Virus record (IMG/VR): IMGVR_UViG_3300035547_000249
Direction: 5' to 3' (one strand)
Source: a virus
Taxonomy: Duplodnaviria; Heunggongvirae; Uroviricota; Caudoviricetes
DNA: 54,252 bases
In this document: piece by piece, positions 1 to 54,252 of the stretch
Numbering within the stretch: the first letter of the stretch is position 1
Layout of the letters: each line of letters begins with the position of its first letter
Position numbers and translations under genes: made by a program
The notes under the pieces: generated by a model
The model's database searches: none
Told to the model about the DNA's origin: nothing
Seen by the model: only the letters and a program-made list of their open reading frames with translations

Positions 1-543
1 TGAAAGAGTAACTGCACTAAGAAAAGCTTTAAGTAAAAAAAAGAATTAAAAAGTTAAAATTAGTAGTATCAACGCTTATTATTAAACTGAGCTAGAAATT
101 AATAGTTTAATAAAATGGATTATATTTATCTAATTATATATATAGATAGACATAAAACTAAAGTGTTGCAATGGGTTCCAAACAGACAGAGTCTAGATAT
201 GGAACCCAATTCCTGTCAGCCGATTGTTTTGGAGAAAAATTATAATGATAATACTCTACGGCAATTGGTTGTGTCAAGGAAAAGGTCGAGTGGGTATGGG
301 TGGGCAAATTTTAAGTCTGGGGTAGCTGACTATAAATGCTACTTAATGGTCTTTGGTAGCCGACTTTAAATGCTACTACTTAATAGATTGTCTATACGGA
401 CATTAAACGCAATATGGATTGTTTTAAATTATTTATTAGTTATGAAGGATACGAGGGTAATTAGATAGACTCTCGTATCCACAAGGAAGTTTGGCAAAGT
501 TTTTTTCATTTTTGAATCACTAAAAGTAAGAAAAGGAAGATGG

Positions 544-735
544 ATGGTATTTAATGTAAACAATAACGAAGTAGTATTAACAGAGGCTGATAACCCCAAA
601 GAAGCTTGTGAGGGTTGTTGCTTCAATGTTACAGAAGGTGTATGTCCAACCATTAAGAGGGGTGCATGGACAGCACTTATGTGTGAAATGGTTTTAAGTA
701 AAAAAGGAGCTAATCACTTCAAAACACTTAATTAA
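544..735 (+). CDS. hypothetical protein (Cys-rich)
   Basis: 63-aa ORF in the operon direction; no recognised motif. Confidence 0.5.
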   Translation: MVFNVNNNEVVLTEADNPKEACEGCCFNVTEGVCPTIKRGAWTALMCEMVLSKKGANHFKTLN

Positions 736-781
736 CTAACCTCTTTAATAATTACAGCACTTATTTTTTAATAAGTGCTAA

Positions 782-864
782 GCCGGGGTGGCGGAATTGG
801 TAGACGTGTCAGACTTAGAATCTGATGTTCTTAGAGCGTGGGAGTTCAAGTCTCCCCTCCGGCA
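782..864 (+). tRNA. tRNA-Leu(UAG)
   Basis: gccgggg/ctccggc acceptor, tcaga-CTTAGAA-tctga arm, long variable arm, GTTCAAGTC T-loop. Confidence 0.95.
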
Positions 865-865
865 C

Positions 866-945
866 AAAAGAGCCGAAGTGGTTGGTTCATCAAACATAAG
901 CTATAAATTTATCAAAAACAAACCAATCACAAAACTAGCTCTTTT
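866..945 (+). ncRNA. novel CGAA/AWAACUA RNA motif, free-standing copy A
   Basis: aaaagagc/gctctttt stem, CGAA opposite AAAACTA, 10-bp gtggttggtt/aaccaatcac stem with GTTCATC; directly after tRNA-Leu. Confidence 0.7.
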
Positions 946-949
946 ACAT

Positions 950-1018
950 GGGTAGTAGGTCATGGTGACCAAGCAGGTTCCAACCCTGCAGGAAGGGGTT
1001 CGATTCCTCTACTGCCCG
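950..1018 (+). tRNA. tRNA-Trp(CCA), short D-arm
   Basis: gggtagt/actgccc, gcagg-TTCCAAC-cctgc, G73. Confidence 0.8.
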
Positions 1019-1023
1019 CAAGC

Positions 1024-1101
1024 AGGATCGTAGCTCAGCCAGGTTAGAGCAACTGCCTTTTAAGCAGTAAGTCATGGGTTCGAATCCCATCGATCCTACC
1101 A
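1024..1101 (+). tRNA. tRNA-Lys(UUU)
   Basis: canonical cloverleaf, loop CTTTTAA, encoded CCA. Confidence 0.95.
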
Positions 1102-1136
1102 GATTTCTTCTAACGTTAAATGGAGGTGCTTATGAA

Positions 1137-1355
1137 GTGAAACCCATTGAAAAAATTCGTGAAGAAAAACGCTTATTGAAACAAAAACTAATAAGTGAAC
1201 TGTCTGTAAAGGTAAATGATTTATGTAGTGCATTCACTAGAGAAACCGGATGTATTGTTAATTCAGTAGATTTTGATTTTATTGAAATTCTATCTACTGA
1301 TGGAGAAAGTGACTACATTATAGATCGTGTTAACATTGACATAGACAGAATTTAA
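1137..1355 (+). CDS. hypothetical protein
   Basis: GTG start after GGAGG; the 1074 start in the ORF track lies inside tRNA-Lys. Confidence 0.6.
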   Translation: MKPIEKIREEKRLLKQKLISELSVKVNDLCSAFTRETGCIVNSVDFDFIEILSTDGESDYIIDRVNIDIDRI

Positions 1356-1537
1356 CCCAAATTAAATTTTGAGAGAGCCGAAAGCTATAGTTCATCGGAT
1401 AATAATAACATACTATGAAATGATATTTACTAGGTTCAAGTCCTAGAGACTCGCCCGCTTTCGTCTTCCGTCGGCGTGGCATTTTAAAAACTATGGCCCA
1501 AACTTGCTCTTTCATTAACACATGGAGGAATTAAACT

Positions 1538-1693
1538 ATGAAGTGTGTAATCAAAAATGATGAAAGTGAAGTAAAAAGAGTAAATGATGAGAAAGCTTCT
1601 GAACTTGTTGATACTGGAAGTTTTTCATACTGCGGAAAAGAGGTATGGAAAAAGAGAGTAAGAGACAAGGTCAAAGAAAAGAATAAGAAATGA
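1538..1693 (+). CDS. small hypothetical protein (51 aa)
   Basis: GGAGG RBS; ATGA overlap with the next ORF; translated by hand. Confidence 0.6.
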   Translation: MKCVIKNDESEVKRVNDEKASELVDTGSFSYCGKEVWKKRVRDKVKEKNKK

Positions 1694-1947
1694 GTACGAA
1701 CTTGTGGTGTAAAGAGGTAGAGTTAAGGCAAACACCTACTTATATCACAGAAATGATTTATTTTAACCATAGAGAAGAGCCTGATGACTGGAGAAATATT
1801 AGATTTAGGTATTTAAAATGGTTGAAAGGTCAAATGTTGTATGAGGGAAAAATAAGTAAAAAAGAATTTGATTACCGAAAACAACTTTATGAAGCTCATA
1901 AAAAGATACTTATGTCATATAAAAAATTAACTTTTGACATAATATAA
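1690..1947 (+). CDS. hypothetical protein
   Basis: 85-aa ORF coupled to the upstream ORF. Confidence 0.65.
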   Translation: MSTNLWCKEVELRQTPTYITEMIYFNHREEPDDWRNIRFRYLKWLKGQMLYEGKISKKEFDYRKQLYEAHKKILMSYKKLTFDII

Positions 1948-1954
1948 CCAATGT

Positions 1955-2366
1955 GCCTGGGTGGCGGAATTGGTAGACGCAAGGGACTTATTGCTTAATT
2001 TGAGCACATATATAGGAAACTTATATGTGAATGTTGTCAAATTCGGGGAAACCTTAACAGATAATGCTGATGGCAATCCCGAGCCAAACCTAAAAAGTAT
2101 TATATTACTTTAACACAATATTTTAATATAATATTGTCAGGAAGATTTTAACATAATATTATTAGGAAGGTGTAGAGACTATACGGCAACCTTCTAAGTA
2201 GCAAGGGGTAATAGGCATATTATCGCAGTTCGAATCTGCACTATATGAAGAAGAGATAGTCCAGACCACAAATTATCATTTTTTTTGATAAGCAGTGAAA
2301 ACTGTAGTGGTAAGAAAATCCCTCGGTCGGAAGGCTGTACGAGTTCAAATCTCGTCCCAGGTACCA
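1955..2366 (+). tRNA. tRNA-Leu(UAA) split by a group I intron
   Basis: exons 1955-1989 and 2315-2366 join to aggga-CTTAAAA-tccct; encoded CCA. Confidence 0.93.
1990..2314 (+). mobile_element. group I intron (IC3-like) between U34 and A35
   Basis: core AAATTCGGGGAA / AATCCCGAGCC / GTAGAGACTA / ATAGTCC; U.G pair in P1; terminal G. Confidence 0.93.
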
Positions 2367-2412
2367 CATTAAAAACCGTGCTCCGGTAGTTCAACTGGCA
2401 GAGCCACCGGCT

Positions 2413-3108
2413 TAATTAGTAAAAACCTAAGTAGTAATTTCGTATGAGGGATTGTGTAGTTCTGTGTGGCAATTAGCACATAATAGAATACATTTATCTG
2501 CCTCAGTATACAATTTATCAAGTGCACGATTAGAACAACTTCTCATGTCTAGTTTAAACTTTTTAGTTTTTTCCTCTACATGATGAAATGTCAGTACTGC
2601 TGAATTCTTACAGTATCCGCATTTCTGACATTTACCACCAAGGTATTTAATTAAGTCTAATCTTATTTTTCTACCTTTTTTGTTCTTTAATTCTTGATAG
2701 TTTTTGGATTTTAATCTTCCAAGCGACTTTTTATTTGTTTTTAATTTACACTTTTTTAGTCTATACATTGTCGCTGTTTGAGAAATTCCTATTTTATTAG
2801 CTATTTCTCTAGTAGATAAACCTTTATCTACTAAAGGTTTTAATTCATCATAAAAATTGTTCATAAAGATTTTCCTATATGGTTTTAACTTGATGGGCCA
2901 TAACTATACCTAAGTATTAAGTTCCTATTTAATATAAGGTTAGTTAATTGTATCTTGTCAAATTCGGGGAAACCTTAACAGGTAATGCTGATGGCAATCC
3001 CGAGCCAAGCCCGTAAGGGAAGGTGTAGAGACTATACGGCAAGGCCGAAAGGTAAGATATAGTCCAGACTACAAACCAGAAATGGGCAGTGAAAACTGTA
3101 GTGGTAAG
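2413..3108 (+). mobile_element. group I intron between U33 and C34, with an HNH gene in the P1 loop
   Basis: same core as the Leu intron; exon ggct pairs with ggcc at 2896-2899; terminal G3108. Confidence 0.9.
2427..2864 (-). CDS. intron-encoded HNH homing endonuclease with N-terminal HTH
   Basis: CQKC..FHH..LLCANCHTELH; antisense to the intron. Confidence 0.85.
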   Translation of the reverse strand: MNNFYDELKPLVDKGLSTREIANKIGISQTATMYRLKKCKLKTNKKSLGRLKSKNYQELKNKKGRKIRLDLIKYLGGKCQKCGYCKNSAVLTFHHVEEKTKKFKLDMRSCSNRALDKLYTEADKCILLCANCHTELHNPSYEITT

Positions 3109-3168
3109 CATAACCGGTCAGTTGTAGGTTCGAGTCCTACCCGGAGTACCAAAGAAAAGAAGGTAAAC

Positions 3169-3432
3169 ATGTATAGAATAAAGGTTCTTTATAGGAAAAA
3201 CCTAAAAATGAGTCCTGGCAAACTTGCAGCACAAACAGGTCATGCTGTGCTTGGTCTTCAACCAATTAAAGACACAAGTATAGTAGTTCTTGAAGCATCG
3301 GACAGAAAATTTTTCGAGAAGCTTGAGGAGTTGAAAGTAAGTGGAAAAGAACACCACACTGTCCGTGATGCTGGAAGAACAGAAGTTGAACCTGGAACAA
3401 TAACATGTGTAGCTTTCTTAGAGTATAAATAA
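3169..3432 (+). CDS. pth2: peptidyl-tRNA hydrolase, Pth2 type
   Basis: MSPGKLAAQTGHA and VRDAGRTEVEPGT motifs; start moved out of the tRNA exon. Confidence 0.85.
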   Translation: MYRIKVLYRKNLKMSPGKLAAQTGHAVLGLQPIKDTSIVVLEASDRKFFEKLEELKVSGKEHHTVRDAGRTEVEPGTITCVAFLEYK

Positions 3433-3544
3433 GTGATGTAAACGAACATAGGGGTCGTTGGATATCGGGAACAAATGGTACCAGACAAAATCCTGATGTA
3501 TCTGTCCTTTTGGTACGATGTAGGGCGTCACTTATATTAATTTA

Positions 3545-3815
3545 GTCCCTGTAGCTCAGCTGAATAGAGCAACGGCCTTCTAGTTAATACTGGGCCTCAT
3601 AGTGGAAACACTTTGAGTGTAAGTAGTCAAATTCGGGGAAACCTTAACAGTTAATGCTGATGGCAATCCCGAGCCAAGCCCGTAAGGGAAGGTGTAGAGA
3701 GCAGACGGCTACCACCTAAGTCAACAGATAAGGTGAAGGGGTGCTCCAAGGAGTAGAGAAATTTACACAAACTTGAAGCCGTAGGTCACAGGTTTGAATC
3801 CTGTCAGGGATACCA
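3545..3815 (+). tRNA. tRNA-Arg(UCU) split by a group I intron
   Basis: exons 3545-3581 and 3776-3815 join to acggc-CTTCTAA-gccgt; encoded CCA. Confidence 0.92.
3582..3775 (+). mobile_element. 194-nt group I intron between U36 and A37
   Basis: shared core; P1 U3581.G3592; P7 GAGCA/TGCTC; terminal G. Confidence 0.9.
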
Positions 3816-3886
3816 GGAGCTATAACCATCGGGGAAGGTGTCAGACTGTCGATCTGATAAGGCGGGTTCGAGTCCCGCTAGCTCCG
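3816..3886 (+). tRNA. tRNA-Asp(GUC)
   Basis: tcaga-CTGTCGA-tctga, G73; abuts the CCA of tRNA-Arg. Confidence 0.9.
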
Positions 3887-3909
3887 CAAATTAAAATCAG
3901 GAGTTTTAC

Positions 3910-4344
3910 ATGTTTAGTATAATCAAAAAGTACATTAGTGAAAGAAAGAAAAAGAAAGAAACTAAATTATATCGTTCAGGATTTGGATGGGCTATGGTAA
4001 GATACTATTGTGAAGGTCTTCCAATAGAAGAAATAGAAAGTTGGGTGCATTTATCTAAACAATTTTGTAATTATAATGAGTTTGATGAGGGCATTGAACA
4101 TGCCATTAAAATCATAAACGATATTAAATTAATTAAACAAAGGTATAATTTTATGAAAGAAAATATATATGATGTAAATTGGTCAAAAAAATATATAATG
4201 ACTGGTTCAATGCGAGTATCTGCCAAATCAAATGACGATGCTAATAGTAAAGTGTCAAAGGTGTTGGGCGATCTAGTTGGTTCTATGCAATTAACTGATG
4301 AAGATTCTGTTGAATCACATATAGTAGAAAAAAATTCTATATAA
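3910..4344 (+). CDS. hypothetical protein
   Basis: 144-aa ORF with AGGAG RBS. Confidence 0.6.
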   Translation: MFSIIKKYISERKKKKETKLYRSGFGWAMVRYYCEGLPIEEIESWVHLSKQFCNYNEFDEGIEHAIKIINDIKLIKQRYNFMKENIYDVNWSKKYIMTGSMRVSAKSNDDANSKVSKVLGDLVGSMQLTDEDSVESHIVEKNSI

Positions 4345-4936
4345 TAACTTGCCCGCATAACTCAGTGTGTAGAGTGCTTGCCTTACAAGCAAGAAGCCAT
4401 TGGTTCAAATCCAGTTGTGGGCACAAAAGTGTGTCCTTTGTAATATACCCATTATCAAATTCCCAGTGATGGTTTTTGCATAGTGCTATTAGGTTATTAA
4501 GTGAGTTTACTTCGATTATTTTTGTATTTTCTGGAAAATCTTTTATTCCAGTTATATGGCAAACATCAAAGTGCAAATCATACCCGCAAATAACACATTT
4601 CTTAGGTTTATCTGATTTAAGATAAAATCTGCGGGCATGATCTCTTATTTGTCTATAATTGTTTGCTGGCTGTTTTTTGTTTCTTGACAATATGTCTTTT
4701 ATTGTGGTAACATATAGCCAATCAGATCTTTTGTCTAAAGACTCTTTAATTCCTGAGTTTCTGCAGGATTTACAGAATTTATTTGATTTTGGTATGGGTG
4801 TATTACATGATTTACATACCCCTCTTGGTTTATTATTAAATTTTGCTGAATGTGATATACTACAAAATTTTCTGCCAATTGGAATTGTAATATTACAATA
4901 TTTACATTTGTTTATACCCATTTTTTTTGTCTCCAT
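4337..4936 (-). CDS. HNH endonuclease with Zn-finger repeats
   Basis: CxxC repeats and DVCH..NLIALCKNHHWEFD; start set at METKK; C-terminus reads antisense through tRNA-Val. Confidence 0.8.
   Translation of the reverse strand: METKKMGINKCKYCNITIPIGRKFCSISHSAKFNNKPRGVCKSCNTPIPKSNKFCKSCRNSGIKESLDKRSDWLYVTTIKDILSRNKKQPANNYRQIRDHARRFYLKSDKPKKCVICGYDLHFDVCHITGIKDFPENTKIIEVNSLNNLIALCKNHHWEFDNGYITKDTLLCPQLDLNQWLLACKASTLHTELCGQVII
4351..4423 (+). tRNA. tRNA-Val(UAC)
   Basis: cttgc-CTTACAA-gcaag, canonical arms. Confidence 0.93.
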
Positions 4937-5002
4937 GAAAAACAATATATTTTTAATATAACTACTAATATTAATATTACAATGGCTTATATAAAAAAAT
5001 AC

Positions 5003-5076
5003 AGACATGTAGCTCAGCCGGTTAGAGCACACGCCTTATAAGCGTGAGGTCAGCAGTTCGATCCTGCTCATGTCTA
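5003..5076 (+). tRNA. tRNA-Ile(UAU)
   Basis: cacgc-CTTATAA-gcgtg, canonical cloverleaf. Confidence 0.92.
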
Positions 5077-5196
5077 CAAGAAGTATCGTTGTCATGAAGT
5101 TTGAAAATCAATAAAAATTAAATTGACTATCATAGTCATGAAGTTTCAATTTTTCAAAAAAATAAATTGACATAATAAAATTGATGGGTATTTTAT

Positions 5197-5379
5197 ATGG
5201 TTAAATACAAGGTAAATGATTTTGTAGAACTGTTGGATGAGAAACCAAACAGTATCAATAAGGAAGCAAGAGTTAATAAGGTAGATGGTGATTATGTTTT
5301 TGTCAGTAATCTTAACATGCCTTTTATTGGAACTCTATGTAACAAAAAATTACATAAAAGTAAAGTAAAGAAAATATGA
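5197..5379 (+). CDS. hypothetical protein
   Basis: 60-aa ORF. Confidence 0.5.
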   Translation: MVKYKVNDFVELLDEKPNSINKEARVNKVDGDYVFVSNLNMPFIGTLCNKKLHKSKVKKI

Positions 5380-5469
5380 TGAGTTCAGGTTGGTTTTTTT
5401 GTTAAAATTTTCATATTGGTTCTCCACAGGTGGTACAGCTATTTTGTGTTGTACCACCATAAGATAAAT

Positions 5470-5544
5470 GCCCGTATAGCTGAGCTGGTTTAGCACAGCC
5501 CTTGTAAGGCTGGGACGGGGGTTCAAATCCCTCTGCGGGCTCCA
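5470..5544 (+). tRNA. tRNA-Thr(UGU)
   Basis: cagcc-CTTGTAA-ggctg; encoded CCA. Confidence 0.93.
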
Positions 5545-5571
5545 TTAAAATAAAATAGGAGATTATTAATT

Positions 5572-6279
5572 TTGAGTGATAAAAAAGTCAGTAAAACCCC
5601 ATGGGTTATGTGGTCTTTCGTTGTTGTAATTGTAATTTACATGGTTATTATGACTATGCAGTTTAAATCTGTTGATAATTTGAGTGATTTGAATGAACAC
5701 TATAAATACACAATGGAAAAATTAAAAACTGAAAATAAAAGACTCGGTGGGTATGAGGAAGAAGCTTTACAGTTAAGAAATGAAAACGATTCCTTATCAG
5801 AAAAGATGAAGTCATTAAAAGCAGTTAAAAGAAAAAATGAAGAACTGTCTGGTTTTATTATGTCTTTACAACCAAAACTGGACATTGAAGTTTCGAATAT
5901 TATCGCAGCAAAGATAATTGAACATGCAAATGCTTTTGGATTTCCTCCTTCTCTAATAGCTTCCTTGATGTATAGGGAGTCTTCATTTAACTTAATAGCT
6001 GTTAGTTCAGCTAAATGTGTTGGTTTGATGCAAGTTAATCCTGCAGCTCATACTGATAAAATAGAAGATATGGGGTTAGAATACCATAATTTATTTTCAA
6101 TTGATGAAAATATCAAACTTGGTTGCATGATACTCTATGAGTATTATAGTTCAGAAAAGGATATTAGAAAAGCATTGACAAGATATGTTGGTGGTTCGCA
6201 TGATAACTATGTTAATGATATTCTTTCCATGTATTCTAATTATCAGATAAACGAGTTCGGAAAAAACAAGGAACAATAA
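5572..6279 (+). CDS. membrane-anchored lytic transglycosylase (SLT domain)
   Basis: N-terminal TM helix, coiled coil, YRESSFN..AVSS..GLMQVN. Confidence 0.85.
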   Translation: MSDKKVSKTPWVMWSFVVVIVIYMVIMTMQFKSVDNLSDLNEHYKYTMEKLKTENKRLGGYEEEALQLRNENDSLSEKMKSLKAVKRKNEELSGFIMSLQPKLDIEVSNIIAAKIIEHANAFGFPPSLIASLMYRESSFNLIAVSSAKCVGLMQVNPAAHTDKIEDMGLEYHNLFSIDENIKLGCMILYEYYSSEKDIRKALTRYVGGSHDNYVNDILSMYSNYQINEFGKNKEQ

Positions 6280-6289
6280 GATAATCACA

Positions 6290-6377
6290 GGGGAATGTTC
6301 CAGGTAGGAGTCTGTAAAACTCTGGTCGCAAAATAATCTTGGTGGTTCGACGAGTGGTTCAATTCCATCATTCCCCA
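6290..6377 (+). tRNA. atypical tRNA-Tyr(GUA) with reduced D-arm
   Basis: ggggaat/attcccc, ggagt-CTGTAAA-actct; only ~10 nt in the D region, ~29-nt variable region. Confidence 0.6.
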
Positions 6378-6423
6378 CAGGAAAACAATGTAAATATATA
6401 TATATAATGAGAAAGATAATAAT

Positions 6424-6627
6424 ATGTATAAACCATATGAAGCAGTAATGGTTAACCCATTCTTCAGTAAAGTAACTTTTGAAGGAGATACCATTTTTAC
6501 ATATCTTTTAGATTACAGTGAAGCTAAATTACAAGCTAATCTTTTTAATAACATTTATGCTTTGGGGGTTATGAAAGCATGTAACTTGGCTGATAACAGA
6601 GAAGAGATACTAAAAATATTGAAATAA
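6424..6627 (+). CDS. hypothetical protein
   Basis: 67-aa ORF. Confidence 0.5.
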   Translation: MYKPYEAVMVNPFFSKVTFEGDTIFTYLLDYSEAKLQANLFNNIYALGVMKACNLADNREEILKILK

Positions 6628-6634
6628 AAAACAT

Positions 6635-6699
6635 AAAAGGACCGAAGATTGTAGTTTATCTATTTGGAGAAAACACTACAATTACTAACTTGTCCTTTT
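6635..6699 (+). ncRNA. novel RNA motif, free-standing copy C
   Basis: aaaaggac/gtcctttt, CGAA opposite ACTAACTT, gattgtagt/actacaatt, GTTTATC and AAAC. Confidence 0.7.
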
Positions 6700-6718
6700 A
6701 AATAATTTTTGAGGTAAT

Positions 6719-6970
6719 ATGAGACTTCCAGAAATAGTTAAGGAAATAAATGAAGTTGAAAAATTAAGGTTAAAGTTAAATAGCTTATTCGAAAAAGAAT
6801 CTAGTGTGTGTCCACATGTATCTTTTAGAGAAAGTTCGTTGTTTGAGTGGCAAACAGAAAAAGTTTGTAACAGAGAGGACAATCTATCTATAGGAACGCA
6901 TTATACGACGTTTTGTAAGCCAGAGTTTTGTCCTATGCAGGTAGAAAATTTGGTTGGTATGGGAAAATAA
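6719..6970 (+). CDS. hypothetical protein
   Basis: 83-aa ORF with GAGG RBS. Confidence 0.55.
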   Translation: MRLPEIVKEINEVEKLRLKLNSLFEKESSVCPHVSFRESSLFEWQTEKVCNREDNLSIGTHYTTFCKPEFCPMQVENLVGMGK

Positions 6971-6996
6971 ACACATACTACTTACAAAATTAATAC

Positions 6997-7025
6997 TTGA
7001 CAAACTATTTAACTAACCTTATTAT
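6997..7025 (+). promoter_or_regulatory. sigma70-like promoter
   Basis: TTGACA-17 bp-TATTAT; predicted +1 falls at the start of motif copy D. Confidence 0.7.
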
Positions 7026-7030
7026 TAATA

Positions 7031-7109
7031 CAGGACCGAAGATATTGGTTTATCATATAACAGTTTACAAAAACAGTCCAAGACAAGACCATTATCATAA
7101 CTAGTCCTG
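7031..7109 (+). ncRNA. novel RNA motif, free-standing copy D
   Basis: caggac/gtcctg, CGAA opposite ATAACTA, gatattggtt/gaccattatc, GTTTATC; 5' leader of tRNA-Gly. Confidence 0.72.
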
Positions 7110-7113
7110 ATAT

Positions 7114-7185
7114 GCGAGCATAACTCAATTGGTAGAGTGCTGGCCTTCCAAGCCAGTGACCTCGGTTCGATTCCGGGTGCTCGCT
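7114..7185 (+). tRNA. tRNA-Gly(UCC)
   Basis: ctggc-CTTCCAA-gccag, U73. Confidence 0.95.
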
Positions 7186-7216
7186 CAAGTAACCATTTAA
7201 TGTGAGGAATACCCAT

Positions 7217-7927
7217 ATGGGCAAAAGAATATATAAGCAAATGATTTGGTGGCCAGTAATGCCTATATGTGATAATCAACTTAAAGATGTTAGAAAAGAA
7301 GATTTACTTTTCGATGGTTTATATCGGTCATGTAATACTTATAGGGGTGGTGGGGGCTATGACGAATTTGGAAACATATATGAAAGACGTTTTGGAATTA
7401 CTCCAGAACCTGTACAGTTTGTAGTTCAGCTTAAAGGATGTCCGTTAAATTGTCCATACTGTTACGTTACGCCTGATGGTATTCATGGCAATTCAGTAAT
7501 GGTAAATACAAATAAACTATTAGATGATTATGAATCAACCGGGCTAAAAGTGTTTCATCTAATGGGCGGAGCACCAGCTATTTATTTAGAACACTGGAAA
7601 AATCTTACAAGAAATTTTAAGAAAGACCAAATATTTCATAGTGATTTTCTGCTGGTGGAAAACTTATATAAACCTTCTTGGTTGATAGACCTTCCAGGCC
7701 TGCATGCGGTATCTTTTAAGGAAAAATACCTTTATAATAAGGATCAACTTGGAATTATGTGGAAGAATTTAAGAACACTTATAGATTGTAAAGTAAACTT
7801 TTATATCACTTTTACAGGAAGAGATGAGTTTAGTCATAAAATATATGATGAGTTTGGTCCCAAAGTATTAGAAGATAGTTTTTTAATTAAGATTCAGAAA
7901 TATAAGGCCCTGTGGACTAATGGTTAG
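7217..7927 (+). CDS. radical SAM-like protein
   Basis: CPLNCPYC (CxxxCxxC) and a GG motif (LMGGAP). Confidence 0.65.
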   Translation: MGKRIYKQMIWWPVMPICDNQLKDVRKEDLLFDGLYRSCNTYRGGGGYDEFGNIYERRFGITPEPVQFVVQLKGCPLNCPYCYVTPDGIHGNSVMVNTNKLLDDYESTGLKVFHLMGGAPAIYLEHWKNLTRNFKKDQIFHSDFLLVENLYKPSWLIDLPGLHAVSFKEKYLYNKDQLGIMWKNLRTLIDCKVNFYITFTGRDEFSHKIYDEFGPKVLEDSFLIKIQKYKALWTNG

Positions 7928-7978
7928 GTCACAACCCTTTCAAGGTTGTAGTTGCCGGTTCAAGCCCGGCCAGGGTCA
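7906..7978 (+). tRNA. tRNA-Glu(UUC)
   Basis: caacc-CTTTCAA-ggttg; overlaps the last codons of the upstream ORF. Confidence 0.93.
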
Positions 7979-8075
7979 CATGGACTTAGTGTTGTATGAC
8001 ACGAGAGATATAATAAACTAACCTCCTTATAAGTGAGAGGGTATTATACCCTTAGAGTTTATTAGGAGGAAGTTT

Positions 8076-8504
8076 ATGAAAAGATCTACGAAGTGGAAGG
8101 GTGATTTGGCAGAACAGATAGTGGTGGTAGAGGCAATGAAAATGGGTATAGATGTTTCTATTCCTGTGGGAGATAGACTAACATATGATCTTATATTTGA
8201 TGTAAATAGTTCTTTGTTAAAGATACAGGTAAAATGTGCATGGTTTGATAAATGTAGTAATAATTATATAACAGACACTAGGATGTGTAAAACCAATAGA
8301 AAACATTATAGGTTTGAGAAATACTCCAATAATGATTTTGATTTCGCTATTATAGTGGTAATGGAAAACAACTCCTTCTACATTATGCCTTCCGATGTGT
8401 TCAATTTATACAAATCCAGTGTAACACTGTCTGAATTTGAAACCAGGCAAAGATCTCCTAGGTCATTGCCATATAAAAATGCTTGGCACTTGCTAGATGT
8501 ATAA
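8076..8504 (+). CDS. free-standing PD-(D/E)XK homing endonuclease (I-Ssp6803I-like)
   Basis: KGDLAE..VSIPVGD..YDLIFD..KIQVK. Confidence 0.8.
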   Translation: MKRSTKWKGDLAEQIVVVEAMKMGIDVSIPVGDRLTYDLIFDVNSSLLKIQVKCAWFDKCSNNYITDTRMCKTNRKHYRFEKYSNNDFDFAIIVVMENNSFYIMPSDVFNLYKSSVTLSEFETRQRSPRSLPYKNAWHLLDV

Positions 8505-8531
8505 CTAATATATAGTTGTAGAAAAAATTAA

Positions 8532-8602
8532 TGCAGCGTAGAGTATTGGTAACTCGGGGGTCTCATAAGCCTCACATATAGGTTCGAATCCTATCGCTGC
8601 AA
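8532..8602 (+). tRNA. tRNA-Met(CAU), initiator-like
   Basis: G-rich anticodon stem, loop CTCATAA, fMet-like D arm (TAGAGT..GGTAACTCG). Confidence 0.85.
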
Positions 8603-8612
8603 AGGTGATAAT

Positions 8613-8747
8613 ATGAAGAAAAATAAAAGAAATAAAACACCATTTGAAAGGTTTAGGAAACCAATTCCAAAACCAGGTTCTTTTTTCAAAGACAGAAGCA
8701 AGTATAATAGGAAAAAGAAACATAAAAAAGACAACGGAGAGGTGTAA
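8613..8747 (+). CDS. small basic protein (44 aa), possibly ArfA-like
   Basis: AGGTGA RBS; ends FKDRSKYNRKKKHK; family assignment is tentative. Confidence 0.45.
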   Translation: MKKNKRNKTPFERFRKPIPKPGSFFKDRSKYNRKKKHKKDNGEV

Positions 8748-8796
8748 CTCATTGGAAGAGAGGCCGGCAATGTGGGTTCGAATCCTACCACCTCTT
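8738..8796 (+). ncRNA. tRNA-like RNA lacking the anticodon arm
   Basis: agaggtg/cacctct, D arm actc-attggaa-gaga, T arm gtggg-TTCGAAT-cctac; only ggccggcaat between D and T arms. Confidence 0.75.
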
Positions 8797-8819
8797 CATT
8801 AAACAATAATACACGACCA

Positions 8820-8941
8820 GGGGTCGTAGCTCAGTTGGTAGAGCAGCCGACAAACAACCTTTTATGATACCTAGTCAAAAAGACCGAAGTACGAGGTTAA
8901 TCATAATCAGTATGTCGTAGGTTCGAATCCTACCGACCCCT
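8820..8941 (+). tRNA. tRNA(CAU) with a 49-nt insertion at 32/33 (motif copy E)
   Basis: removing 8852-8900 gives a canonical 73-nt cloverleaf with loop CTCATAA. Confidence 0.8.
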
Positions 8942-8961
8942 TCAAACAATAAAGGTGACAT

Positions 8962-9339
8962 ATGGACATTGAATTACAGAATAAACTCTTTGATAAATAC
9001 CCAAAACTCTTCAGACAAAGAACACTAAATCCAGAAGACACATGTATGTGTTTTGGAATAGAGTGTGGGGATGGTTGGTTTTGGTTATTATATGAGTTGT
9101 GTGACTTCATACAAACATATGTAGACAATAACAAAGAAGAACAACCAGAAGCTATTCAGGTTAAGGAGAAATTTGGTGGTCTAAGATTTTATACTACCCC
9201 TACAACCGGAAAAATTGATGGTGCCATATGGTTTGCTGAAAGCTTATCTATGAGTATATGTGAGGTGTGTGGCTCAAGGGAAGATGTGACACAGACAAAG
9301 GGATGGGTAAGGTCTTTGTGTAAAAAGTGTATTAAGTAA
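8962..9339 (+). CDS. conserved phage hypothetical protein
   Basis: ECGDGWF..QVKEKFGGLRFY..C-x2-C pattern. Confidence 0.75.
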   Translation: MDIELQNKLFDKYPKLFRQRTLNPEDTCMCFGIECGDGWFWLLYELCDFIQTYVDNNKEEQPEAIQVKEKFGGLRFYTTPTTGKIDGAIWFAESLSMSICEVCGSREDVTQTKGWVRSLCKKCIK

Positions 9340-9343
9340 TTAT

Positions 9344-9430
9344 TCTGGAGTACTCTAACTGGCAAGAGGCTTGGCTGTTAACCAAGTGTATTCCCGAGAG
9401 GGTATGCAGGTTCAAACCCTGCCTCCAGAG
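9344..9430 (+). tRNA. tRNA-Asn(GUU) with a long variable arm
   Basis: cttgg-CTGTTAA-ccaag followed by a 19-nt variable hairpin; G73. Confidence 0.85.
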
Positions 9431-9468
9431 CAAGGCTTTTTTTTATTAATTTATACAAAACAATAAAT

Positions 9469-9978
9469 TCAGGATAGGCTTAGTTTAAATTTTTTTACAT
9501 AATCATCTACTTGCTTTTTAATTAGATATCTATAGTTACTATGCCAATATCTATGATGGGTAGGACAAAGAGGCACAAAGTTATTTTTATTATTATTATT
9601 CTTATTACCATCATAATGATGTGCTTCTACTATTAAGGATTCAGAACAAATAATACATTTTTTCTCATGGTATGCAAAACAAACTTTTCGGGCTCCAAGC
9701 TCTGATATAGAAGAGTCCATTATAGAATAATTTTCTGCAGATTTCCAATTTGGATGATCTTTGCCAGTACGAAAATAAGTATTAGAGCAGCTATAGCTAC
9801 AAGTAGTATTAGATTTGTAGTTCTTAATAGGTTTTTCACAAATAGGACACAATATGATATTGTTAGGATTTAAATAACAATGATTCTCATGTTTAGATAA
9901 ACAAGAAGAACTGGTAATATGTCCACAAAATCGACAACTTTTTTTAACATAATTACCAGTTATAATAAATTTTCCCAT
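9469..9978 (-). CDS. HNH endonuclease
   Basis: CIIC..EAHHYDGN..NFVPLCPTHH. Confidence 0.85.
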   Translation of the reverse strand: MGKFIITGNYVKKSCRFCGHITSSSCLSKHENHCYLNPNNIILCPICEKPIKNYKSNTTCSYSCSNTYFRTGKDHPNWKSAENYSIMDSSISELGARKVCFAYHEKKCIICSESLIVEAHHYDGNKNNNNKNNFVPLCPTHHRYWHSNYRYLIKKQVDDYVKKFKLSLS

Positions 9979-10028
9979 AATTAACTACCTTCCTACTAAT
10001 AACGAGGTTAGTTAATTTGAAAAAATTA

Positions 10029-10104
10029 CTAGCGGTGGCCAAGTCTGGTAAGGCGCCGGTTTTGGATACCGGAGACTTCAGAGGTTCGAATCCTCTCCGC
10101 TAGA
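10029..10104 (+). tRNA. tRNA-Pro(UGG)
   Basis: ccggt-TTTGGAT-accgg. Confidence 0.93.
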
Positions 10105-10127
10105 CAAGTATTAAAAGGAACAATAAA

Positions 10128-11063
10128 ATGGATTTTAAAAAAACTATCATTGACTACCTCGATTCTATAAAAAACGATTTTAATGAGTTAAGAATAGAAA
10201 ACAGGAAAGATAATATTTCCAAAACTCTTGAAAGATTAAAAGATTATAAAGAAAAAATTATCTCAGGAGAGTGGACTATAGATGACTTCTTGGAAGCATT
10301 TTTCGGGCATCTTAAAGTAGAGTCAATTTTAACACTTAATTCTGTATCTTTGTTCGATGAGCCAGCTATTTGGGCTATTAGAAGAAAGGTTAGACATGGT
10401 AATTATGATCGTTGGTCTGACATATACCGTGTATTGAAGGATAAATGTTCTAAGACAGAAGCTATCAAACTTGCTGAGAAAATGGAAGATATATACACTA
10501 GAGAATTTACTGAGGTACCAAGTATTAAAGTCCCCAGCGGAAAATTATTGTTTAGTAATTATTTTCTTAATAATGAAGAAGGCGATAATAAAACCTATGC
10601 ATTTAATGTTCCTGAAGATTTAAAATATGATGACTGGTTCTCACTAAATAGTAAATTTGGTAGACAGAACATGATGACATATCTTGCTAAAGAGTACAAT
10701 ATTGGTTACTGTCAATTAGGAAATAGAACAGTGGGAGTATATAAAGTAGATAATGACCGAATTTATTTAGCCCCCACATCTTATTACGACGATGTAACTG
10801 ATAGAGATATTGAACCTACCAAAAAGTGGGAATATTTAGGAGACATTGATTGCTCCGTTTGGCGAGTAGAATTTATTGATGAAATACTTTTTGATAGTAA
10901 TAATAACATTGATAAGGATTTTTTCGAAGAAGAGGATAATGTAATTGTAGAGGTTACTCCAGGTACTTGGACTGCACATAACTATTATCACTGTAAATCA
11001 GATAAGAGTTTGGTAGAAAAGTTTGGGTATCCTGTATGGATTGAGATAAATAGAATTAAATAA
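10128..11063 (+). CDS. hypothetical protein
   Basis: 311-aa ORF, no recognised motif. Confidence 0.75.
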   Translation: MDFKKTIIDYLDSIKNDFNELRIENRKDNISKTLERLKDYKEKIISGEWTIDDFLEAFFGHLKVESILTLNSVSLFDEPAIWAIRRKVRHGNYDRWSDIYRVLKDKCSKTEAIKLAEKMEDIYTREFTEVPSIKVPSGKLLFSNYFLNNEEGDNKTYAFNVPEDLKYDDWFSLNSKFGRQNMMTYLAKEYNIGYCQLGNRTVGVYKVDNDRIYLAPTSYYDDVTDRDIEPTKKWEYLGDIDCSVWRVEFIDEILFDSNNNIDKDFFEEEDNVIVEVTPGTWTAHNYYHCKSDKSLVEKFGYPVWIEINRIK

Positions 11064-11214
11064 CAGGTACTCATTCAGTACCAAAAGCAGTATGAAACTG
11101 GGCATTTCATATTGACATTTTGTTGCGTTAGTGGGCAACAAAACTCCTTTTGTTAGGTGATTGGTTAGTGTTCTGTTCATGACAAAAAGTGGGCAGAACA
11201 CAAAAGAGAATAAA

Positions 11215-11336
11215 GGGCTCGGTGTCCGTGGGGACTAAACAACTTTCGGTAATAACTAGTTGTGTTTACACAGCCGAGTATTGGAAGTTTATCAAATGCA
11301 AATTGAAAAACTTAGGTTCGACTCCTACCGAGTCCA
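11215..11336 (+). tRNA. tRNA-Cys(GCA)-like gene with a 55-nt insertion (motif copy F)
   Basis: removing 11237-11291 completes the ttcaa/ttgaa stem around ATGCAAA; acceptor gggctcg/cgagtcc; short D-loop; A73 is atypical for Cys. Confidence 0.65.
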
Positions 11337-11351
11337 CAAGAAGGAATTATT

Positions 11352-11639
11352 ATGGATGAAAAATTAAGAACAAAAGTAACTTTCATAAAGGACAAATACC
11401 ACATCAGGTTGCTAGAAGATGATTTGTTAGTAAATGAAATGGCATGCAGGGAAAAGATAGATATAGGGTGGTGTTGTTCTTATATGTTAAGATGGTATGA
11501 TAAACTTGGCGGAAACTCTGTTATGGCTATCAGGTCAAGAGACAGGTGGAGTAATAAGACCTCTAATCCGATGGGAAAGATATGGTATGAAAAAGATCTT
11601 AGACCAAAAGGGTGTATTCAAACTGGATCTACACGGTAA
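11352..11639 (+). CDS. hypothetical protein
   Basis: 95-aa ORF. Confidence 0.6.
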   Translation: MDEKLRTKVTFIKDKYHIRLLEDDLLVNEMACREKIDIGWCCSYMLRWYDKLGGNSVMAIRSRDRWSNKTSNPMGKIWYEKDLRPKGCIQTGSTR

Positions 11640-11829
11640 GAGTCATGCTAATGCGAGAAATAATACAATAAGATTTATCGAAGAGCACTGGGATGATGAC
11701 TCTGAACTGGAGATAATAACTGGACACAGCACCATTATGAAAGGAATAGTTCTAAATGTTCTAGATGAATACAGTCTTCCGTATCAAATAAGTTATATGA
11801 ATACAGGAAAAATAATTGCATGGACATGA
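11587..11829 (+). CDS. stand-alone Smr-domain protein
   Basis: KLDLHG..LEIITGHS; start set at MKKILDQ. Confidence 0.8.
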   Translation: MKKILDQKGVFKLDLHGKSHANARNNTIRFIEEHWDDDSELEIITGHSTIMKGIVLNVLDEYSLPYQISYMNTGKIIAWT

Positions 11830-12035
11830 ATATAATAAAAGTGCCTATTCTGAAAAGATTTGTACATAATGGTAGAAGGTTTGGAGAAACAGATGATGGT
11901 AAGGCTAAATGGTATAGAAGATTTGAAGCTGAAACCTTTAGCCCTGCTCCAGACGGAATCAATGATTGGACATGTGTTAGTGTCTTAGAAGTTATAAAAC
12001 ATTTCATAAAAGGAACCAGAATAAGGTGGACTTAA
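11820..12035 (+). CDS. hypothetical protein
   Basis: 71-aa ORF. Confidence 0.5.
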   Translation: MDMNIIKVPILKRFVHNGRRFGETDDGKAKWYRRFEAETFSPAPDGINDWTCVSVLEVIKHFIKGTRIRWT

Positions 12036-12039
12036 GACA

Positions 12040-12375
12040 ATGAAATATACAATAGAAATAACAGAAAAACAAAAGGAAGTAATTGTAAGGGCTCTGGAGA
12101 CTTATGTAAGATTAATGATAGGTCAAATAGATATAGTTGTAGGTGACAACTTTAAGGAATTATCGTGGGACAATAAAAAAATTATACATGAGACAGCAAG
12201 AAAATTTATCTTTAAAGAATACCCATCTAACGGCGGCCCCGGAATAGGACACCCTGATACAGATGTAAAAGCAAAGATTGCTTATGAGATGGGCGATATT
12301 CTAAAGGGTAAGTTGCCGTTGGAACTATCTGGAGAACCTTTTCCTGTTGTAAATATTACCTCTTTAAAAGCATAA
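12040..12375 (+). CDS. hypothetical protein
   Basis: 111-aa ORF. Confidence 0.65.
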   Translation: MKYTIEITEKQKEVIVRALETYVRLMIGQIDIVVGDNFKELSWDNKKIIHETARKFIFKEYPSNGGPGIGHPDTDVKAKIAYEMGDILKGKLPLELSGEPFPVVNITSLKA

Positions 12376-12382
12376 GAAATAT

Positions 12383-12467
12383 GGAAGGGTCGTCAGTATG
12401 GTGCGACAACGAGTCTTGAAAACTCGGGGGTGTAAAAGCTTTGCAGGTTCGAATCCTGTCCCTTCCG
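12383..12467 (+). tRNA. tRNA-Ser(UGA)
   Basis: loop CTTGAAA, long variable arm, G73. Confidence 0.92.
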
Positions 12468-12500
12468 CAAGTTAATAATTTTAAATAAAGAGGTGTAAAC

Positions 12501-12833
12501 ATGAAAAAGAAAACAATTTGGCAAGAAAGCAAGGCATATCCAAGTCTATATCATCAGATAGTAAAAAGATTTGGACCTTTTAAGTCGTGGCCCAACAGAA
12601 GTTACCCAGCCAACAAAGGCGAGTTTGAGAAATTCTGTAGAAGTTTCGCAGACGTTGTTGGGGCTAAATCTGGCAGAGCAGTTGAAAATCAGATACGATG
12701 GGCTACCACCAAGCAATCAAAAATAGGTAACTCACATATGATGACTTATCTATCCAATAAAATGGCAGCTTTGGCTGCTGGATTTATAGATAGTAAGTAT
12801 GTACCTACTGATATGAAGTGCAATTACAAATAA
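12501..12833 (+). CDS. hypothetical protein
   Basis: 110-aa ORF with GAGGTG RBS. Confidence 0.65.
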   Translation: MKKKTIWQESKAYPSLYHQIVKRFGPFKSWPNRSYPANKGEFEKFCRSFADVVGAKSGRAVENQIRWATTKQSKIGNSHMMTYLSNKMAALAAGFIDSKYVPTDMKCNYK

Positions 12834-12849
12834 CACTAATAAATTGTTA

Positions 12850-13152
12850 TGAATGGTGGGAGGTTGGCTTAGAGGCAGCCAGACGAAAGTCTGCTGGAAA
12901 TTGATATCCAGTACCTATAATGAGTGGAACGACCTACCTACCGCCGGTTGTTTTGCCTAACTGACTTGGCATCGGTCTTAAGGTTAGGGTACCAGTTAAG
13001 TTCGAAGCAAGCCACCTTCGCAGGTGGATGTTATAGACACGGGGTAGCTCCCCTAAATACTGCTGAGGTAGGAGATGCTTATGATAGTGTGATGGCACCC
13101 CAGAAATGGTAAGGCCGGATCTTCCTTTGGCGTAGCAGCACACCACCATTCA
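12850..13152 (+). ncRNA. ~300-nt structured RNA with 23S rRNA H43/H44-like ends
   Basis: closing stem tgaatggtg/caccattca; GGAGGTTGGCTTAGAGGCAGCCA and GCGTAGCAGCACAC; many internal hairpins; GC-rich in AT-rich DNA. Confidence 0.8.
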
Positions 13153-13246
13153 AACAATAACCTATTAATATAGGAGGAGATATGAAGATTTTTTCATATG
13201 TAATGGATATCTTCTAAGTTTTTTAAATAAACTTAGGAGGTATTAA

Positions 13247-13609
13247 ATGAAATACAAAGACAAAGTTCAAAAAAAACATAAGGCAAATCGTCTTGTTGAG
13301 GAAATAGACCCTTGGGGTTATAGGTTATCATACAAGTGGGTACCAGATGGATATCGTTATTATGGTCCAGTATTCAGATTTAGATATGATCCTGTACCTG
13401 GAACTGGTGGTTCTGGTAAAGTACATATAAGAGGGTGCTACAGGACTATTAGAACTACTCAAGAAAGAAGATGGTCACTTGCTCATAAAGATTATGTTAG
13501 GGGCAAGAGAAGTTACAGAATGCTTCCAGATGCTTGGGACGATATTCATCATGCAAGGAGAGAAAAAGGTTGGAAAAGGACAAAGAAAAAGAAACAATGG
13601 ATGAGGTGA
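13247..13609 (+). CDS. conserved basic hypothetical protein
   Basis: RTTQERR..RGKRS..LPDAWDD..KGWK pattern; AGGAGG RBS. Confidence 0.7.
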   Translation: MKYKDKVQKKHKANRLVEEIDPWGYRLSYKWVPDGYRYYGPVFRFRYDPVPGTGGSGKVHIRGCYRTIRTTQERRWSLAHKDYVRGKRSYRMLPDAWDDIHHARREKGWKRTKKKKQWMR

Positions 13610-13694
13610 TATATGACTGACTGGTTTACTTCTGATTGACATTTTTAACTAACCTCCTAATAAATGTAAGTATCAAATTTATTAGGAGAAAAAC

Positions 13695-14411
13695 ATGAAA
13701 ACAAAATATAATTGTACTAATTGTAAAAAAGAATTCAAAAGATATGTCTCTACAGTAAGAAATCCAGAAGCAGTGTTTTGTAGTAGGAAGTGTAAGAGTG
13801 ATTGGCAAGTAGGTAAATTGAGTGGAAAGAATAACCCAAACTATCGTCACGGTAAGTGGGTTGAAGGAAAAAAATCCATATGTGAATGTGGCAATGAAAA
13901 AGACCCTAGATCCTCTAAATGTTATAATTGTAATAGATGCTCTTTTAAAAAGGGGTCTATTAATATAGTTGCTGGCACCAAATCCGTAGTTACAGATGAG
14001 GTAATAAAAAAGATAGTCACCGAAAGTAAATCATTTTTAGAAGTTAGTGATAAACTTAATATATCTAGATATTGGGCAGTTAAAAGAACGAAGCAATTAA
14101 ATTTAGATATTTCACACTTCGTAAAATGTGTTAATAGACCTTATTTACCAGAAGAAGTTTTCAAAGAAGAAAGTAAGGTAAGCAATAGTATTGTCAAGAA
14201 ATTACTTCTAGATGAAAAAGAAGAAAAATGTGAATGTTGTGGTCTAGACAATGTCTGGTTGGAAAAACCACTAACAATAGAACTTCATCATAAGAATGGA
14301 ATTAACAATGATCATAGAAAAGAAAATTTAATCTTACTATGCCCTAACTGCCATTCACAAACTGATACACATAGAGGAAGAAATACTATAACAAAAAGGA
14401 GTCAATTATAA
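13695..14411 (+). CDS. HNH endonuclease
   Basis: CECC..ELHHKNG..NLILLCPNCHSQT. Confidence 0.88.
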   Translation: MKTKYNCTNCKKEFKRYVSTVRNPEAVFCSRKCKSDWQVGKLSGKNNPNYRHGKWVEGKKSICECGNEKDPRSSKCYNCNRCSFKKGSINIVAGTKSVVTDEVIKKIVTESKSFLEVSDKLNISRYWAVKRTKQLNLDISHFVKCVNRPYLPEEVFKEESKVSNSIVKKLLLDEKEEKCECCGLDNVWLEKPLTIELHHKNGINNDHRKENLILLCPNCHSQTDTHRGRNTITKRSQL

Positions 14412-14920
14412 TGGATTGGTTCAGTGCAGATCACCACTTCTTCCACCCGGCCATCATAGGTTATGCTGGAAGGCCGTTTAGAACTGAACAGGAAATGAGA
14501 AATATTATAGTCAAAAGGCACAATGAAGTAGTAGGACCAAAAGATACAACATACTTCATAGGTGATGTTGCAATGATAGGAAGACACGAACTTTCCAAAC
14601 TCAGACCCTTGCTTGAGAAAATGAATGGTACAAAACACCTTATTCTTGGAAATCATGATGAAGGCAGACCATTCACCTATGAGAGGTTTGGATTTACTAC
14701 AGTCCACACCGCTCTACAGTACAATGAAAATATTATTCTAAGGCATGACCCTGCTGCATGTATTGTCATGCCTGAAAAGTTGTGGTTAGTGGGGCACGTT
14801 CATAATGTGTTCCATTATACCACCGAACCAATAAAATGTTTTAACGTCGGTGTTGACGTTAATGATTTCTATCCTGTCAATTTAGAACAGATAGAAAAAA
14901 TTATGAATATTAAGATTTAA
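14411..14920 (+). CDS. calcineurin-like metallophosphoesterase
   Basis: ADHHFFH, GDV, GNHD, GHVH motifs. Confidence 0.88.
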   Translation: MDWFSADHHFFHPAIIGYAGRPFRTEQEMRNIIVKRHNEVVGPKDTTYFIGDVAMIGRHELSKLRPLLEKMNGTKHLILGNHDEGRPFTYERFGFTTVHTALQYNENIILRHDPAACIVMPEKLWLVGHVHNVFHYTTEPIKCFNVGVDVNDFYPVNLEQIEKIMNIKI

Positions 14921-14931
14921 GGAGAGTTGTA

Positions 14932-15243
14932 ATGATTTATGTAAAAGTTGACGGTAAGGAACATGGTATCACTTTTCTTCATGAGAAGGAAGAGACAGAG
15001 GTAGTAAACAAGAACGGTAAAAAGATTAATATGAGCGTACCTTTTAGAACCACATGCGCCATCATTGATCCAGAAAGCAAAGCAACAATTGCTACTGGTG
15101 TTGCAAAGGTTGATTCCAGAGACAATTTCACCTACAACAAAGGTAGAAAGTTTTCTCTTAAGAATGCCCTACTTGCAGCAAATATGCACAGGCACCAAAG
15201 AACTCAGCTCTGGAATCAGTTTTTTGAAAAGGTTAAATATTAA
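14932..15243 (+). CDS. hypothetical protein
   Basis: 103-aa ORF with AGGAG RBS. Confidence 0.65.
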   Translation: MIYVKVDGKEHGITFLHEKEETEVVNKNGKKINMSVPFRTTCAIIDPESKATIATGVAKVDSRDNFTYNKGRKFSLKNALLAANMHRHQRTQLWNQFFEKVKY

Positions 15244-15252
15244 CAAATAACA

Positions 15253-15341
15253 GGAAGGTTGGCCGAGAGGCTTAAGGCACTCGCCTGCTAAGCGAGTGGG
15301 GTCGTTAAACACCCCCGAGAGTTCGAATCCCTCACCTTCCG
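15253..15341 (+). tRNA. tRNA-Ser(GCU)
   Basis: ctcgc-CTGCTAA-gcgag, long variable arm. Confidence 0.95.
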
Positions 15342-15347
15342 CAAGAT

Positions 15348-15420
15348 GGGGTTGTAGCTTAATTGGGAGAGCATCTGCTTTGCAAGCAGAAGGGTATGGG
15401 TTCAATTCCCTTCAACTCCA
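15348..15420 (+). tRNA. tRNA-Ala(UGC)
   Basis: loop TTTGCAA, G3.U70. Confidence 0.93.
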
Positions 15421-15446
15421 CAAGTACATACTGGAGGAAAATCTGA

Positions 15447-15980
15447 ATGGAAAACACTATTTTATTGAACAGCGATTATAATTTCATCAGTATTATAAAC
15501 TGGAAAAGAGCAATTCTTTTGGTTATAAAAGAAAAAGTAGAAGTATTAAAAGGTAGTGATACTGTAATAAAAAATAGTGATGGTTCTATTAAAATTCAAG
15601 TACCAAGAATAGTCAGATTGGTTAGAATGGTTAAGACAATTTATAAATCTAGTGTACCATTCAACAAAAAAAGTGTTATATACAGAGATAAAGGTATTTG
15701 TCAATACTGTGGTACTTCAATAGAAAAAGACATAACCATAGACCATGTTCTGCCAAAATCAAAAGGTGGAATATCTAGCTTTACTAATTGTGTAGTATGC
15801 TGTAAACCATGCAACAACAAAAAAGGCGATAAACTATTAAAAGATAGCGGCATGAAATTGTTAAAAGAACCAAGAACTCCAACAGTAATAGAGTTTATGC
15901 TAATTAAACTTAATAAAGCAAAGAGAGATGAGAGTAAATGGTTCGAAGATTTAGAAAAATACTTTAATCAAGAAGGATAA
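15447..15980 (+). CDS. HNH endonuclease (McrA-like)
   Basis: LLNSDY..WKRAI; CQYC..TIDHVLPKSKGG..NCVVCCKPCNNKK. Confidence 0.88.
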   Translation: MENTILLNSDYNFISIINWKRAILLVIKEKVEVLKGSDTVIKNSDGSIKIQVPRIVRLVRMVKTIYKSSVPFNKKSVIYRDKGICQYCGTSIEKDITIDHVLPKSKGGISSFTNCVVCCKPCNNKKGDKLLKDSGMKLLKEPRTPTVIEFMLIKLNKAKRDESKWFEDLEKYFNQEG

Positions 15981-15985
15981 ATATC

Positions 15986-16246
15986 ATGGAAAAAACTGAA
16001 GCTGTATGCGATATACATGATGTTTTGGATACCTATAATAATATAGTAGAAACATGTGACAAACTTCCAGAATGTTTGATAGTAAATAGTAAAGATGAGA
16101 CAGTATTGTCTAGTGTATTAGGTGATCAGTACATCAAAAGCTCTGCTAACGATATGTATTCAAATAATATACTTGGTTACTTTAGAGATATTCAGGTCAA
16201 ATCTGGTATATTGTCTAGTTGTAAAGCCAAGTTTATGTTAAATTAG
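15986..16246 (+). CDS. hypothetical protein
   Basis: 86-aa ORF. Confidence 0.55.
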   Translation: MEKTEAVCDIHDVLDTYNNIVETCDKLPECLIVNSKDETVLSSVLGDQYIKSSANDMYSNNILGYFRDIQVKSGILSSCKAKFMLN

Positions 16247-16407
16247 TATGTTTAAGATTTCTGATAAGATAAAAGATAAGTTTGCAAATACAGTTATAAC
16301 ATCTTTTTCTTTTACGGCAGCAGCCACTTTATTGGTAAAAATAGGATGTAATCCAAATCTATTATCTGCTGTTTGTATATCAGGATTAACTTTAATAATT
16401 ATTATAT

Positions 16408-16482
16408 GGTGGCGGTAACTCAGTGGTAGAGAGCTGGATTGTGGCTCCAGCAGCACGGGTTCGAATCCCGTCCGCCACCCCA
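16408..16482 (+). tRNA. tRNA-His(GUG)
   Basis: G-1, C73, loop TTGTGGC, encoded CCA. Confidence 0.95.
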
Positions 16483-16691
16483 AGGATCTATCATGAACTC
16501 TGGCCATTTAATTAAATTAAGACCATGTGTATGAGTAGGGATAGCCAAACCAGATTTCATGATGATGTAGATAGTAGTGTATTCATTGGTTCGGAGGACC
16601 GAAATCATTAGATATTCCTCCGTGTGAGGCTGTTAAACACAGAATAAAACGATCAAAAAAATTTCATTATATGGGTATACTACTATCTCAT

Positions 16692-16762
16692 AGGGATGTT
16701 AGCTAACGGAAAGCTCCCAGCCTTTGACGCTGGTCATCCAGGTTCGAGTCCTGGCATCCCTG
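16692..16762 (+). tRNA. tRNA-Gln(UUG)
   Basis: ccagc-CTTTGAC-gctgg, G73. Confidence 0.92.
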
Positions 16763-16786
16763 CAAGAAAAATATAAGGAGGTGAAT

Positions 16787-17257
16787 ATGTCAAACAGTAT
16801 GAGATTGCTGGAAAAGGCGATAGTAATAGCAACTAATGCTCATATGGGCCAGTTTGATAGGGCTGGCGCACCATATATTCTTCACCCTCTCAGAGTTATG
16901 ATGAGGATGTCTACTATAGAAAGTAAGATAGTAGCAGTATGTCATGACCTAATTGAAGATACATATATAACACTAAAAGACCTCATGAATGAAGAATTTA
17001 CAGATGACATAATATTCTCTATTGATTGTATGACTAAGTGCAAAGGTGAGGAATACAACTCCTACCTTGATCGTGTTATAAGTGACAAGATGGCATCGGA
17101 ATGTAAGCTTGAAGATATGAGAGACAACTCAAATATATACAGGCTTAATAAAATAAAAGATAAGCACCTAAAAATGATAGAAAAATATCATAAAGGAGCA
17201 TTAAGAATACTTGAAGCTTGGCCTGAGTTTAATATTAGGTTTAGGCTTATAGACTGA
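16787..17257 (+). CDS. HD-domain hydrolase, RelA/SpoT (small alarmone hydrolase) type
   Basis: AI..A..AH.GQ.DRAGAPYILHPLRV, HDLIED, KLEDM.DN. Confidence 0.8.
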   Translation: MSNSMRLLEKAIVIATNAHMGQFDRAGAPYILHPLRVMMRMSTIESKIVAVCHDLIEDTYITLKDLMNEEFTDDIIFSIDCMTKCKGEEYNSYLDRVISDKMASECKLEDMRDNSNIYRLNKIKDKHLKMIEKYHKGALRILEAWPEFNIRFRLID

Positions 17258-17265
17258 GAGGTCAT

Positions 17266-17540
17266 ATGAAAAAAAAACTATATTGTTTTTGGTTTTGATT
17301 TTAACAGCATCTTTGTTGTACTCTTGTGGCAACTCGTATCCACCCGATTTCTCTAAAAAGGGAAAAATAATAGGAAAAATGACTAATTCAGAAGACATTT
17401 CCATGTACGCATTAAGCTATAAAATAGGTAGCCACACATTCAGAAGAGAGTTTAAAGCCCCATATGCATTCGCCAATATGGGTGATATTGTTTCTTATCA
17501 TCAAGGTGTAATAAAGGTAGTCGAGGAGGCAGGACAATGA
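17266..17540 (+). CDS. putative lipoprotein with a frameshift in an A9 tract
   Basis: ATG17266 + A9 is out of frame with the LLYSC-containing ORF at 17283; one extra A restores MKKKTILFLVL..LLYSC. Confidence 0.5.
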
Positions 17541-17746
17541 CATGGGATGACAGAATAAATAGAACTAGGTGTGACACATGTGGCAAATTTATGGTTCAAA
17601 GCCCAGGATGTTCATTTGTATTTGTGCCAGATTCAGATTTAACTTATGAAGAAAATCTTATACAGTGTAATAATTGCACTTTCAAACACGGGCTTATACT
17701 CCCTTCCCAATCAGTCAACCCTAAATATTGTTGTGGTATATTATGA
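17537..17746 (+). CDS. Cys-rich hypothetical protein
   Basis: CxxC pairs; ATGA overlap. Confidence 0.55.
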   Translation: MTWDDRINRTRCDTCGKFMVQSPGCSFVFVPDSDLTYEENLIQCNNCTFKHGLILPSQSVNPKYCCGIL

Positions 17747-18120
17747 ATAACGTAATTTGTCCATACTGTAATTTGAAAGCAAGAAAAGTAAGCGGTGATG
17801 TTATATACCCTAATAGAGCTGATTTACATTCAAGAGAATACTACTTATGTAAGAAATGCGGTGCTAGGGTGGGTGTAAATAAGGTAACAGGGGAACCTTT
17901 AGGCACATTGGCTGGAGTTGCTCTACGTATGCATAGAATGGAGGCACATAAAGTATTTGATCGCTTGTGGAGATCCAAGAAGTATACCAGATCCGAAGCA
18001 TACAATTTACTTGCTGATGCTATGGGTATAGATTCAGATGAGTGCCATATAGGTATGTTTGATCATCCACAGTGTGATAAAGTAATAGAAATGACTAAAT
18101 TAATACAACAAAAGAAATAA
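17743..18120 (+). CDS. DUF3268-like zinc-finger protein
   Basis: CPYC..VIYP..YLC..C.ARVG..PLGTLA..R.EAH..FD.LW. Confidence 0.75.
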   Translation: MNNVICPYCNLKARKVSGDVIYPNRADLHSREYYLCKKCGARVGVNKVTGEPLGTLAGVALRMHRMEAHKVFDRLWRSKKYTRSEAYNLLADAMGIDSDECHIGMFDHPQCDKVIEMTKLIQQKK

Positions 18121-18313
18121 TGTAAGGAAATAGCATGTCAAAAGAAATAATTGATTATATAAATAAACTTGAGAGAGGTTCTTTTGAAGGGTGGAGTAAA
18201 GAAGAAGAGGCTGGTTATATGACATGCTTGATATCTATTAAAGAGTTCATATCTAAAACAAGAGATGAAGAGAGCGGTTAAATAAACCAGGTTCAGATGG
18301 AGGTGGTCGATTT

Positions 18314-18607
18314 ATGGACAAAGAAGATATATTAAACTTAAAAATAGAACACCATCTATTTGACCCCAATTATACAATTAGAGACTACCTGTGTGAGTTA
18401 TTAATGAACTTGTGGGAAGAAAGAGAAGAGTTTAATGGAAAAAGACCATTTGGAAATTCAGATTGGGAATATGACCTATATAAACCTCTTGTCAAAAACA
18501 GAATGGTGAATGGGAGTATGGGTGGAGATTATATTGAGGATGTTAATGAGGAACAGGCCAATAACTTGATTAGAGGTTTAATAGTATACTGTTTTTATGA
18601 GAAATAG
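18314..18607 (+). CDS. conserved phage hypothetical protein
   Basis: GKRPFGNSDWEYDLY pattern. Confidence 0.7.
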   Translation: MDKEDILNLKIEHHLFDPNYTIRDYLCELLMNLWEEREEFNGKRPFGNSDWEYDLYKPLVKNRMVNGSMGGDYIEDVNEEQANNLIRGLIVYCFYEK

Positions 18608-18619
18608 AGGAGGTTTGAT

Positions 18620-18805
18620 ATGATGTATGTGTTGTATGATGATAAAATTGAGTTTACTTCCGATAATGAGTCTGGAGTAATAGAATATGTAGAGGATAAA
18701 TTGAACGATGGTGCTGATTCTTCTAAAGTGGTTATCCTATCAGGAGAAGAGATCATGTTCAAAACAAAAATTAAATTGTTGCATAACACTATCGCAAAAG
18801 TATAA
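18620..18805 (+). CDS. hypothetical protein
   Basis: GAGGAGG RBS. Confidence 0.55.
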   Translation: MMYVLYDDKIEFTSDNESGVIEYVEDKLNDGADSSKVVILSGEEIMFKTKIKLLHNTIAKV

Positions 18806-18807
18806 TT

Positions 18808-19032
18808 ATGTGTAAAGTAGAACTAAATATAAAAGAAATAAATAACAATCCAGATACCAATACCTTCTATTATTATCAAAAGTCAGATGATCATTACAAA
18901 GTGTATTATTATGTAGGAGATACTCCAGAAACTCATAATGAATATAGAGGTAATGGTAAAACACTACAAGAAGCATTTATGGATTGCATAGAAGAGATGA
19001 CAGATGATTGCATTTTTCTGAGGGGAGAATAA
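18808..19032 (+). CDS. hypothetical protein
   Basis: 74-aa ORF. Confidence 0.55.
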   Translation: MCKVELNIKEINNNPDTNTFYYYQKSDDHYKVYYYVGDTPETHNEYRGNGKTLQEAFMDCIEEMTDDCIFLRGE

Positions 19033-19730
19033 TTTTGAAAGTAGTTGTTGTAGGAGATTTACATGGCGATTGGTCAGCTTTAAATACTTTAATCTCTAGG
19101 AAAAATCCTGATATAATTTTACAGTGCGGTGATTTCGGTTGGTGGCCTGCTATGGAAAGAGGCAAATGGAAGTTAAAAGGAATTAAAACTAAAAAAACTA
19201 AAGTATATTTCTGTGATGGCAACCATGAAGATCATCCTAATTTGATGAGCTTTGTTAAAGATTACAACACTCCATGTGAAATGTATGAGAATGTATTCTA
19301 TTGCCCAAGAGGTATGACAATGCAAATAGATGGTTTAGGAACTGTTCTTTTTGCCGGCGGGGCTGACTCAATTGATAAAATATATAGAACCGTGGGATTC
19401 GATTGGTTTCCAGAAGAGTTATTATCTTTAAAAGATGAATATAGACTACTGGATGCTTGTAAAAGCGACATTGTAATATCACATACTTGTCCAAACGAAG
19501 TTGATATAATCAGACCAGAAATGTCTTATAATAATGGAGATCCTACCAGAAAAGTTCTTAGTGAAGTATTGTTTAAACATAAACCAAATAAATGGTTCTT
19601 TGGACATTGGCATAGGCAATACTATGCTGAAAAAGAGTTTTTTTGTGATGATGGTTCGCGTTTTTGTACTGAATTTGTTGGCTTGGATTACCCTGGTAAC
19701 CTTAGAAAATGGTGGATTGAATTGAAATGA
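19008..19730 (+). CDS. metallophosphoesterase
   Basis: GDLHG, QCGDFG, DGNHED, ISHTCP, FGHWH; exact start uncertain. Confidence 0.85.
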   Translation: MHFSEGRIILKVVVVGDLHGDWSALNTLISRKNPDIILQCGDFGWWPAMERGKWKLKGIKTKKTKVYFCDGNHEDHPNLMSFVKDYNTPCEMYENVFYCPRGMTMQIDGLGTVLFAGGADSIDKIYRTVGFDWFPEELLSLKDEYRLLDACKSDIVISHTCPNEVDIIRPEMSYNNGDPTRKVLSEVLFKHKPNKWFFGHWHRQYYAEKEFFCDDGSRFCTEFVGLDYPGNLRKWWIELK

Positions 19731-20343
19731 TGATGTGGATGATAGACCCTGTGTTATTGTGTAGAAAGCATTTACTTGGTGAACATGGGGAAATACATAA
19801 GTTTAGACGTGACGCTCCTTGGGGCAAGCCCCAAGGCTTCTGCTTAGTTTTCTAAGCATTCTTTTTCTTGCTTCAACGACGGTTCTAACAAACCATCTCC
19901 ACAAGCGTTAATTTCGCTGCGCCCCAGCGTATTTATTCCCAACACTATCATATTTAAAATTTGTCAAGTATTTTTTACATTATTTTGCCAATTCATCCCC
20001 GATACAAGCACGCGGGGTTTTCTTGGCAACTCATTATAACTTCGTTAAGCAACACTCTGTAGCTGGAAGAATGTCACCAATTGTTCAGATAGAACCATTA
20101 AATATGAAGATAAGGCATGATGAATTAGCAGAAGAGATGATAAGGAGAGGTTATAACCATAACTCACCTTATGAGTTGCCCGATCTTTCCTACCTTCCAG
20201 AGCATTTATTAAATGCCTCTGTCGATATTGATAATAACATAATAGACCTATGTAATAGATGCAAAGAATGCTATTACCGTATCAGGAGTAAACAATATGA
20301 CACAAAGAAGTCACTGGAGAGGGTATCCAATAGTATGGGATAA
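19727..20343 (+). pseudogene. pyrimidine-dimer DNA glycosylase-like gene interrupted by a mini-IS
   Basis: MWMIDPVLLCRKHLLGEHGEIHKFR|HNFVKQHS restored in frame by deleting 19809-20035. Confidence 0.75.
19809..20035 (-). mobile_element. 227-bp non-autonomous IS200/IS605 element (left end + omegaRNA-like segment + right end)
   Basis: hairpin ends AAAACCCCGCGTGCTTGTATCGGGGATG and GCCTTGGGGCTTGCCCCAAGGAGCGTCAC; TTAT just upstream; no target duplication; no ORF. Confidence 0.8.
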
Positions 20344-20575
20344 TAAGCAATGGGTATTTACTGACAGTAATAAACCAATACCTGGTTATGGAGGAGAGGT
20401 AAGACCCTGCAAAGAGTGTGGTAAAGTGTTTACAGAAGATTTAGTAGCAGACCCATGTATAGGCGTATTGCCTGGTGTAGATAATGCTTGCTGCGGTCAT
20501 GGTATTAGAGACAAGTCATACATAAGATTTACAAACGGTGTGACTGTAAGGGGTTTTTATATAGATAAAATTTAA
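20297..20575 (+). CDS. conserved phage hypothetical protein
   Basis: CKEC..DPCIG.LPGV.NACCGHG. Confidence 0.7.
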   Translation: MTQRSHWRGYPIVWDNKQWVFTDSNKPIPGYGGEVRPCKECGKVFTEDLVADPCIGVLPGVDNACCGHGIRDKSYIRFTNGVTVRGFYIDKI

Positions 20576-20604
20576 ACTATACATAGTAAGGAATTACGGT
20601 TCTA

Positions 20605-20880
20605 ATGATTGATCCAAATGAAATGACATTGGAAGAAATAATTGAGGTAGAGTGTATAAAACAAGATTGGAAACTTGGTTTATTGTCAGACAAAAAAATT
20701 GAAGAACTCGGATTATTAGAAAATTTTCATAAGGAAAACTTAGCAAACAAATTAAGTAGGTATAGTGGAAGCGGCCCGTGCCCATCTTGTGGCAGTAAAA
20801 CAGTATTAAAAAGAGGTAGGTATGGCAGATTTTATGGATGTATTAATTTTCCAAAATGTAGAGGAAATAGAAATGTGTAA
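20605..20880 (+). CDS. protein with a topoisomerase-type C4 zinc ribbon
   Basis: CPSCGS.TVLKRGRYGRFYGCINFPKC. Confidence 0.75.
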   Translation: MIDPNEMTLEEIIEVECIKQDWKLGLLSDKKIEELGLLENFHKENLANKLSRYSGSGPCPSCGSKTVLKRGRYGRFYGCINFPKCRGNRNV

Positions 20881-21014
20881 CACTGAATACTTAAGTATGG
20901 CGCCATGGTTCTTTAGTATATGTGTACTAATGATTATGATACTGATGTATGTATACTATATTTAAATATCTCTTTATTGATGTAAAAATTTTTTTTATTT
21001 CGCGATCGCTAATG

Positions 21015-21095
21015 GGGAACCGGGCCTCCATTTATACCCACAACTTTTTTTATTTTGTTTTGTTTGTTTGGGAACCGGGCCTCAATTTATACCCA
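21015..21095. repeat. two 26-bp direct repeats, 55-bp period
   Basis: GGGAACCGGGCCTC(C/A)ATTTATACCCA at 21015-21040 and 21070-21095. Confidence 0.85.
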
Positions 21096-21195
21096 GGATT
21101 TTTTAGAATTATTGTTTTAAAAAAAATTAGCCCCTAAAAGATTATAAATAAACCAGATAGGGGCTAGTCGAAGTTAAAATAAAATTATTTAAATG

Positions 21196-21699
21196 TTATG
21201 TTATTTCTATACCCTCCCCCATTCTAAAAACAGAAAACCTAACTTTTTTATCTTCAACTAATTTTTTATATCTTAGCTGTTTATTACTTAGTCTTGATTT
21301 TCCAGTTTTTATTTCAACAAATATTATTTCATCATCAGTAAATTGAATACCGTCTATAGGACTTCCTAAAAATCTAAAACTATTGGAATCCCAAGGCCAA
21401 CTGTCTGTGAAAGGTGCTAGATTCTCGCCTATCTTTCCTAATCTCACTTCAGAACTTTTCTTTTGATTGATAACATTATCTAATTTAGTTTTAGTACTTA
21501 TTAAGTCTTCTTTTAGATATTTATTCTCTTCACCTAATTCATCTAATGACATAACTAAATTACTTATTCTGTTCTCATGTGCTTTATTTGTTTCTATAAT
21601 CTCAATAACTTTATTCTTTGGAACAATGGTTATTTTAGAAACTAAATATATACCTATTACCATGATAACTACTAAACATGTTAATACAAAAATTTCCAT
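21196..21699 (-). CDS. Holliday junction resolvase-like endonuclease with N-terminal TM helix
   Basis: RLGKIGE.LAPF..FRFLGSPIDGI..FVEIKTG. Confidence 0.8.
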   Translation of the reverse strand: MEIFVLTCLVVIMVIGIYLVSKITIVPKNKVIEIIETNKAHENRISNLVMSLDELGEENKYLKEDLISTKTKLDNVINQKKSSEVRLGKIGENLAPFTDSWPWDSNSFRFLGSPIDGIQFTDDEIIFVEIKTGKSRLSNKQLRYKKLVEDKKVRFSVFRMGEGIEIT

Positions 21700-21743
21700 A
21701 ATAAATCCTAACTATGTATTATAATAAATAACATAACTAAAAA

Positions 21744-21914
21744 TCAATAGTACTCATACATTACTTTTCCGCATTCACAAATAACTGCCTCTCCAAACTC
21801 AGCATTCTTTATCTTTCTTTTCTTGTCACAAGAAGGACAAACAAAAAGTTTAGAATCTGTATTAGCTTTAATTTTTTTATCTGGTTTATAAAGTCTTCCG
21901 TTTTCTTTAAACAT
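21744..21914 (-). CDS. small zinc-ribbon protein (56 aa)
   Basis: CPSC..CEC; translated by hand. Confidence 0.55.
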   Translation of the reverse strand: MFKENGRLYKPDKKIKANTDSKLFVCPSCDKKRKIKNAEFGEAVICECGKVMYEYY

Positions 21915-22413
21915 TCTTTACCTCCACTCTTGGCATATAATCGAAAAATCCAGGGTCAATACTTAGTAATCTGTTAAGATTTGCTGTCCTTGCTTCAACA
22001 TTTTCCCTTATTAAATATTTATATTTAGGCAAGTTGTTCCACCTCTTTAACCTTTCATCTATTATAAGGTTAGATAAACCACCTTCTTTTAGTATATTAG
22101 GGTATATAGTAGTATAATTTAATCTTAACCATCTCATATAACCTGATTCCATTAAAGCCCATATAATATCATACCTCTTACTTCCTACATCATCTCTATC
22201 AGTTATAAATACTTTTCTATAGCCCTTCAATACGTTATCCAACCTATCGTCTATAATCTCAAAATCATTGAAATTAATTACACTAACTACTACTCCAAAA
22301 TCATCTATTAAGTATTGAGTTGTTATACTTTTTATTACATTCATTATTATGAAGGGTACTCTTAGAGCACCCAGCATAATTCCAACATCATATGTTTTTT
22401 CTCTTATAGACAT
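21907..22413 (-). CDS. hypothetical protein
   Basis: 168-aa ORF. Confidence 0.7.
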   Translation of the reverse strand: MSIREKTYDVGIMLGALRVPFIIMNVIKSITTQYLIDDFGVVVSVINFNDFEIIDDRLDNVLKGYRKVFITDRDDVGSKRYDIIWALMESGYMRWLRLNYTTIYPNILKEGGLSNLIIDERLKRWNNLPKYKYLIRENVEARTANLNRLLSIDPGFFDYMPRVEVKNV

Positions 22414-22415
22414 TA

Positions 22416-24293
22416 TTAGTTCCCATGTAAAAACATTTCTTTATCTTCTATGTATTTTGTTTCTGCTACTACTTTATTTCTTTTTATTGTTACCTTTACT
22501 TTTAAGTCTTCTACATCTTCACACTCTAACAATACACTAGCTATTTCATTAGCGATGTCTTTTTGAATAACTCTTTTTATCGGGCGGGCTCCAAAATCTT
22601 TATCCACACCGTTTTCAAATATATACTTCTTAATTTTCTTATCAAACTCAAGTTCTACATCTTTATAATCAGTGTTACTTAATTTTAAATTGTTTGTTAT
22701 TTTATCAAGCTCTATATCTATGATCTTTTTATAATCATCATCAGATAAATCTTTAAAATAAACTATAGAGTCTATTCTATTAAGAAACTCTGGTTTAAAC
22801 TTAGACTGTAAAGCATCTTTAATGGCTTTATTCTTTTTCTTTTCAGTTATCTCAGAAACATCACCAAAACCAATTGTTTTAGATATGTCTTTTATATTTT
22901 GAACACCTATATTAGATGTCATTATAATTATAGTATCTTTAAAAGACACAGGCTGTCCCTTACCATCAGTCAATCTACCCTCATCAAATATCTGAAGCAT
23001 CAAATCATAAACCTTTGAACTAGCTTTCTCAACCTCGTCAAAAACAATCACCGAAAAAGGATTAGATGCTACAGCGTTAGTCAAATATCCTCCCTGGTCA
23101 TGTCCTATATACCCTTGAGGGCTTCCTATTAGCTTAGCATACTCGTGATCAGATGAGTACTCAGAGCAGTCAATAATTACTCTGTTATTCTTACTTTCTA
23201 TTAACTCGTCAGCCAGAACTTTACTAGTTAGAGTTTTACCTGTTCCAGTTTTTCCTGCCAACAAGAAAGTACCTATAGGTCTAAAGGGGTCTTTTAAACC
23301 AACGCTTGCTCTCTTAATAGCCTCTGTTATTTGGTCAACAGCGTCGTCTTGTCCTATTAGTTGATTTTTAATATTAGAAGAAAGCTCTAAAAGTTTTTTC
23401 TTAGGAACTTTCTTGAATGATAGATTGCTCTTCTTAGTGTTCTTTGTAGAAGATTTTCTGTTGCTAAATGCTTTAGGTCTTTTATTCTCTTCTTCATCAT
23501 CTTCACCTTCTGGTTGTAAATCTTTAGCCCTTTTATAACTAATAGTGTCATTTATACTGACACATAATTGAAATAATTCCCTAATTATCTTATTAGGATC
23601 TACATTCACACCCATTCCCTCAACTCTTTCATATATTTCTTCTACATCCACTACAAAGTTTTGAACTATATAAGTATTAAAGCTTGTAGTACTATGGAAA
23701 CATCTTAAAGAAAGAATATAGTCGATATCGTCTTCATTATATCTCTTTATATTTATATACTCACTAAGCCTATCCCAAAAAACCGGTACAGCATCATAAG
23801 ACATTTGATTTATGTCCCTATTTTTTATCTCTGGTCTATTATGCTTTTCTTTATTTTTATTTGGAATATAGTTTCCTTCTTCATCATAGTACGATTTATT
23901 CCAATAAGAATTCTTTGTTAGTTCTATATCACCATCAGAAAGTTTATCTTTTCTTATTTTAAGTACTTTATTGCTGTTTATAATTATATTTTCAGGGTCC
24001 AGTAGTTTGTTGTATTTAATTATTAATGAAACCACTTCTTTTCTTAAAGCATTTATATTAATATCCTCTAAGGAAGTTGTTATCTCTTTTATGTGCCCCA
24101 TTAGTTGATTAATGTTGGCAATAAAATCAGATATTAAGAAGTCATCATAATAACTTTTAGAAATCTTACCACTTTCAGAACTGAATTTAGTTAATAAATC
24201 TTCAACGTCCTCTTCTGGAATAGAGATAACAAGAATTTTGTAATCAATACTTTTCAGAAGTTCTGCATTAACATTGTATTTATTTTTAGACAT
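22416..24293 (-). CDS. ClpA/ClpB-family AAA+ ATPase with a single (D2-type) module
   Basis: IGQD.AV..I..AI.R, GKTGTGKT, DCSEY, KLIGSP.GYIGHD.GG, FDEVEKA, FKPEFLNRID, FGARP. Confidence 0.88.
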   Translation of the reverse strand: MSKNKYNVNAELLKSIDYKILVISIPEEDVEDLLTKFSSESGKISKSYYDDFLISDFIANINQLMGHIKEITTSLEDININALRKEVVSLIIKYNKLLDPENIIINSNKVLKIRKDKLSDGDIELTKNSYWNKSYYDEEGNYIPNKNKEKHNRPEIKNRDINQMSYDAVPVFWDRLSEYINIKRYNEDDIDYILSLRCFHSTTSFNTYIVQNFVVDVEEIYERVEGMGVNVDPNKIIRELFQLCVSINDTISYKRAKDLQPEGEDDEEENKRPKAFSNRKSSTKNTKKSNLSFKKVPKKKLLELSSNIKNQLIGQDDAVDQITEAIKRASVGLKDPFRPIGTFLLAGKTGTGKTLTSKVLADELIESKNNRVIIDCSEYSSDHEYAKLIGSPQGYIGHDQGGYLTNAVASNPFSVIVFDEVEKASSKVYDLMLQIFDEGRLTDGKGQPVSFKDTIIIMTSNIGVQNIKDISKTIGFGDVSEITEKKKNKAIKDALQSKFKPEFLNRIDSIVYFKDLSDDDYKKIIDIELDKITNNLKLSNTDYKDVELEFDKKIKKYIFENGVDKDFGARPIKRVIQKDIANEIASVLLECEDVEDLKVKVTIKRNKVVAETKYIEDKEMFLHGN

Positions 24294-24308
24294 ATAATCT
24301 CCTATAAA

Positions 24309-25265
24309 TTATTGTAATTTCTTAGCTGTTTTAATGATATCTACTGCCTCATTATAACTATATTGATTTAGTGGGCATATTTTAGTTACTCCACACTCCC
24401 CACTATCAATCATGTTTTTTATAAATGCTTCAACATTGCCATCAGCATGTCCTTTCAATTTAGATAAATTCTTTATAGCCATCTCTTGCACACTTGTTAT
24501 AGTTCCAGGATCTGAAGGAAGTTTTTCTGCATCAGATGTATCTACTGGTGTCGACTGACTTCCGCCTGGAGACGGTACAGATGGAAGAGATTGCGTACCT
24601 GTAGAAGCACTCGGTGTAGGAGCACTTGGTGTAGGAGCACTCGGTGTAGGAGCACTCGGTGTAGGAGCACTTGGTGTAGGAGCACTCGGTGTAGGAGCAC
24701 TCGGTGTAGGAGCACTCGGTGTAGGAGCACTTGGTGTAGGAGCACTCGGTGTAGGAGCACTCGGTGTATTAGTGTTATGGTTAACCACAGGAGGATATCC
24801 AGCATTGCTTTGTGCATTACTTGGAGGACTTGGTTGAGAAACATTTCCTCCTGGAATACCATACTCTTTTCCAGAGTATCCACCAGGCGTTTGGGTATTT
24901 CCATCTTGATCATCATCGAATCTCAAACCAACTCCCCATTTTCTACATGCATCCTTCAAAGCTTTTGAATAAGCACTTTTGTGGGCAGTTCCAGCCTCTT
25001 CACCTTCTCTAAGTGGAGCACCACCATAACCATCCTGACAGAAAACATCGTCATTTTCAGTGTCTTTAATGCAGACATTGATTCTAACTATTACATTTCC
25101 ATCTATTACTTCTTGTGAAACAACGTTGCTGGACCACCTATAACCAAAAACTTGGTTCATTCTATCAGCCACATCTTTCCAATTTATATAATCATAAACA
25201 CCTCCCCTACCTTTTCTAGATCTAATATCTTCAAACGGTTTATATAGTTCTTCAGTTATTTTCAT
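24309..25265 (-). CDS. Rad52/Rad22-like ssDNA-annealing protein with a TPSAP repeat linker
   Basis: YDYINWKDVADRMNQVFG..WS..KSAYSKALKDACRKWGVG. Confidence 0.8.
   Translation of the reverse strand: MKITEELYKPFEDIRSRKGRGGVYDYINWKDVADRMNQVFGYRWSSNVVSQEVIDGNVIVRINVCIKDTENDDVFCQDGYGGAPLREGEEAGTAHKSAYSKALKDACRKWGVGLRFDDDQDGNTQTPGGYSGKEYGIPGGNVSQPSPPSNAQSNAGYPPVVNHNTNTPSAPTPSAPTPSAPTPSAPTPSAPTPSAPTPSAPTPSAPTPSAPTPSAPTPSASTGTQSLPSVPSPGGSQSTPVDTSDAEKLPSDPGTITSVQEMAIKNLSKLKGHADGNVEAFIKNMIDSGECGVTKICPLNQYSYNEAVDIIKTAKKLQ
24607..24768. repeat. 15-bp coding tandem repeat, ~11 copies
   Basis: GCACTYGGTGTAGGA units encoding TPSAP on the - strand. Confidence 0.95.
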
Positions 25266-25280
25266 AATTTTTTACTCCTG

Positions 25281-25333
25281 TAATTAAAATTAATCTTTTA
25301 ACATATTATAAGTAATATGTTTTACTTGTCAAG
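25281..25333 (-). promoter_or_regulatory. 53-bp direct repeat copy 1, containing TTGACA-16-TATAAT
   Basis: 51/53 identical to 26783-26835. Confidence 0.85.
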
Positions 25334-25916
25334 CCCACCTTAAAAAATGATTATAAAACATTTTATTTGGTATAGAGCATTGTATACGTTTTTGTTTTTT
25401 ATGATCCCTCTTAAATCTTGGAACAACAAGCCTTTTTGTATATTCATCTTCCCATACTTTTGATAGTTTTGGTCCAATAACATCCCAGTATCTTTCCCAA
25501 ACATACAGAAATCTTTTTGTTTCGAGTTTCCATATTAAATCATCTTCTTTATCATTTGATATTCTTTTAAGAAAATTAAACATAAAAAAATCATACATTG
25601 CAGGAGCTTTAAAAATATCTCTCCACCAATGAGCATTTACGTCTAACATATATTCCTCAATTATATTGTTTTTCTTACCAGACCAGAAACCAATGAACAT
25701 AATAAAACCTTTTTCTTTATATTTATTTCTATTATAGCATCCTAAATCTATAGCTGAACCGTGTTTGATACATTTTATTTGCACTGGTATTTGTGCACCG
25801 CCTTTTTCAATACTATAGGCGTCATTTTTACCTGTGTAGTTATTATCTGGTAAAAGGTTCCATTCTTTTATTATCTTTTCCTGATAATCAAAACCATGAA
25901 TTTGTCTAGCAGCCAT
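25329..25916 (-). CDS. putative restriction endonuclease
   Basis: HGF.YQ..D..PVQIKCIK..IDLG (PD-(D/E)XK-like); directly downstream of a methyltransferase. Confidence 0.55.
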   Translation of the reverse strand: MAARQIHGFDYQEKIIKEWNLLPDNNYTGKNDAYSIEKGGAQIPVQIKCIKHGSAIDLGCYNRNKYKEKGFIMFIGFWSGKKNNIIEEYMLDVNAHWWRDIFKAPAMYDFFMFNFLKRISNDKEDDLIWKLETKRFLYVWERYWDVIGPKLSKVWEDEYTKRLVVPRFKRDHKKQKRIQCSIPNKMFYNHFLRWA

Positions 25917-26778
25917 TTTTTAAATTCTCATTATTAAAATAATTAAATAATTTTTTATGTATCTCTCTTTTACTTAAAGATCTAACTCCAGATGTAGATC
26001 TAACAACATCACTAAAATCTATTTTTTCTAAAGCTTTTTTTGCCCCATTAACTCTCTCCTTACAAAAATATGTTGACACAGGTGAATATTTTTTTGGATC
26101 TCCTGGCAATATATTTCCTGCTCTTCCACCAACCCTTCTAATACTAAATTCAGCATCATCCTGATTAGTAAATTCAATCCATTTGTTTTCTAAATCCCAT
26201 ATCTTATCATTTCTACAATTTTGGGCTCTTCTCCATATTTGGAATACACATGGAACAGTGTATTTGTTACCACTAAGTATAAAGCATTCTTTTGGGCAAT
26301 CCTCTTCGTATATAAGATGATAGTATTTATTAAGTTTATTTTTTACACTATCTTTTTTAAATGTTTTTGGTAAAATAAAAGCTATTATTTTCACATTAAA
26401 GCTTGCAGCTTGATTAAAAAATTTTATAGCCAAACTAGAATTAAAACCAAAAGGAGGATTTCCTATAACTATTGTGTTTGGTTCTAAAGTAAGTTTTAGA
26501 AAATCATTTTTTACTACCAACTCATGTTTAGGATTTATATCATACATATAGATATTTCTTGAACCTTTCCTACTTAAAATTTTTAATCCCTCTAAAAAAG
26601 AAGCATTTCCAGCAGATGGTTCAACTATATTATCTATTTTAAATCTATAAGTCTCCCTTCTAACTATCATACAACATTTTTTTGCATATTCAGGATCAGT
26701 GTAATAAGCATCATTCCCACCATTAACTGCTCTATGTTTTGAACCTTTGCCAAAAGTATTATGTTTAGTCATATTCAT
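25906..26778 (-). CDS. amino (N6-adenine type) DNA methyltransferase
   Basis: EPSAGNASF (motif I) followed by GNPPFG (motif IV). Confidence 0.8.
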   Translation of the reverse strand: MNMTKHNTFGKGSKHRAVNGGNDAYYTDPEYAKKCCMIVRRETYRFKIDNIVEPSAGNASFLEGLKILSRKGSRNIYMYDINPKHELVVKNDFLKLTLEPNTIVIGNPPFGFNSSLAIKFFNQAASFNVKIIAFILPKTFKKDSVKNKLNKYYHLIYEEDCPKECFILSGNKYTVPCVFQIWRRAQNCRNDKIWDLENKWIEFTNQDDAEFSIRRVGGRAGNILPGDPKKYSPVSTYFCKERVNGAKKALEKIDFSDVVRSTSGVRSLSKREIHKKLFNYFNNENLKNGC

Positions 26779-26782
26779 AACC

Positions 26783-26835
26783 TAATTAAAATTAATCTTT
26801 TAACATATTATAAGTAATATGTTTTGTTTGTCAAG
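26783..26835 (-). promoter_or_regulatory. 53-bp direct repeat copy 2, containing TTGACA-16-TATAAT
   Basis: near-identical to 25281-25333; includes the inverted repeat ACATATTA-N4-TAATATGT. Confidence 0.85.
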
Positions 26836-27241
26836 TCATTTTTTTCCAGTTTTTATAATCACCAAACTTGGAATAACTAATAAGCTCATATCCAAGATAG
26901 TTCATATAATATATCTCCCTTTCCCTATTGTCAAGTATTAAATTAAAAGCTGAACAAACAAAATGTAAATTTTTTGTTTCTGTTAGACAAGATATAATTT
27001 TCACAGCCCAACATGGAATCCCTCTTTCAACCAATAATATAGCGTATGTTAATGAGATGTCAAGACTATCAGCTTTAAAAATTATATTGTTTTTAACTTC
27101 ATTAGAAAAATCTCTTAGGTTTTTCAAATAATTATTAAAAGTAAAAGCTTCTTGTATTGGATAAAATATTAGAAGCTCTTGAACATCTCTAAAAACACCT
27201 TCTGCTAATTTTTTGTAGTTAGGTATTATATTGATGCTCAT
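26831..27241 (-). CDS. hypothetical protein
   Basis: MSINIIPNY..; its ATG overlaps the tnpB TGA. Confidence 0.6.
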   Translation of the reverse strand: MSINIIPNYKKLAEGVFRDVQELLIFYPIQEAFTFNNYLKNLRDFSNEVKNNIIFKADSLDISLTYAILLVERGIPCWAVKIISCLTETKNLHFVCSAFNLILDNREREIYYMNYLGYELISYSKFGDYKNWKKMT

Positions 27242-28397
27242 CGGGCACCGCCCGACGATTCCAGAACTCCGAGGCTCCATCCAAGCCCAGTCTTGAGAAC
27301 TACCTTTGCCGCATTGATATCGCGGTCATGTTGTGCTCCACAAGCAATACATTCCCAAGCCCTTACTTTAAGCCCGCCCAGTCCTGTTGGTCCAGTTTTA
27401 GCACCACAAGTCGAACAGGTCAGAGTGGTATTTTTGGAATCAACTAAAACACACTTCCTACCGTGGTTATCACTCTTGTAGGAAATGAATTGTCTTAGTT
27501 GAGAGATGCCTGCATCAGATACTGACTTGCCAAAAATCTTGGCTTGCCCACGCAGGTTATCGTTTGTTATGTAAATTTCTGAAAAGTTTTCTACAATTTT
27601 TCTGGAAACTTTGTGGTTGTAATCTTTACGTCTATTGGAAATTCTTTCGTGTAGCCTACCGACCAACTTCTTTCGTTTGCCCCGTTGTGCTTGAGCCAAC
27701 CGCTTTTGCCCTTTAACAAACTCTTGGTGATTAGAAAACTTTTGACCGTTGGAAAGTATTGCCAAGTCCTTAAATCCAGTATCAATACCAACCACTTCTT
27801 TTGTTTGCTTGACCGGAAAAGTATGGTTGGTATCTATACACAATTGACAATACCAACCAGATGATCTACGAATTATACGAGCTTGTTTTATAACACCATC
27901 CGGTATCTCTTGTTTATGAAAACAAACTTCTTTTATTACTGGTAAAGATATTCGATTATTAGAAATTCTACTCCGCTTCAATATATCTGGAAAACAAATA
28001 GACCGAAGTTTATTATGAACTGACTTTAATTTCGGTTGTTTAGACACCTTCTTAAAACACCTATCCCAAGCACTGTAGGCTTGTAGAATTGTAGCTTGAA
28101 TTGTATGCGAAGGAATACCTATCTTTTTAGAAACATTTGGTAAACTGTTCTGTAGCTTGAGCTTTCTATGATACAGTTTATCCTTGGCATCCAGTTCTAT
28201 TTTTCTGGAAACCCAGTTATAAACACCAGTTAAACACCATAACCATTCTTCTAGTTTGGCAGTTTGACTTTTGTTAGGTTTAAGTTTTAATTCTCTTACC
28301 AGCATACAACTCCTCCTGAAACCAACAATAAGCATTAAATCCCTCTTGTCAAGAGCCTAACCCCGAAGACCCTTCGGGGATTGCGGCTCTAAGGCTG
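27231..28397 (-). mobile_element. IS200/IS605-family tnpB-only element
   Basis: left-end hairpin ATCCCCGAAGGGTCTTCGGGGTT; right-end hairpin TCGGGCGGTGCCCGA then CATCAA; exact ends inferred. Confidence 0.75.
27238..28335 (-). CDS. tnpB: TnpB RNA-guided endonuclease
   Basis: LKLKP..YNW; GIDTG (RuvC-I); CSTC..CIAC Zn finger; DRDINAA (RuvC-III); true start probably MLVRE. Confidence 0.92.
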   Translation of the reverse strand: MLIVGFRRSCMLVRELKLKPNKSQTAKLEEWLWCLTGVYNWVSRKIELDAKDKLYHRKLKLQNSLPNVSKKIGIPSHTIQATILQAYSAWDRCFKKVSKQPKLKSVHNKLRSICFPDILKRSRISNNRISLPVIKEVCFHKQEIPDGVIKQARIIRRSSGWYCQLCIDTNHTFPVKQTKEVVGIDTGFKDLAILSNGQKFSNHQEFVKGQKRLAQAQRGKRKKLVGRLHERISNRRKDYNHKVSRKIVENFSEIYITNDNLRGQAKIFGKSVSDAGISQLRQFISYKSDNHGRKCVLVDSKNTTLTCSTCGAKTGPTGLGGLKVRAWECIACGAQHDRDINAAKVVLKTGLGWSLGVLESSGGAR

Positions 28398-28454
28398 TTC
28401 ATTGAAAAATTATATAGCACCCAAAAAAAATCTTGGTGTGGCACAAAACGTTTA

Positions 28455-28985
28455 TTAAGAATGTATTTCTATAATGTTACTTACGAATCCTGGGATAGCA
28501 CAATATTCCCATTTATCATAGTAATTACTGCATATCTCACAACGCCTTCCACATGTTTTTTTATGTCTATAGTCTAAACAACCTTCAACAGAGTCGTAAC
28601 TAGCCCATCCTAAAGCTACAACCATGGATGTCATGGCTGTAGTTCTTACCCATCTTCCATACCTATAAATATTTTCTTGGTTTTCTCTCATATCAGATCT
28701 AACTCTGCCGGCTTCACAAAATATTTGGTCCCCTTTCCATCTACTTAATAATCCATATCTATAAATTACATCATGTATTGTAGCCTCCCAATTACCAGTA
28801 TTCCCAGCAATTAGATATGCAAAAGGTAATCTAGGAACAGAAGCAAAATCAAGTACAAAACCTTTTGGTGTGCATACAGTAACATCATACTTTGCTGAGT
28901 AAAAAGCCAAAGGTTCCATCAACTTCCACCATTTACCTTCTATATGATCTGCCCTTAAATGGCCAAAGAACTGTGCTTCCATCAT
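28455..28985 (-). CDS. DUF1353-domain protein
   Basis: PKGFVLDFASVPR..IHDVIY..D.IF.EA. Confidence 0.8.
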   Translation of the reverse strand: MMEAQFFGHLRADHIEGKWWKLMEPLAFYSAKYDVTVCTPKGFVLDFASVPRLPFAYLIAGNTGNWEATIHDVIYRYGLLSRWKGDQIFCEAGRVRSDMRENQENIYRYGRWVRTTAMTSMVVALGWASYDSVEGCLDYRHKKTCGRRCEICSNYYDKWEYCAIPGFVSNIIEIHS

Positions 28986-29002
28986 TTTTTCTCCTTTATG
29001 TG

Positions 29003-29983
29003 TTAAGAATAAGTGTTTATAGTTAATTCTTCAACACTTCCATCTAAAACTTCTATATAAAACCTTCTACTATTTTCATTAACTTGCGTGTAATAAGTTG
29101 TATCACCACTAGTAGATTCTTCAGTTTGTAATAAACTGTTTATATAAACTTTAGTTCCTACAGTTTTATTTTTTACACTAACTTCGTATTTAATCCAGTC
29201 ATTTGCATCTTCAGGACTTTGATCTATTTTTAGTATATAGTCGTCTTGGTTAAAACTGGATGTAGCATTTATAACAGTTCCTGCATAATAATAGTTAGGT
29301 TCTAAGTTACCACCATTAAAGGTACAATTATCATAATAAACAGATCCTCCATCATTATTATAATGATATGAGTATGTACCTTGAATATTAAATATTGTAT
29401 TAGATATTCTTAACTGATCCGACCAGCCAACCAGAGCTGCAGAATAATTAGTATCAGTAAAATACTCTCTATTTACTGTTATATTGTCTATAAAACAATA
29501 GTATAATGAAGTAAACACATGATGATCTCTATTATCATTTAAATTGTTTGAATAAACTACTACACCGTCCTCTCCTATTACTTTTACATGACTTTTATAG
29601 CTTCTTGGTGTCATTCCACCAACATGCCAAAAACACATAGGACATGGGGTATTGTAATCTTTTCCAGATGTTACTTCAGTATACTCACCTTCCTTCATTA
29701 TAACGGTTCTACTATCGCCTACCATGTTTATAGTTTTAAATGGTGAACTATAACTTCCATCATTAGTGTCACTTCCATCATTAGAAATAAAAAGTAATTT
29801 AGAAGCTATAGATGGAAACTCAGTAAAAGTATGTGTAGTTTTATTATTATACATAGGTATTTCATAAAAATCATTGTGTGTCATGAAAAACTGACTTAAA
29901 GTTGGTCTAACAAATCCTTGAGAAGCTTTGCCTCTAACTTTTTTGAAGTAGGCTTTGTAAATATTTGAAAGTTTTTGTACCAT
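29003..29983 (-). CDS. putative virion/receptor-binding protein with beta-helix-like region
   Basis: GSDTNDGSYSSPFKTI motif; N-terminus shared with the next gene. Confidence 0.55.
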   Translation of the reverse strand: MVQKLSNIYKAYFKKVRGKASQGFVRPTLSQFFMTHNDFYEIPMYNNKTTHTFTEFPSIASKLLFISNDGSDTNDGSYSSPFKTINMVGDSRTVIMKEGEYTEVTSGKDYNTPCPMCFWHVGGMTPRSYKSHVKVIGEDGVVVYSNNLNDNRDHHVFTSLYYCFIDNITVNREYFTDTNYSAALVGWSDQLRISNTIFNIQGTYSYHYNNDGGSVYYDNCTFNGGNLEPNYYYAGTVINATSSFNQDDYILKIDQSPEDANDWIKYEVSVKNKTVGTKVYINSLLQTEESTSGDTTYYTQVNENSRRFYIEVLDGSVEELTINTYS

Positions 29984-30002
29984 TGTTTTTTTATTCTCCT
30001 TT

Positions 30003-30536
30003 TTAATATATGCCTATTTCTACACGATTTAATGGTGTATTATACTCTCTATTTACCCAGTACAATGTAACACCAGGGTCATTAGGTGCTTCAACATGCC
30101 ATTTACTATCAGCTATTGAACAATCAATAAATGAATCATTTGCCCACCAAGCACCCCTAGAATTAATATAAGCAGTTTTATTAGAAAACTCTGTAGGAAC
30201 ATAACTTTTAAATCTACCGCAGTCATCTCCTCCCCAAGAACTTTTACTATACCTCTGCCAGTTTTCAGCTTGTGACCAACCACTTGGTACTGATGATAAT
30301 GGAACTCTTCCAATAGTTCCATTTCCAGTATCAAAAACTTCCCCTCCTAAAGCAATTACTTCACTTTCTCTATGTGTGCTTCCAGGATAAGTTAGTAATG
30401 GATCATTTATTATTTCAGTAAAGTCCTTATGTGTCATAAAATATTCACCAATAGTAGGTCTAATCCAGCCTTTAGATGCCTTACCCCGTACTTTTTTAAA
30501 ATAAGCTTTATATAAATCAGATAATTTTTGTACCAC
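30003..30536 (-). CDS. putative virion protein with the shared N-terminal domain
   Basis: first ~42 aa closely match 29003-29983. Confidence 0.55.
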   Translation of the reverse strand: MVQKLSDLYKAYFKKVRGKASKGWIRPTIGEYFMTHKDFTEIINDPLLTYPGSTHRESEVIALGGEVFDTGNGTIGRVPLSSVPSGWSQAENWQRYSKSSWGGDDCGRFKSYVPTEFSNKTAYINSRGAWWANDSFIDCSIADSKWHVEAPNDPGVTLYWVNREYNTPLNRVEIGIY

Positions 30537-30561
30537 TATTATTTTCTCCTTTTAAGTTTTT

Positions 30562-30948
30562 TTACTGATAACCAACCATATGGTTCTTCAACAACTTAGT
30601 AGAAATTCTAATTGTTGTAACAACATCTCTATATTTACCATACTTATCCAAGTCGTCTACTATTATTAGTAACTCATCAGCACAGAACACTAACATAGTA
30701 AGGGCACCTTCGTCTTTTGGCATCCTCTTAAGAATAGACACGGCTTCTAAGTAAGTACGTTCAAGTTCTGCCAACTTTTCAAGTTTTTCTGGTGAAATAT
30801 CCTCCATTATGGCAGGGTCAGTCACTACAGTTTTAACATCTAAATAAATTGCATTTGATACTCTAATAAGTCTTTCATCAGAATTACAAGAGAATAAAGC
30901 AAAAGCTGATAATACAATTAATGCTAATAAAACTAAATTTTTTTTCAT
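30562..30948 (-). CDS. lipoprotein
   Basis: signal peptide with LFSC lipobox. Confidence 0.7.
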   Translation of the reverse strand: MKKNLVLLALIVLSAFALFSCNSDERLIRVSNAIYLDVKTVVTDPAIMEDISPEKLEKLAELERTYLEAVSILKRMPKDEGALTMLVFCADELLIIVDDLDKYGKYRDVVTTIRISTKLLKNHMVGYQ

Positions 30949-30966
30949 AATAATAATCTCCTATTC

Positions 30967-31164
30967 TTATTTATTCCTTACCCAACATTTATCTATAAAT
31001 AGAAGGTAAGATTTAACACAAACATTTCTTTCTTCTTTATAGTCAATATAAAACCTACAAATTTCAATAGCTGGTGTATTATATGGAACATTAACATCTC
31101 TTTTGCCAGCACAAGAAAAAATAAAAAACAACGATATAATAGCTATTAATATCTTAATTTTCAT
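30967..31164 (-). CDS. small lipoprotein
   Basis: IFSC lipobox. Confidence 0.6.
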   Translation of the reverse strand: MKIKILIAIISLFFIFSCAGKRDVNVPYNTPAIEICRFYIDYKEERNVCVKSYLLFIDKCWVRNK

Positions 31165-31667
31165 TACTTATAGTATTTAGTAAAAACTTTGTTATTGAAT
31201 AATTCCCAATGATTATTATTTACTTGTGGATAAAGGTATTTAGTTTGATTATTAAAATCCTTTATAGCGATCCAAACTAATGGTTCTAGGTCATTAAAAC
31301 CTTTTTCCCTTATGTCTATATGAAACATAGCCCAAGGTGTTCCGTTTATACCTCTTGTGTCTCTGTATACACCTATACCTTTTATGTTTTCAAACTTCAT
31401 TAATAATAATAGAAACTGTATGGGTGTACACTCAGGAAAAATATCTACTCCGGTGGATTTTCTTCCTATAGCATAATGTTGAGATGTTTCTGAACCACCA
31501 AACCTTGCTAAAGCACCACTTACCGGAGATGGGTAGATAGGTTTGTTGCTAGCTATTCTAATTTCATCTAGTGTGTGTATTAACTCCGGTTCAGCATGTT
31601 TGTTTGGGTCCTCTGGAAATTCTGATGGACTGAAGTGTTTTATTTTGTTCCAATTTATTGAAGTCAT
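31164..31667 (-). CDS. peptidase M15-like endolysin
   Basis: HFSPSEF..SQH..VD..GIGVY..FHIDIR. Confidence 0.78.
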   Translation of the reverse strand: MTSINWNKIKHFSPSEFPEDPNKHAEPELIHTLDEIRIASNKPIYPSPVSGALARFGGSETSQHYAIGRKSTGVDIFPECTPIQFLLLLMKFENIKGIGVYRDTRGINGTPWAMFHIDIREKGFNDLEPLVWIAIKDFNNQTKYLYPQVNNNHWELFNNKVFTKYYK

Positions 31668-32065
31668 TAACTTATTTCTCCTTCATATTGTCCTTCACCA
31701 AAATGATATGGTGCTTTGCTTCCACGCTTCTTACTATCTGGGACTGACACAGGTGATTTATACTCATAAGGTCTATTAGAAGAATCTGATTCAGGAAATC
31801 TTTCCTTATTATGATCTCTTCTATCCGCTGTTTCTGCCCTTCTAGATGCTTCTCTTTTCCTTATCTGATCATTGTTTAGATCATCTATATCGTCTATTAC
31901 TTTTGTGTTATCGAAATCAGATGTTAGATAATTTGCGCTTGTTTTTGTGTAGTCATTATCACTGTATCTGTTCGAGCTTCCTTGTTGTCTATTAGCCCCG
32001 AAGTTTTTATTTTTCATTGAACTTGTGTTGTCTTTAAGTGGGCTGTCGTTTGGTGTTAAAAACAT
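31667..32065 (-). CDS. hypothetical protein
   Basis: 132-aa polar ORF. Confidence 0.6.
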   Translation of the reverse strand: MFLTPNDSPLKDNTSSMKNKNFGANRQQGSSNRYSDNDYTKTSANYLTSDFDNTKVIDDIDDLNNDQIRKREASRRAETADRRDHNKERFPESDSSNRPYEYKSPVSVPDSKKRGSKAPYHFGEGQYEGEIS

Positions 32066-32068
32066 ATT

Positions 32069-32650
32069 TTATTTCTCCTTTAAATGTGTTTTTATGAACT
32101 CAAAATCCTCTATTACTTTATTATAATGCTGGTGCTTTCTTCCGCCCGCCCGCAAAAAATATGACGGATGGTATGTCACAAACAATTTAATATTATATGT
32201 AAAATTATAAACTCTACCACGCATAGAAGATAAAGGATAACTTTTACCAACATTCAAAAGAGATCTACCAGCATCTGCTCCTAGAGCAACTATAACTTTA
32301 GGATTAACATTACTTATCTGACCAACCAAATAAGGAAAACAACTATCTATCCAGTCATCTTCTAGTCTTATCCCAGGCTGAAGAAAACATTTAACTACAT
32401 TAGTAATGTAAACATCATCAAGAGACAAACCAACATCTTCTAGTATCTCATCTAAATGCCTTCCTGCTCTTCCTATAAAAGGATACCCATGTTCATTATA
32501 CTCTGAATTTTCATCAGGTCCTGGACACATACCGCATATCATTATGTCTGCATTCTCATTTCCTTTTGAAAACACTGTTGTCTTTCTATTAATACTAAGG
32601 TTACATAAAGTGCAGTTTGATACTTCTTTTTTTAATTCTTTTAAATCCAT
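32069..32650 (-). CDS. uracil-DNA glycosylase, family 4
   Basis: C..C.L, G.CPG..E..G.PFIGRAG, TNVVKC, TYHPS. Confidence 0.92.
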   Translation of the reverse strand: MDLKELKKEVSNCTLCNLSINRKTTVFSKGNENADIMICGMCPGPDENSEYNEHGYPFIGRAGRHLDEILEDVGLSLDDVYITNVVKCFLQPGIRLEDDWIDSCFPYLVGQISNVNPKVIVALGADAGRSLLNVGKSYPLSSMRGRVYNFTYNIKLFVTYHPSYFLRAGGRKHQHYNKVIEDFEFIKTHLKEK

Positions 32651-32663
32651 AATACACCTTCTA

Positions 32664-33542
32664 TTAAATGTTATATCTTCTATAAAGTATTGCTTTATAC
32701 CAACTCTTATGCCAACCTCTATCTGTATTGGCTTTACTATTACATGAACGACATACTGTTATTAGATTTGATGGTGCACAGTTCTTTTTATCATAATCAA
32801 TGTGATGGATGGTAAGATCGTTTGGTTTGTTTGAGGTGCAGTATGGATTTGAGCATCTGTTTCCATCACGGTTGCGTATGTCTTGTTTGTATTCTTTGTC
32901 TTTCCATATTGGGCAGTAGGGTTCGTAGGAGATACCACCTTTCCAGTTTGGTGCACCAGGACCACATTTATTAATTACGGCACATGTAGGACATCTACGT
33001 TTATGACCCTCCCAATGAGCCCAACACATACTGTGTTTATGGCCTAATGGGCATATATAATCAAGTTTAGTTAAATTGTTTTTATATTTCTTACTTAATA
33101 AAGTATAACCTTCTTTCTCAAAAGAAATTCTAATCTCTTCTATAGTTTTCTTGGCTTTTTTAGAACAATAAGGGCATCTTTTACCATTAATCCATGAATA
33201 CCATATCACAGAGTGTATATGACCATTCGGACACTCATATTTTATTAAAGATCTGTTGTTTTTATAATCATTACTTAATAGTTTATACCCTTCTTCTCTT
33301 AATTTATAACTAACCTCTTCTGTACTAAGTACTCCATGAGAACAATAAAAACATCTTATTCCATTATTCCAACTACCCCAATTTATTGAGTGTTTATGCC
33401 CATTTTCACACACAAAATTTAATTTTTCTCTATTATTTATATATTCTTTTGAAAGAAGTTTATAACCTTCTCTCTCAAAACTCTCTTTTACAAATTCATA
33501 TGTTAGTTTTTTTGTCATATAAGTTTTAATGGGTGTACCCAC
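32664..33542 (-). CDS. HNH endonuclease with three N-terminal Zn-binding repeats
   Basis: EGYKLLS..Y.N...C..GH repeats; IHHIDY..NLITVCRSCNSK. Confidence 0.85.
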   Translation of the reverse strand: MGTPIKTYMTKKLTYEFVKESFEREGYKLLSKEYINNREKLNFVCENGHKHSINWGSWNNGIRCFYCSHGVLSTEEVSYKLREEGYKLLSNDYKNNRSLIKYECPNGHIHSVIWYSWINGKRCPYCSKKAKKTIEEIRISFEKEGYTLLSKKYKNNLTKLDYICPLGHKHSMCWAHWEGHKRRCPTCAVINKCGPGAPNWKGGISYEPYCPIWKDKEYKQDIRNRDGNRCSNPYCTSNKPNDLTIHHIDYDKKNCAPSNLITVCRSCNSKANTDRGWHKSWYKAILYRRYNI

Positions 33543-33574
33543 CTATTAACAAGATGAGCACACCCACCATTTAG

Positions 33575-34144
33575 TTATATTTCGTTAAAAGTTTCAACCT
33601 TAATACTACAAATAATTTCTGCTGCCTCATTGTTGGCAACGTCAACTAAACAATCTGTTCCGCTGGCTGTAAAGGTTATATCATAATCAAAAACTCCTCC
33701 TAAAAAGGAGTATTCATTGGCTAATACCTCACCACCAGTATATAATACGGAGTGTTTAGATAAACTCTTACTGCCATCAAATGTAGTATCCACAACAAAC
33801 TCAAAGTTTTTGTTGTTATCAAGATCTAAAGTATAAAATCTCTCAGTATTCCCAGAGGCTATAGTTTTAGTAACAACTGTACTATTAAGAGTAGTAGTTG
33901 ATCCTCCTATAATCACCCATTTATTTGGCAACTGTTGTTTATACCACAATGTTCCATTACTTTGTAAAAAACTTGCCCCAATAGGTATGTTATAAATCAA
34001 AGTTTCACCCGCATTAGCTCCATTAGTTACTAAGTTAGGGTCACTATCATAACCTAGAGTTGTATCATCTGGTAAATTTGTTGAGTATTTAAGCTGTATC
34101 GATCTCCTCTCAAGCTCAAAACTATTTCCATCTATAGAAGCCAT
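33575..34144 (-). CDS. putative virion structural protein
   Basis: IGASFLQSNGTLWYK motif typical of tail-fibre N-termini. Confidence 0.5.
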   Translation of the reverse strand: MASIDGNSFELERRSIQLKYSTNLPDDTTLGYDSDPNLVTNGANAGETLIYNIPIGASFLQSNGTLWYKQQLPNKWVIIGGSTTTLNSTVVTKTIASGNTERFYTLDLDNNKNFEFVVDTTFDGSKSLSKHSVLYTGGEVLANEYSFLGGVFDYDITFTASGTDCLVDVANNEAAEIICSIKVETFNEI

Positions 34145-34147
34145 ATG

Positions 34148-35956
34148 TTATACCCCCTCTTCTACTAGAATGGCTGAATTTACTGTCTGAGCCTGGGCTG
34201 CAGCCAAATCTAATATGATGAATTTAGTTGGATTATTATCGACAGCGTCAATAGTAAATTGACTTGTTACAGGAGGCGATGTATTAACAACTGAAGATCT
34301 TGTAAGATTTTTAATTTGACCATCACCGTTTGTATACTGCCAGTTCAAAGTAAGTTTGCTGTAAGTCGTAACTTCAACTGCTCCAGAACTTTCGTTCTGA
34401 CCCAATACCATCTCGTAATACCTAGGAAGCATGCCACCAATAGTGTAGTTACTATCACCAGATATAGTTGTAGTAGTTAAACCTGACAAGTTAGTACAAC
34501 TTATAGCTCCCCAAGCATGGGTTCCTCTAATACTATCATCAGGCAACTGCAACACATTAGTAAATGATGTCATATTACCAGCATTAGCCCAAGTTCCATT
34601 CTTCCACGTCCCTTTATCTGTATCAGGATCTGCAAGTGTGGGGACTGCTGACATTATCTGGTTAGAACTAATTGTAATTGTATGTTCAGCAAGAGCTGCT
34701 GCAGTGGTAAGAGCTACATTAGAATAACCTGTACTTCTTGTTCTAAGTCTAGAGGCAGGTTCACTTACAGTTAATTGAGCAGCAACATTAGCAATTCTAA
34801 CATTTCTACTATAAGTAGAAGTTGCACCATTATTTACCTTAGTTGCTGAGACAGAGTAATTATTGCTGCTGACATTATAATCTCCAGCAATTCTAGTTAC
34901 TGTCTTGGTCTGAGTATATGTGTTAACATTAGGTATTGTTATCTGGCTTAAAGGAGTACTGTACGTTATTGTATCAACACCAGCTGTCCAATTAGTTACA
35001 GATACATTAACATCTGCTGTTTCTGAATTCTTTAATGCGCCCTGAGTTGCAGGGTATGTTATTGAGTTAAAAGTTATTGTTGGGTAAACTTGGTCTATAT
35101 CTAAGTTGTCTGAAGTAACTATATCACCAAGTGTTCCAAGAGCATTAGATGCCCTAGCATCAACAGGAGAGTCAGAAGCTATATTAGATATGGTTATTGT
35201 ACCAGTTGCATATCTATAGCCCGCTCCAGCTCCATCTTCTGCTCCAAGAGTTAAATTAACAAGTTGTTTAGAAGCCTTTCCAGACAGAATCCACACTGAA
35301 TCAGCATCATTTTCTACAGTAACTGTTACCCCTATAGTATCATTATACTTAAGATCTGTTTGTGAACCAGGATAAGATCCAAAAGAAATATCAGTTATTG
35401 CTGGACCTGCTCCAGCTAAATTAACTCTTACTGTTGAACTCTGACCAGTAGAACTTGTTACTGTCAAGTCTTCATACTCACCAGGAGCACAAGTTAGAGT
35501 TACAGTTATTGAACCAGTAAATAATCTTCTATCATCTCCGAACTGAGACAAATTAGTACAAGGCGTTTCACCTATAGCTAAAGTAGGACTATAAAATCCT
35601 GCCGGCTCAGCAAGAAAATGTACAGTTACTTGCCCTGTATCAGAAGTACACTCAGTAAGTACTGTATCTGAAGGCACAGTGTCTTGAACATATTGCTTAG
35701 TACCAATATTTCCAGAGTTGGTTACATCTGTTATAAAGACATATCCTATAGCAGCTCCTTCTGCTTGGGAAGCTTTTTCCCAGTCCAAATCACCAGCCCC
35801 AGTCTTCTTAAAAGAAACCCCATTTGATCTTAGATATAAAGATCCAACGGGGGCCTCCTTTCCAGTAACTGAAGGATCTGATGTTCCAAACAGTATATCA
35901 GTTTTTCCATCAGGGGTGTCTATTCTTACCCCATTGGCTACTCCAAACAAAGCCAT
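34148..35956 (-). CDS. putative virion structural protein, Thr/Ser/Val-rich beta repeats
   Basis: GTSDPS..APVGSLYLRSNG..KKTG; Ig-like composition. Confidence 0.6.
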   Translation of the reverse strand: MALFGVANGVRIDTPDGKTDILFGTSDPSVTGKEAPVGSLYLRSNGVSFKKTGAGDLDWEKASQAEGAAIGYVFITDVTNSGNIGTKQYVQDTVPSDTVLTECTSDTGQVTVHFLAEPAGFYSPTLAIGETPCTNLSQFGDDRRLFTGSITVTLTCAPGEYEDLTVTSSTGQSSTVRVNLAGAGPAITDISFGSYPGSQTDLKYNDTIGVTVTVENDADSVWILSGKASKQLVNLTLGAEDGAGAGYRYATGTITISNIASDSPVDARASNALGTLGDIVTSDNLDIDQVYPTITFNSITYPATQGALKNSETADVNVSVTNWTAGVDTITYSTPLSQITIPNVNTYTQTKTVTRIAGDYNVSSNNYSVSATKVNNGATSTYSRNVRIANVAAQLTVSEPASRLRTRSTGYSNVALTTAAALAEHTITISSNQIMSAVPTLADPDTDKGTWKNGTWANAGNMTSFTNVLQLPDDSIRGTHAWGAISCTNLSGLTTTTISGDSNYTIGGMLPRYYEMVLGQNESSGAVEVTTYSKLTLNWQYTNGDGQIKNLTRSSVVNTSPPVTSQFTIDAVDNNPTKFIILDLAAAQAQTVNSAILVEEGV

Positions 35957-35976
35957 ATAAAAATCCTCCTATAATA

Positions 35977-36354
35977 TTATTTTCCTAAATACTTTTTTAT
36001 ACTCTCTATAAGAAATTTAAATCCAGTTGGTTTAGTAAAAACCTTGTCTATGCCGGCTATGTTTGGATCAAAATCATCAAATATATTACCATACCCAGTC
36101 ATAACAAATATTTTTTCTACGCTACTTTCTTTTTTTCTTATTTTAATGGCTAATTCAACACCATTATATTCTCCTTCTCTTAGATTTATATCTAAAACAC
36201 AAACACGAAAATCATACTTGTCTAATAATTCAATAGCAGAATCGTATGAGTCTGCTGTTTTGTATGAACAGGGTATTAAATCTAACATTAAACTATATAG
36301 ATTTCTTATATCCTCATCGTCATCTACAATTAATATATCAATTTTTTTTTTCAT
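35977..36354 (-). CDS. single-domain response regulator (receiver)
   Basis: ILIVDDD, VLDINL (phospho-Asp), MTGY, FTKP. Confidence 0.88.
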   Translation of the reverse strand: MKKKIDILIVDDDEDIRNLYSLMLDLIPCSYKTADSYDSAIELLDKYDFRVCVLDINLREGEYNGVELAIKIRKKESSVEKIFVMTGYGNIFDDFDPNIAGIDKVFTKPTGFKFLIESIKKYLGK

Positions 36355-36905
36355 TATAAATTATCAAATAGATTGTAAAAAATACTTACAAACTCCTCCT
36401 TAGTATTTTGATCCAACCTCCCAATTATTTTTCCGTTATGTTTTATAGCTTTAGATGAAGCAGCAACTATATCTGCTATATAAGGTATAGTATTATAATC
36501 TATTTTATCATAACAATCTATAAATATAAAATCATATGTGGAACGATTACGATATAGATGAGTCAAATAGTCTTCCACAATAACATCACACTTATTTTTT
36601 GTAAGCCAAATATTATTATTTATCTCCACCAACTCTTCCATCTCTTCTAAAACAACAAGTTTTTCAACCTTAGATAAAGATAAAATGTATCTAGACGCTG
36701 TTCCAAATAATAAACCTATAACTAAACACTTTCCTCTAGGTTTGTTACCTATTTGCCATATATAATCAGATAAATTATTATCGTGTGTTATTTTACCAGT
36801 AACATTGTTCTTCATATACATGAGACCGTTTACTTGATAGACACTATAATTACCATTATTCATAAACAACTCACCTTTAGAAAAATACCCATCATCAATA
36901 GACAT
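36354..36905 (-). CDS. spermidine-synthase-like SAM-dependent methyltransferase
   Basis: CLVIGLLFG, VVLE, YDFIFIDC. Confidence 0.65.
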   Translation of the reverse strand: MSIDDGYFSKGELFMNNGNYSVYQVNGLMYMKNNVTGKITHDNNLSDYIWQIGNKPRGKCLVIGLLFGTASRYILSLSKVEKLVVLEEMEELVEINNNIWLTKNKCDVIVEDYLTHLYRNRSTYDFIFIDCYDKIDYNTIPYIADIVAASSKAIKHNGKIIGRLDQNTKEEFVSIFYNLFDNL

Positions 36906-36926
36906 AGTATCACCAATTAAAATTAA

Positions 36927-37169
36927 TTAAACAAATTTGATATCTTTTACAGATAACCCATCAACAAACTTAAACACAACTCTAATCTCTGCTGCAGATA
37001 TTTTACTATCATCGTATTCCACATGTGTTTCATATCTTTCTTTTTCTGGATGGTAATATTTAGTTCCCATATTACATTCAGTAGATACACTTAACATGTT
37101 AGATATGTATTCATTAAGTTTTTCTTTTACTTCGTCTTCCCAACTCTTATTTTCTTTATTATCTGACAT
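36927..37169 (-). CDS. hypothetical protein
   Basis: 80-aa ORF with AGGAG RBS. Confidence 0.6.
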   Translation of the reverse strand: MSDNKENKSWEDEVKEKLNEYISNMLSVSTECNMGTKYYHPEKERYETHVEYDDSKISAAEIRVVFKFVDGLSVKDIKFV

Positions 37170-37178
37170 AGTAATCTC

Positions 37179-37664
37179 CTATTTAACTTTACCTTTTACT
37201 TGCCCTGACATTTCTTTTTCTTGATCATAAACATCAGAAACTAACCTAACCAGTTTACGAGTCCATTCTGGATCATCCTTATTTAGAATGATTTCTTCAT
37301 AGAAATCTTCTATTTCATGGCCTACTATTTTTGGAGACCCGTTCTCATCTATTAAAACATGTCTTAATTCGTGTGAAATAAGTCTTTTTTTATCAGCTGG
37401 TTGTGAAAGTTCCCATGCTTTTTTGTCTAAAAACAAAACATAATCATAACCTTCTGCTGCCTTTTCGTCCTGGGAAAAATACTTTATTTTTGCACTTGCA
37501 AGCTCAATACTTGCCAAAGTTACTTTTCCACCTTTAACCCTTTTCTTAAGATCATAAACCAATTTAAAATTCAAATATTGATACTGAGGAAACCTTTCTT
37601 CCATAACATCAAAAAATACCTGTAAAACATCATCTCCTACATCTTCATATCTTAACATAAACAC
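37179..37664 (-). CDS. putative phage metallopeptidase
   Basis: LISHELRH (HExxH)..GHEIEDF. Confidence 0.75.
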   Translation of the reverse strand: MFMLRYEDVGDDVLQVFFDVMEERFPQYQYLNFKLVYDLKKRVKGGKVTLASIELASAKIKYFSQDEKAAEGYDYVLFLDKKAWELSQPADKKRLISHELRHVLIDENGSPKIVGHEIEDFYEEIILNKDDPEWTRKLVRLVSDVYDQEKEMSGQVKGKVK

Positions 37665-37747
37665 TCCTATTAATTATAAATTAAAAAATTAGAACGGTAT
37701 AACCCCTGTACTTAATTATTAGTTAGTTAGTTAATTAAAAAAAAATC

Positions 37748-38245
37748 CTAATCTATTTTTATTTTTACAATTTTATCTACTTCTCTAATTTTTTTTGGAA
37801 GAGAACAAGCAATTATTCCTCTATTCTCATCATATTTACTTTTAATGTCCTCCACCAATACTTCAGATGGGAATTGAATAACTCTTCTAAACGCCCTACT
37901 AGATATTTCTCTAGTCAGCCATTTCTTTCCTTCATCTTCTTTTTCTTCATTCTTATCGACCTTTATGAACAAACAAGAGTCTTTAAACTCCAAATCAACA
38001 CTGTCTTTCCCAAAACCGGAAACAGCTATCTCTACTTCATAAGCATCGTCTGTCTCTGCCACATTTACTTTTGGGAAACTTGTTTTGGGTTGTAGATAAG
38101 AAAATACATCAGAATTAATACTGTTGCTATTCCAAAAACCATCCATCATTCTGTATAATTCAGTTATTGCATCATCGAAACGATTAATAGTTGACATACC
38201 CATATTTGAGTCCTGTCTTTTCATCACATCTTTCATTTTTTTCAT
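37748..38245 (-). CDS. Hsp20 small heat-shock protein
   Basis: FPKVNVAET..REISSRAFRRVIQFP..G.I..LPK. Confidence 0.9.
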   Translation of the reverse strand: MKKMKDVMKRQDSNMGMSTINRFDDAITELYRMMDGFWNSNSINSDVFSYLQPKTSFPKVNVAETDDAYEVEIAVSGFGKDSVDLEFKDSCLFIKVDKNEEKEDEGKKWLTREISSRAFRRVIQFPSEVLVEDIKSKYDENRGIIACSLPKKIREVDKIVKIKID

Positions 38246-38281
38246 AATATCCTCCTTATTGAAAGAGGTTATACCGTTCTT

Positions 38282-40063
38282 TTAGAAAAAATCAACATGA
38301 GTTAATTTGTTCTTTTTGCTATATTTTTTTAACCAATAAACTTTTGACTCTTCTGACTTAGTCTCAAGTTTGACTATCTCACCTGTAACCATACCACGAT
38401 CTATCATTGCCTTTATAGTGCTAGGGTCACTAGATAAATTAGTTGCAAACCCTATTATACCAGTACACTCTCCAAATTTATTAAATATTGGTGTTTTCCT
38501 TGCTTTAAGTATGGTCCAAACAGGATCTCCTTTTTTATGTTCTATGTATCCCATTTCTATATATTCACATGAATCTCCTATTGATACAACATGTTTGTCT
38601 GTAATATTACATGTATATAAGAAGGTGTGTTTTCTATCCCCCCTCTTTATAAATTCTTTTATAAGATCCAAAGAACTTTTGTTATTAGCAATACTACAAG
38701 CACTAAAATCTGTATAATCATTTATCTCTATACCATAAAACTCGTTACAAAAAGTAGGGTCTATAAACTTATAAACCATATCACTCTCATCTGAACCTAT
38801 ATCCCGGCTCTTTTCCCATATGTAGCCGTCTACAGCAGCAACTAAAAAATTTGTTCTATTTAAGTATTCTGATACTTTGTTATGAAGTCTTTCTTTAATA
38901 AATTCAGCTTCTTTTTTATCAGTAATATCTCTTAAATGTTCAACTATAACTAATATATTACCACTATCATCAAGAACTGGGTAAGATCTACAATCAAACC
39001 ATTTTTGAACACCTTCTAGGAATTTCTCAAGCTTCTCAGGTTTTTTAGAAGACTTACACATCATTGTTTGACACTCTTCACATTGAGTGTTTCTTCCTAT
39101 AAGTTCATAGCATTTACTACCTACATAATCAGAGGTTACATTAAATAGTTTCTTTCCAGCTTTATTCAAACTAATTATTTCATGATCAGGTGTTTGAATA
39201 TTTATCACATCAGGCATGTTGTTTATTACACTAGATAATAAAGCTTCACTATATTTTACTTTATTTATTAAATTCCTTTCCTCTGTAACATCTTCAAATA
39301 TAGTAGCAAATTTATTATCGTGTAAATGAAAAGCAACTATAAGAAAAGTTCTTTCCATAGGCATAAAAGTTATTTCTTTTCTTATGGATTTATCGTTCTT
39401 AACTACATCCCTATACAATTCTATATAAGGAGCACTATCGCACTTATAAATTTCTGTAGCTAACTTTCCTACAGCATCTTCACTTTTTATACCTAATATA
39501 CGTTCATAAGACGGATTAACATCCAAAACTCTGTAATTAATAAATTCATCATCTTCTACAATCATTTCATGTATTGCAGCACCAGACAACATAGATGAGT
39601 AAAACTCTCTAAATTTATGCTCACTCAATATTACTTTGTTTTCTGCTATTTTTCTATCTGTTATATCTCTTAAAACAAAAAGATATCCTATTACTTTTCC
39701 AGACGCCTCAACTATAGAGTGTCTATAACTTTCATACCACCCTTCAAAATCTTCTAAATAAATGTCACCATAGTAAATAGAATTATTATACTCATGTGAT
39801 ACGCCGCTTTTAAACTGAAACACAAACTCAGGTATAAGTTTGTATATATTGTTGTTAATATAACCATGATCCATATTCAGTGTTTTTAATAGTGATTTGT
39901 TTACAAATTTAATATTCAAGCCCCTATTTGTAATACAAACAAAATCATCTATAGAATCAAACGCATGCTTCCAAGCTTCGGTTTGATCCGATAAATAACC
40001 GTTACTTACCAATGTTTTGGTAAGTTCTCTTAATCTTTCTAAATCAGAATTGATAGAAACCAT
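38282..40063 (-). CDS. multi-PAS/PAC-domain protein with no recognisable output domain
   Basis: repeated PAS/PAC signatures (RDITDRK, EDVTE, RDITDKK); no H-box or ATPase. Confidence 0.8.
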   Translation of the reverse strand: MVSINSDLERLRELTKTLVSNGYLSDQTEAWKHAFDSIDDFVCITNRGLNIKFVNKSLLKTLNMDHGYINNNIYKLIPEFVFQFKSGVSHEYNNSIYYGDIYLEDFEGWYESYRHSIVEASGKVIGYLFVLRDITDRKIAENKVILSEHKFREFYSSMLSGAAIHEMIVEDDEFINYRVLDVNPSYERILGIKSEDAVGKLATEIYKCDSAPYIELYRDVVKNDKSIRKEITFMPMERTFLIVAFHLHDNKFATIFEDVTEERNLINKVKYSEALLSSVINNMPDVINIQTPDHEIISLNKAGKKLFNVTSDYVGSKCYELIGRNTQCEECQTMMCKSSKKPEKLEKFLEGVQKWFDCRSYPVLDDSGNILVIVEHLRDITDKKEAEFIKERLHNKVSEYLNRTNFLVAAVDGYIWEKSRDIGSDESDMVYKFIDPTFCNEFYGIEINDYTDFSACSIANNKSSLDLIKEFIKRGDRKHTFLYTCNITDKHVVSIGDSCEYIEMGYIEHKKGDPVWTILKARKTPIFNKFGECTGIIGFATNLSSDPSTIKAMIDRGMVTGEIVKLETKSEESKVYWLKKYSKKNKLTHVDFF

Positions 40064-40611
40064 TACTTTATCCCTAAATACGACTTTATAAACTCTTTAA
40101 ACAAAATAAAAAACCCTCCTATAGCAGCCGAAATTGAAGTTGTCACTATAGCAGATATTAGAACTATATATACTCCTAACTTGGTGTTTATTTTTATGTT
40201 TGAATCACTAAGAACACGTACCTCATCATTTATATCTTTAAATTTAGTAACACTATCATCTATATGATCTTTAAGATCTTTAGAAGTACAATCCCTAATC
40301 TCATCTCTAACATGCCCTATCTTTTTCTCTATACCACCCAGTTCATCATATATTGAGTCCTCTTTTAATTCTATTATCCTCTTTAACTCGTCCTTACAAT
40401 CAGACAACATCTTTATAATTTCTTCTCTATTTAAAGACAACTGTTTGAAAGCATCATCTTTATTAGTAGAAACCTGTTTAGATAACTCGTCTAATTTATC
40501 AGATAATCTCTGTAGGCTTGAAAACACATAAGAAAACCATTGCTTCTTAAGTTCTTCAGCTTCTTGAAGATGTAACTTAACTCCATTATTTTCTTCTCGG
40601 TTTTCAGGCAT
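40063..40611 (-). CDS. coiled-coil protein with a C-terminal TM helix
   Basis: heptad-rich with a hydrophobic tail; holin-like topology is speculative. Confidence 0.6.
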   Translation of the reverse strand: MPENREENNGVKLHLQEAEELKKQWFSYVFSSLQRLSDKLDELSKQVSTNKDDAFKQLSLNREEIIKMLSDCKDELKRIIELKEDSIYDELGGIEKKIGHVRDEIRDCTSKDLKDHIDDSVTKFKDINDEVRVLSDSNIKINTKLGVYIVLISAIVTTSISAAIGGFFILFKEFIKSYLGIK

Positions 40612-40627
40612 TCACTCATCTGTTTTC

Positions 40628-40831
40628 CTAAGGATTTTTTAGCAATTCTCCACAAATAGGACAATAGTTTATTGGCACAGCATATGTGTTTATATTAGTA
40701 TAAGCGCCATCTTTTGTTAAAAGTATCCACTTAATATACCAACCACTATGGTCATAGTCGTAATAAAATACATCTTTATAATTGTCTTTATAAATTCTCC
40801 AACCTTCACAACAATAATTATTTTGTATCAT
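40628..40831 (-). CDS. hypothetical protein
   Basis: CC..INYCPICG. Confidence 0.55.
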   Translation of the reverse strand: MIQNNYCCEGWRIYKDNYKDVFYYDYDHSGWYIKWILLTKDGAYTNINTYAVPINYCPICGELLKNP

Positions 40832-40845
40832 AAAAATACCTTTTA

Positions 40846-41403
40846 TTAGTGTATTCCACCACCTGTATATTCAAAATCATATTTTCCGCCAAAAGATCTC
40901 CATCCTTCAGAAGGCCAGTTCTTTCCTGAAACCATACCAGAAGCATCTACTAAATTAGTATCAGACACATCAAAACTAGGAGCACCAACAGAACTGCCTC
41001 TGTTATCAGACATGCCCATTCTAAAAGCCTGCTCATCCCTTACTCTTTTCACTGTTGAACCTGCAACATAAGGATTATGTTCTACATTTATTGCTCTTCC
41101 TGCAATATTCTGACCCATTCCTGTGTCTTCTGTAAGTGTTTCATAATCAGCCAATTCATCTTTGTCTTTAAAACCTAAAGAAGTTCTAGTATAATCTGAG
41201 TCCATTCTGTTTCCAACATTCAAAGCGCCGAAGTTAGAAAGTTTTTCATCTGATTTTCTTCTAATTGGATAACTCTGAACTGTGCCACTAACAGAAGCGA
41301 TGGTGTGCTCTGTGTCTGCTACTCCTGTGTGGTCTATTTGATAAAAATTAAATTCTGACATAATGTGTCTCCTCTTACTTGTTTTTTCAGTGAGGTAAAT
41401 CAA
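40846..41403 (-). CDS. hypothetical protein
   Basis: ORF; probable start MSEFN. Confidence 0.65.
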   Translation of the reverse strand: MIYLTEKTSKRRHIMSEFNFYQIDHTGVADTEHTIASVSGTVQSYPIRRKSDEKLSNFGALNVGNRMDSDYTRTSLGFKDKDELADYETLTEDTGMGQNIAGRAINVEHNPYVAGSTVKRVRDEQAFRMGMSDNRGSSVGAPSFDVSDTNLVDASGMVSGKNWPSEGWRSFGGKYDFEYTGGGIH

Positions 41404-41447
41404 AACCCTCTAACTACTATATAGTACATAAAACTAAAAATTCAACA

Positions 41448-42038
41448 TTAAAAATTATAAAGTCTTATTTTTATGTCACTATTGTCTAATAAATATTTAC
41501 CTTTAGCGTCATAATAATGCATACTAGTTACTATTACTTCTTCAATTCCAGCATTTATTATTTTTATCATACAATTGCCACAAGGAACACCACAATTTAA
41601 ATATAGTTTGGCACCCTTAACATTGACTCCCATACGTGCGGAGTTAACAATAGAATTCTCTTCTCCATGTGCGGCTATACACATGTCAAGGTTCTCTCCA
41701 GACCTTGAACCAACAACATATCTAGGACATAAGCCCTCTTTTGGTTTGTTGACTACATTACCAATATTATATTTGTCCCTAAATTCTTTATCGATTTCCC
41801 ACCTTCTGTCACAGGGAGGTATTCCCCTAGGTGGTCCATTATAACCAGTACCTATAATGCTCTTATCTTTTACCAACACAGCACCAACTCTTCTAGAAAA
41901 GCATTTAGATCTTCTAGACACTTGGATACTTAAATTCAAAAAATATTCATCCCAACTACTTATTTTTTCTTCTTCCAAAGAATAATTCTCTATCATAATT
42001 AATTCTCCAATACTTTGTTGTCTATAACTGTTGCCCAA
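41448..42038 (-). CDS. dCMP deaminase
   Basis: SWDEYF..RSKC..VGAVLV..GYNG..AHGEENSI..PCGNC. Confidence 0.92.
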   Translation of the reverse strand: MGNSYRQQSIGELIMIENYSLEEEKISSWDEYFLNLSIQVSRRSKCFSRRVGAVLVKDKSIIGTGYNGPPRGIPPCDRRWEIDKEFRDKYNIGNVVNKPKEGLCPRYVVGSRSGENLDMCIAAHGEENSIVNSARMGVNVKGAKLYLNCGVPCGNCMIKIINAGIEEVIVTSMHYYDAKGKYLLDNSDIKIRLYNF

Positions 42039-42253
42039 TAAAGATCAAGACTGTCTTCTGAGTTTTCCTCGCCATGTTCAGTAGAACGTTTAATAAGTTT
42101 AACTCTATCAGTAGAATTACACATAGGACACTCTATATCTATTAATATTATTGAGGATTTGGCTGGTGGTTTAAACATACATTCACCTACAACGCCACAA
42201 TCACAGTCATAATGTATTATATATTTGTCTACTTTGGATACTCTAATCATCAT
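41999..42253 (-). CDS. hypothetical zinc-binding protein
   Basis: CDC..CPMC. Confidence 0.55.
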   Translation of the reverse strand: MMIRVSKVDKYIIHYDCDCGVVGECMFKPPAKSSIILIDIECPMCNSTDRVKLIKRSTEHGEENSEDSLDLYWATVIDNKVLEN

Positions 42254-43292
42254 TCAATCCTTTTGATTTTACTTTGAATATAGTTTCCCCCTGTTTATCA
42301 ATACTGTCAGGTATTAAAAAAATCAAATCTTTTTCTTGAGACGTCATAACAGGACAATTATATTCTTTATTATAATGTTTTAACTCCTTACCGTTTGATA
42401 TCCTGTCTTTTACAAATGAGTTATGGTTTTCTATTCTATTTTTTACCCTCTCTATTGATATAGAGATTACATTATTAATTCCTTCTTTTATTACAGGCAT
42501 CAAATTAGAATCAAGTTCATAACCATAACTGTTTCTACTGCATGACATAGCCGAAAAGGTTGTTGTTCCAGCGCCTAGAAAAGGGTCCAAAACAGTATCA
42601 CCCATAACTGAATACATATTAATAAGTCTATATGAAAGTTCAAAAGGAAAAGAAGCATTCCTTTCTCTATTCTTAATTCCTAATTTTTGAGACGTTCCTT
42701 TTAAATCTGTCCAAATATCAGAAAACCACTTATTTCTTTCTTCCCAAAATATAGAACTCATCCTTCTATTATATTTATCAGTTTGAGATTTAAATTCTCT
42801 TTTATTTCCTTTCCTAAAAACAAGTATATACTCATGTTCTAAAGTTACATATGCGCCTGCAGGCATTACTCCAGAACCCATAAACTTATTAGGAGAATTT
42901 GTCTGCTTTCTCCAAATAATACAAGGAAGGTTAGTAAAACCAGCCACTAAACATGAAGATATAATTCTAGAATGATTCGAATATAAAGAAAAATTACCAT
43001 TAATAGTTCTAGTAGCATCTCCTATATTTATACAAGCAAAACCACCTGGTTTTAAAACTCTGTAACACTCATCCCATATTTCATCTAATACTAAATGCAT
43101 TCTATTGAAGGCACCGTTTCCATCACCAAGTTCAATTAAATTCTTTATGTCGCTATCAATATCTATAAACATATTATCCCACATTGATACCATAGGATAA
43201 GGAGGAGAAGTTACAATTAGATCTATACTATCATCTTCTAAATCCATCATATTTCTTGAGTCACCGTTTAATATTGTATGCAGTGTTATCAT
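42243..43292 (-). CDS. beta-class N4-C/N6-A DNA methyltransferase
   Basis: DLIVTSPPYP precedes VLDPFLGAGTT. Confidence 0.9.
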   Translation of the reverse strand: MITLHTILNGDSRNMMDLEDDSIDLIVTSPPYPMVSMWDNMFIDIDSDIKNLIELGDGNGAFNRMHLVLDEIWDECYRVLKPGGFACINIGDATRTINGNFSLYSNHSRIISSCLVAGFTNLPCIIWRKQTNSPNKFMGSGVMPAGAYVTLEHEYILVFRKGNKREFKSQTDKYNRRMSSIFWEERNKWFSDIWTDLKGTSQKLGIKNRERNASFPFELSYRLINMYSVMGDTVLDPFLGAGTTTFSAMSCSRNSYGYELDSNLMPVIKEGINNVISISIERVKNRIENHNSFVKDRISNGKELKHYNKEYNCPVMTSQEKDLIFLIPDSIDKQGETIFKVKSKGLNDD

Positions 43293-44548
43293 ATAATGAC
43301 CTCTTCTGGTAATTTGTCACCGTGTTTTTTAATAAAAACTGGAAATTGATACCTACCAGTATCAAACTGTTGTTCATATTCAATCTCTATAACACAAGGA
43401 AAAGACCAGTTATCTATTTCACAATCTCCTTCTTTGATTTTCAATCCTGTTCCTACACTTCCCAATTCCACAAGATTGCCGTTCCCATCATATTTTCCTA
43501 TAAGTAAGCTACCTATTTTACCTTGTTTTGAGCCAGAACCTTCTGTCCAACCATATGCTATAACATCATCTTCTTCTTTGGCTTTAAGTTTATAACACGC
43601 TCTTCTACTAGGCTTACCATTATACGTTATTTCAGCGTTTTCATCTGAGTTCCATACAACCATACCCTCATACATATGTTTATTGTTTTTTGCCCACTCT
43701 ACAGCCTCTGCGTGATTATTAAACACCAACTCCCTGGGGGGTATAATGTGTGGAGCATACATTTCTCTCTGTATCATATTTAAAACAGTATTATATGGTT
43801 TTTTTGTCATATCTGTTCCAGCCAAAAAAAGTATATTAAATACAACAGCACATACAGGAGTATCTTTTTGTAGAGCTAGTGTTGTTGTAACATCCTCCTT
43901 AACCTTGCCCTTGAGAGTATCAGACCTAGATATACTTGACATTAATTTAAAAGCCTTCATATGGGGTATCTTTAATATTGGGTCAATAATAAACTCTGTT
44001 GCTAATAATGTCTTTTTAGGCATATTTAATTTTTTTGCATCTTCGACAATACTTGGATACTTTTTAGTATGATCATCTATACGTCTAGTATATATTTTTA
44101 TATCTCCTGTATCTGTCACTAAAATAAAATGACATAAACCATTTTCTTTTATAAATGGTCTAAGTTTATCATTTAATAGTAAAGTATTAAATTTAACTTT
44201 ACTAATTTCTTTAATAGGTTTTGAACAACTAAACTGAGTAGGAAGATCACTAAAACTCATGTACTCTTTTTTTAAGTCTGGCAAATTATCAAGAGAGTCT
44301 ACTTCAATATAACCTTCTTTTATCTTCTTAGTTATTATCCTATCAAAATCTGCAACAGCTGCTTCTTTTGGTGATAATTCGTTAGACTTTCCTTTGTTTA
44401 TATAACCATAGGTGTTTGAAGTATTTTGTACTTTACCATCTATAAGTCCCCACTCTCTATTAACTGTGTCTTCATTTAGAAACATTTTAACAAACTTTAC
44501 TCTACCGCTTGAGTGTAGTTGGACCAATAACTTTTCTTCTTTTCCCAT
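43289..44548 (-). CDS. ATP-dependent DNA ligase with a WGR-like N-terminus
   Basis: REWGLIDG; KENG (motif I), YEGMVV, YKLK, OB fold with FP.F. Confidence 0.85.
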   Translation of the reverse strand: MGKEEKLLVQLHSSGRVKFVKMFLNEDTVNREWGLIDGKVQNTSNTYGYINKGKSNELSPKEAAVADFDRIITKKIKEGYIEVDSLDNLPDLKKEYMSFSDLPTQFSCSKPIKEISKVKFNTLLLNDKLRPFIKENGLCHFILVTDTGDIKIYTRRIDDHTKKYPSIVEDAKKLNMPKKTLLATEFIIDPILKIPHMKAFKLMSSISRSDTLKGKVKEDVTTTLALQKDTPVCAVVFNILFLAGTDMTKKPYNTVLNMIQREMYAPHIIPPRELVFNNHAEAVEWAKNNKHMYEGMVVWNSDENAEITYNGKPSRRACYKLKAKEEDDVIAYGWTEGSGSKQGKIGSLLIGKYDGNGNLVELGSVGTGLKIKEGDCEIDNWSFPCVIEIEYEQQFDTGRYQFPVFIKKHGDKLPEEVII

Positions 44549-44583
44549 AATAATCTCCTAAATTCAATTTGGGTACTAACACT

Positions 44584-44611
44584 ATTATAAGTATTAGTAC
44601 CCAAATGTCAA
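44584..44611 (-). promoter_or_regulatory. sigma70-like promoter upstream of the ligase operon
   Basis: TTGACA-16-TATAAT overlapped by the inverted repeat GGGTACTA..TAGTACCC. Confidence 0.65.
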
Positions 44612-44615
44612 TCAA

Positions 44616-45242
44616 CTAAATATTACTTTTAGCCCAAACTCTAAACTCTTCTAGTGTTAAAATCTTAATTTCTTTATGCTTAACAGCCCTAGCTTTATCA
44701 ACCAACCAATTTCTAATTTCTGGTTTGACTGCTCTACCATCTAACACTATAATACATAGTTTTTCTTGATAAGACCTAGATGCTGTCTCAAACAAATAAT
44801 ATGCTTTTTCTTCTACTGACCCTGGAACATCTTGGAACCTAGAGTCGATTCTTGCACCGCCAAGTCTTTTTGTATGAAGCATGAACTCGCTATAACCAGT
44901 TGTTCCCCAAAGTTTTCTATAAGGAACATGTTTAAATAGAATGCCCTCAAAACCAGCTAAATTTACCTCATCATAAAGTTCCCTAAATGTGTGTTCACTT
45001 TTATTGAACTCAGAATACTTCATAGGGTAAACACCAAGGTTTACTATAATCTTTTCAATTTCCTTTTCCTGTCTAAATCCTGATTTATTTGCATTAACAC
45101 CCTGAACACATTTGGAAGAATTGTTTGCTTTCTTCTTAATATTTACAGAGCCTGTTACATCACTAACGTACTTCTGTACTTCTTCATTATTTGTGGTTGT
45201 TTTGTAAAACGCTCCTTTAAATCTTCCTTCTTCATTAATCAT
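44616..45242 (-). CDS. PD-(D/E)XK nuclease-like protein
   Basis: SEFML..RIDSRFQDVPGSVEEK.YY..IIVLDG; directly downstream of dam. Confidence 0.65.
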   Translation of the reverse strand: MINEEGRFKGAFYKTTTNNEEVQKYVSDVTGSVNIKKKANNSSKCVQGVNANKSGFRQEKEIEKIIVNLGVYPMKYSEFNKSEHTFRELYDEVNLAGFEGILFKHVPYRKLWGTTGYSEFMLHTKRLGGARIDSRFQDVPGSVEEKAYYLFETASRSYQEKLCIIVLDGRAVKPEIRNWLVDKARAVKHKEIKILTLEEFRVWAKSNI

Positions 45243-45252
45243 AATAATACTC

Positions 45253-46050
45253 CTAATTATAAATTGCTATTATTTCTTTTGTTTTCTTTCTACCTTCATT
45301 TTTACTACTTATTGTTTTTTGAACATCTATATCTATTAATTCATCAGCATTCTTATATATTTCAGAAGTAAATTCTGTTAAATTATTAGATATAATAAAT
45401 CTGCAAGGACTTTTTTCAGCCACACTGACTAAATCTATTTGATCCTGATTTGAAAACCCATCAGCACAGTAAGTAGTGAAACTTGATGTTTCAGAAATCG
45501 GTGCATATGGAGGGTCACAATAAACTACATCATCTTCTTTTAGTTCTAACAACGTCTTTCTAAAATCTTGGGCAATAAAACTACAGTTATATACTCTATT
45601 TGAAAATCCTATTAATTCTTTCTCTGGAAAGTATACACTTTTATACTTACCATAAGGAACATTAAACTTTCCGTCTTTATTATATCTACACAGACCATTA
45701 AATGAGTGTCTATTTAAGTAAATAAATAGAGCCGAGCGTATATAAGTATCAGACATACTATTAAATTCACCTCTTATTCTATAAAAATCTTCTTCAGTAT
45801 TAAACTTTCCAAAATAAGTTTTAGTATATTTAATGAAATCTAATCCGTCAGATTGTAATACTTTATACAAGTTTATTAAATCTGAATTTAAATCTGATAG
45901 AATATAATGCTCTGCGTAAACATTAAGAAAAACTGTCCCTGATCCGACAAATGGTTCTATAAAATTTCCTTTTATCTCACCTGACTTTTCTTTAATAAGA
46001 TTTACAATCTTTCTTTTACTACCAGCCCATTTTAGAAAAGGTTTTAGCAT
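45253..46050 (-). CDS. dam: Dam-family DNA adenine methyltransferase
   Basis: FLKWAGSK, IEPFVGSG, FNVPYG, YCDPPY. Confidence 0.92.
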   Translation of the reverse strand: MLKPFLKWAGSKRKIVNLIKEKSGEIKGNFIEPFVGSGTVFLNVYAEHYILSDLNSDLINLYKVLQSDGLDFIKYTKTYFGKFNTEEDFYRIRGEFNSMSDTYIRSALFIYLNRHSFNGLCRYNKDGKFNVPYGKYKSVYFPEKELIGFSNRVYNCSFIAQDFRKTLLELKEDDVVYCDPPYAPISETSSFTTYCADGFSNQDQIDLVSVAEKSPCRFIISNNLTEFTSEIYKNADELIDIDVQKTISSKNEGRKKTKEIIAIYN

Positions 46051-46277
46051 TTCTCTCCTAATTCTCTAACTCTTTTTACGAAATTATCACCAGCATCAAC
46101 AGCTATTCTCATAGTTCTATCTACAGGGTCATTGGAATTGTGTTTTTCTGCTGCTTCCATAACAGCCTCATGTACATAATACCCAAAAATATACTCCAAA
46201 CCATATTCAGCTTTTTCGTTGTCGCCGTAAATCTTTTCTGCCAATCTTTTAATTAACTCATTAAAACCTTCTTCCAT
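46044..46277 (-). CDS. hypothetical protein
   Basis: AGGAGG RBS. Confidence 0.6.
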   Translation of the reverse strand: MEEGFNELIKRLAEKIYGDNEKAEYGLEYIFGYYVHEAVMEAAEKHNSNDPVDRTMRIAVDAGDNFVKRVRELGEKC

Positions 46278-46334
46278 GTAAACCTCCTATATATAAATTT
46301 TAATATACATAATATAATAATTAGTTTTTATTTG

Positions 46335-46445
46335 TCAAGACACCAGGAGTCGAACCTGGAACCGATTTCACTGAACAGGTGACGTTAATCGGCTTCAACC
46401 GTTTAATAATGTTCAGTTTATTTCGCCCTTTGCTGTTTTGCCTCG
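46335..46445 (-). ncRNA. isolated tRNA-like RNA (111 nt)
   Basis: cgaggca/tgtcttg acceptor, ccagg-TTCGACT-cctgg T arm; non-canonical D and anticodon region. Confidence 0.6.
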
Positions 46446-46453
46446 ACAAATAT

Positions 46454-46831
46454 TTACTTGTTCTTTACTTGGCAACCTTCACCATCAACTTTAAGGTTGT
46501 ATTCTCTAGCCGCCATAAATCTACTAAATCTTTTAGAGTCTTTTAGATCTTTAATCATAGTAATTCTTTTTTCATCTATAGTTTCATCCATAAAAAACAT
46601 ACCTTCAGGGTCATCCCTATAATCCCATATGCCACCAAGAGATGTTTCTCCTGTTTCTTCATCAACAATAACCTCTAGTGCCAAACCTAATGGATGAAAA
46701 AACTGTCTATTAGCTTCTTGTAAAAATCCTAGTTCTCTAAATTCCTTTATGTCCATTCTTTTAATTTCTTCAGTCATTTTATTTCCTTTCTCCACAAGAA
46801 CATTTACAATACTTACATATAATATTACCAC
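46454..46831 (-). CDS. conserved phage hypothetical protein
   Basis: EFRELGFLQEANRQFFHPLGLAL; probable start MTEEIK. Confidence 0.7.
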   Translation of the reverse strand: MVILYVSIVNVLVEKGNKMTEEIKRMDIKEFRELGFLQEANRQFFHPLGLALEVIVDEETGETSLGGIWDYRDDPEGMFFMDETIDEKRITMIKDLKDSKRFSRFMAAREYNLKVDGEGCQVKNK

Positions 46832-46915
46832 ACTTCTTACATTTTTTAACGTCTTTATCTTTTACAATACTTAAACAGTTAGGACACTGGTTCTCTTTAT
46901 ATTTAATTACCATAA

Positions 46916-47056
46916 CTAATCATCTAATATATCAACAGCATAATCATAACCATCCCAATTATCCACACCTGATGCCTCCAAAGCCCTCATAAATCTCTCT
47001 GTTTGTAAAAGTTCTTCATATCTTTCTTTTTCTATTGTTACAGTTTCTTTATCCAT
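46916..47056 (-). CDS. small phage protein (46 aa)
   Basis: LEASGVDNWDGY; AGGAG RBS; translated by hand. Confidence 0.6.
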   Translation of the reverse strand: MDKETVTIEKERYEELLQTERFMRALEASGVDNWDGYDYAVDILDD

Positions 47057-47070
47057 TTTAAATCTCCTAT

Positions 47071-47613
47071 TTATAAAGATACAATATTAAATGGTCTTCT
47101 TACTCCAGCCGAATTTGACTCGGCTACCTCCAAAGCACTTAATATTTTTTCTTCGGCTGTTAATTTATTATCTTTATTAAGTATATACAAAGCCCCTATA
47201 GCATAATCCATACCACAACCAACAGAGTCAAACGGAGTTTTAATTTTAGCTACCTGAAAGTCTGGAGCTATCATATAAAGGTTTCCTTTGTAACCTAAAA
47301 GAAATTGTCCTCCTTCTATTTCCCCATTATCGTTTCTAGCATAGCCCTTGTCTTTGAAGCACTTAATAACAGCATCCATAAAATCAGTACATAAGTATTT
47401 AAAATCATCAATCCTAGGGTCGTGGTCTGGTATCTTCAAAGAGTACTGAAGAAGTTGACCCATTCTAAACGAAGAAGTAAAACCAAAAATCATATCTCCA
47501 TTTTGAAATACTTTTTGGTCCTCTCTAATATGATAATCAAATCCTGAAACTCCAGCAGAGTCTCCTCCAATATATACTTTACCATTTTCTACCATTCCTA
47601 CAATACAAGTCAT
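47071..47613 (-). CDS. HslV/proteasome-beta-like Ntn hydrolase
   Basis: MTCIVG..GGDS..GFTSS..GCG..A.GAL. Confidence 0.8.
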   Translation of the reverse strand: MTCIVGMVENGKVYIGGDSAGVSGFDYHIREDQKVFQNGDMIFGFTSSFRMGQLLQYSLKIPDHDPRIDDFKYLCTDFMDAVIKCFKDKGYARNDNGEIEGGQFLLGYKGNLYMIAPDFQVAKIKTPFDSVGCGMDYAIGALYILNKDNKLTAEEKILSALEVAESNSAGVRRPFNIVSL

Positions 47614-47649
47614 ATAATAATTCCTTTCTTATTATAACTTTAATTTCTC

Positions 47650-47874
47650 CTAAAAATCTGTAGTATACTCACCATCAGAAACATATTTATAAGAAGCTAC
47701 CCTTTTACCCTTCTCATCAAAAGAATCTACATAATTAATACCGGTATTAAAAGCATCTTCTTTATTAAAATACATCATTTCTGGTTCTTCAGAATGAGAA
47801 CACACAAAATATTTTTCTTTATTATTCATCACAATACTCCCTAACTTTATTAAAGGTTTTTCTATGAACTTCAC
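47650..47874 (-). CDS. hypothetical protein
   Basis: 74-aa ORF; start uncertain. Confidence 0.5.
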   Translation of the reverse strand: MKFIEKPLIKLGSIVMNNKEKYFVCSHSEEPEMMYFNKEDAFNTGINYVDSFDEKGKRVASYKYVSDGEYTTDF

Positions 47875-49534
47875 AAGGACCGTAAGTTCTTAAAGCATTG
47901 ACATGCTCTTTCGTAAGATATCCTTTGTTCCTATCAAACCCATAAAAACTCCATATCTCATGCAGTTCTTTCATCGTTCTATCTCTAGTGACCTTGGCTA
48001 CTATAGAAGCGGCAGCTATTGAAATTGATTTAGAATCCCCCTTTATTACTTTCATTTGGGGAATATTGATTCCTTTAAGTTCTATAGGACCATCTATCAT
48101 AACATACTCAACAAACTTTAAGTTTGATATTGCTTCTTCCATAGCAGCCTTAGTAGCATTTAATATATTTATATCGTCTATAACTTTATTACTTACAACA
48201 CCAAAACCAACATCACATGTTTTCATTATAATTGGAAATAATTCTTCTCTCTTTTTTTCAGATAACTTTTTAGAATCTTTAACCCTTAACAATAATTCTG
48301 GTATAACATCATCCGGTATGTAAACTGCTGCTGCCACTACTGGTCCAGACCCACAGTTACCTGTGAAATAACCAGTACCATCTCTCCTTACATAAAAATT
48401 ATGATGTATAGGTAAAGAAATACAAAAAACTTTTCCTTTATAGAACTCTTTACTAATTTTTAAATACTTAACATGAGAAGATTTATTGCGCTTTAGTCTT
48501 ATTTCAAAACACGGAACACAATTCTCTTTTCTTATCTTCCTACCCCTTATATAACGATCTCTTGGTTTTCTAATAGTAGTACTAAATGTCCAACCAGCTT
48601 TTAACAATATCTCTTCAAAATCGTTTCTAAGTTTATTGGATGTTGTATAATACACACAAACTTCTTTTCTGTTTCTTCCGGTGTAACAAGTCCCATCTCC
48701 TTTTATCAACCACTCTATTAATATATTTAGTTGTCTTTTTGATAAATTTTTTATATCATTAGGTATAAACTTATCATAACATTTACCAAACACATTAAGA
48801 TAAGAATACAATTGTTTGTTGTATATAACTATACCTTTTTTAGTTCTTTTAACATCAAAAGGCAGTTTAGAGCACATTTCAAATATTTCTTCACATGTAT
48901 CTTTTTTTATTTGAGTTATACCAACAACATAAGACGCCCCTTTTTTATAACTGGTATGACCTTCCGATAGATATATACCTAAAAACTTTAACCAAAGATC
49001 CATAGGTATTAATTTCTCACCATAGTCTTTTCCAGAATGATCATATTTATGTTTTTTTACAGAAGGAAGAATGAAATTATCTACATCTACAGCACACCAT
49101 TCTCCTCCCCTTGGTATAAAATCATTATCAGATAGATCTAGAACACCCTTTCTTCCTCTAAATTTAAGTCCAGTCATTTTTAATTTATTGTTATCATTTC
49201 TATCTCTTCTAAATGTTCTGCGTAAAACATCAAAATAATGATCCGGGGTGACTTTAATATTAATGGTTCTATTACTCATTTCCAACAATTTGCCTTTAAA
49301 GTCTTTAATAATTATGTTACTTATTTTTTGCCATTCTATAGTATCATTATTTGTGTAAGATAAAACCATATCATCTACAGACAGTTCATTATAATATTTC
49401 CACCCACTGACAGTAAGAACTTCTGCATCTATTTTCTCACAACCCCTACCCACTTCGTCCACACCAACAATGTATTTATAACCCTGTTCTTTTATTTCAG
49501 ATTCTATCTCGTATGTAGCGAATTTGTTTTCCAA
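47822..49534 (-). CDS. rnhB: ribonuclease HII containing an intein
   Basis: exteins join as GVDEVGRG|CGSGPVVAAAV; VKDSKKLS, IKGDSKS.SIAAASIVAKV.RD, NKGY.T..H. Confidence 0.92.
   Translation of the reverse strand: MENKFATYEIESEIKEQGYKYIVGVDEVGRGCEKIDAEVLTVSGWKYYNELSVDDMVLSYTNNDTIEWQKISNIIIKDFKGKLLEMSNRTINIKVTPDHYFDVLRRTFRRDRNDNNKLKMTGLKFRGRKGVLDLSDNDFIPRGGEWCAVDVDNFILPSVKKHKYDHSGKDYGEKLIPMDLWLKFLGIYLSEGHTSYKKGASYVVGITQIKKDTCEEIFEMCSKLPFDVKRTKKGIVIYNKQLYSYLNVFGKCYDKFIPNDIKNLSKRQLNILIEWLIKGDGTCYTGRNRKEVCVYYTTSNKLRNDFEEILLKAGWTFSTTIRKPRDRYIRGRKIRKENCVPCFEIRLKRNKSSHVKYLKISKEFYKGKVFCISLPIHHNFYVRRDGTGYFTGNCGSGPVVAAAVYIPDDVIPELLLRVKDSKKLSEKKREELFPIIMKTCDVGFGVVSNKVIDDINILNATKAAMEEAISNLKFVEYVMIDGPIELKGINIPQMKVIKGDSKSISIAAASIVAKVTRDRTMKELHEIWSFYGFDRNKGYLTKEHVNALRTYGPCEVHRKTFNKVREYCDE
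48356..49441 (-). mobile_element. 362-aa LAGLIDADG intein in RNase HII
   Basis: starts with C, VTPDH block B, GIYLSEG and WLIKGDG, ends TGN before C. Confidence 0.9.
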
Positions 49535-49550
49535 TTTATAACTCCAATGT

Positions 49551-49856
49551 TTAGTTTACAGATGATTTAAATCTTGATAAATCTCCAGTAATTGGGTGGG
49601 CATTATTAGTAACAGGCTCAGCTTTCTTTTCTGCTGCTTCCGCTTCTTTAATTCTTTTCAATAAAGTTTCTCTCTTTTTATAAGCCCTCTCCTGGTCGTC
49701 TAAAACTTTTGCTCTTCTTTCTAATTCAGCAATTTCTTTATACTCGTCAAACTCATATTCATCACACTTTCTATCTTTGTTTGGGTTAATAGTTGTTTTT
49801 AAAAAACTACATTTTCTATTGAATTCTTTTTTACAATATCTACATTTAACTCTCAT
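49551..49856 (-). CDS. hypothetical protein
   Basis: 101-aa ORF. Confidence 0.6.
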   Translation of the reverse strand: MRVKCRYCKKEFNRKCSFLKTTINPNKDRKCDEYEFDEYKEIAELERRAKVLDDQERAYKKRETLLKRIKEAEAAEKKAEPVTNNAHPITGDLSRFKSSVN

Positions 49857-49914
49857 ATTTAAACTCCCGTATAAAATTTATCATGAACATAATATATTTA
49901 CTATATAAAATTTG

Positions 49915-50523
49915 TCAAGTCTTTAATCTATTATTTATTCCCAAAAGACGTAAAATATCTAACCACCCATGAACTCTTGTAAACTTTGTGCTATCAATTA
50001 CTTTATTAGAATTCCAAGGTCTGTCCATTAAAGCCAACCCTTTAGTCCATTTTCTTCTTCTTTTATACATAGCATATAAGTTATCCTCTAAATCATCAAC
50101 AAAGAAATCAAGCCTGAGTTTATTTGCCAACTTACCTTTATTACCATTATATCCAACATTTATTACTTCTGTGAATGGTATCTTGTGTTTCCTAAGCCAT
50201 TTCACAACATTCATTTTACCATCTTTTTTTCTCTTTGTAATAATATATATTTTATGACCTGCGCGTTTTAATTTTCTTAAAACCTTACCAGCGTTCTCAA
50301 AAGGTTTAGCATGCATGACTACATTATCATCAAGAATAAACTCTAATAACATATTAGCTATAAATATATTATCATCTTCATCATCAGACAAATTTACTTT
50401 TTTAAAATCATACTCATTTATCATGTCTAAAGTTATATTATATTTAAAATCTTTATTAAATTTATTTATACTTTCTATAACAGTATTAGATATAACCTCA
50501 TCGAAATCAAATCCTAAATTCAT
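49915..50523 (-). CDS. HAD-family 5'(3')-nucleotidase-like protein
   Basis: GFDFDEVI, IITKR, FFVDD. Confidence 0.8.
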   Translation of the reverse strand: MNLGFDFDEVISNTVIESINKFNKDFKYNITLDMINEYDFKKVNLSDDEDDNIFIANMLLEFILDDNVVMHAKPFENAGKVLRKLKRAGHKIYIITKRKKDGKMNVVKWLRKHKIPFTEVINVGYNGNKGKLANKLRLDFFVDDLEDNLYAMYKRRRKWTKGLALMDRPWNSNKVIDSTKFTRVHGWLDILRLLGINNRLKT

Positions 50524-50614
50524 TAAATTATCCTTTCATAACCACAAGTTGAGATAGTAAACCACTCAACTTTGGTGTTATTATTCTAATTATATATAAT
50601 ATAGTAACTATTTC

Positions 50615-51424
50615 TTATCTATCAATATCTTTTTTAAATTTCCATTTAAAACCACCAACTTTTTTATATCTTTTGCCGTTGCAACAGCTTGATATACTTC
50701 CTCTATCCAATTTTAAATGTTCTCCAGCATCTTTAATAGATTGCCACTCTTTTATTATATTATTGTCTTTATCTAATTGTAAAACAGGTTTCAAATTACT
50801 TCTTGCTATTTTATCAATGGTTTCTTGGCTATGTTTATAATCAGATCTGCTATCAATAATCTTTTTCTTTGTTTCTTCTGAATGATGTTTACCATACATA
50901 GGATTATTTTTTCCAGAAAAAGCTTTAGAAAGTTTTAATTTAGTTTCATCACTAGTCACATAACCATCACGAGACTCCATCAATTTTCGTGTATGTTCTT
51001 CAGTACGAGGTGGGTATACTCTATTAGAATGAACCTCTGAAAGAATTTTCTTGTGCTCATCTGATATAGTCTTACCTTTATGTATTTTAGACATCTTATT
51101 TTTGCTTTGATTTGTGTGTCTATACCCAAAACAACCCTCACCACCAAATGTTAAATTATAACCATTCTCTTTGAAATAAGATTTATATTTTTTTATATAG
51201 TATTTTTCAAAAGCATCTAATTCATTCTTATTATTACAATGACATAGAACTATCACTTTGAAATTCTCCCAACCATATTTTTTAATAGCTGCATATATTG
51301 CTTTACATTTATTTTCTTTTATATGCCTCTTTATACGAACTACCAAAGGAACTGTAGTCTGTCCTATATAAGACTTACCATTAACTTCATTTTTAATTCT
51401 ATATATTATACCAAAACCTGCCAT
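50615..51424 (-). CDS. GIY-YIG homing endonuclease with NUMOD3 and HTH repeats
   Basis: GIIY..YIGQT..R..H..E..GYN; HSEETKKK repeats. Confidence 0.92.
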   Translation of the reverse strand: MAGFGIIYRIKNEVNGKSYIGQTTVPLVVRIKRHIKENKCKAIYAAIKKYGWENFKVIVLCHCNNKNELDAFEKYYIKKYKSYFKENGYNLTFGGEGCFGYRHTNQSKNKMSKIHKGKTISDEHKKILSEVHSNRVYPPRTEEHTRKLMESRDGYVTSDETKLKLSKAFSGKNNPMYGKHHSEETKKKIIDSRSDYKHSQETIDKIARSNLKPVLQLDKDNNIIKEWQSIKDAGEHLKLDRGSISSCCNGKRYKKVGGFKWKFKKDIDR

Positions 51425-51495
51425 TTAATAACCTCCTTACCATTTAGTTACTTCAATAATAAGGAGGTTACATAATTCATAAATTATTAAAGTAG

Positions 51496-54252
51496 TTAAT
51501 TACATGCACTACTAAAACAGTCTCTACAGATCATACACCCTTCCTGTAAAGTTACATTTTTACTACCACATTCCGGACAAATAACACCTAACCCACCAGT
51601 GTCGTCTATAACATAATTCATAAGATATTTTTTCAATCTAAAAATCAAAGTTCCAGGACCAGCATTATTAACTTTTCCCATAGCAGACACAATATCCAAC
51701 ATAGGAACACCATGTCGTAATAAATAACCTAACATTCTTGCTATTTTTGTATGATTAGCTTGATTATTGAATTTCCTCTCTACATCAGACAACTTATCAT
51801 CGTTAAGACCGTATTTTTTTGCTACCTTTTTAAATTCATCAATAGCATCCATAGTAATATCAGTCTTGGATACACTATTAGTAGATATAAAACAAGCAAA
51901 AGGTCTTTTCATCTCTCTATCCATAAATGAAAAATGACAGTACCACTTCCTACCATTGCCACGTAAAATAACTCCTTTACTAGGATATTCCTCAGGAAGC
52001 TTTATTATGTCATGAATAATATTTCCATCTTTGTGATTCTTAAAAGCTTCAAGAAATTCCTCTTGTTGATCTTTTATTTCTTTTTCTTTTTCTTCTCTTT
52101 TAGATTCAAGTATCGCAACAGAAGTTCCTTCTCTGTAAGTTGTACACCCCTTAACTCCATAATCATGTATTTTACCGTAAAGTTTTTTAAAGTCATCAAA
52201 TGAAATATCTGCAGGCAAGTTGATTGTCTTGCTACATGACAAGTCGATGTTCTTGGCGAACACACCTAAAATATTTAGATGTTCTTGAACAGATAATTCA
52301 GTTGCTGTTGGTGTTATAGGTATATCATTTTCTAAAGCATTGTTATAACCAAAGTCCCTTATCGTAACTTTTTTACAAAGTCCCTGATTTTTATCTATTC
52401 TGTACTTTCCATCTGTTGATAATAATATTTCTTCATCAGCTATCATTTCTTTCTTAAAGTAGTCAGTTTCAAACCACTCACCTTTGTGTATTTCTGGATA
52501 TTGAAAATCCACTTTCTTACCCTCTACCCTATTCCAACGTGTAAACTCAGTTGAGAACACAGGTTCTAATCCACCAGACATATTACCAGCCAGTATTGAC
52601 AGGGTGCCGTTGGGGGCCAATGCGCTCAGGGCAGAATTGCGAATTCCGTACTTTCTGATCAAATCAATTGTTTCTTCAGTTAATACTTTACTATTTTTTA
52701 CATAACCAGTATTCAATAATTCCTCAGAGTATAAAGCAAACGGGCCTTTTTCTTTAGCCAATAGAGCAGATTTCTGGTATAAAGAGTTCATAAACACACT
52801 AAGTATCTTATCAAAAAGCTTTACACTTTCATCGCTTCCATACTTTATTCCCATCATCATAAGTAGAGAACCAGCACCAACAACACCAACACCTACTTTT
52901 CTTTTTAATTTTGCTGCTTGTCTATACATGTCTAACGGATAATCAGAAATATCTATTATATTATCTAGAGCTTCCGTCATCAAAAAAGCATCTTCTCTGA
53001 ATAAATCATAATCAAACTTTTTAGTTTCCATATTATAGTATCTTGGAAGAACTAATGAACCAAGGTTACAAACATCACCTGTTTCTATAGTTTCTCCGTT
53101 GTATTCTACCAATCCAGTGTTGGCAACAACCTCCCCACAGCCCCTAGAAACATAACCGCAATGATTCCAGTCATCTGCTTCAGGCTCATATAAATCAAAA
53201 ACTTCACCCTTACCAATATACTCAATGTTTTTAATCTGAGTTTTCCATCTAACACCATTTAATTGTGAGTTTTTAATAACTTTTTTTAATTTTTCATTCT
53301 TTTCTTTGTGACTAATATACCTCAATTCATTATAAAGATTCAAAATAGAATCGTTATCAATAACACCTGTATAAATTGTTTTTTTTGCCTTTATAAATCT
53401 TCCGTTTATTTCACTTCTATGATGTATTTTCCTTTTATACACCTTGTAATCTGCTTTAATAAATAACATCAAATGTTTGAGTAATGTATGTATATCAAAA
53501 TTAGTATTAGAAAATCTAATTTGTGGATAATTGCCAGTATTATTAACATTCCCATCTGAAGAAATTAAACCATCTATTAAACCTAAAATAAAATTTTTGT
53601 TAGTATTCAAAGATTTCTCAAAAAATATTTGTTTTCCATTAGTATTTATACCAACAGTTTCAAGCAAATTATCCAAATATTGTTTATTATGTGTTAAATA
53701 ATACCTAACACAGTTACCTTCACCTTTATCTATCCTAAATTTTCCACCCACACGGATAAATAATTCTTCTATATATGAATTATCTTCCTTAGAATTAGTA
53801 GAGATGTTAAAAGATGAATTGTTTGAATAACAACCATCACCAAGATACAAACCAACCAATAATCCATCATCTCTGCTCAACTTAGTATTTAAATTAGGAT
53901 ATTTTTTATACCATTCTTTCCTAACAAAATAATTATCATCTATATCTAGTAACCTTTTCTCATTGTTCCACCTCTTTCTACTATCTATACCAGATATCAT
54001 AGTATGAAAAATATGTCCTTTAGTAACATCCTGCGAAAACCCATCACTAAAATGAACCCTATAAATGTCTTGATTACTATAGGTTTTTATTTCCCTTACC
54101 TCATCAAACCCTAAAGTTGTTTGTATTTTATCCCCAACAGATATGTTTTCAACAGGAACAATACCATTATCGGTGGCAACTAGTGTTCCTTTTGCCACAC
54201 AAGGATTAGTTGCAAGAACACTACAATTAGGTAGATAATTTATATTATCATC
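51496..54252 (-). CDS. nrdJ: class II (B12-dependent) ribonucleotide reductase, 5'-truncated by the window edge, with an intein
   Basis: ATNP|CGE, CNLGS, RKVGVG, APNG..GGLEP, SKTINLP, KGCTTYREG, C-terminal CxxC..CxxC. Confidence 0.9.
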   Translation of the reverse strand, partial: DDNINYLPNCSVLATNPCVAKGTLVATDNGIVPVENISVGDKIQTTLGFDEVREIKTYSNQDIYRVHFSDGFSQDVTKGHIFHTMISGIDSRKRWNNEKRLLDIDDNYFVRKEWYKKYPNLNTKLSRDDGLLVGLYLGDGCYSNNSSFNISTNSKEDNSYIEELFIRVGGKFRIDKGEGNCVRYYLTHNKQYLDNLLETVGINTNGKQIFFEKSLNTNKNFILGLIDGLISSDGNVNNTGNYPQIRFSNTNFDIHTLLKHLMLFIKADYKVYKRKIHHRSEINGRFIKAKKTIYTGVIDNDSILNLYNELRYISHKEKNEKLKKVIKNSQLNGVRWKTQIKNIEYIGKGEVFDLYEPEADDWNHCGYVSRGCGEVVANTGLVEYNGETIETGDVCNLGSLVLPRYYNMETKKFDYDLFREDAFLMTEALDNIIDISDYPLDMYRQAAKLKRKVGVGVVGAGSLLMMMGIKYGSDESVKLFDKILSVFMNSLYQKSALLAKEKGPFALYSEELLNTGYVKNSKVLTEETIDLIRKYGIRNSALSALAPNGTLSILAGNMSGGLEPVFSTEFTRWNRVEGKKVDFQYPEIHKGEWFETDYFKKEMIADEEILLSTDGKYRIDKNQGLCKKVTIRDFGYNNALENDIPITPTATELSVQEHLNILGVFAKNIDLSCSKTINLPADISFDDFKKLYGKIHDYGVKGCTTYREGTSVAILESKREEKEKEIKDQQEEFLEAFKNHKDGNIIHDIIKLPEEYPSKGVILRGNGRKWYCHFSFMDREMKRPFACFISTNSVSKTDITMDAIDEFKKVAKKYGLNDDKLSDVERKFNNQANHTKIARMLGYLLRHGVPMLDIVSAMGKVNNAGPGTLIFRLKKYLMNYVIDDTGGLGVICPECGSKNVTLQEGCMICRDCFSSACN
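53140..54201 (-). mobile_element. 354-aa LAGLIDADG intein in nrdJ, ending in Arg-Gly
   Basis: CVAKGTLV block A, VTKGH block B, GLYLGDG / GLISSDG; C-terminus VFDLYEPEADDWNHCGYVSRG|CGE. Confidence 0.85.

Follow-up and report, generated by a model that had tools for sequence, protein, structure and literature searches.

What brings protein-coding genes into the tRNA island of a giant phage, and do they act together there? The window (the whole stretch of 54,252 nucleotides analysed here, IMG/VR record IMGVR_UViG_3300035547_000249) was originally predicted to hold a coordinated module of translation-rescue and anti-stringent genes, directed against defences which cleave tRNA or stall ribosomes. 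We found that the genes for the Pth2, Smr and HD proteins are indeed related to translation or nucleotide signalling, and that they occupy a tRNA island which follows a gene for a CCA-adding enzyme, located on the same strand 3.6 kb upstream (Table 1). In the window the island genes follow the strand of the tRNAs throughout and lie directly 3′ of them with Shine-Dalgarno sequences. ORFs lie 2–25 nt from the tRNAs which they adjoin. We favour, with moderate confidence, an island which has gathered separately acquired genes with putative roles in sustaining translation, probably co-expressed with the tRNAs and not forming a fixed operon.

Table 1 Features of the tRNA island and its surroundings (positions are those of the window).
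Feature	Position	Strand	Evidence or content
tRNA island	782..16763	+	17 ARAGORN tRNAs, extra Rfam tRNA matches, three group I introns, HNH and PD-(D/E)XK endonuclease genes
mini-Pth2, 87 aa	3169..3432	+	PF01981 53.6 bits, Pth2 fold
44-aa Lys/Arg-rich ORF, "ArfA-like" candidate (unsupported as ArfA)	8613..8747	+	
tRNA-like element, 59 nt, without anticodon arm	8738..8796	+	Rfam tRNA 34 bits, E 8e−4
mini-Smr, 80 aa, Smr domain only	11587..11829	+	
Candidate structured RNA, ~300 nt	12850..13152	+	5′ part resembles 23S rRNA H43 hairpin
Metallophosphoesterase, 169 aa	14411..14920	+	phrog_547 1e−33
Aph1-type small HD hydrolase, 156 aa	16787..17257	+	Closest = PDB 7smg
Second metallophosphoesterase, 240 aa	19008..19730	+	Metallophos 67 bits; phrog_1649; outside island

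The predicted Pth2 gene, which starts ~17 nt past an intron-bearing tRNA ending in ...CCA and has AAGGT as its Shine-Dalgarno sequence, was confirmed as a shortened Pth2 (mini-Pth2). Its Pfam score exceeds the cut-off of 23 bits, with the match covering positions 5–97 of the 115 in the profile and containing an internal gap, while it stays under the NCBIfam equivalog cut-offs because it is short. The best 14 PDB matches of its AF2 model (pLDDT 90.8) in Foldseek were Pth2 without exception (TM 0.73–0.83). The fold is common to archaeal and eukaryotic Pth2 (PF01981; 1xty, 3erj, 1q7s), as are the conserved GK..AQ..HA and D.G.TE motifs. We take the GK..AQ..HA and D.G.T motifs to hold the catalytic Lys and Asp, after S. 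solfataricus Pth2, and residues K18, Q22, H25, D67, G69 and T71 were invariant across 13 mini-Pth2 sequences. However, these relatives are ~115–120 aa long, whereas mini-Pth2 is shorter than a full-length domain (~115 aa) and lacks an internal segment and the C-terminal part. The Pth2 family was found in or beside tRNA islands at about a quarter of IMG/VR loci (21/80), a weak enrichment compared with the phosphoesterase family (5/49, p = 0.04). Pth2 sits between tRNAs in contigs G001, G007, G013 and G014, and tRNAs adjoin just 2 of the 12 nearest relatives of mini-Pth2.

The stand-alone Smr protein was upheld by its fold and catalytic motif, its Pfam score (PF01713, 22.2 bits) being under the gathering score of 25.7; a precomputed PF01713 match was present in 3 of 12 relatives. 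The best Foldseek matches of the AF2 model (pLDDT 86) were the Smr domains 3fau, 2zqe and 3qd7 (TM 0.66–0.74, probability 1.00), with further Smr-fold matches to 4och and 2d9i (TM 0.64–0.74 and probability 1.00 for all five); the best E value was 2.7e−3, with no match reaching E ≤ 0.001. The catalytic DxH, as defined for the Smr domain in bioRxiv 10.1101/2021.08.16.456513, is present as L-D14-L-H16 and was kept in 11/11 relatives which cover the region. Fold and motif are common to E. coli SmrB, Cue2, NONU-1 and the Smr domain of MutS2, from which mini-Smr differs in its small size, in a GxS in place of the GxG loop (G46-H-S48) and in lacking KOW or MutS modules and a uS2-binding hook. SmrB binds ribosomes through its N-terminal hook (uS2) (bioRxiv 10.1101/2021.08.16.456513). 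In mini-Smr, which overlaps the 3′ end of ORF 11352–11639 by 53 nt and has no N-terminal extension, just 9 residues precede strand 1 and the SmrB-type helix or hook is absent.

In the literature searched, known Smr proteins were not described as linked to phage tRNA arrays. We found mini-Smr within 1 kb of a tRNA at 14 of 16 informative loci, and among IMG/VR loci it was near tRNAs far more often than the phosphoesterase family (6/7 vs 5/49, Fisher P = 9e−5). It shares an island with a phage tmRNA in three cases (G005, G007 and G018); in G007, Smr, Pth2 and tmRNA lie inside 11 kb, and a single tRNA array in L207 holds genes for a CCA-adding enzyme, an RNA ligase, a radical SAM protein, mini-Smr and Pdf. 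Stand-alone mini-Smr proteins (~75 aa) form 480 clusters at 50% identity, and this large family tied to phage tRNA arrays is the new element at this locus. It is possible, if rather unlikely, that mini-Smr belongs to an undescribed family dedicated to tRNA arrays which acts as a viral counterpart of the SmrB-to-tmRNA pathway, as its frequent position beside phage tmRNA, Pth2, CCA-adding enzyme or RNA ligase genes suggests, or else as a nuclease processing tRNA-ORF precursors, including the odd short inserts in the tRNAs of this phage.

The last gene of the island lies 24 nt past tRNA-Gln and is preceded by AAGGAGGT. It had been predicted to encode a RelA/SpoT-type HD hydrolase, and while an HD hydrolase was found, its nearest relative is Aph1, the "(p)ppApp hydrolase" of PDB 7smg (E = 6.9e−30, residues 1–137, ~42% identity), and not the (p)ppGpp hydrolases; RelA/SpoT hydrolase domains were matched at E = 1e−10 to 1e−11. 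Residues H19, H33, H53, D54, E57, D58, D110 and N114 are invariant. Of the six residues specific to Aph enzymes (D24, R96, D116, R119, K133 and Y134; PMC10083569), all except D116, which is replaced by N, were kept, and other jumbo-phage copies likewise keep 5/6. The enzyme therefore looks, from its residues, specific for adenosine-3′-pyrophosphates, which fits toxSAS-type defences. The "anti-stringent" version of the original prediction would have it degrade host (p)ppGpp and thereby block the stringent response during infection, which would agree with the homology to RelA/SpoT hydrolase domains and with the label of ppGpp pyrophosphohydrolase which homologues bear in many phage records. We regard this as very improbable, since Aph1 is far and away the best match and shows no detectable (p)ppGpp hydrolysis (PMC10083569), and since the retention of 5/6 (p)ppApp-specific residues makes (p)ppGpp an unlikely substrate; "anti-stringent" is probably wrong in detail.

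Aph1 itself comes from a Bacteroides caccae prophage (PDB 7SMG, PMC10083569), is of the same size (149 vs 156 aa) and has the HD catalytic residues in common with the protein described here. Unlike Aph1, the latter has N at position 116 and no neighbouring MuF-Apk toxin, and its gene closes the tRNA island of a giant phage of lytic type. We found no RelA/SpoT synthetase (RelA_SpoT) in the 79 kb of phage sequence examined (~29% of the genome). PaSpo (SSU5_099), from Salmonella phage SSU5, is also a phage-encoded single-domain RSH hydrolase; this phage SAH neutralises toxSAS and strips the tRNA 3′-pyrophosphate installed by FaRel2 (bioRxiv 10.1101/2024.07.05.602228; PMC9712102). It has only 27% identity to our HD protein over 128 aa, and D24, R119 and K133, Aph signature residues which the HD protein has, are absent from it. 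Aph-type HD genes were found in or beside the tRNA island in most of the jumbo contigs examined, being in the island or within ~2 kb of it in G004, G006, G010, G014, G015, G016 and G017. Over all IMG/VR loci they were not enriched near tRNAs compared with the phosphoesterase family (6/31 vs 5/49, P = 0.32).

Both of the predicted phosphoesterases are present, with the second lying beyond the range in which it had been placed and having a strong terminator-like hairpin downstream (19817–19836). The closest solved relative of the first is the uncharacterised Aquifex aq_1665 (1xm7, 2e−8), and its metal-binding motifs are invariant in A4. We found nothing to link these genes to translation, with 5/49 loci of the family near tRNAs and no PF09414 ligase or other RNA ligase in the same 79 kb (~29% of the genome). 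A Pnkp-type RNA-repair phosphoesterase, which would come with kinase and ligase partners, was considered and set aside, as this sequence holds no ligase partner and the nearest solved structure is aq_1665.

Only L023, G004 and G006, which belong to the lineage of the window itself, keep the order Smr–phosphoesterase–HD; elsewhere the genes are 4–85 kb apart or missing. In G006, Pth2 is found at 55 kb but Smr and HD at 140 and 159 kb, respectively, and the distance between Pth2 and HD is ~21–22 kb in G001 and G014. What stands of the predicted coordinated module is that its families recur in or beside giant-phage tRNA islands; the gene order does not extend beyond these three contigs. Since tRNA islands attract insertions, the mere fact that these genes lie together counts for little. 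The island may simply be a recombination hot spot which piles up unrelated accessory genes, each acting independently, with the HD enzyme serving in (p)ppApp-toxin immunity or nucleotide metabolism, Smr as a DNA-nicking or selfish endonuclease and the phosphoesterases on DNA or nucleotides. Smr domains of MutS2 do nick DNA, and within its 16 kb the island has three group I introns along with five HNH genes and one for a PD-(D/E)XK enzyme. Identity to L023 forms a mosaic, with 95% for HD and 65% for Smr. Gene content and order also vary among relatives, the phosphoesterase family is seldom near tRNAs, and of the Aph-like HD loci of smaller phages 25/31 lack a nearby tRNA. We nevertheless consider such incidental co-location a minority possibility: the association of mini-Smr with tRNA arrays holds too regularly, among members that are only ~45% identical, to be put down to chance, its 80-aa domain has no DNA-targeting module of the homing-endonuclease kind, and the theme of Pth2, tmRNA, CCA-adding enzyme, RNA ligase and Pdf repeats in unrelated islands (G007, L207).

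It should be noted that PTH2, HD-alarmone phosphodiesterases (hydrolases) and CCA-adding enzymes are already known from jumbo phages (Iyer, Anantharaman, Krishnan, Burroughs and Aravind 2021, PMC7824862). The available text of that survey reads them as ribosome rescue, tRNA repair and anti-alarmone-immunity defence; it does not contain the word "Smr" and does not describe the embedding of these genes in tRNA arrays. Compared with the repertoire given there, the window carries an HD enzyme of the Aph1 type in particular and a shortened Pth2, of a form 84–89 aa long.

The identities of the genes, their genomic associations, and the folds and conserved catalytic residues of their products are shown above; from these we infer the activities and targets of an island of gathered, translation-sustaining genes as follows. 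Mini-Pth2 would free tRNA from dropped-off or stranded peptidyl-tRNA, and the CCA-adding enzyme encoded upstream would repair tRNA 3′ ends. The HD enzyme would strip the 3′-pyrophosphate off adenosine nucleotides, with (p)ppApp from toxSAS or Tas1-type toxins as its likely substrate; the pyrophosphorylated A76 at the CCA end of tRNA may be a second one, as it is for PaSpo. Mini-Smr may be an RNA endonuclease acting on or near ribosomes or on tRNA-array transcripts, and in some relatives the adjoining phage tmRNA would rescue ribosomes left on cut mRNA.

The 44-aa ORF, which has a good Shine-Dalgarno sequence, had tentatively been called ArfA-like. Like ArfA (PF03889) it is small and basic, its Y-x-R-K-x-K-H patch resembles ArfA residues 38–44, and an ArfA cluster was reached at rank 27 of a language-model search; RNA processing could also remove its stop codon, which lies inside the tRNA-like element, recalling arfA regulation. 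However, the ArfA HMM gave no match at E ≤ 10 and BLASTP against E. coli ArfA was not significant (E = 0.063, in an unrelated segment). The only homologue among 5.8 billion proteins was the identical sequence from the same phage, tblastn found nothing in ~200 related loci, and the ORF is missing from the contig of the close relative L023 as far as it reaches; this contig begins ~370 bases 5′ of the adjacent insert-bearing tRNA. The ORF is therefore unsupported as ArfA; among the predicted proteins, profile or structure searches supported Pth2, Smr (by fold), HD and the phosphoesterases.

The stop codon of a radical-SAM ORF (7202–7927) likewise lies inside the downstream tRNA-Glu, and cleavage at the 5′ end of the tRNA or tRNA-like element would in both cases yield non-stop mRNAs. 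Together with the close spacing of ORFs and tRNAs and the presence of phage tmRNAs and mini-Smr in the same islands, this would suit a housekeeping role in place of counter-defence, whereby RNase P and RNase Z cuts in densely packed tRNA-ORF precursors would shorten mRNAs and strand ribosomes which Pth2, mini-Smr and the tmRNA of relatives clear. This seems improbable to us, as the HD hydrolase does not fit it, host tmRNA and Pth would normally be enough, and only these two overlapping stop codons were seen in the window. Two RNAs had been predicted as well. The anticodon-less tRNA was recovered as the tRNA-like element, with no copy among the relatives fetched, and the GTPase-centre mimic RNA corresponds to the candidate structured RNA, with a match of 18/19 nt to 23S H43. 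Odd short inserts were also observed in tRNAs of this phage.

The tRNAs of the island (table below) are interspersed with many small ORFs and with genes for five HNH proteins, a PD-(D/E)XK endonuclease, a radical SAM protein and an SLT lytic transglycosylase; a CCA-adding enzyme is encoded 3.6 kb upstream, in the same orientation. As CheckV estimates the 79-kb IMG/VR record that contains the window to be 29% complete, the phage is a giant. No close cultured relative was available, since a megablast search with the region gave no matches among 50,697 phage records. A promoter scan was uninformative (82 sites vs 83 expected). The original prediction saw in this region a coordinated module for translation rescue and against the stringent response. 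Our best reading of the sequences is that it probably holds translation-maintenance genes in a loose set that was assembled repeatedly, not an operon and not specifically "anti-stringent", which would be expressed together with the island tRNAs. As a separate observation, the three group I introns lie within 1.9 kb, apparently within tRNA genes missed by ARAGORN, and the gene for peptidyl-tRNA hydrolase (Pth2) is placed between the second and the third.

Features of the window and of related phage loci (L) and larger phage records (G)
Feature	Sequence	Coordinates	Remarks
tRNA island	Window	782-16763	+ strand; 17 tRNAs (ARAGORN) and further Rfam tRNA matches
Group I introns (n = 3)	Window	1979-2284, 2910-3089, 3569-3768	Rfam gathering score
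Mini-Pth2	Window	3169-3432	
Radical SAM protein	Window	7202-7927	Between tRNA-Gly and tRNA-Glu; CPLNCPYC motif
Small peptide	Window	8613-8747	44 aa
tRNA-like element without anticodon arm	Window	8738-8796	59 nt; Rfam
tRNA with long insert	Window	8820-8941	Rfam
ORF preceding mini-Smr	Window	11352-11639	phrog_12201
Mini-Smr	Window	11587-11829	
RNA candidate	Window	12850-13152	~300 nt; 18/19 match to E. coli 23S 1059-1077 (H43)
RNA candidate	L023	2104-2374	98% conserved
RNA candidate, further listed position	L150	9214-9519	~300 nt
Very basic protein	Window	13247-13609	120 aa; phrog_12793
HNH gene	Window	13695-14411	
First metallophosphoesterase	Window	14411-14920	
HD hydrolase	Window	16787-17257	
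Second metallophosphoesterase	Window	19008-19730	
Terminator-like hairpin	Window	19817-19836	Strong; ends + strand block
Suppressor tRNA(CUA) / in-frame TAG	L015	3554-3629	
Suppressor tRNA(CUA) / in-frame TAG	L019	13055-13130	
Suppressor tRNA(CUA) / in-frame TAG	L034	8605-8677	
Suppressor tRNA(CUA) / in-frame TAG	G004	C1:75731-75910	
Suppressor tRNA(CUA) / in-frame TAG	G010	C1:127573-127767	
tmRNA in mini-Smr tRNA island	L034	5265-5591	
tmRNA in mini-Smr tRNA island	L019	7781-8156	
tmRNA in mini-Smr tRNA island	G007	C1:37263-37659	
tRNA array with mini-Smr	L207 (80-kb contig)	1-10222	

We compared gene order in relatives collected by searching with each protein separately. The order Smr, phosphoesterase, HD was kept in the close relative L023 and, expanded, in G006 (140.4 kb, ~147.9 kb and 159.5 kb, respectively); G004 kept the phosphoesterase and HD, with no Smr in the G004 sequence examined. 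These three and the window form one lineage. Identity to L023 was mosaic (HD 95.5%, HNH 94% and ORF 13247 92%; Smr 65% and phosphoesterase 66%) and the HNH gene at 13695 was missing from it, which points to gene-level exchange inside the island. Pth2 was found ~85 kb away from the island in G006 and ~21-22 kb from HD in G001 and G014, and one or two of the families were missing from complete genomes, G013 and G015 among them. The idea of a coordinated operon therefore fails, since this synteny check across relatives found no conserved arrangement outside the window's lineage. It should be noted that the genomes were selected for carrying one of the genes, so that genome-level co-occurrence rates are not readable as frequencies.

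The Pth2 assignment was confirmed at 53.6 bits to PF01981 (cut-off 23), with archaeal Pth2 structures also matched, and a model made from the mini-Pth2 alignment (pLDDT 90.8) had exclusively Pth2 as its top structure matches. At 87 aa vs ~115 it is a shortened form, and K18, Q22, H25, D67, G69 and T71 are kept in 12 relatives of 84-89 aa from other large phage contigs. A Shine-Dalgarno sequence of its own serves the gene, whose start lies ~17 nt past the CCA end of a tRNA that bears an intron. Iyer et al. 2021 (PMC7824862) had earlier proposed that Pth2 clears peptidyl-tRNA and, more generally, that giant phages rescue ribosomes and repair tRNA; the concept for Pth2 and HD was published before, so that part of our result is confirmation. 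A Pth2-like ORF in G004 (20.4 bits, in-frame TAG) was left out of our Pth2 counts. Suppressor tRNA(CUA) genes were seen in relatives whose Pth2-like ORFs contain in-frame TAG, and these sequences suggest that related phages recode TAG; the window itself showed no suppressor tRNA.

The new element of the finding is mini-Smr, a member of a family of 76-80 aa proteins. It scored 22.2 bits, just under the Pfam cut-off of 25.7, and the best structure matches of its AF2 model (pLDDT 86) were the Smr domains of human N4BP2, MutS2 and E. coli YdaL (Foldseek TM 0.64-0.74, prob 1.00; best E 2.7e-3, none ≤ 0.001). The catalytic DxH motif, as defined for SmrB (bioRxiv 10.1101/2021.08.16.456513), is D14-L-H16. 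The proposed stand-alone Smr protein was thus upheld by fold and motif, though under the Pfam cut-off, and the same two features suggest that it is an RNA endonuclease. While DxH is common to mini-Smr and SmrB, the GxG loop is GxS in mini-Smr and there is no N-terminal ribosome-binding hook; judged by its sequence, mini-Smr is without the feature that recruits SmrB to collided ribosomes. A tblastn search against cultured phages gave no matches. The Smr ORF overlaps the preceding ORF, which is conserved, by 53 nt (56 nt in L023). A conserved upstream partner of Smr was rejected, as the window shares ORF 11352 only with L023, and at other loci the short ORFs upstream of Smr are unrelated.

We also measured the nearest-tRNA distance for each family. 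Among IMG/VR loci, a tRNA lay within 2 kb in 6/7 for mini-Smr, 21/80 for Pth2, 6/31 for Aph-like HD and 5/49 for the phosphoesterase 14411 family (Fisher vs the phosphoesterase family: Smr, p = 9e-5; Pth2, p = 0.04; HD, p = 0.32; none of the tRNA-association figures, here or below, is corrected for kinship or for the general accessory-gene richness around tRNA islands). Across all sources, mini-Smr was ≤ 1 kb from a tRNA, mostly within 150 bp, in 14 of 16 informative distinct loci, a count which takes in random members from a profile search (480 clusters, mostly 70-80 aa). A phage tmRNA was found 46 bp from the Smr gene in G018 and in the same island as Smr in G005 and G007, the latter holding Smr, full-length Pth2 and tmRNA inside 11 kb; overall, tmRNA occurred in 3/6 Smr-bearing records vs 0/7 without Smr (Fisher p = 0.07). 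Positions of tmRNAs in mini-Smr islands are tabulated. In L207 one tRNA array included mini-Smr along with genes for peptide deformylase, an RNA ligase, a CCA-adding enzyme and a radical SAM protein, and a four-gene NAD salvage set. The mini-Smr family offers a minimal putative Smr nuclease, easy to express and clearly associated with genomic tRNA arrays. Most Aph-like HD loci belonged to smaller, probably temperate phages with no tRNA nearby; among large contigs, HD was inside the island or at most ~2 kb away from it in G004, G006, G010 (57 bp), G014, G015, G016 and G017 (p ~6e-4 with the window's lineage collapsed and an assumed rough 15% chance expectation).

The HD protein had been taken for a RelA/SpoT-type hydrolase; it is homologous to those domains (E 1e-10 to 1e-11) but far closer to Aph1 (PDB 7SMG, E 6.9e-30), which hydrolyses (p)ppApp and has undetectable (p)ppGpp activity (PMC10083569). 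Five of the six residues that mark the Aph family (PMC10083569) are kept (D24, R96, R119, K133 and Y134; D116 is N), and HD copies of other giant phages have the same signature. The "anti-stringent" label was accordingly dropped, and HD most likely acts as an adenosine 3'-pyrophosphohydrolase, which would fit (p)ppApp-producing defence toxins. The 79-kb record had no RelA_SpoT synthetase that might serve HD as toxin partner. PaSpo, a characterised hydrolase from phage SSU5, is only 27% identical to HD and is without D24, R119 and K133; it takes off the pyrophosphate placed on tRNA CCA ends by FaRel2 (bioRxiv 10.1101/2024.07.05.602228; PMC9712102), and by analogy HD may fit repair of tRNA itself too. 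An Aph-type hydrolase beside tRNAs is a testable candidate for reversing toxSAS (CapRel / FaRel2-type) tRNA pyrophosphorylation or, alternatively, for (p)ppApp destruction.

Both proposed phosphoesterases are real metallophosphoesterases, the second lying beyond the range first assigned to the module; no substrate clue was found for either, and a Rnl2-type ligase was absent from the 79-kb record. The small peptide has a good ribosome-binding site, but its suggested ArfA identity did not survive searches against the Pfam and NCBIfam libraries, with the PF03889 (ArfA) HMM, which had no match on the whole record even at E 10, and by BLASTP against E. coli ArfA, which was not significant. Among 5.8 billion proteins the identical sequence was the sole match, and the related loci searched gave no copy; residual signals were a YxRKxKH patch, DUF7230 at 21.6 bits (below the cut-off of 27; no mention found in the literature) and language-model leads. 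The radical SAM protein, weakly similar to NrdG and QueE only, may modify tRNAs or nucleotides and has no detectable homology to that of L207. The stop codons of the radical SAM and small-peptide ORFs lie inside the next tRNA-Glu (7906-7927) and tRNA-like element (8738-8747), respectively, so that an RNase P cut at the tRNA 5' end would give non-stop mRNAs; in an alternative rationale with no defence role, tRNA processing of the tightly packed transcripts may itself make truncated messages. The tRNA-like element is the anticodon-less tRNA that had been proposed; no copy was found among the relatives compared.

PARIS and retrons are examples of tRNA-cleaving defences that phage tRNA genes are known to bypass. 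Should the inter-tRNA proteins of our translation-maintenance set also protect or repair the machinery of translation, then the island would have a wider part in anti-defence and translation maintenance and be more than a codon-supply device.

The RNA candidate had been proposed as a mimic of the ribosomal GTPase centre. Its H43 match was the best 23S match among all 179 window tiles, and its 5' and 3' ends are also conserved in G006; at E ≤ 1 it matched nothing in Rfam, tmRNA and RNase P included. The very basic protein directly downstream had no family match and an empty atlas search; L023 has it at 92% conservation, and the G005 homologue also lies between tRNAs.

What the first reader, a model, noticed from the sequence alone, without database searches (positions are those of the whole stretch)
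8820..8941. 49-nt mini-intron candidate at position 32/33 of an otherwise perfect tRNA(CAU)
Seen: deleting 8852-8900 (AAACAACC...AGGTTAA) gives a 73-nt cloverleaf with canonical spacing and loop CUCAUAA. The insert is far too small for a group I or II intron, and I could not fold an archaeal bulge-helix-bulge at its junctions. It consists almost entirely of the permuted motif. Inference: either a new small tRNA intron class, or a natural tRNA scaffold displaying an aptamer.
Basis: partly seen in the sequence, partly recalled or inferred. Interest (0 to 1): 0.88.

Follow-up and report, generated by a model that had tools for sequence, protein, structure and literature searches.

The report
tRNA carrying a Ro60-type Y-RNA module
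The 49-base insert in this giant-phage tRNA gene is most likely not an intron but a binding module of the Y-RNA type (the partner RNAs of the Ro60 protein), which makes the gene a new, inside-out version of the known tRNA-mimicking Y RNAs.

Summary
8820-8941 is a strong tRNA body (Rfam 51.8 bits) interrupted in the anticodon loop. Deleting 8852-8900 gives a tRNA-Met(CAU) cloverleaf, apart from one C-A mismatch.

The insert is a Y-RNA-type module. It has a short closing stem, a bulged C followed by GAAG (ACCGAAG), a covarying 9-bp upper stem, and a GUUHAUC motif. At least four stand-alone copies and one more embedded copy lie in the same tRNA island.

Two related uncultivated jumbo phages carry the same modules, alone and inside tRNA bodies. 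One is an orthologous tRNA(CAU) chimera with seven compensatory pair changes. The 87%-complete relative encodes Ro60 (TROVE), RtcB and an Rnl2-type ligase.

A model built only from these modules picks out the Y RNAs directly upstream of Ro60 genes in two actinophages.

Best reading (about 0.6): an unspliced tRNA-shaped Y RNA, a circular permutation of YrlA with a free acceptor end and a closed Ro60-binding stem.

The intron reading is not excluded (about 0.17). In four of five chimeras, removing the module restores a canonical anticodon arm, although the insertion positions differ. The orthologue in the relative cannot be restored.

This scan has noted tRNA-shaped Y-like RNAs with a different handle in other phages.

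The parts
8820..8851 (+). 5' part of the tRNA body: acceptor 5' strand GGGGUCG, U8 A9, D arm, A26, anticodon-stem 5' strand GCCGA (8846-8850), C32 (8851)
   Evidence: Rfam tRNA alignment; ARAGORN drawing; covariation with the G001 orthologue
8852..8902 (+). Permuted Y-RNA-type module: AAAC (8852-8855), upper-stem 3' strand (8856-8864), A-rich strand ending CCUA (8865-8873), lower stem GUC / loop AAAAA / GAC (8874-8884), bulged C plus GAAG (8885-8889), upper-stem 5' strand (8890-8898), AAUC (8899-8902). GUUAAUC spans 8896-8902. Its last two bases, UC, double as U33 and C34 of the tRNA reading.
   Evidence: Descriptor scan; alignments A2 and A5 with covariation; model R2 69.9 bits; motif comparison with RF01656 and YrlA consensus and with the literature
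8903..8941 (+). 3' part of the tRNA body: AUAA, anticodon-stem 3' strand UCAGU (8907-8911), variable loop AUGUC, T arm GUAGG-UUCGAAU-CCUAC, acceptor 3' strand CGACCCC, U73
866..945 (+). Stand-alone Y module in normal order, filling the slot between tRNA-Leu (782-865) and tRNA-Trp (950-1019)
   Evidence: R1 68.7 bits; fold z -5.3; covariation on A1; tRNA coordinates
1371..1513 (+). Y module in normal order whose apical domain holds a T-arm-like hairpin (CUAGG-UUCAAGU-CCUAG) and another hairpin. This is a Yrl RNA in the canonical topology and was not used to train R1.
   Evidence: R1 42.5 bits, E 6.6e-07; fold
6635..6699 (+). Stand-alone Y module in normal order, intergenic
   Evidence: R1 76.5 bits
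7029..7111 (+). Stand-alone Y module in normal order, directly before tRNA-Gly (7114-7186) and behind a TTGACA-N17-TATTAT promoter-like site (6999-7027)
   Evidence: R1 51.8 bits; RF01656 (nematode sbRNA, a Y-RNA homologue) 24.9 bits, E 0.0077; sequence read
11215..11336 (+). Second tRNA-like body carrying a permuted Y module (11237-11293), inserted between the D stem and an intact anticodon hairpin (loop AUGCAAA). The acceptor has G3-U70 and A73, and the D loop has only 4 nt.
   Evidence: R2 78.9 bits; sequence; not recognised by Rfam tRNA (12.8 bits) or by ARAGORN -i
8738..8796 (+). Anticodon-less tRNA mimic 23 nt upstream. Together with the D arm of 8820-8941 it produces a weak, probably spurious YrlA hit of the 'dimeric tRNA' kind.
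   Evidence: Rfam tRNA 34 bits and YrlA 22.1 bits; the caveat about dimeric tRNAs is in Chen et al. 2014

Best explanation
8820-8941 encodes one unspliced non-coding RNA: a complete tRNA-shaped domain whose anticodon stem continues into a closed Y-RNA-type module. The tRNA domain has a 7-bp acceptor stem with free ends, D arm, T arm, Levitt pair and a 5-bp anticodon stem. The module has an upper stem, a bulged-C/GAAG internal loop, a short lower stem and a GUUHAUC motif.

This is the connectivity of YrlA, the bacterial and phage Y RNA in which a Ro60 (Rsr)-binding stem is joined to a tRNA-like effector domain, but circularly permuted. Here the chain ends lie at the acceptor stem and the Ro60-binding stem is capped by a loop. 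In YrlA the ends lie at the Ro60 stem and the acceptor stem is capped.

Inferred mechanism:
- The RNA is released from the tRNA array by the ordinary tRNA end-processing enzymes (RNase P, 3' trimming, and the phage's CCA-adding enzyme encoded about 11 kb upstream).
- The module binds a Ro60 protein, which may be phage-encoded as in the relative G001 or come from the host.
- The tRNA-shaped half tethers that protein to tRNA-recognising partners or substrates, as part of a phage RNA surveillance and repair kit (Ro60, RtcB, Rnl2 in G001).

Shown here: the structure, the covariation, the motif identity, conservation in three phages, and a Ro60 gene in a relative. Inferred: Ro60 binding, absence of splicing, and the tethering role.
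For: 1. Module identity.
- All copies share ACCGAAG-like, GUUHAUC and ACU(A/U)G strands around two covarying helices. A1 (six normal copies): 93.6% paired, 10 pairs with compensatory changes, 0/500 shuffles. A5 (seven permuted copies): 91.8% paired, covariation 0.65 against 0.28, 0/500.
- These are the published hallmarks of Y RNAs: a lower-stem helix with a single bulged C, GGUCCGA or GNCGAA(N0-1)G, and a UUAUC motif after the upper stem (PMC4726728; PMC4201824; 'CGAA motif', PMC12135203).
- Copy 7029-7111 hits the nematode sbRNA (Y-RNA homologue) family RF01656 at 24.9 bits, E 0.0077, through exactly these strands.

2. Cross-check. Model R1, built only from these AT-rich phage modules, places its best hit in each of two actinophage Ro60 loci directly upstream of the Ro gene on the same strand. 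The Gordonia phage Cashline hit (18.3 bits) is a textbook YrlA with Y stem, T arm, acceptor hairpin and D arm.

3. Relatives.
- G001 (238 kb, 87% complete; 36 of 79 window ORFs have syntenic homologues) has five normal modules, plus an orthologous tRNA(CAU)+module gene after tRNA-Glu and tRNA-Met (Rfam tRNA 50.7 bits with a 63-nt insert).
- The two orthologues differ by seven compensatory pair changes and by a G15:C48 to A15:U48 Levitt switch.
- G001 encodes TROVE/Ro60 (123 bits; about 40% identical to actinophage Ro-like proteins), RtcB and an Rnl2-type ligase.

4. Against splicing.
- In G001 no deletion gives a canonical 7-nt loop. The equal-boundary deletion gives an 8-nt loop, yet body and module are fully maintained.
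- The discriminator base is U, C or A in the three phages.
- The module needs the UC that the tRNA reading assigns to the exon.
- The same permuted module occurs in non-tRNA contexts (L334:1501-1566, L278:13104-13167). One of these has the same UUAUC-AUACU continuation as the G001 chimera.

5. Wang et al. 2018 describe YrlA as a circularly permuted tRNA with a closed acceptor stem. A canonical-topology copy with a T arm lies in the same window (1371-1513).
Against: - No curated family reaches its gathering score: RF01656 24.9 against 38, YrlA 22.1 against 69 (a hit that is probably a dimeric-tRNA artefact), and Y_RNA no hit.
- No TROVE gene lies in the 79-kb fragment of this phage, which is only 29% complete.
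- In G001 the Ro60 gene is about 39-55 kb from the modules, not within the 4 kb typical of bacterial Y RNAs.
- The lower stem of this copy has only 3 bp capped by AAAAA, and RNAfold alone does not favour the module fold (z -1.06).
- In four of five tRNA-embedded copies, removing the module at the boundaries N|A(A)AC...GUUHA|UC restores a canonical anticodon loop or a perfect 5-bp anticodon stem. The insertion points are 32/33, 26/27 and 28/29. An unspliced scaffold does not obviously require this.
- No expression, binding or processing data exist.
Confidence: 0.6

Rival explanations
1. The module is a true intervening sequence of a new, protein-dependent kind. An endonuclease that recognises the Y-type motif (perhaps with Ro60) cuts at N|AAAC and GUUHA|UC. 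A ligase such as RtcB joins the exons to give a working tRNA(CAU) and releases a hairpin Y RNA.
For: - Deleting 8852-8900 gives a tRNA-Met(cat) with loop CUCAUAA.
- The same boundaries restore a 5-bp stem and loop AUGCAAA in 11215-11336.
- In relative G002 they restore a tRNA-Ile(tat), with the insert at 28/29 and the stem CGUCA/UGACG rebuilt, and a tRNA-Gly(ccc) with loop CUCCCAA.
- Related inserts at different positions in different tRNAs recall mobile archaeal tRNA introns.
- The CAU-to-UAU difference between G000/G001 and G002 would keep AUA decoding if CAU is lysidine-modified.
- G001 encodes RtcB and Rnl2.
Against: - The G001 orthologue cannot be restored (8-nt loop), although it is conserved with compensatory changes.
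- The discriminator varies between U, C and A.
- Every chimera has some non-canonical feature: a C-A mismatch, an 8-nt T loop, a 4-nt D loop, or C1xU72.
- The conserved motif includes the UC that would be lost from the excised RNA.
- No bulge-helix-bulge can be drawn, and no EndA-type endonuclease is found in G000-G002.
- The module also stands alone and sits in non-tRNA RNAs.
- Canonical tRNA-Met and tRNA-Ile(UAU) genes exist beside the chimeras.
Confidence: 0.17
2. A mobile Y-type module inserted into spare tRNA gene copies and inactivated them. The chimeras are tolerated remnants, and only the module, if anything, is functional.
For: The insertion points differ between tRNAs and phages. The tRNA island also holds group I introns and homing-endonuclease-like genes. 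Each chimera carries small defects.
Against: The tRNA bodies are under purifying selection for the fold. Between G000 and G001 there are four compensatory changes in the acceptor stem and two in the T stem, plus a compensated Levitt pair, at about 50% protein identity. Both bodies still score about 51 bits despite the insertion penalty.
Confidence: 0.08
3. The two-loop motif is a small self-cleaving ribozyme or an RNase processing signal that punctuates the tRNA array. In that case the insert destroys, or conditionally splits, the tRNA.
For: Natural circular permutation is typical of self-cleaving ribozymes. Copies abut tRNA ends (866-945, 7029-7111). RtcB could rejoin 2',3'-cyclic phosphate and 5'-OH ends.
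Against: No ribozyme family matches at E up to 10. The conserved strands coincide with the Ro60-site and UUAUC motifs of Y RNAs. The architecture is a single continuous hairpin with two internal loops and no evident tertiary core.
Confidence: 0.05

Closest known systems
YrlA (Y RNA-like A; Rfam RF02553), partner of bacterial and phage Ro60/Rsr (Chen et al. 2014, PMC4201824; Wang et al. 2018, 10.1101/312249)
   Same: Both are two-module RNAs. A Ro60-type stem with a CGAA motif is joined through an anticodon-stem-like helix to an L-shaped tRNA-like domain with D arm, T arm, acceptor stem and a covarying Levitt pair. Both are found in phages that carry many tRNA genes.
   Different: The topology is circularly permuted. 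Here the chain ends are at a 7-bp acceptor stem and the Ro60-type stem is capped by a loop, whereas YrlA has a closed acceptor stem and no free CCA end. The lower stem keeps the metazoan-type bulged C. The RNA is not adjacent to the Ro60 gene, and it does not reach the Rfam threshold.
Metazoan Y RNAs and nematode stem-bulge RNAs (Rfam RF00019, RF01656; Kowalski and Krude 2015, PMC4726728)
   Same: The lower stem has a single bulged C followed by GA(AG), close to GGUCCGAAG. The opposite strand ends ACU(U/A)G. The upper stem is followed by UUAUC(AUAU). The stand-alone copies have the same size and shape.
   Different: The origin is a phage. The motif is usually UUHAUC, one extra base. There are many copies per genome, embedded in tRNA arrays. 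This copy is permuted and placed inside a tRNA.
[quoted passage not shown] 2014)
   Same: This is a Y RNA whose tRNA-like domain ends in a free acceptor stem that tRNA end-processing enzymes can act on.
   Different: There the free end arises by cutting a closed RNA into two base-paired pieces. Here it is encoded as a single chain.
Engineered tRNA scaffolds for expressing recombinant RNA (Ponchon and Dardel; recalled from my own knowledge, not read here)
   Same: A structured RNA is inserted in place of the anticodon loop of a tRNA so that the chimera is processed and stabilised like a tRNA.
   Different: This is a natural, conserved case, with a specific protein-binding module as cargo.
Archaeal bulge-helix-bulge tRNA introns at non-canonical positions
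   Same: Short related inserts sit at different positions of different tRNAs, and removing them restores the tRNA. An RtcB ligase is present in the lineage.
   Different: No bulge-helix-bulge can be formed and no EndA homologue is found. The insert carries a Y-RNA motif that extends into the 'exon'.

Membership tests
Y RNA / YrlA-type Ro60 partner RNA | Lower-stem Ro60/Rsr site: a helix with CGAA motif (GNCGAAN0-1G, resembling GGUCCGA) and a bulged C | tested here: met
   AGACCGAAG at 8881-8889. All 10 normal and 7 permuted copies carry (A/G)(A/G/C)CCGA(A/G).
Y RNA / YrlA-type Ro60 partner RNA | Two helices flanking the internal loop, supported by covariation | tested here: met
   A1: 93.6% paired, 10 compensatory pairs, 0/500 shuffles. 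A5: 91.8% paired, 0/500.
Y RNA / YrlA-type Ro60 partner RNA | UUAUC motif directly 3' of the upper stem | tested here: met
   GUUAAUC at 8896-8902. Other copies have GUU(U/C/A)AUC or UUAUC. The RF01656 consensus is GGGUUAUCauau.
Y RNA / YrlA-type Ro60 partner RNA | tRNA-like effector domain (T arm, D arm, acceptor stem, tertiary pairs) | tested here: met
   Rfam tRNA 51.8 bits. G15:C48 switches to A15:U48 in the orthologue.
Y RNA / YrlA-type Ro60 partner RNA | Chain ends at the Ro60 stem, with the acceptor stem closed by a loop | tested here: not met
   The ends are at the acceptor stem, and the Ro60-type stem is capped by AAAAA (8877-8881). It is therefore filed as a permuted variant, not as a member of RF02553.
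Y RNA / YrlA-type Ro60 partner RNA | Encoded within about 4 kb of a Ro60/TROVE gene on the same strand | tested here: not met
   No TROVE gene in the 79-kb fragment. In G001, TROVE lies at 97.8 kb and the modules at 136.7-153.2 kb. Only a weak Y-like hairpin sits in the TROVE leader.
Y RNA / YrlA-type Ro60 partner RNA | Score at or above the curated Rfam threshold | tested here: not met
   RF01656 24.9 against 38. RF02553 22.1 against 69. RF00019 gave no relevant hit.
Y RNA / YrlA-type Ro60 partner RNA | Bound by Ro60/Rsr | not testable with these tools
   Needs EMSA or co-immunoprecipitation. The complex predictor takes proteins only.
Functional intron-containing tRNA | Canonical cloverleaf and 7-nt anticodon loop after removal of the insert, conserved in orthologues | tested here: inconclusive
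   Met in G000 and for three other chimeras. Not met in the G001 orthologue, which gives an 8-nt loop.
Functional intron-containing tRNA | Conserved identity elements (discriminator N73) | tested here: not met
   N73 is U in G000, C in G001 and A in G002 chimera B.
Group I intron | Catalytic core P3-P8, about 190 nt or more | tested here: not met
   The insert is 49-51 nt. The Rfam Intron_gpI model hits three other tRNA genes of the window but not this one.
Archaeal/eukaryal BHB tRNA intron | Bulge-helix-bulge at the junctions, and an EndA-type endonuclease | tested here: not met
   The intron 5' end (AAAC) cannot pair with the 3' exon start (UCAU). PF01974 gives only a 13-bit fragment with a stop codon.

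The most novel reading that the evidence does not exclude
The Y-type module is a genuine excisable element: a protein-dependent tRNA intervening sequence in bacteriophages. It would be recognised through its Ro60-type motif, cut at N|AAAC and GUUHA|UC, and the exons joined by the phage RtcB. It would be mobile between tRNA positions 26/27, 28/29 and 32/33, so that one gene yields both a tRNA and a hairpin Y RNA.
Probability: 0.15. Interest if true: 0.95.

Novelty: new variant of a known kind. Interest (0 to 1): 0.68.

Why it matters
Y RNAs and Ro60 occur from bacteria to humans, but what the tRNA-like half of bacterial Y RNAs does is still unknown. This phage lineage carries many Y modules in its tRNA island. 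Some stand alone between tRNAs, some enclose a T arm, and some are plugged into complete tRNA bodies that keep a free acceptor end.

A single-chain Y RNA that could be processed by RNase P, receive CCA and perhaps be charged would give a direct handle on the tethering idea. One could ask what the acceptor end contacts while Ro60 sits on the anticodon end.

The inserts sit at three different tRNA positions, and removal usually restores a canonical tRNA. This also raises a testable question: are these modules mobile, or even spliced? If they are spliced, it would be a new intron class.

In practice, genes like this are either missed or called intron-containing tRNAs by standard annotation.

Tried and rejected
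1. Hammerhead, twister, pistol, hatchet and hairpin ribozyme readings. No Rfam match at E up to 10 on 8700-9000, 6600-7130 or 855-955, and the core sequences do not fit.

2. Reading the AACTAACCT box (729-752, 7006-7029, 8011-8034) as the 5' half of the motif. It is a separate promoter-like box. The true 3' strands were found by the descriptor scan and by R1.

3. Pattern scans of IMG/VR.
- GACCGAAG..GTTHATC gave about 119 chance-like loci.
- The strict permuted pattern gave none.
- The T-arm-anchored pattern gave only G001 plus ordinary tRNAs and one group I intron.
- The single metagenome scan returned only copies of G001.

4. Looking for intron-less alleles through the downstream ORF 8962-9339. 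The family is huge (2187 proteins) and not syntenic with tRNAs. The identical-protein contigs carry the identical chimera.

5. The search for related loci with ORF 10128-11063 and with the CCA-adding enzyme found no relatives. blastn against the GenBank phage collection found no match.

7. The weak YrlA hit at 8751-8869 was rejected as the dimeric-tRNA artefact that Chen et al. describe.

8. The Y_RNA (RF00019) and RF01656 searches of whole records through the genome search found nothing relevant.

9. Pfam TROVE does not hit five IMG/VR records that carry the other 'hairpin + ACAGCAA' tRNA-like genes. The link of that family to a Ro60-like protein, claimed in earlier notes, was therefore not reproduced here.

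Full report
**Observation.**
The Rfam tRNA model matches 8820-8941 from first to last position at 51.8 bits, with a 55-nt insertion in the anticodon loop. Default ARAGORN misses it. With introns allowed, ARAGORN calls tRNA-Met(cat) with a 49-nt intron, and the deletion product is a 73-nt tRNA-Met with loop CUCAUAA. Two blemishes remain: a C29-A41 mismatch in the anticodon stem, and U at position 73. The same sequence stands in three independent assemblies. The window is a 53-kb piece of a 79-kb fragment of an uncultivated jumbo phage, about 29% complete. It has at least 17 tRNA genes and three group I introns in tRNA genes.

**What the insert is.**
- A descriptor scan and a covariance model (R1) find normal-order copies at 866-945, 1371-1513, 6635-6699 and 7029-7111. 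Permuted copies lie at 8852-8902 and 11237-11293.
- In normal order the element reads: lower stem, C-GA(A/G), upper stem, GUUHAUC, variable apical part, an A-rich strand ending C, upper stem, an A-rich strand ending ACU(A/U), lower stem.
- In the permuted copies the lower stem is capped by a loop, and the open side, where the apical part would be, is joined to the host RNA.
- Both helices covary strongly. Six normal copies from two phages are 93.6% paired, with 10 of 17 pairs showing compensatory changes and 0 of 500 shuffles as good. Seven permuted copies from three phages are 91.8% paired, with a covariation score of 0.65 against 0.28.

**Identification as a Y-RNA-type module.**
- A permissive Rfam scan of 6600-7130 aligned copy 7029-7111 to RF01656, a nematode stem-bulge RNA family, at 24.9 bits and E 0.0077 (gathering score 38). 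The alignment runs through GGaCCGaAG, uGGuUUAUCAUAUA and AACU.G.CC.
- Stem-bulge RNAs are the nematode homologues of Y RNAs.
[quoted passage not shown] A UUAUC motif follows the upper stem (PMC4726728).
- Bacterial and phage Y RNAs share GNCGAA(N0-1)G, which resembles the GGUCCGA contacted by Xenopus Ro60 (PMC4201824). A Thermus phage study used the CGAA motif to find its Y RNAs (PMC12135203).
- The module in the tRNA reads AGACCGAAG ... GGUUAAUC, with the opposite strand ...ACCUAGUC.
- The Rfam YrlA consensus printed (cggCgaAUG ... aAaAcUuGucGccg) shows the same two strands.
- No curated family reaches its threshold, and the vertebrate Y_RNA model does not hit. This is therefore a resemblance in defining motifs, not a database membership.

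**Independent cross-check.**
I fetched the Ro60 loci of two actinophages, found with the relative's Ro60 protein, and searched them with R1, which was built only from the AT-rich jumbo-phage modules. In each locus the best hit lies in the gap directly upstream of the Ro gene, on its strand. That is where Chen et al. found Y RNAs.
- In Gordonia phage Cashline the hit (L277:3842-3966, 18.3 bits) is a textbook YrlA. It has lower stem, CGGAG, upper stem and UUACC, then T arm, acceptor hairpin and D arm, then AAAAC, upper stem and lower stem.
- In Mycobacterium phage Catera the hit (L276:3885-3952, 14.5 bits) reads GGCCGAAGG...CGGUUAUCAA.

The scores are low because of the G+C difference, but the place, strand and motifs agree.

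**Relatives.**
- A motif scan of IMG/VR found one related phage, G001 (237,910 bp, 87% complete). 36 of 79 window ORFs have homologues there at 24-70% identity, largely in the same order.
- An alignment-seeded protein scan found a third, G002 (92,895 bp, 34% complete).
- G001 has five normal modules in its tRNA island, two of them in tandem just before tRNA-Thr. After tRNA-Glu and tRNA-Met, as in the window, it has a tRNA(CAU) body with a permuted module (Rfam tRNA 50.7 bits with a 63-nt insert).
- The two orthologues differ by four compensatory changes in the acceptor stem, two in the T stem and one in the module's upper stem. The Levitt pair switches from G15:C48 to A15:U48. Both halves are therefore under selection for structure.
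- G001 encodes a TROVE/Ro60 protein (123 bits; about 40% identical over 98% of its length to actinophage 'Ro-like RNA binding proteins'), an RtcB and an Rnl2-type RNA ligase.
- The window's own fragment has none of these, but most of that genome is missing.

**Architecture.**
YrlA is described as a Ro60-binding stem joined to a tRNA-like domain that is a circularly permuted tRNA, with a closed acceptor stem, no free CCA end and no anticodon loop (10.1101/312249). Its order is: Y 5' strand, anticodon-stem 3' strand, variable region, T arm, acceptor hairpin, D arm, anticodon-stem 5' strand, Y 3' strand. Opening that circle at the acceptor loop and closing it at the Y stem gives exactly the order seen at 8820-8941. 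The RNA is thus the circular permutation of YrlA. The same window also holds a copy in the canonical topology, whose apical domain contains a T-arm-like hairpin (1371-1513). The stand-alone copies occupy 'tRNA slots' in the arrays: 866-945 lies between tRNA-Leu and tRNA-Trp, and 7029-7111 lies before tRNA-Gly. The tRNA end-processing enzymes would therefore release them.

**Intron or not.**
Evidence for an excisable element:
- G002 has two further tRNA-embedded modules. Removing them at the same motif boundaries gives a tRNA-Ile(tat) and a tRNA-Gly(ccc). In the first, the insert sits between positions 28 and 29 and the stem CGUCA/UGACG is rebuilt.
- The window's second chimera (11215-11336) likewise regains a 5-bp stem around AUGCAAA.
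- So four of five embedded copies are 'restorable', at three different insertion positions. This is what one would expect of an excised or recently inserted element, and I cannot explain it fully under the scaffold reading.

Evidence against splicing:
- The G001 orthologue of this gene cannot be restored by any deletion, and equal boundaries give an 8-nt loop. Yet its body and module are maintained by compensatory change.
- The discriminator base is U, C or A in the three phages.
- Each chimera has a non-canonical feature.
- The conserved GUUHAUC motif includes the UC that the intron reading assigns to the exon. UUAUC-AUACU also follows a permuted module in a non-tRNA context (L334:1501-1566), so 'UCAUA' belongs to the extended Y motif rather than to an anticodon.
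- Permuted modules occur outside tRNAs.
- There is no group I core, no bulge-helix-bulge and no EndA homologue.

I therefore put the unspliced, permuted-YrlA reading at about 0.6 and the intron reading at about 0.17.

**Function.**
By analogy with Y RNAs, the module would bind Ro60, and the tRNA-shaped half would tether it to tRNA-recognising partners or gate its cavity. The free acceptor end makes RNase P processing and CCA addition likely, because the phage has its own CCA-adding enzyme. M. smegmatis YrlA reaches a similar state by RNase P cleavage. Jumbo phages are known to combine tRNAs, RtcB or Rnl ligases and, in some cases, TROVE proteins as an RNA-repair kit (PMC7824862). A Ro60-like protein of phage Bas63 counters the Ppl defence, and its authors suggested that some neighbouring 'tRNA genes' are Y RNAs (10.1101/2024.10.10.617714). 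All of this is inference, since no binding or expression data exist.

**Relation to earlier notes of this scan.**
Other agents reported tRNA-shaped RNAs with a different 'handle' (hairpin + ACAGCAA) in the anticodon region, next to divergent Ro60-like genes in other phages (e1-1676901 and others). I saw the same insert family independently in many IMG/VR contigs. I could not confirm a TROVE gene in five of those records with Pfam. The present case differs in using the classical Y-RNA motif and a classical TROVE Ro60.

**Verdict.**
This is a new, permuted variant of a known kind of RNA. The open question of restorable tRNAs keeps the bolder intron reading alive at modest odds.

Noticed in passing
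L258:18040-18120 (G001 about 97,640-97,720): The leader of the G001 Ro60 (TROVE) gene reads ...AACUUGUUCUUAAAAGGAGAACCGAAAAUGG. This is a Y-type hairpin (ACUUG / lower stem / CCGAA) whose loop holds the Shine-Dalgarno sequence and whose 3' side runs into the start codon. Ro60 may autoregulate its own translation here. R2 gives a weak hit just upstream (18.1 bits).
   Followed up: partly
window 11215-11336: The second tRNA-like chimera has G3-U70 and A73, the alanine identity set also used by tmRNA. It has a 4-nt D loop and an intact GCA anticodon hairpin beside the Y module. No canonical tRNA-Cys was seen in the window.
   Followed up: partly
window 2380-3150: The tRNA-Met 5' exon (2380-2413) and 3' exon (about 3109-3150) are separated by a roughly 695-nt group I intron. 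An ORF (2427-2864) lies on the opposite strand inside this intron. ARAGORN does not report the gene.
   Followed up: partly
window 8076-8504: A PD-(D/E)XK endonuclease of family PF11645 (E 7e-39) sits between tRNA-Glu and tRNA-Met. From memory, PF11645 is the family of the tRNA-fMet intron homing endonuclease I-Ssp6803I. The gene is absent from the same site in G001, where Glu and Met are adjacent, so it is probably a free-standing homing endonuclease.
   Followed up: partly
window 729-752, 7006-7029, 8011-8034; G001 141,724-141,750: A conserved box, TTAACTAAC(C/T)T-N2-3-TTAT/TAATAAT, lies upstream of tRNA/Y-RNA units in both phages. At 6999-7027 it coincides with TTGACA-N17-TATTAT. It is probably a promoter class of the tRNA island.
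   Followed up: no
L150, L155, L156, L132, L145, L166, L176, L180, L182, L185, L193, L199, L200, L211, L215, L222, L235, L244 (IMG/VR loci): Many phage contigs carry tRNA-like genes with normal D and T arms but an anticodon region replaced by 'hairpin + ACAGCAA(U)'. This is a different inserted handle with the same overall design. Pfam TROVE found nothing in five of these records.
   Followed up: partly
L278:13104-13167 and L334:1501-1566 (G002): These are permuted Y modules in non-tRNA contexts. One lies upstream of tRNA-Ser inside a larger structured region. The other lies in an intergenic region between hairpins and a terminator-like stem.
   Followed up: partly
L278:16816-16891 (G002); G001 about 155,159-155,233: ARAGORN calls a tRNA with anticodon CUA (an amber-reading tRNA, also matched by Rfam tRNA at 51.2 bits) in G002, and an odd tRNA with a 2-base 'anticodon' in G001. 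These are possible suppressor or recoding tRNAs in this phage lineage.
   Followed up: no
window 27238-28335, 43289-44548, 47822-49534: Three genes of note: a TnpB/IS605 OrfB-type gene, an ATP-dependent ligase, and an RNase HII interrupted by an intein with a LAGLIDADG domain.
   Followed up: no

What the first reader, a model, noticed from the sequence alone, without database searches (positions are those of the whole stretch)
11215..11336. Second insert with equivalent junctions completes a tRNA-Cys(GCA) anticodon stem
Seen: the insert 11237-11291 also starts AAACAAC, ends GTTWA and is followed by TCA, exactly as at 8852-8900. Removing it gives a perfect 5-bp ttcaa/ttgaa stem around AUGCAAA. 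The site (27/28) differs from the first, so the boundaries follow the motif rather than the tRNA. No other Cys tRNA is present in the window. Caveats: the D-loop is very short, position 26 is missing and A73 is atypical.
Basis: partly seen in the sequence, partly recalled or inferred. Interest (0 to 1): 0.82.

Follow-up and report, generated by a model that had tools for sequence, protein, structure and literature searches.

The report
Y-RNA handle grafted into phage tRNA-Cys
The 55-base insert in this giant phage's cysteine-tRNA gene is real, but it is a looped-back copy of the protein-docking stem of Y RNAs (the partners of the Ro60 ring protein), so the gene more likely makes a tRNA-shaped Y RNA than a tRNA waiting to be spliced.

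Summary
Deleting 11237-11291 leaves a 68-nt tRNA-Cys(GCA) cloverleaf. The insert is homologous to the 49-nt insert in tRNA(CAU) at 8852-8900 and has the same junctions (N|AAAC ... WA|UC).

The insert is not an orphan. It is one of six copies, all on the + strand in the tRNA island, of a covarying stem-bulge-stem motif. Four copies (866-945, 1371-1513, 6635-6699, 7031-7109) are free-standing small RNAs. The two copies inside tRNAs are the same motif circularly permuted and capped.

The motif (lower stem, bulged C, GAR, 10-11-bp upper stem, UHAUC, opposite NNNAC-UW-G) matches the Ro60-binding stem of Y RNAs and the published bacterial and phage CGAA signature. It fits no intron type, no Rfam ribozyme and no transposon end.

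Related phages carry a different Ro60-type handle inside their tRNAs, close to a gene that I show folds like Ro60.

My best reading (about 0.5) is a tRNA-bodied Y RNA, an un-permuted analogue of YrlA. A true excisable intron remains possible (about 0.27). No RNA data were available, and no Ro60 gene lies in the 79 kb held, about 29% of the genome.

Other agents in this scan reached the same reading on other genomes. I found no published description.

The parts
11215..11236 (+). tRNA-Cys body, 5' part: acceptor 5' strand (11215-11221), GT, D arm GTCC-GTGG-GGAC (11224-11235), U27 (11236)
   Evidence: Read from the sequence. ARAGORN cloverleaf of the spliced form.
11237..11240 (+). AAAC linker, the 5' strand of loop 2; the putative 5' junction lies just before it
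   Evidence: Identical in the Met insert at 8852-8855. A-rich in the free-standing copies.
11241..11251 (+). Upper stem (stem B), 5' strand; pairs with 11279-11289 (11 bp, including 3 G-U pairs)
   Evidence: Fold. Pair table across the six copies: 57 of 61 paired, and 7 of 10 columns carry 2 to 6 different base combinations.
11252..11258 (+). Asymmetric internal-loop strand ATAACTA; its last two bases (UA) face the GA of CGAG, the counterpart of NNNAC-UU in Y RNAs
   Evidence: Conserved as AWAMCUW in all six copies. The 3' strands of Y1, Y3 and Y4 were confirmed to exist in the literature.
11259..11274 (+). Lower stem (stem A), GTTGTG/CACAGC, capped by TTTA. In the four free-standing copies this stem is formed by the flanks of the element instead
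   Evidence: stem A: 40 of 40 positions paired across the copies.
11275..11278 (+). CGAG: bulged C plus GA(R), the Ro60-contact signature (CGAA in the other five copies; CCGAG as in human/dog Y3)
   Evidence: Chen 2014 PMC4201824 (GNCGAAN0-1G, GGUCCGA). PMC12135203 (CGAA in a stem-bulge-stem). Y3 5' sequence.
11279..11293 (+). Upper stem 3' strand (11279-11289) and the conserved tail TATC; the putative 3' junction lies between A11291 and T11292
   Evidence: GTTHATC is conserved in all six copies. Compare GUUAUC in Y1 and Y4.
11292..11337 (+). tRNA-Cys body, 3' part: intact anticodon hairpin TCAA-ATGCAAA-TTGA(A) (11292-11307), variable AAAC, T arm TTAGG-TTCGACT-CCTAC (11312-11328), acceptor 3' strand (11329-11335), A73, C
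8820..8943 (+). Sister chimera: tRNA(CAU) with the same handle (8852-8900) between positions 32 and 33. The handle extends from the anticodon stem through a 5-nt / 8-nt internal loop
   Evidence: tRNA, 51.8 bits; ARAGORN intron call.
866..945 (+). Free-standing copy c1 (Y-RNA-like, 80 nt) that exactly fills the spacer between tRNA-Leu and tRNA-Trp
1371..1513 (+). Free-standing copy c6. Its distal part holds a T-arm look-alike and a closed acceptor-like hairpin, so it is YrlA-like in part
   Evidence: Architecture of YrlA from 10.1101/312249.
6635..6699 (+). Free-standing copy c2 (65 nt) between two small ORFs
7031..7109 (+). Free-standing copy c3 (79 nt), ending 4 nt before tRNA-Gly

Best explanation
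The insert is a capped, circularly permuted copy of a Y-RNA-type handle, the stem-bulge-stem that Ro60/Rsr ring proteins bind. The gene therefore encodes a tRNA-Cys-bodied Y RNA.

Shown: the phage carries six copies of one covarying RNA module, made of a lower stem, a bulged C, GA(R), a 10-11-bp upper stem and UHAUC, opposite an NNNAC-UW-G strand. Four copies close small stand-alone RNAs. Two are hairpins inside complete tRNA bodies: at 26/27 in Cys, next to an intact anticodon arm, and at 32/33 in Met, as a continuation of the anticodon stem.

Inferred: the RNA is transcribed with the tRNA cluster and its ends are matured like those of a tRNA (RNase P, then the phage CCA-adding enzyme). The handle stays in the RNA and docks a Ro60-type protein, encoded either in the unsampled 70% of the genome or by the host. 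The tRNA body then plays the part that the tRNA-like domain plays in bacterial YrlA: it tethers the ring, and whatever exonuclease or ligase travels with it, to factors that recognise tRNA. This would serve RNA repair, quality control or counter-defence.

In topology it is YrlA turned inside out: free acceptor ends and a closed handle, instead of a closed acceptor and an open handle.
For: 1. Six strict copies, all on the + strand and all in the tRNA island, against 0.01 expected per shuffle.
2. Structure under selection as RNA. Stem B is paired at 57 of 61 positions with 9 G-U pairs, and 7 of its 10 columns carry 2 to 6 different base combinations. Stem A is paired at 40 of 40 positions. The G-U pairs would be C-A mismatches on the other strand.
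3. Match to Y RNAs. The 5' strand GG(A)C-CGAAG-N8-UUAUC compares with mouse Y1 GGUC-CGAAG-GUAGUGAG-UUAUC (PMC4597359). CCGAG-U matches Y3. The full RNY4 sequence shows ...UAAAU-UU-GAC on the 3' strand, against AUAAC-UA-GUC and CAAAC-UU-GCU here (PMC5648034).
4. Published criteria for bacterial and phage Y RNAs are a GNCGAAN0-1G motif resembling the GGUCCGA that Ro60 contacts (PMC4201824) and a CGAA motif in a stem-bulge-stem. Hairpin forms are included, and they bind phage phiLo Ro60 at nanomolar affinity (PMC12135203).
5. YrlA is a circularly permuted tRNA whose anticodon-stem side leads, through loops of about 5 nt, to the Rsr-binding module (10.1101/312249). The Met chimera has exactly this geometry.
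6. Copy c6 carries a T-arm and a closed acceptor-like hairpin.
7. Relatives (41-49% identity in the neighbouring 311-aa protein) have tRNAs with about 45-nt inserts made of a hairpin plus AACAGCAA. In the two relatives where the gene is visible (L036, L037), these lie less than 1 kb downstream of a DUF2828/DUF7788 gene. My model of that protein (pLDDT 89) matches only Ro60 structures in its top 13 hits. Phage CBB has the same gene and three such long tRNAs. In one of them, by my reading of the sequence (the predicted minimum-energy fold does not form that anticodon arm), the handle arm sits between the D arm and an intact CUUUUAA anticodon arm, as in the Cys gene here.
8. In the three orthologous chimeras of the relatives, the would-be anticodon differs (AUA, AUC, AUA), so they are not pre-tRNAs.
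Against: No TROVE, DUF2828 or Ro60-like gene lies in the 79-kb record. The record is only about 29% complete.

The Rfam YrlA model does not hit any copy. Its best match, 22 bits at 8751-8869, is the known dimeric-tRNA artefact.

No other phage with this exact handle was found in IMG/VR, so all conservation evidence comes from paralogues in one genome.

Both chimeras keep flawless anticodon loops (CUCAUAA, AUGCAAA) and equivalent junctions, which is what an intron would predict. The Cys gene would fill a gap in a nearly complete tRNA set.

The handle of CcrColossus, a phage with a classical TROVE gene, is a different sequence, so CGAA is not universal.

There are no binding or expression data.
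Confidence: 0.5

Rival explanations
1. True excisable intron. The pre-tRNA is cut on both strands of loop 2 (N|AAAC and WA|UC) by a protein endonuclease that uses the handle as a ruler, possibly with Ro60 bound. The halves, held together by the tRNA body, are rejoined by an RtcB- or Rnl-type ligase. This yields decoding tRNA-Cys and tRNA-Met/Ile2.
For: Identical junction positions relative to the motif in two tRNAs at different tRNA sites.

Exact 7-nt anticodon loops after removal.

No other tRNA-Cys among the 21 tRNAs of the record.

The upper stem has a constant 10-11 bp, as a ruler would need.

Relatives carry RtcB (L039) and an Rnl2-like RNA ligase (L036) inside their tRNA islands.

In human cells the loop just after the Y-RNA upper stem is a preferred target of an RNase that leaves ends RtcB can join (PMC5648034).

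Bacterial rsr and Y RNA genes share an operon with rtcB. This is established knowledge; PMC7790460 was only listed and not read.
Against: No bulge-helix-bulge is present: both cuts would flank the same end of one helix. No EndA, RtcB, Rnl1 or Rnl2 is found in the 79 kb.

Restoration on deletion is automatic for any insertion that makes no target duplication. Only one stem pair of the Cys tRNA depends on the junction.

The same module works outside tRNAs four times, which would leave nothing to splice there.

The analogous chimeras in three relatives lack a conserved anticodon.

The spliced Cys product is a sub-threshold tRNA without position 26.

The Met anticodon stem has a C-A mismatch.
Confidence: 0.27
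2. Selfish or accidental insertion. A copy of the phage's own Y-RNA-like element landed in two dispensable tRNA genes by recombination or retro-insertion and inactivated them. The chimeras have no function of their own.
For: Phage tRNA genes are often dispensable. The island is full of mobile elements: three group I introns, HNH and PD-(D/E)XK homing endonucleases, and TnpB.

The record has three CAU tRNAs plus tRNA-Ile(UAU), so one CAU gene is spare.

The Cys body is weak as a tRNA.
Against: Both insertions are in tRNAs, in the tRNA's orientation and in the anticodon arm. tRNAs cover only about a tenth of the island.

The two inserts have diverged to 76% identity, yet both keep both stems and every signature base, and the tRNA bodies keep complete acceptor, D and T arms.

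There are no target-site duplications, no terminal inverted repeats at the very ends, and no likeness to the flanks of the TnpB gene.

The same design (a handle inside a tRNA) is conserved across diverged relatives and in cultured Rak2-like phages.
Confidence: 0.12
3. Small self-cleaving or self-splicing ribozyme. The circular permutation between the free and the tRNA-embedded copies reflects a catalytic fold that does not depend on connectivity, as in hammerhead, twister or hairpin ribozymes.
For: Circular permutation of one motif and conserved unpaired nucleotides in two loops.
Against: No Rfam ribozyme family matches, even at E up to 10 on the short stretches.

The two conserved loops are separated by a continuous, covarying 10-11-bp helix, so they cannot dock on each other in cis.

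A single self-cleaving site could not remove an insert. The conserved bases are fully accounted for by the Ro60-site signature.
Confidence: 0.04

Closest known systems
YrlA and YrlB, the bacterial and phage Y RNAs bound by Rsr/Ro60 (Chen et al. 2014, PMC4201824; Wang et al. 2018, bioRxiv 10.1101/312249; Rfam RF02553)
   Same: A Ro60-type stem with a CGAA-containing bulge, joined to a tRNA-shaped module on its anticodon-stem side through short unpaired linkers. They are encoded among or beside tRNA genes. M. smegmatis YrlA is even cut by RNase P and receives CCA.
   Different: YrlA is a circularly permuted tRNA: the acceptor is closed by a loop and the RNA ends sit in the handle. Here the tRNA has normal connectivity, free acceptor ends and, in Cys, a complete anticodon arm, while the handle is a capped hairpin. 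The Rfam model does not score the copies, and no Ro60 gene is adjacent in the DNA held.
Vertebrate Y RNAs (Y1, Y3, Y4), Ro60-binding lower stem
   Same: Nearly the same layout and several identical bases: GGNC, bulged C, GA(A/G), a 9-10-bp upper stem, then (G)UUAUC. The opposite strand ends ...AC-UU-G before the lower stem.
   Different: They are eukaryotic Pol III transcripts whose other end is a loose pyrimidine-rich loop, not a tRNA. Homology as opposed to convergence on the same protein surface is not established.
Thermus phage phiLo Ro60 with Yrl1 and Yrl2 (PMC12135203)
   Same: Phage-encoded Y-RNA-like molecules recognised by a CGAA motif in a stem-bulge-stem, including hairpin forms. 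Binding to a phage Ro60 and to host PNPase was shown in vitro.
   Different: Those RNAs sit next to the Ro60 gene and are not embedded in tRNAs.
tRNAs carrying the hairpin-plus-UACAGCAA handle near DUF2828 Ro60-like genes
   Same: A Ro60-family handle of about 45-55 nt is grafted into the anticodon arm, or at the D/anticodon junction, of an otherwise complete tRNA in jumbo-phage tRNA islands.
   Different: The handle sequence and presumably the ring protein differ (DUF2828 type rather than the classical CGAA type). I found no publication on it. GenBank annotates the CBB genes simply as long tRNAs.
Archaeal non-canonical tRNA introns (bulge-helix-bulge, EndA plus RtcB) and permuted or split tRNA genes
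   Same: Short inserts at positions other than 37/38, including the 26-32 region. The inner and outer parts of the processing motif are interchangeable, which would also explain permuted forms.
   Different: No two 3-nt bulges separated by 4 bp, no EndA homologue, and a bacterial-virus context.
Group I introns in bacterial and phage tRNA genes (three in this window, 1955-3815)
   Same: They interrupt the anticodon loops of tRNAs in the same island and restore the tRNA on removal.
   Different: They are 194-696 nt ribozymes with P1-P9, a U at the 5' splice site and a terminal G. The 49-55-nt inserts have none of these features.

Membership tests
Y RNA / YrlA-type Ro60 partner RNA | Stem-bulge-stem carrying the Ro60-contact signature (GGUCCGA in animals; GNCGAAN0-1G or CGAA in bacteria and phages) | tested here: met
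   All six copies have RRC-CGAR between two covarying stems. Two fit GNCGAAN0-1G exactly, five have CCGAA, and the Cys copy has CCGAG as in Y3 (literature).
Y RNA / YrlA-type Ro60 partner RNA | Second module that binds an effector, tRNA-like in YrlA, joined on the anticodon-stem side | tested here: met
   In Met the handle continues the anticodon stem through a 5-nt / 8-nt loop. In Cys it leaves the D/anticodon junction. Copy c6 carries a T-arm plus a closed acceptor-like hairpin.
Y RNA / YrlA-type Ro60 partner RNA | Scores above the gathering threshold of Rfam RF02553 (YrlA) or RF00019 (Y_RNA) | tested here: not met
   No Y RNA family hit on any copy at E up to 1-10. The best YrlA hit is 22 bits, against a gathering score of 69, at 8751-8869, across two adjacent tRNA-like genes.
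Y RNA / YrlA-type Ro60 partner RNA | Encoded beside, or in the same genome as, a Ro60/Rsr (TROVE-vWA) gene | tested here: inconclusive
   No TROVE, DUF2828 or Ro60-like match in the 79-kb record, but the record is about 29% complete. Relatives do encode a Ro60-fold protein in the tRNA island.
Y RNA / YrlA-type Ro60 partner RNA | Physical binding to Ro60/Rsr | not testable with these tools
   Needs EMSA or co-immunoprecipitation.
Archaeal/eukaryal protein-spliced tRNA intron | Bulge-helix-bulge (or relaxed HBh') at the exon-intron junctions, and a splicing endonuclease | tested here: not met
   Both junctions lie at the same end of stem B: 4 nt before it on the 5' strand and 2 nt after it on the 3' strand. 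No 4-bp central helix is present. PF01974 gives only a 13-bit sub-threshold match, with an internal stop codon, in a short 28-aa frame.
Group I intron | Catalytic core P3-P8, U-G pair at the 5' splice site, terminal G | tested here: not met
   49-55 nt. RF00028 hits only the three large introns at 1979-3768. The inserts end in A, and the Met 5' exon ends in C.
Small self-cleaving ribozymes (hammerhead, hairpin, twister, twister-sister, pistol, hatchet, HDV-like) | Match to the family's covariance model | tested here: not met
   No hit at permissive E-values.
MITE / IS200-IS605 PATE-type DNA element | Target-site duplication or conserved target tetranucleotide, terminal repeats, likeness to the ends of a resident transposon | tested here: not met
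   The flanks are CGAC| and GACT| with no duplication. The pairing uses many G-U pairs, so it is strand-specific. There is no similarity to the flanks of the TnpB gene at 27238-28335.
Functional tRNA-Cys (after removal of the insert) | Canonical cloverleaf detected by tRNA finders; CysRS identity elements (U73, GCA) | tested here: inconclusive
   ARAGORN calls tRNA-Cys(GCA) only at 90% of its default threshold. GCA is present, but position 73 is A, position 26 is missing and the D loop has 4 nt.

The most novel reading that the evidence does not exclude
The handle is a genuine intron of a new kind. A Ro60-type stem-bulge-stem directs cleavage on both strands of the loop beyond its 10-11-bp upper stem, and an RtcB- or Rnl-type ligase rejoins the tRNA halves. 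Phages would then hold tRNA-Cys and tRNA-Met as inactive pro-tRNAs that the Ro60/RNA-repair machinery activates. This would be a third route of tRNA splicing, the first protein-dependent one in the bacterial world, and it would give the enigmatic bacterial rsr-Y RNA-rtcB operon a natural type of substrate.
Probability: 0.2. Interest if true: 0.9.

Novelty: new variant of a known kind. Interest (0 to 1): 0.62.

Why it matters
Y RNAs and Ro60 are conserved from bacteria to humans, where Ro60 is a major lupus and Sjogren autoantigen. What their tRNA-like partner domains do is still unknown.

This phage shows the same near-animal-type Ro60 handle in two topologies in one genome: as the closing stem of small RNAs, and as a capped arm inside complete tRNAs. 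That makes the logic of YrlA explicit: a handle plus a tRNA body.

It also offers simple test objects. One is a real tRNA body with free, CCA-extendable ends. The other is an intact Cys anticodon arm beside the handle.

The finding also warns annotators. The over-long tRNAs of jumbo phages, for example three in the cultured phage CBB, are probably not intron-containing tRNAs.

If the handle is in fact excised, this would be a new splicing pathway tied to RtcB.

Tried and rejected
- Exact-pattern scans of IMG/VR. The intron-form 5' half gave 21 stretches and the CCGAAG...GTTTATC strand gave 89 stretches. None lay in a tRNA context or carried the full motif, so these are chance matches.
- GenBank phages have no DNA similarity to 8000-12500 or 10100-12400.
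- Contigs carrying the identical neighbouring protein are 100% identical to the window, so no insert-free allele is available.
- Relatives found through the radical-SAM, SLT and 311-aa proteins lack this handle under both strict and relaxed descriptors.
- Bulge-helix-bulge, group I, ribozyme and IS605/MITE readings are rejected for the reasons given under the membership tests.
- I tested whether the distal part of copy c6 is a functional permuted tRNA. ARAGORN at low stringency and circular folding give nothing convincing. It is only tRNA-like in part.
- The 311-aa neighbour is unlikely to be the processing enzyme: no Pfam or PHROG family, and no informative Atlas neighbour.
- The PD-(D/E)XK gene at 8076-8504 was considered as a splicing endonuclease. 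The family (PF11645) is better explained as a homing endonuclease of the tRNA group I introns. This is from knowledge of I-Ssp6803I and was not tested.
- CcrColossus served as a positive control for the descriptor. Its TROVE gene is preceded by permuted-tRNA Y RNAs, but they carry a different handle, so it gives no direct support.
- One literature search (DUF2828/TROVE) was uninformative.
Full report
**Context.** The window is the minus strand of a 79-kb IMG/VR record, estimated at 29% of a jumbo-phage genome. Positions 780-16800 form a tRNA island on the + strand. It holds 17 plain tRNAs, three tRNAs with group I introns (Leu-UAA, Met-CAU and Arg-UCU), many homing-endonuclease genes, PTH2, an Smr-like protein and phosphoesterases.

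**The observation.** The sequence is as described. 11237-11291 begins AAACAAC, ends AGTTTA and is followed by TCA. Its removal joins U11236 to UCAA, which gives the stem UUCAA/UUGAA around AUGCAAA. The rest is a small but complete tRNA body:
- a 7-bp acceptor stem with one G-U pair;
- a 4-bp D stem with a GUGG loop;
- a T arm with UUCGACU;
- A73.

The insert in tRNA(CAU) at 8852-8900 has the same ends. It aligns with the Cys insert at 76% column identity. The boundaries cannot be shifted without losing U33 (Met) or the U27-A43 pair (Cys).

Three cautions apply:
- Four of the five anticodon-stem pairs of the Cys tRNA lie inside the 3' part.
- Any insertion without a target duplication restores the gene when deleted.
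- The spliced Cys sequence is called by ARAGORN only at a lowered threshold, and the Rfam tRNA model does not see the unspliced gene (the spliced form could not be tested with that tool). The Met gene scores 51.8 bits.

**The insert belongs to a six-member family.** I wrote a descriptor that requires CGAR, an 8-12-nt stem strand and HATC on one strand. On the other strand it requires a complementary stem strand, a 6-9-nt loop ending MCTW and a second stem.

It finds six copies. There are none elsewhere in the record. Shuffles give 0.01 hits of this quality per window.

In the four free-standing copies the order is: lower stem, CGAA, upper stem, UHAUC, variable distal part, A-rich linker, upper stem, AWAMCUW, lower stem. 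In the two tRNA copies the same parts are circularly permuted. The lower stem is capped by a 4-5-nt loop, and the place of the distal part is taken by the tRNA.

The upper stem is always 10-11 bp. It is paired at 57 of 61 positions, and seven of its ten columns carry two to six different base combinations. The lower stem is paired at 40 of 40 positions. Eleven of the pairs in the two stems together are G-U, so the structure exists in RNA of the + strand, not in DNA.

**What the motif is not.**
- No Rfam family, ribozyme or otherwise, matches any copy, even at E up to 10 on short stretches.
- There is no bulge-helix-bulge, because both junctions flank the same end of the upper stem.
- The only match to the splicing-endonuclease family is a 13-bit sub-threshold hit, with an internal stop codon, in a short 28-aa frame.
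- The inserts lack every group I feature.
- They have no target duplications and no likeness to the flanks of the window's TnpB gene.
- Because a continuous covarying helix separates the two conserved loops, they cannot dock on each other in cis. This argues against a small ribozyme.

**What it is like.** The strand GG(A)C-C-GAAG-N8-UUAUC recalled the 5' end of Y RNAs, so I checked my recollection against papers.
- Mouse Y1 reads GGCUGGUCCGAAGGUAGUGAGUUAUCUCAAUU (PMC4597359, Table 2).
- Y3 begins GGCUGGUCCGAGUGCAGUGG.
- The full RNY4 sequence is printed in PMC5648034.
- The 3' strands I remembered also exist in print.

In Y RNAs the lower stem ends GGUC. A C is bulged. GA pairs with UU. A one-base versus four-to-five-base asymmetric loop follows, then a 9-bp upper stem, then (G)UUAUC. 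The 3' strand reads NNNAC-UU-GAC.

The phage copies read (G)GAC or (G)AGC on the lower stem (Met GAC, Cys CAGC), then a bulged C, then GA facing UA or UU. A 1 x 5 loop follows (AUAAC, CAAAC, CUAAC, AAAAC or AUACC), then a 10-11-bp upper stem, then UHAUC. The Cys copy even has CCGAG-U, as in Y3.

The published criteria for bacterial and phage Y RNAs are these:
- a GNCGAAN0-1G motif that resembles the GGUCCGA contacted by Xenopus Ro60 (Chen et al. 2014, PMC4201824);
- a CGAA motif within a stem-bulge-stem. In Thermus phage phiLo such elements, including hairpin forms, bind the phage Ro60 with nanomolar affinity and bridge it to host PNPase (PMC12135203).

**Why the tRNA context fits.** YrlA, the widespread bacterial and phage Y RNA, is a circularly permuted tRNA. 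The T arm, a closed acceptor-like stem-loop and the D arm are followed by an anticodon-like stem. That stem leads through roughly 5-nt linkers to the Rsr-binding module (10.1101/312249; PMC4201824). M. smegmatis YrlA is cut by RNase P and receives CCA.

The Met chimera here has the same geometry with the connectivity reversed: anticodon stem, a 5-nt / 8-nt internal loop, then the handle, which is capped, with free acceptor ends. The Cys chimera attaches the handle at the D/anticodon junction and keeps a complete anticodon arm. The minimum-energy fold of 11215-11337 is a cloverleaf with a fifth arm (z = -3.5).

Copy c6 (1371-1513) carries a T-arm look-alike and a closed G+C-rich hairpin in its distal part. 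It is therefore partly YrlA-like in the usual topology.

**Evidence from relatives.** The 311-aa protein upstream of the Cys gene has homologues at 41-49% identity on three other large-phage contigs. Their tRNA islands contain tRNAs about 120 nt long whose anticodon region holds a different conserved module: a hairpin with a CUGUAAAG-type loop followed by AACAGCAA.

Earlier notes of this scan describe that module as the handle of small RNAs next to DUF2828 genes (e1-440189 and e1-1678674). In L036 and L037 the handle-bearing tRNA lies less than 1 kb downstream of a DUF2828/DUF7788 gene.

I modelled that protein from 29 homologues (pLDDT 89, pTM 0.89). Its 13 best PDB matches are all Ro60 proteins: phage phiLo, Xenopus, Deinococcus and human, with E about 1e-7 and TM 0.5-0.6.

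The cultured Pectobacterium phage CBB has the same gene. It also has three annotated tRNAs of 114, 122 and 119 nt with the same handle. In the 122-nt one, by my reading of the sequence, the handle arm sits between the D arm and an intact CUUUUAA anticodon arm. That is the design of the Cys gene here. The predicted minimum-energy fold does not form that anticodon arm.

In the three orthologous chimeras of the relatives, the bases left at the anticodon position are AUA, AUC and AUA. They are therefore not precursors of one decoding tRNA, yet the chimeric design is conserved.

Relatives also carry RtcB (L039) and an Rnl2-like ligase (L036) in the island.

**Weighing the readings.** I put the identification of the insert as a Ro60-type handle at about 0.8. 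Whether it stays in the RNA is less certain.

For retention:
- The module has a life of its own in four non-tRNA copies.
- The architecture reproduces YrlA.
- The analogous chimeras elsewhere cannot be pre-tRNAs.
- There is no splicing signal or enzyme.

For excision:
- The anticodon loops are flawless (CUCAUAA and AUGCAAA).
- The junctions are equivalent in the two tRNAs.
- There is no other tRNA-Cys.
- The upper stem has a ruler-like constant length.
- RNA ligases sit in the relatives' islands.
- In human cells the loop just beyond the Y-RNA upper stem is the preferred site of an RNase that leaves ends RtcB can join (PMC5648034).

My odds are 0.5 for a retained handle (a tRNA-shaped Y RNA), 0.27 for a true intron, 0.12 for a functionless insertion and 0.04 for a ribozyme.

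**Weak points.**
- No Ro60-family gene is present in the 79 kb held.
- The Rfam YrlA model does not score the copies.
- This exact handle was not found in any other public phage contig.
- No expression data could be consulted.

**Relation to earlier work.** After I had reached the Y-RNA reading (note), a word search showed that other agents of this scan had come to the same conclusion for handle-bearing tRNAs in other genomes (e1-1599581, e1-5308151, e1-5419823 and others). Those notes are not independent evidence.

My literature searches found no paper describing such tRNA-embedded handles.

What this window adds is the classical, animal-like CGAA handle present in both topologies within one genome.

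Noticed in passing
Its 91-nt distal part holds a T-arm look-alike (CTAGG-TTCAAGT-CCTAG) followed by a closed G+C-rich hairpin. It looks like a partly YrlA-like Y RNA in the usual permuted topology, but no D arm is evident.
   Followed up: partly
window 8738-8796: A 59-nt tRNA look-alike with acceptor, D and T arms but only about 10 nt where the anticodon and variable arms should be (Rfam tRNA, 34 bits). It lies 23 nt upstream of the handle-bearing tRNA(CAU). The weak Rfam YrlA hit at 8751-8869 spans both.
   Followed up: partly
window 9344-9431: tRNA with anticodon GUU (Asn) but an 88-nt, class II-like body with a long variable arm. This is unusual for tRNA-Asn.
   Followed up: no
window 1955-3815: Three tRNAs in a row (Leu-UAA, Met-CAU, Arg-UCU) carry group I introns of about 325, 696 and 194 nt (Rfam RF00028, 50-51 bits). 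A free-standing PD-(D/E)XK (PF11645) gene at 8076-8504 and several HNH genes lie in the same island.
   Followed up: no
window 27238-28335 (-): TnpB/Cas12f-like gene (OrfB_IS605 plus TNB domain) inside the phage genome. Its flanks show no likeness to the handle.
   Followed up: partly
L035 (Pectobacterium phage CBB, KU574722) 3725-3838, 5426-5547, 10663-10781: Three GenBank-annotated tRNAs of 114-122 nt (labelled OTHER, Phe-GAA and Ser-AGA) each contain a hairpin plus YNAC(A/G)GCA handle. The 122-nt one appears to have a CUUUUAA (Lys-type) anticodon arm, so the database anticodon labels look wrong. CBB also encodes a DUF2828 protein at about 102.8-104.3 kb.
   Followed up: partly
L036 607-2022; L037 1980-3392: The DUF2828/DUF7788 proteins (about 470 aa) in the tRNA islands of related phages fold like Ro60 (TROVE ring plus vWA). 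The family has more than 7,700 members in the protein collection, and nearly all are unnamed.
   Followed up: yes
L037 12303-12518; L039 9646-9845: Orthologous 200-216-nt tRNA-shaped RNAs in two relatives. They have a covarying acceptor stem, a D arm, a CACCG-AAAACGGA-CGGTG hairpin in the anticodon position, and a structured domain of about 120 nt before the T arm. ARAGORN mislabels them as intron-containing tRNA-Cys and tRNA-Ile.
   Followed up: partly
L056 (Caulobacter phage CcrColossus, JX100810) 6458-7838, minus strand: The 1.4 kb upstream of the TROVE gene holds an array of at least five or six permuted tRNA-like units. All are closed by one handle (GGGTGGCGTAG ... TGTTCCCCC) that differs from the CGAA type. 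Only one unit is annotated, as tRNA-Gln.
   Followed up: no

Follow-up and report, generated by a model that had tools for sequence, protein, structure and literature searches.

A phage-borne RNA family that structurally copies the uL11-binding GTPase-associated centre of 23S rRNA

Does an intergenic stretch of a large phage genome encode an RNA copy of a functional centre of the ribosome? The question was raised by positions 12850-13152 of the window (the whole stretch of DNA analysed here, 54 252 nucleotides), where the original prediction had placed an RNA mimicking the uL11-binding centre of 23S rRNA. The window is a fragment of an uncultured large phage (IMG/VR record IMGVR_UViG_3300035547_000249, 79 kb, estimated to be 29% complete). 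The element is intergenic: the preceding ORF ends at 12833 and the next begins at 13247. Its GC content is 0.45-0.48, compared with approximately 0.35 in the flanks. A coding reading was rejected because the internal ORFs (35, 62 and 71 amino acids) are confined to the variable insert.

In 23S rRNA the GTPase-associated centre (E. coli 1051-1108, the numbering used throughout; the 58-nt domain that binds uL11 and thiostrepton) comprises the end of H42, H43 and H44. The window was compared with the 23S rRNA of Salmonella LT2 (NR_076079.2). The near-identity of the 5' end to H43 that had been predicted was borne out, with 21 of 23 bases identical over 1055-1077; U1058 and A1070 are both replaced by G. 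Positions 12859-12881 read GGGAGGTTGGCTTAGAGGCAGCCA, in which U1060 is 12864, A1067 is 12871 and G1071-C1072 are 12875-12876. The element is enclosed by a closing stem, as predicted, although this stem has ten perfect pairs rather than nine.

The 3' end had been read as the H43 3' strand followed by the H44 loop with A1095. The loop is present: positions 13130-13143 read GCGTAGCAGCACAC and correspond to the H44 hairpin and its 3' strand (1091-1104). The H43 strand is not, since the TCCTTTG assigned to it consists of the 3' strand of the insertion-closing helix (13122-13125) and the UUUG linker. The rRNA segment 1083-1090, described as shortened, belongs to a complete copy of 1079-1090 in which the lower 3' strand of H43 occupies 12914-12916, the tertiary pair 1082:1086 is A12917:U12921, and G1087, A1088 and U1090 are 12922, 12923 and 12925, respectively. 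A1101 pairs with U12925 and C1102 with G12922. Instead of the single separating stretch of about 230 nt that had been proposed, there are two insertions, of 32 and 200 nt. The shorter lies between A1077 and C1079, replacing U1078, and is made up of the hairpins GAC-GAAA-GUC (12882-12891) and CUGGA...UCCAG (12894-12911). The longer is closed by a 4-bp helix (12926-12929/13122-13125). The features are collected in Table 1; R1 is the covariance model described below.

Table 1 Features of the RNA element in the window, with E. coli 23S rRNA numbering
Feature	Position	Strand	Basis or remark
Whole RNA element, 303 nt	12850-13152	+	Stand-alone phage mimic of the 23S GTPase-associated centre; full-length R1 match
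Closing stem, 5' strand, 10 bp	12850-12859	+	In place of the end of H42; partner 13143-13152; perfect complementarity
H43 5' strand, A1067 loop and upper 3' strand (1057-1077)	12861-12881	+	Alignment with rRNA
Extra insertion in the H43 internal loop, 32 nt	12882-12913	+	Set by cmsearch as an insert between model positions
CCUAUAAUGAGU, complete rRNA 1079-1090	12914-12925	+	Aligned by R1
Main insertion inside H44, between U1090 and G1091, 200 nt	12926-13125	+	Interior lineage-specific
'Type A' module of the main insertion	13094-13116	+	GGCACC, 3-bp stem with GAAA tetraloop, UAAGGCC
UUUG linker, family signature not in rRNA	13126-13129	+	Family conservation
H44 hairpin GC-GUAGCA-GC (1091-1100), then A1101, C1102, A1103	13130-13142	+	A1095 = 13134
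Closing stem, 3' strand	13143-13152	+	Partner 12850-12859

A BLAST search with the region found the same architecture, unannotated, beside a tRNA-Met gene in Aeromonas phage 4_4572. Pattern scans of IMG/VR gave at least 119 loci with the H43 core and at least 120 with the 3' signature. Among the H43-core loci listed, only four lack the order of ...AAAGAGU, an insertion and then GCGUAnnAGCAC. These are true 23S, in which the H44 loop is reached 32-33 nt downstream and 1101 is U, and they were discarded. Of the 82 loci that the 3'-signature scan added, about 75 were positive with the covariance model. The two scans combined yielded at least 157 distinct elements in 130 insert clusters, and core lengths across the family range from 89 to 382 nt.

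The covariance model R1 (178 positions) was built from alignment A1, which contains 46 other, shorter members and whose 24-pair structure combines the ribosomal domain with the closing stem and insert helix. R1 matched the window at 12847-13155 over model positions 1-178 of 178 with 76.7 bits (E = 2e-24; 2e-23 in a search of 776 kb), which is far beyond chance. The family signature is present in the window in full order, as ...AANGAGU (12919-12925), the main insert, UUUG and GCGUAnnAGCAC (13130-13141). The RNA of the window is a member of a large and conserved phage-borne RNA family.

R1 confirmed copies in the cultured phages Cronobacter GAP32, Xanthomonas XacN1, Aeromonas 4_4572 and Pseudomonas pf16 at 89-101 bits, all of them unannotated, and each of the three complete genomes searched carries one copy. 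The unannotated matches listed from a BLAST search with the H43 core were in Cronobacter GAP32, Pectobacterium CBB, Serratia BF, the Erwinia pEa_SNUABM phages, Kaldavass, Yersinia fHe-Yen9-03 and fHe-Yen9-04, Xanthomonas XacN1, XbC2 and XaC1, and Pseudomonas pf16, Astolliot, Milchi and UNO-G1W1, with a divergent copy in a Vibrio phage. This divergent member (2.275.O._10N.286.54.E11, locus L334, about 1496-1732) is matched by R1 in its 5' part only, at 38 bits; its H43 is GUGGGCUUAGGAGCAGCCA and its H44 loop is GCUUAAUCGC in place of GCGUAAUAGC.

In bacterial genome contigs (596 Gb) an H43 motif was found upstream of the 3' signature in ten of the 120 matches listed. We estimate that roughly a thousand 3'-signature matches would be expected by chance in 596 Gb, with which the other 110 listed are in keeping. 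Because so few bacterial matches have the H43 motif, the family is essentially viral, the bacterial cases being some prophages or mis-binned phage contigs. A seeming Gram-positive member in Paenibacillus phage Pd_22F (MZ092003.1, locus L333, 1400-1660) was rejected as true 23S, with continuous rRNA on both sides; this stretch, in an unannotated gap of the record, is host DNA or an assembly artefact and not a mimic.

The fold is under selection. In A1, 92.3% of the cells are paired and the covariation score is 0.565, compared with 0.141 for shuffled alignments and 0.09-0.18 for slid partners. A second alignment, A3, contains 74 distinct sequences obtained mainly through the 3' motif and partly overlapping A1; being model-fitted it leans towards the structure, and it gave 93.4% paired and a score of 0.516 versus 0.129. 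Covariation was seen at eight of the eight modelled pairs of the closing stem in A1 and at seven of the eight in A3, as well as at all four pairs of the insertion-closing helix in the family. The tertiary pair 1082:1086 also covaries in A3 (U-A in 38, C-G in 16 and A-U in nine). RNAalifold, applied to 20 members, independently found the closing stem, H43, the insert helix and H44.

The phage RNA shares with the ribosomal centre the H43 and H44 sequences with the A1067 and A1095 loops, the U1060-A1088 pair, G1071/C1072, the pairs G1091-C1100 and C1092-G1099, the tertiary pair 1082:1086 and a variable position 1061. It differs in being a free-standing gene of 303 nt where a short free-sequence stem stands in for H42, and in having A at 1101 (U in rRNA), the UUUG linker and the 200-nt insertion between 1090 and 1091. 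The window also has the second insertion at 1077/1078, and the family is relaxed at A1067 and at 1096/1097. The H44 loop of the window lies 267 nt past the H43 motif, whereas in true 23S the distance from the start of the motif is 32-33 nt. Outside the closing stem no rRNA sequence was found; the flanks of the element in the window are phage ORFs. R1, although made solely from phage copies, also scores true 23S rRNA, at 49-55 bits (Salmonella 53.3; loci L114 and L119). This cross-match is direct evidence that one architecture is common to the phage family and the ribosomal domain. The proposed mimicry therefore holds as a matter of structure, the helices, the 1082:1086 pair and the U1060-A1088 pair being kept throughout the family. 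The RNA of the window is a structural copy of the uL11-binding GTPase-associated centre in H43, H44 and the tertiary contacts: its ends, joined by the 10-bp stem, fold into the domain, and the two insertions lie at permissive points.

Base conservation was assessed with less ascertainment bias by reading H43 in copies found through the 3' motif only and H44 in copies found through the 5' motif only. U1060 is U in 55 of 55 copies of the sample not selected on H43, and A1088 is A in 46 of 46 in A1. Invariant or nearly so are U1060, U1066, A1069, G1071, C1072, G1091-C1100, C1092-G1099, G1093, U1094 and A1098. At the loop tips, A1067 is relaxed (84% A, 13% G), A1095 is 96% conserved and 1096/1097 are free. 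These bases are almost invariant in bacterial rRNA because they are touched by factors and thiopeptides. U1061 is hypervariable in the family; it is also where the rRNA domain varies naturally and where the stabilizing U1061A change lies. The UUUG linker is 93-99% conserved in the 5'-anchored sample (n = 89) and nearly invariant in A1, and A at 1101 separates the family from true 23S. Only the core of the GTPase-associated centre and the UUUG linker are conserved family-wide; the inserts have no common sequence. L11 hydrogen-bonds to the U1060-A1088 pair (PMC2175356), and its recognition tolerates sequence change, since bacterial L11 also assembles onto the yeast site (PMC2175356). A strict fold and a strict uL11-read pair, combined with looser factor-contact bases, are more in keeping with selection to bind uL11 than with selection to bind factors.

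All members of the set have an insert between U1090 and G1091, of 45-369 nt. The insertion in the H43 internal loop (1077/1078, 20-90 nt) occurs in about 17 of the 157 distinct members (approximately 11%), the window included. A BLAST comparison of the insert with all fetched copies found only the 23-nt type A module to be shared. This module is common to 36 distinct members, among them those of Aeromonas 4_4572 and Pseudomonas pf16; its flanks CACC and UAAGG are conserved, and concerted changes are visible by eye in the flanking pair and in the third pair of the stem. The structure of the remaining interior of the 200-nt insert comes from single-sequence folding alone. In the published crystal structures of L11-RNA complexes, A1088 reportedly enters H43 from the major-groove side, with L11 bound at the minor groove; the main insert should therefore point away from uL11 where it exits the domain. 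The 32-nt insertion of the window lies opposite U1060/U1061, near the uL11 site, and could interfere with binding.

The window contains 17 tRNA genes, all on the + strand, at 782-16763, around the element; the 12 best Rfam tRNA matches are likewise all on the + strand, the strand of the element. tRNA genes were found at 76 of 108 loci, the nearest always being on the same strand as the element. It lies within 200 nt at 46 loci, and many are 11-25 nt from the core, i.e. flush with the closing stem. In pf16 the element is located between tRNA-Asn and tRNA-Pro and ends 8 nt before tRNA-Pro. In the window it is located between small ORFs, with the nearest tRNA 395 nt upstream. Given these same-strand tRNA genes, near or flush, and the arrangement in pf16, the family RNA probably behaves as a member of the tRNA operon and is probably released by tRNA processing. 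No promoter or terminator of its own was detected above background at the window element.

When the 3570 ORFs lying up to 4 kb from 182 copies were clustered, no partner gene proved to be conserved (best cluster, 12 of 182 loci). A search for uL11 genes in the window's record and the complete GAP32, XacN1 and 4_4572 genomes found none; any protein partner would therefore be made by the host. The only recurrent neighbour that includes the window is a weakly matching calcineurin-like phosphoesterase (14411-14920, +), with relatives downstream of the RNA at seven loci, which may reflect relatedness of the phages rather than function.

Several further features of the region were recorded. Homing-type nucleases occur near the RNA: an HNH endonuclease at 15447-15980 (+; E = 2e-14) and, at 13695-14411 (+), a Cys-rich HNH-like motif recognized by eye, with no Pfam match. 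A PTH2 peptidyl-tRNA hydrolase was confirmed at 3082-3432 (+; E = 9e-14), and a Smr domain at 11497-11829 (+) scored below the Pfam cutoff (22.2 versus 25.7 bits). The ORF at 16724-17257 (+), which covers the site of a suspected RelA/SpoT-type alarmone hydrolase (16787), had no Pfam match at E = 0.01. The tRNA array of the window has no Arg, Cys, Phe or Tyr tRNA. Three Rfam group I intron matches lie in the tRNA island (1979-2284, 2910-3089 and 3569-3768; 50.3-51.2 bits, gathering score 50); when they were spliced out in pursuit of intron-split tRNAs, the ARAGORN calls were inconsistent. An Rfam tRNA match of 122 nt (8820-8941, 51.8 bits), absent from the ARAGORN results, may have a long insertion or an unusual arm. 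Intein signatures (Hint/intein-splicing and LAGLIDADG domains) were found in the ribonucleotide reductase large subunit (51496-54198, -) and in RNase HII (47822-49534, -). The phage also encodes a protein with several PAS domains (38282-40063, -) and a ClpB-like AAA+ ATPase (22416-24293, -).

As to what such an RNA might do, the most favoured reading, with a little less than an even chance, is that the family RNA is a free-standing decoy that binds host uL11 off the ribosome. The element would be co-transcribed with the phage tRNA island as a stable non-coding RNA and would work off the ribosome as a molecular mimic of the GTPase-associated centre. The likeliest partner would be host uL11, the C-terminal domain of which recognizes exactly such a fold. 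Produced in quantity alongside the phage tRNAs, the RNA would sequester uL11 that is free or exchangeable. Ribosomes without uL11 cannot activate RelA, and in this way the stringent response would be blunted by a phage that floods its host with tRNAs. The RelA step we infer purely. It is unlikely in its full form, in which many unrelated virulent tRNA-array phages would co-express a copy of the uL11 site, draw uL11 off ribosomes and switch off the RelA-dependent alarmone synthesis that uncharged phage tRNAs would otherwise trigger. If true, this would make it an anti-stringent device built of RNA and the first mimic of an rRNA functional centre in a virus. Besides the setting of the window element among small ORFs, the failure to detect a promoter or terminator of its own and its insertion near the uL11 site, two points weigh against a uL11 decoy. 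The degree to which A1067 and A1095 are kept goes beyond what binding of the C-terminal domain alone should need, and suggests a partner in contact with the loop tips. In addition, uL11 is bound tightly to tens of thousands of ribosomes, so that stripping them would need high RNA levels and exchange of the protein.

A partner at the loop tips could be an enzyme. The RNA might serve as a decoy substrate or competitive inhibitor for an ADP-ribosyltransferase, methyltransferase, nuclease or other toxin that attacks the GTPase-associated centre, so that the ribosomes of the infected host would be spared; a comparable action against anticodon nucleases is ascribed to phage tRNAs. The tRNA islands in which the element occurs are regarded as counter-defence regions, and its loop tips are mostly kept. 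Toxins aimed at this centre do exist: Tre23 of Photorhabdus ADP-ribosylates H44 within 1095-1098 and blocks the GTPase of EF-G (PMC8661411). Tre23 is, however, a weapon of type VI secretion rather than a known anti-phage system, and 1096 and 1097, within its target window, vary freely in the family. We know of no anti-phage effector aimed at H43/H44, and a decoy of this kind would have to outcompete tens of thousands of ribosomes. We regard it as distinctly unlikely.

There is also a small chance that the ribosomal fold is a folding or protection module, perhaps capped by uL11, an abundant protein, and that the real activity (a binding site, a ribozyme or an oligomerization surface) resides in the variable insertion. 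The inserts are long and diverse, as the number of clusters among the distinct copies illustrates, and the module with the tetraloop recurs among them, in the window too. Large ornate RNAs of phage tRNA arrays such as GOLLD and ROOL, moreover, form cages (PMC12286853). Such an activity is at odds with the confinement of family-wide conservation to the core and the linker, and with the existence of very short inserts (down to 45 nt); an arbitrary stable scaffold, furthermore, would have no need of the exact tertiary contacts of rRNA.

It is improbable that the RNA acts on translational GTPases, RelA or the uL10-bL12 stalk, as their trap or platform, instead of on uL11. The loops that meet EF-G, with A1067 and A1095, are mostly kept, and EF-G was reportedly found to bind an isolated thiostrepton-domain oligonucleotide (Munishkin and Wool in 1997). 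The affinity of factors for isolated RNA of this centre is weak, however. A1067 is G in more than a tenth of the unbiased sample (the 13% given above), 1096/1097 are free, and the H42 region that binds uL10 is replaced by the sequence-free stem.

Control of the downstream ORF (13247-13609) by a cis-regulatory leader sensing uL11 is highly improbable. Ribosomal-protein leaders that mimic rRNA sites are known (PMC10931766), and the ORF begins 95 nt downstream of the element. At many loci, however, the element stands between two tRNA genes with no ORF to regulate, and in 16 other phages that encode a relative of the downstream protein, no such RNA lies within 2.5 kb of it. There is no conserved neighbour gene, no ribosomal-protein gene nearby and no uL11 gene in the record. 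A non-functional remnant (a captured rRNA fragment, an intron-bearing piece of rRNA or assembly contamination) can be practically dismissed, even though true 23S does occur in some 'phage' records (e.g. Pd_22F and loci L044, L052, L114 and L119), because the strong compensatory changes already contradict it, rRNA beyond the closing stem and an LSU match in Rfam are both missing, A1101, the UUUG linker and the free-sequence stem are absent from rRNA, the 1058:1080 pair is not the one seen in the hosts of the cultured phages, and the element shares its strand with an ordered tRNA island.

A comparison with Rfam 15, proposed earlier as the check for an already known family such as GOLLD or LSU rRNA, gave no match of any family to the element, and none of an LSU rRNA model, either over the whole window at gathering scores or over 12400-13600 at E values up to 10. 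The suggested kinship with GOLLD-type RNAs was not sustained: neither GOLLD, ROOL nor any other Rfam model matched up to E = 10, and only the setting in a tRNA array is alike. Searches of the full-text literature found no description of a phage RNA family mimicking the GTPase-associated centre; mentions of L11 in GOLLD and ROOL papers proved to be loop names and not the protein. In a 2024 review of what ribosomal proteins do outside the ribosome, no role is listed for uL11 and no mimic of this kind, nor is a uL11 leader mimic mentioned (PMC10931766). The autoregulatory leaders of uL1, uL10-bL12 and others are similar in that an extraribosomal RNA resembles the site in rRNA to which a ribosomal protein binds (PMC10931766). 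They differ as cis-acting 5' leaders of the cell's own ribosomal-protein operons that are only loosely rRNA-like, whereas the phage RNA is a stand-alone gene among tRNAs, has no regulated ORF and is a near base-for-base copy of rRNA.

GOLLD and ROOL RNAs are often found near tRNA genes. Like the present family they are structured phage non-coding RNAs of unknown function (PMC12286853). They differ in having no rRNA mimicry, in being several-fold larger and in having conserved parts that build RNA-only cages. Decoy RNAs are established elsewhere: 6S RNA mimics an open promoter and phage pseudo-ToxI mimics an antitoxin. The proposed logic is the same, an abundant RNA imitating a nucleic acid target and occupying a protein, but the targets and folds differ and in the present case we infer the decoy role. 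The species 1 and 2 RNAs of T4 are stable non-tRNA RNAs in a phage tRNA operon and are presumably freed by tRNA processing. To our knowledge they show no rRNA mimicry, and no T4 record was among the H43-core matches listed in the phage collection. Known objects of viral mimicry include tRNAs, promoters and antitoxin RNAs; our literature search found no virus described as copying a functional centre of rRNA.

The revised anatomy of the window element, the second permissive insertion site, the less biased conservation, the cross-match of R1 to 23S, the type A module and the list of cultured phages are new here. The 3' signature and R1 let annotators label several hundred 'empty' intergenic gaps in phage genomes. 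The binding of uL11 to the 58-nt rRNA domain is a classic, well controlled assay, and the cultured carriers (Pseudomonas putida pf16, GAP32, XacN1 and 4_4572) make the family directly testable. The members are also natural variants of a model RNA fold and show which positions are tolerant and where large insertions are permitted. The family is large, spans unrelated phage lineages and is old, since its sequence does not track host rRNA; being large, old and widespread, it points to a general and hitherto unrecognized way in which phages handle the translation apparatus of their hosts.
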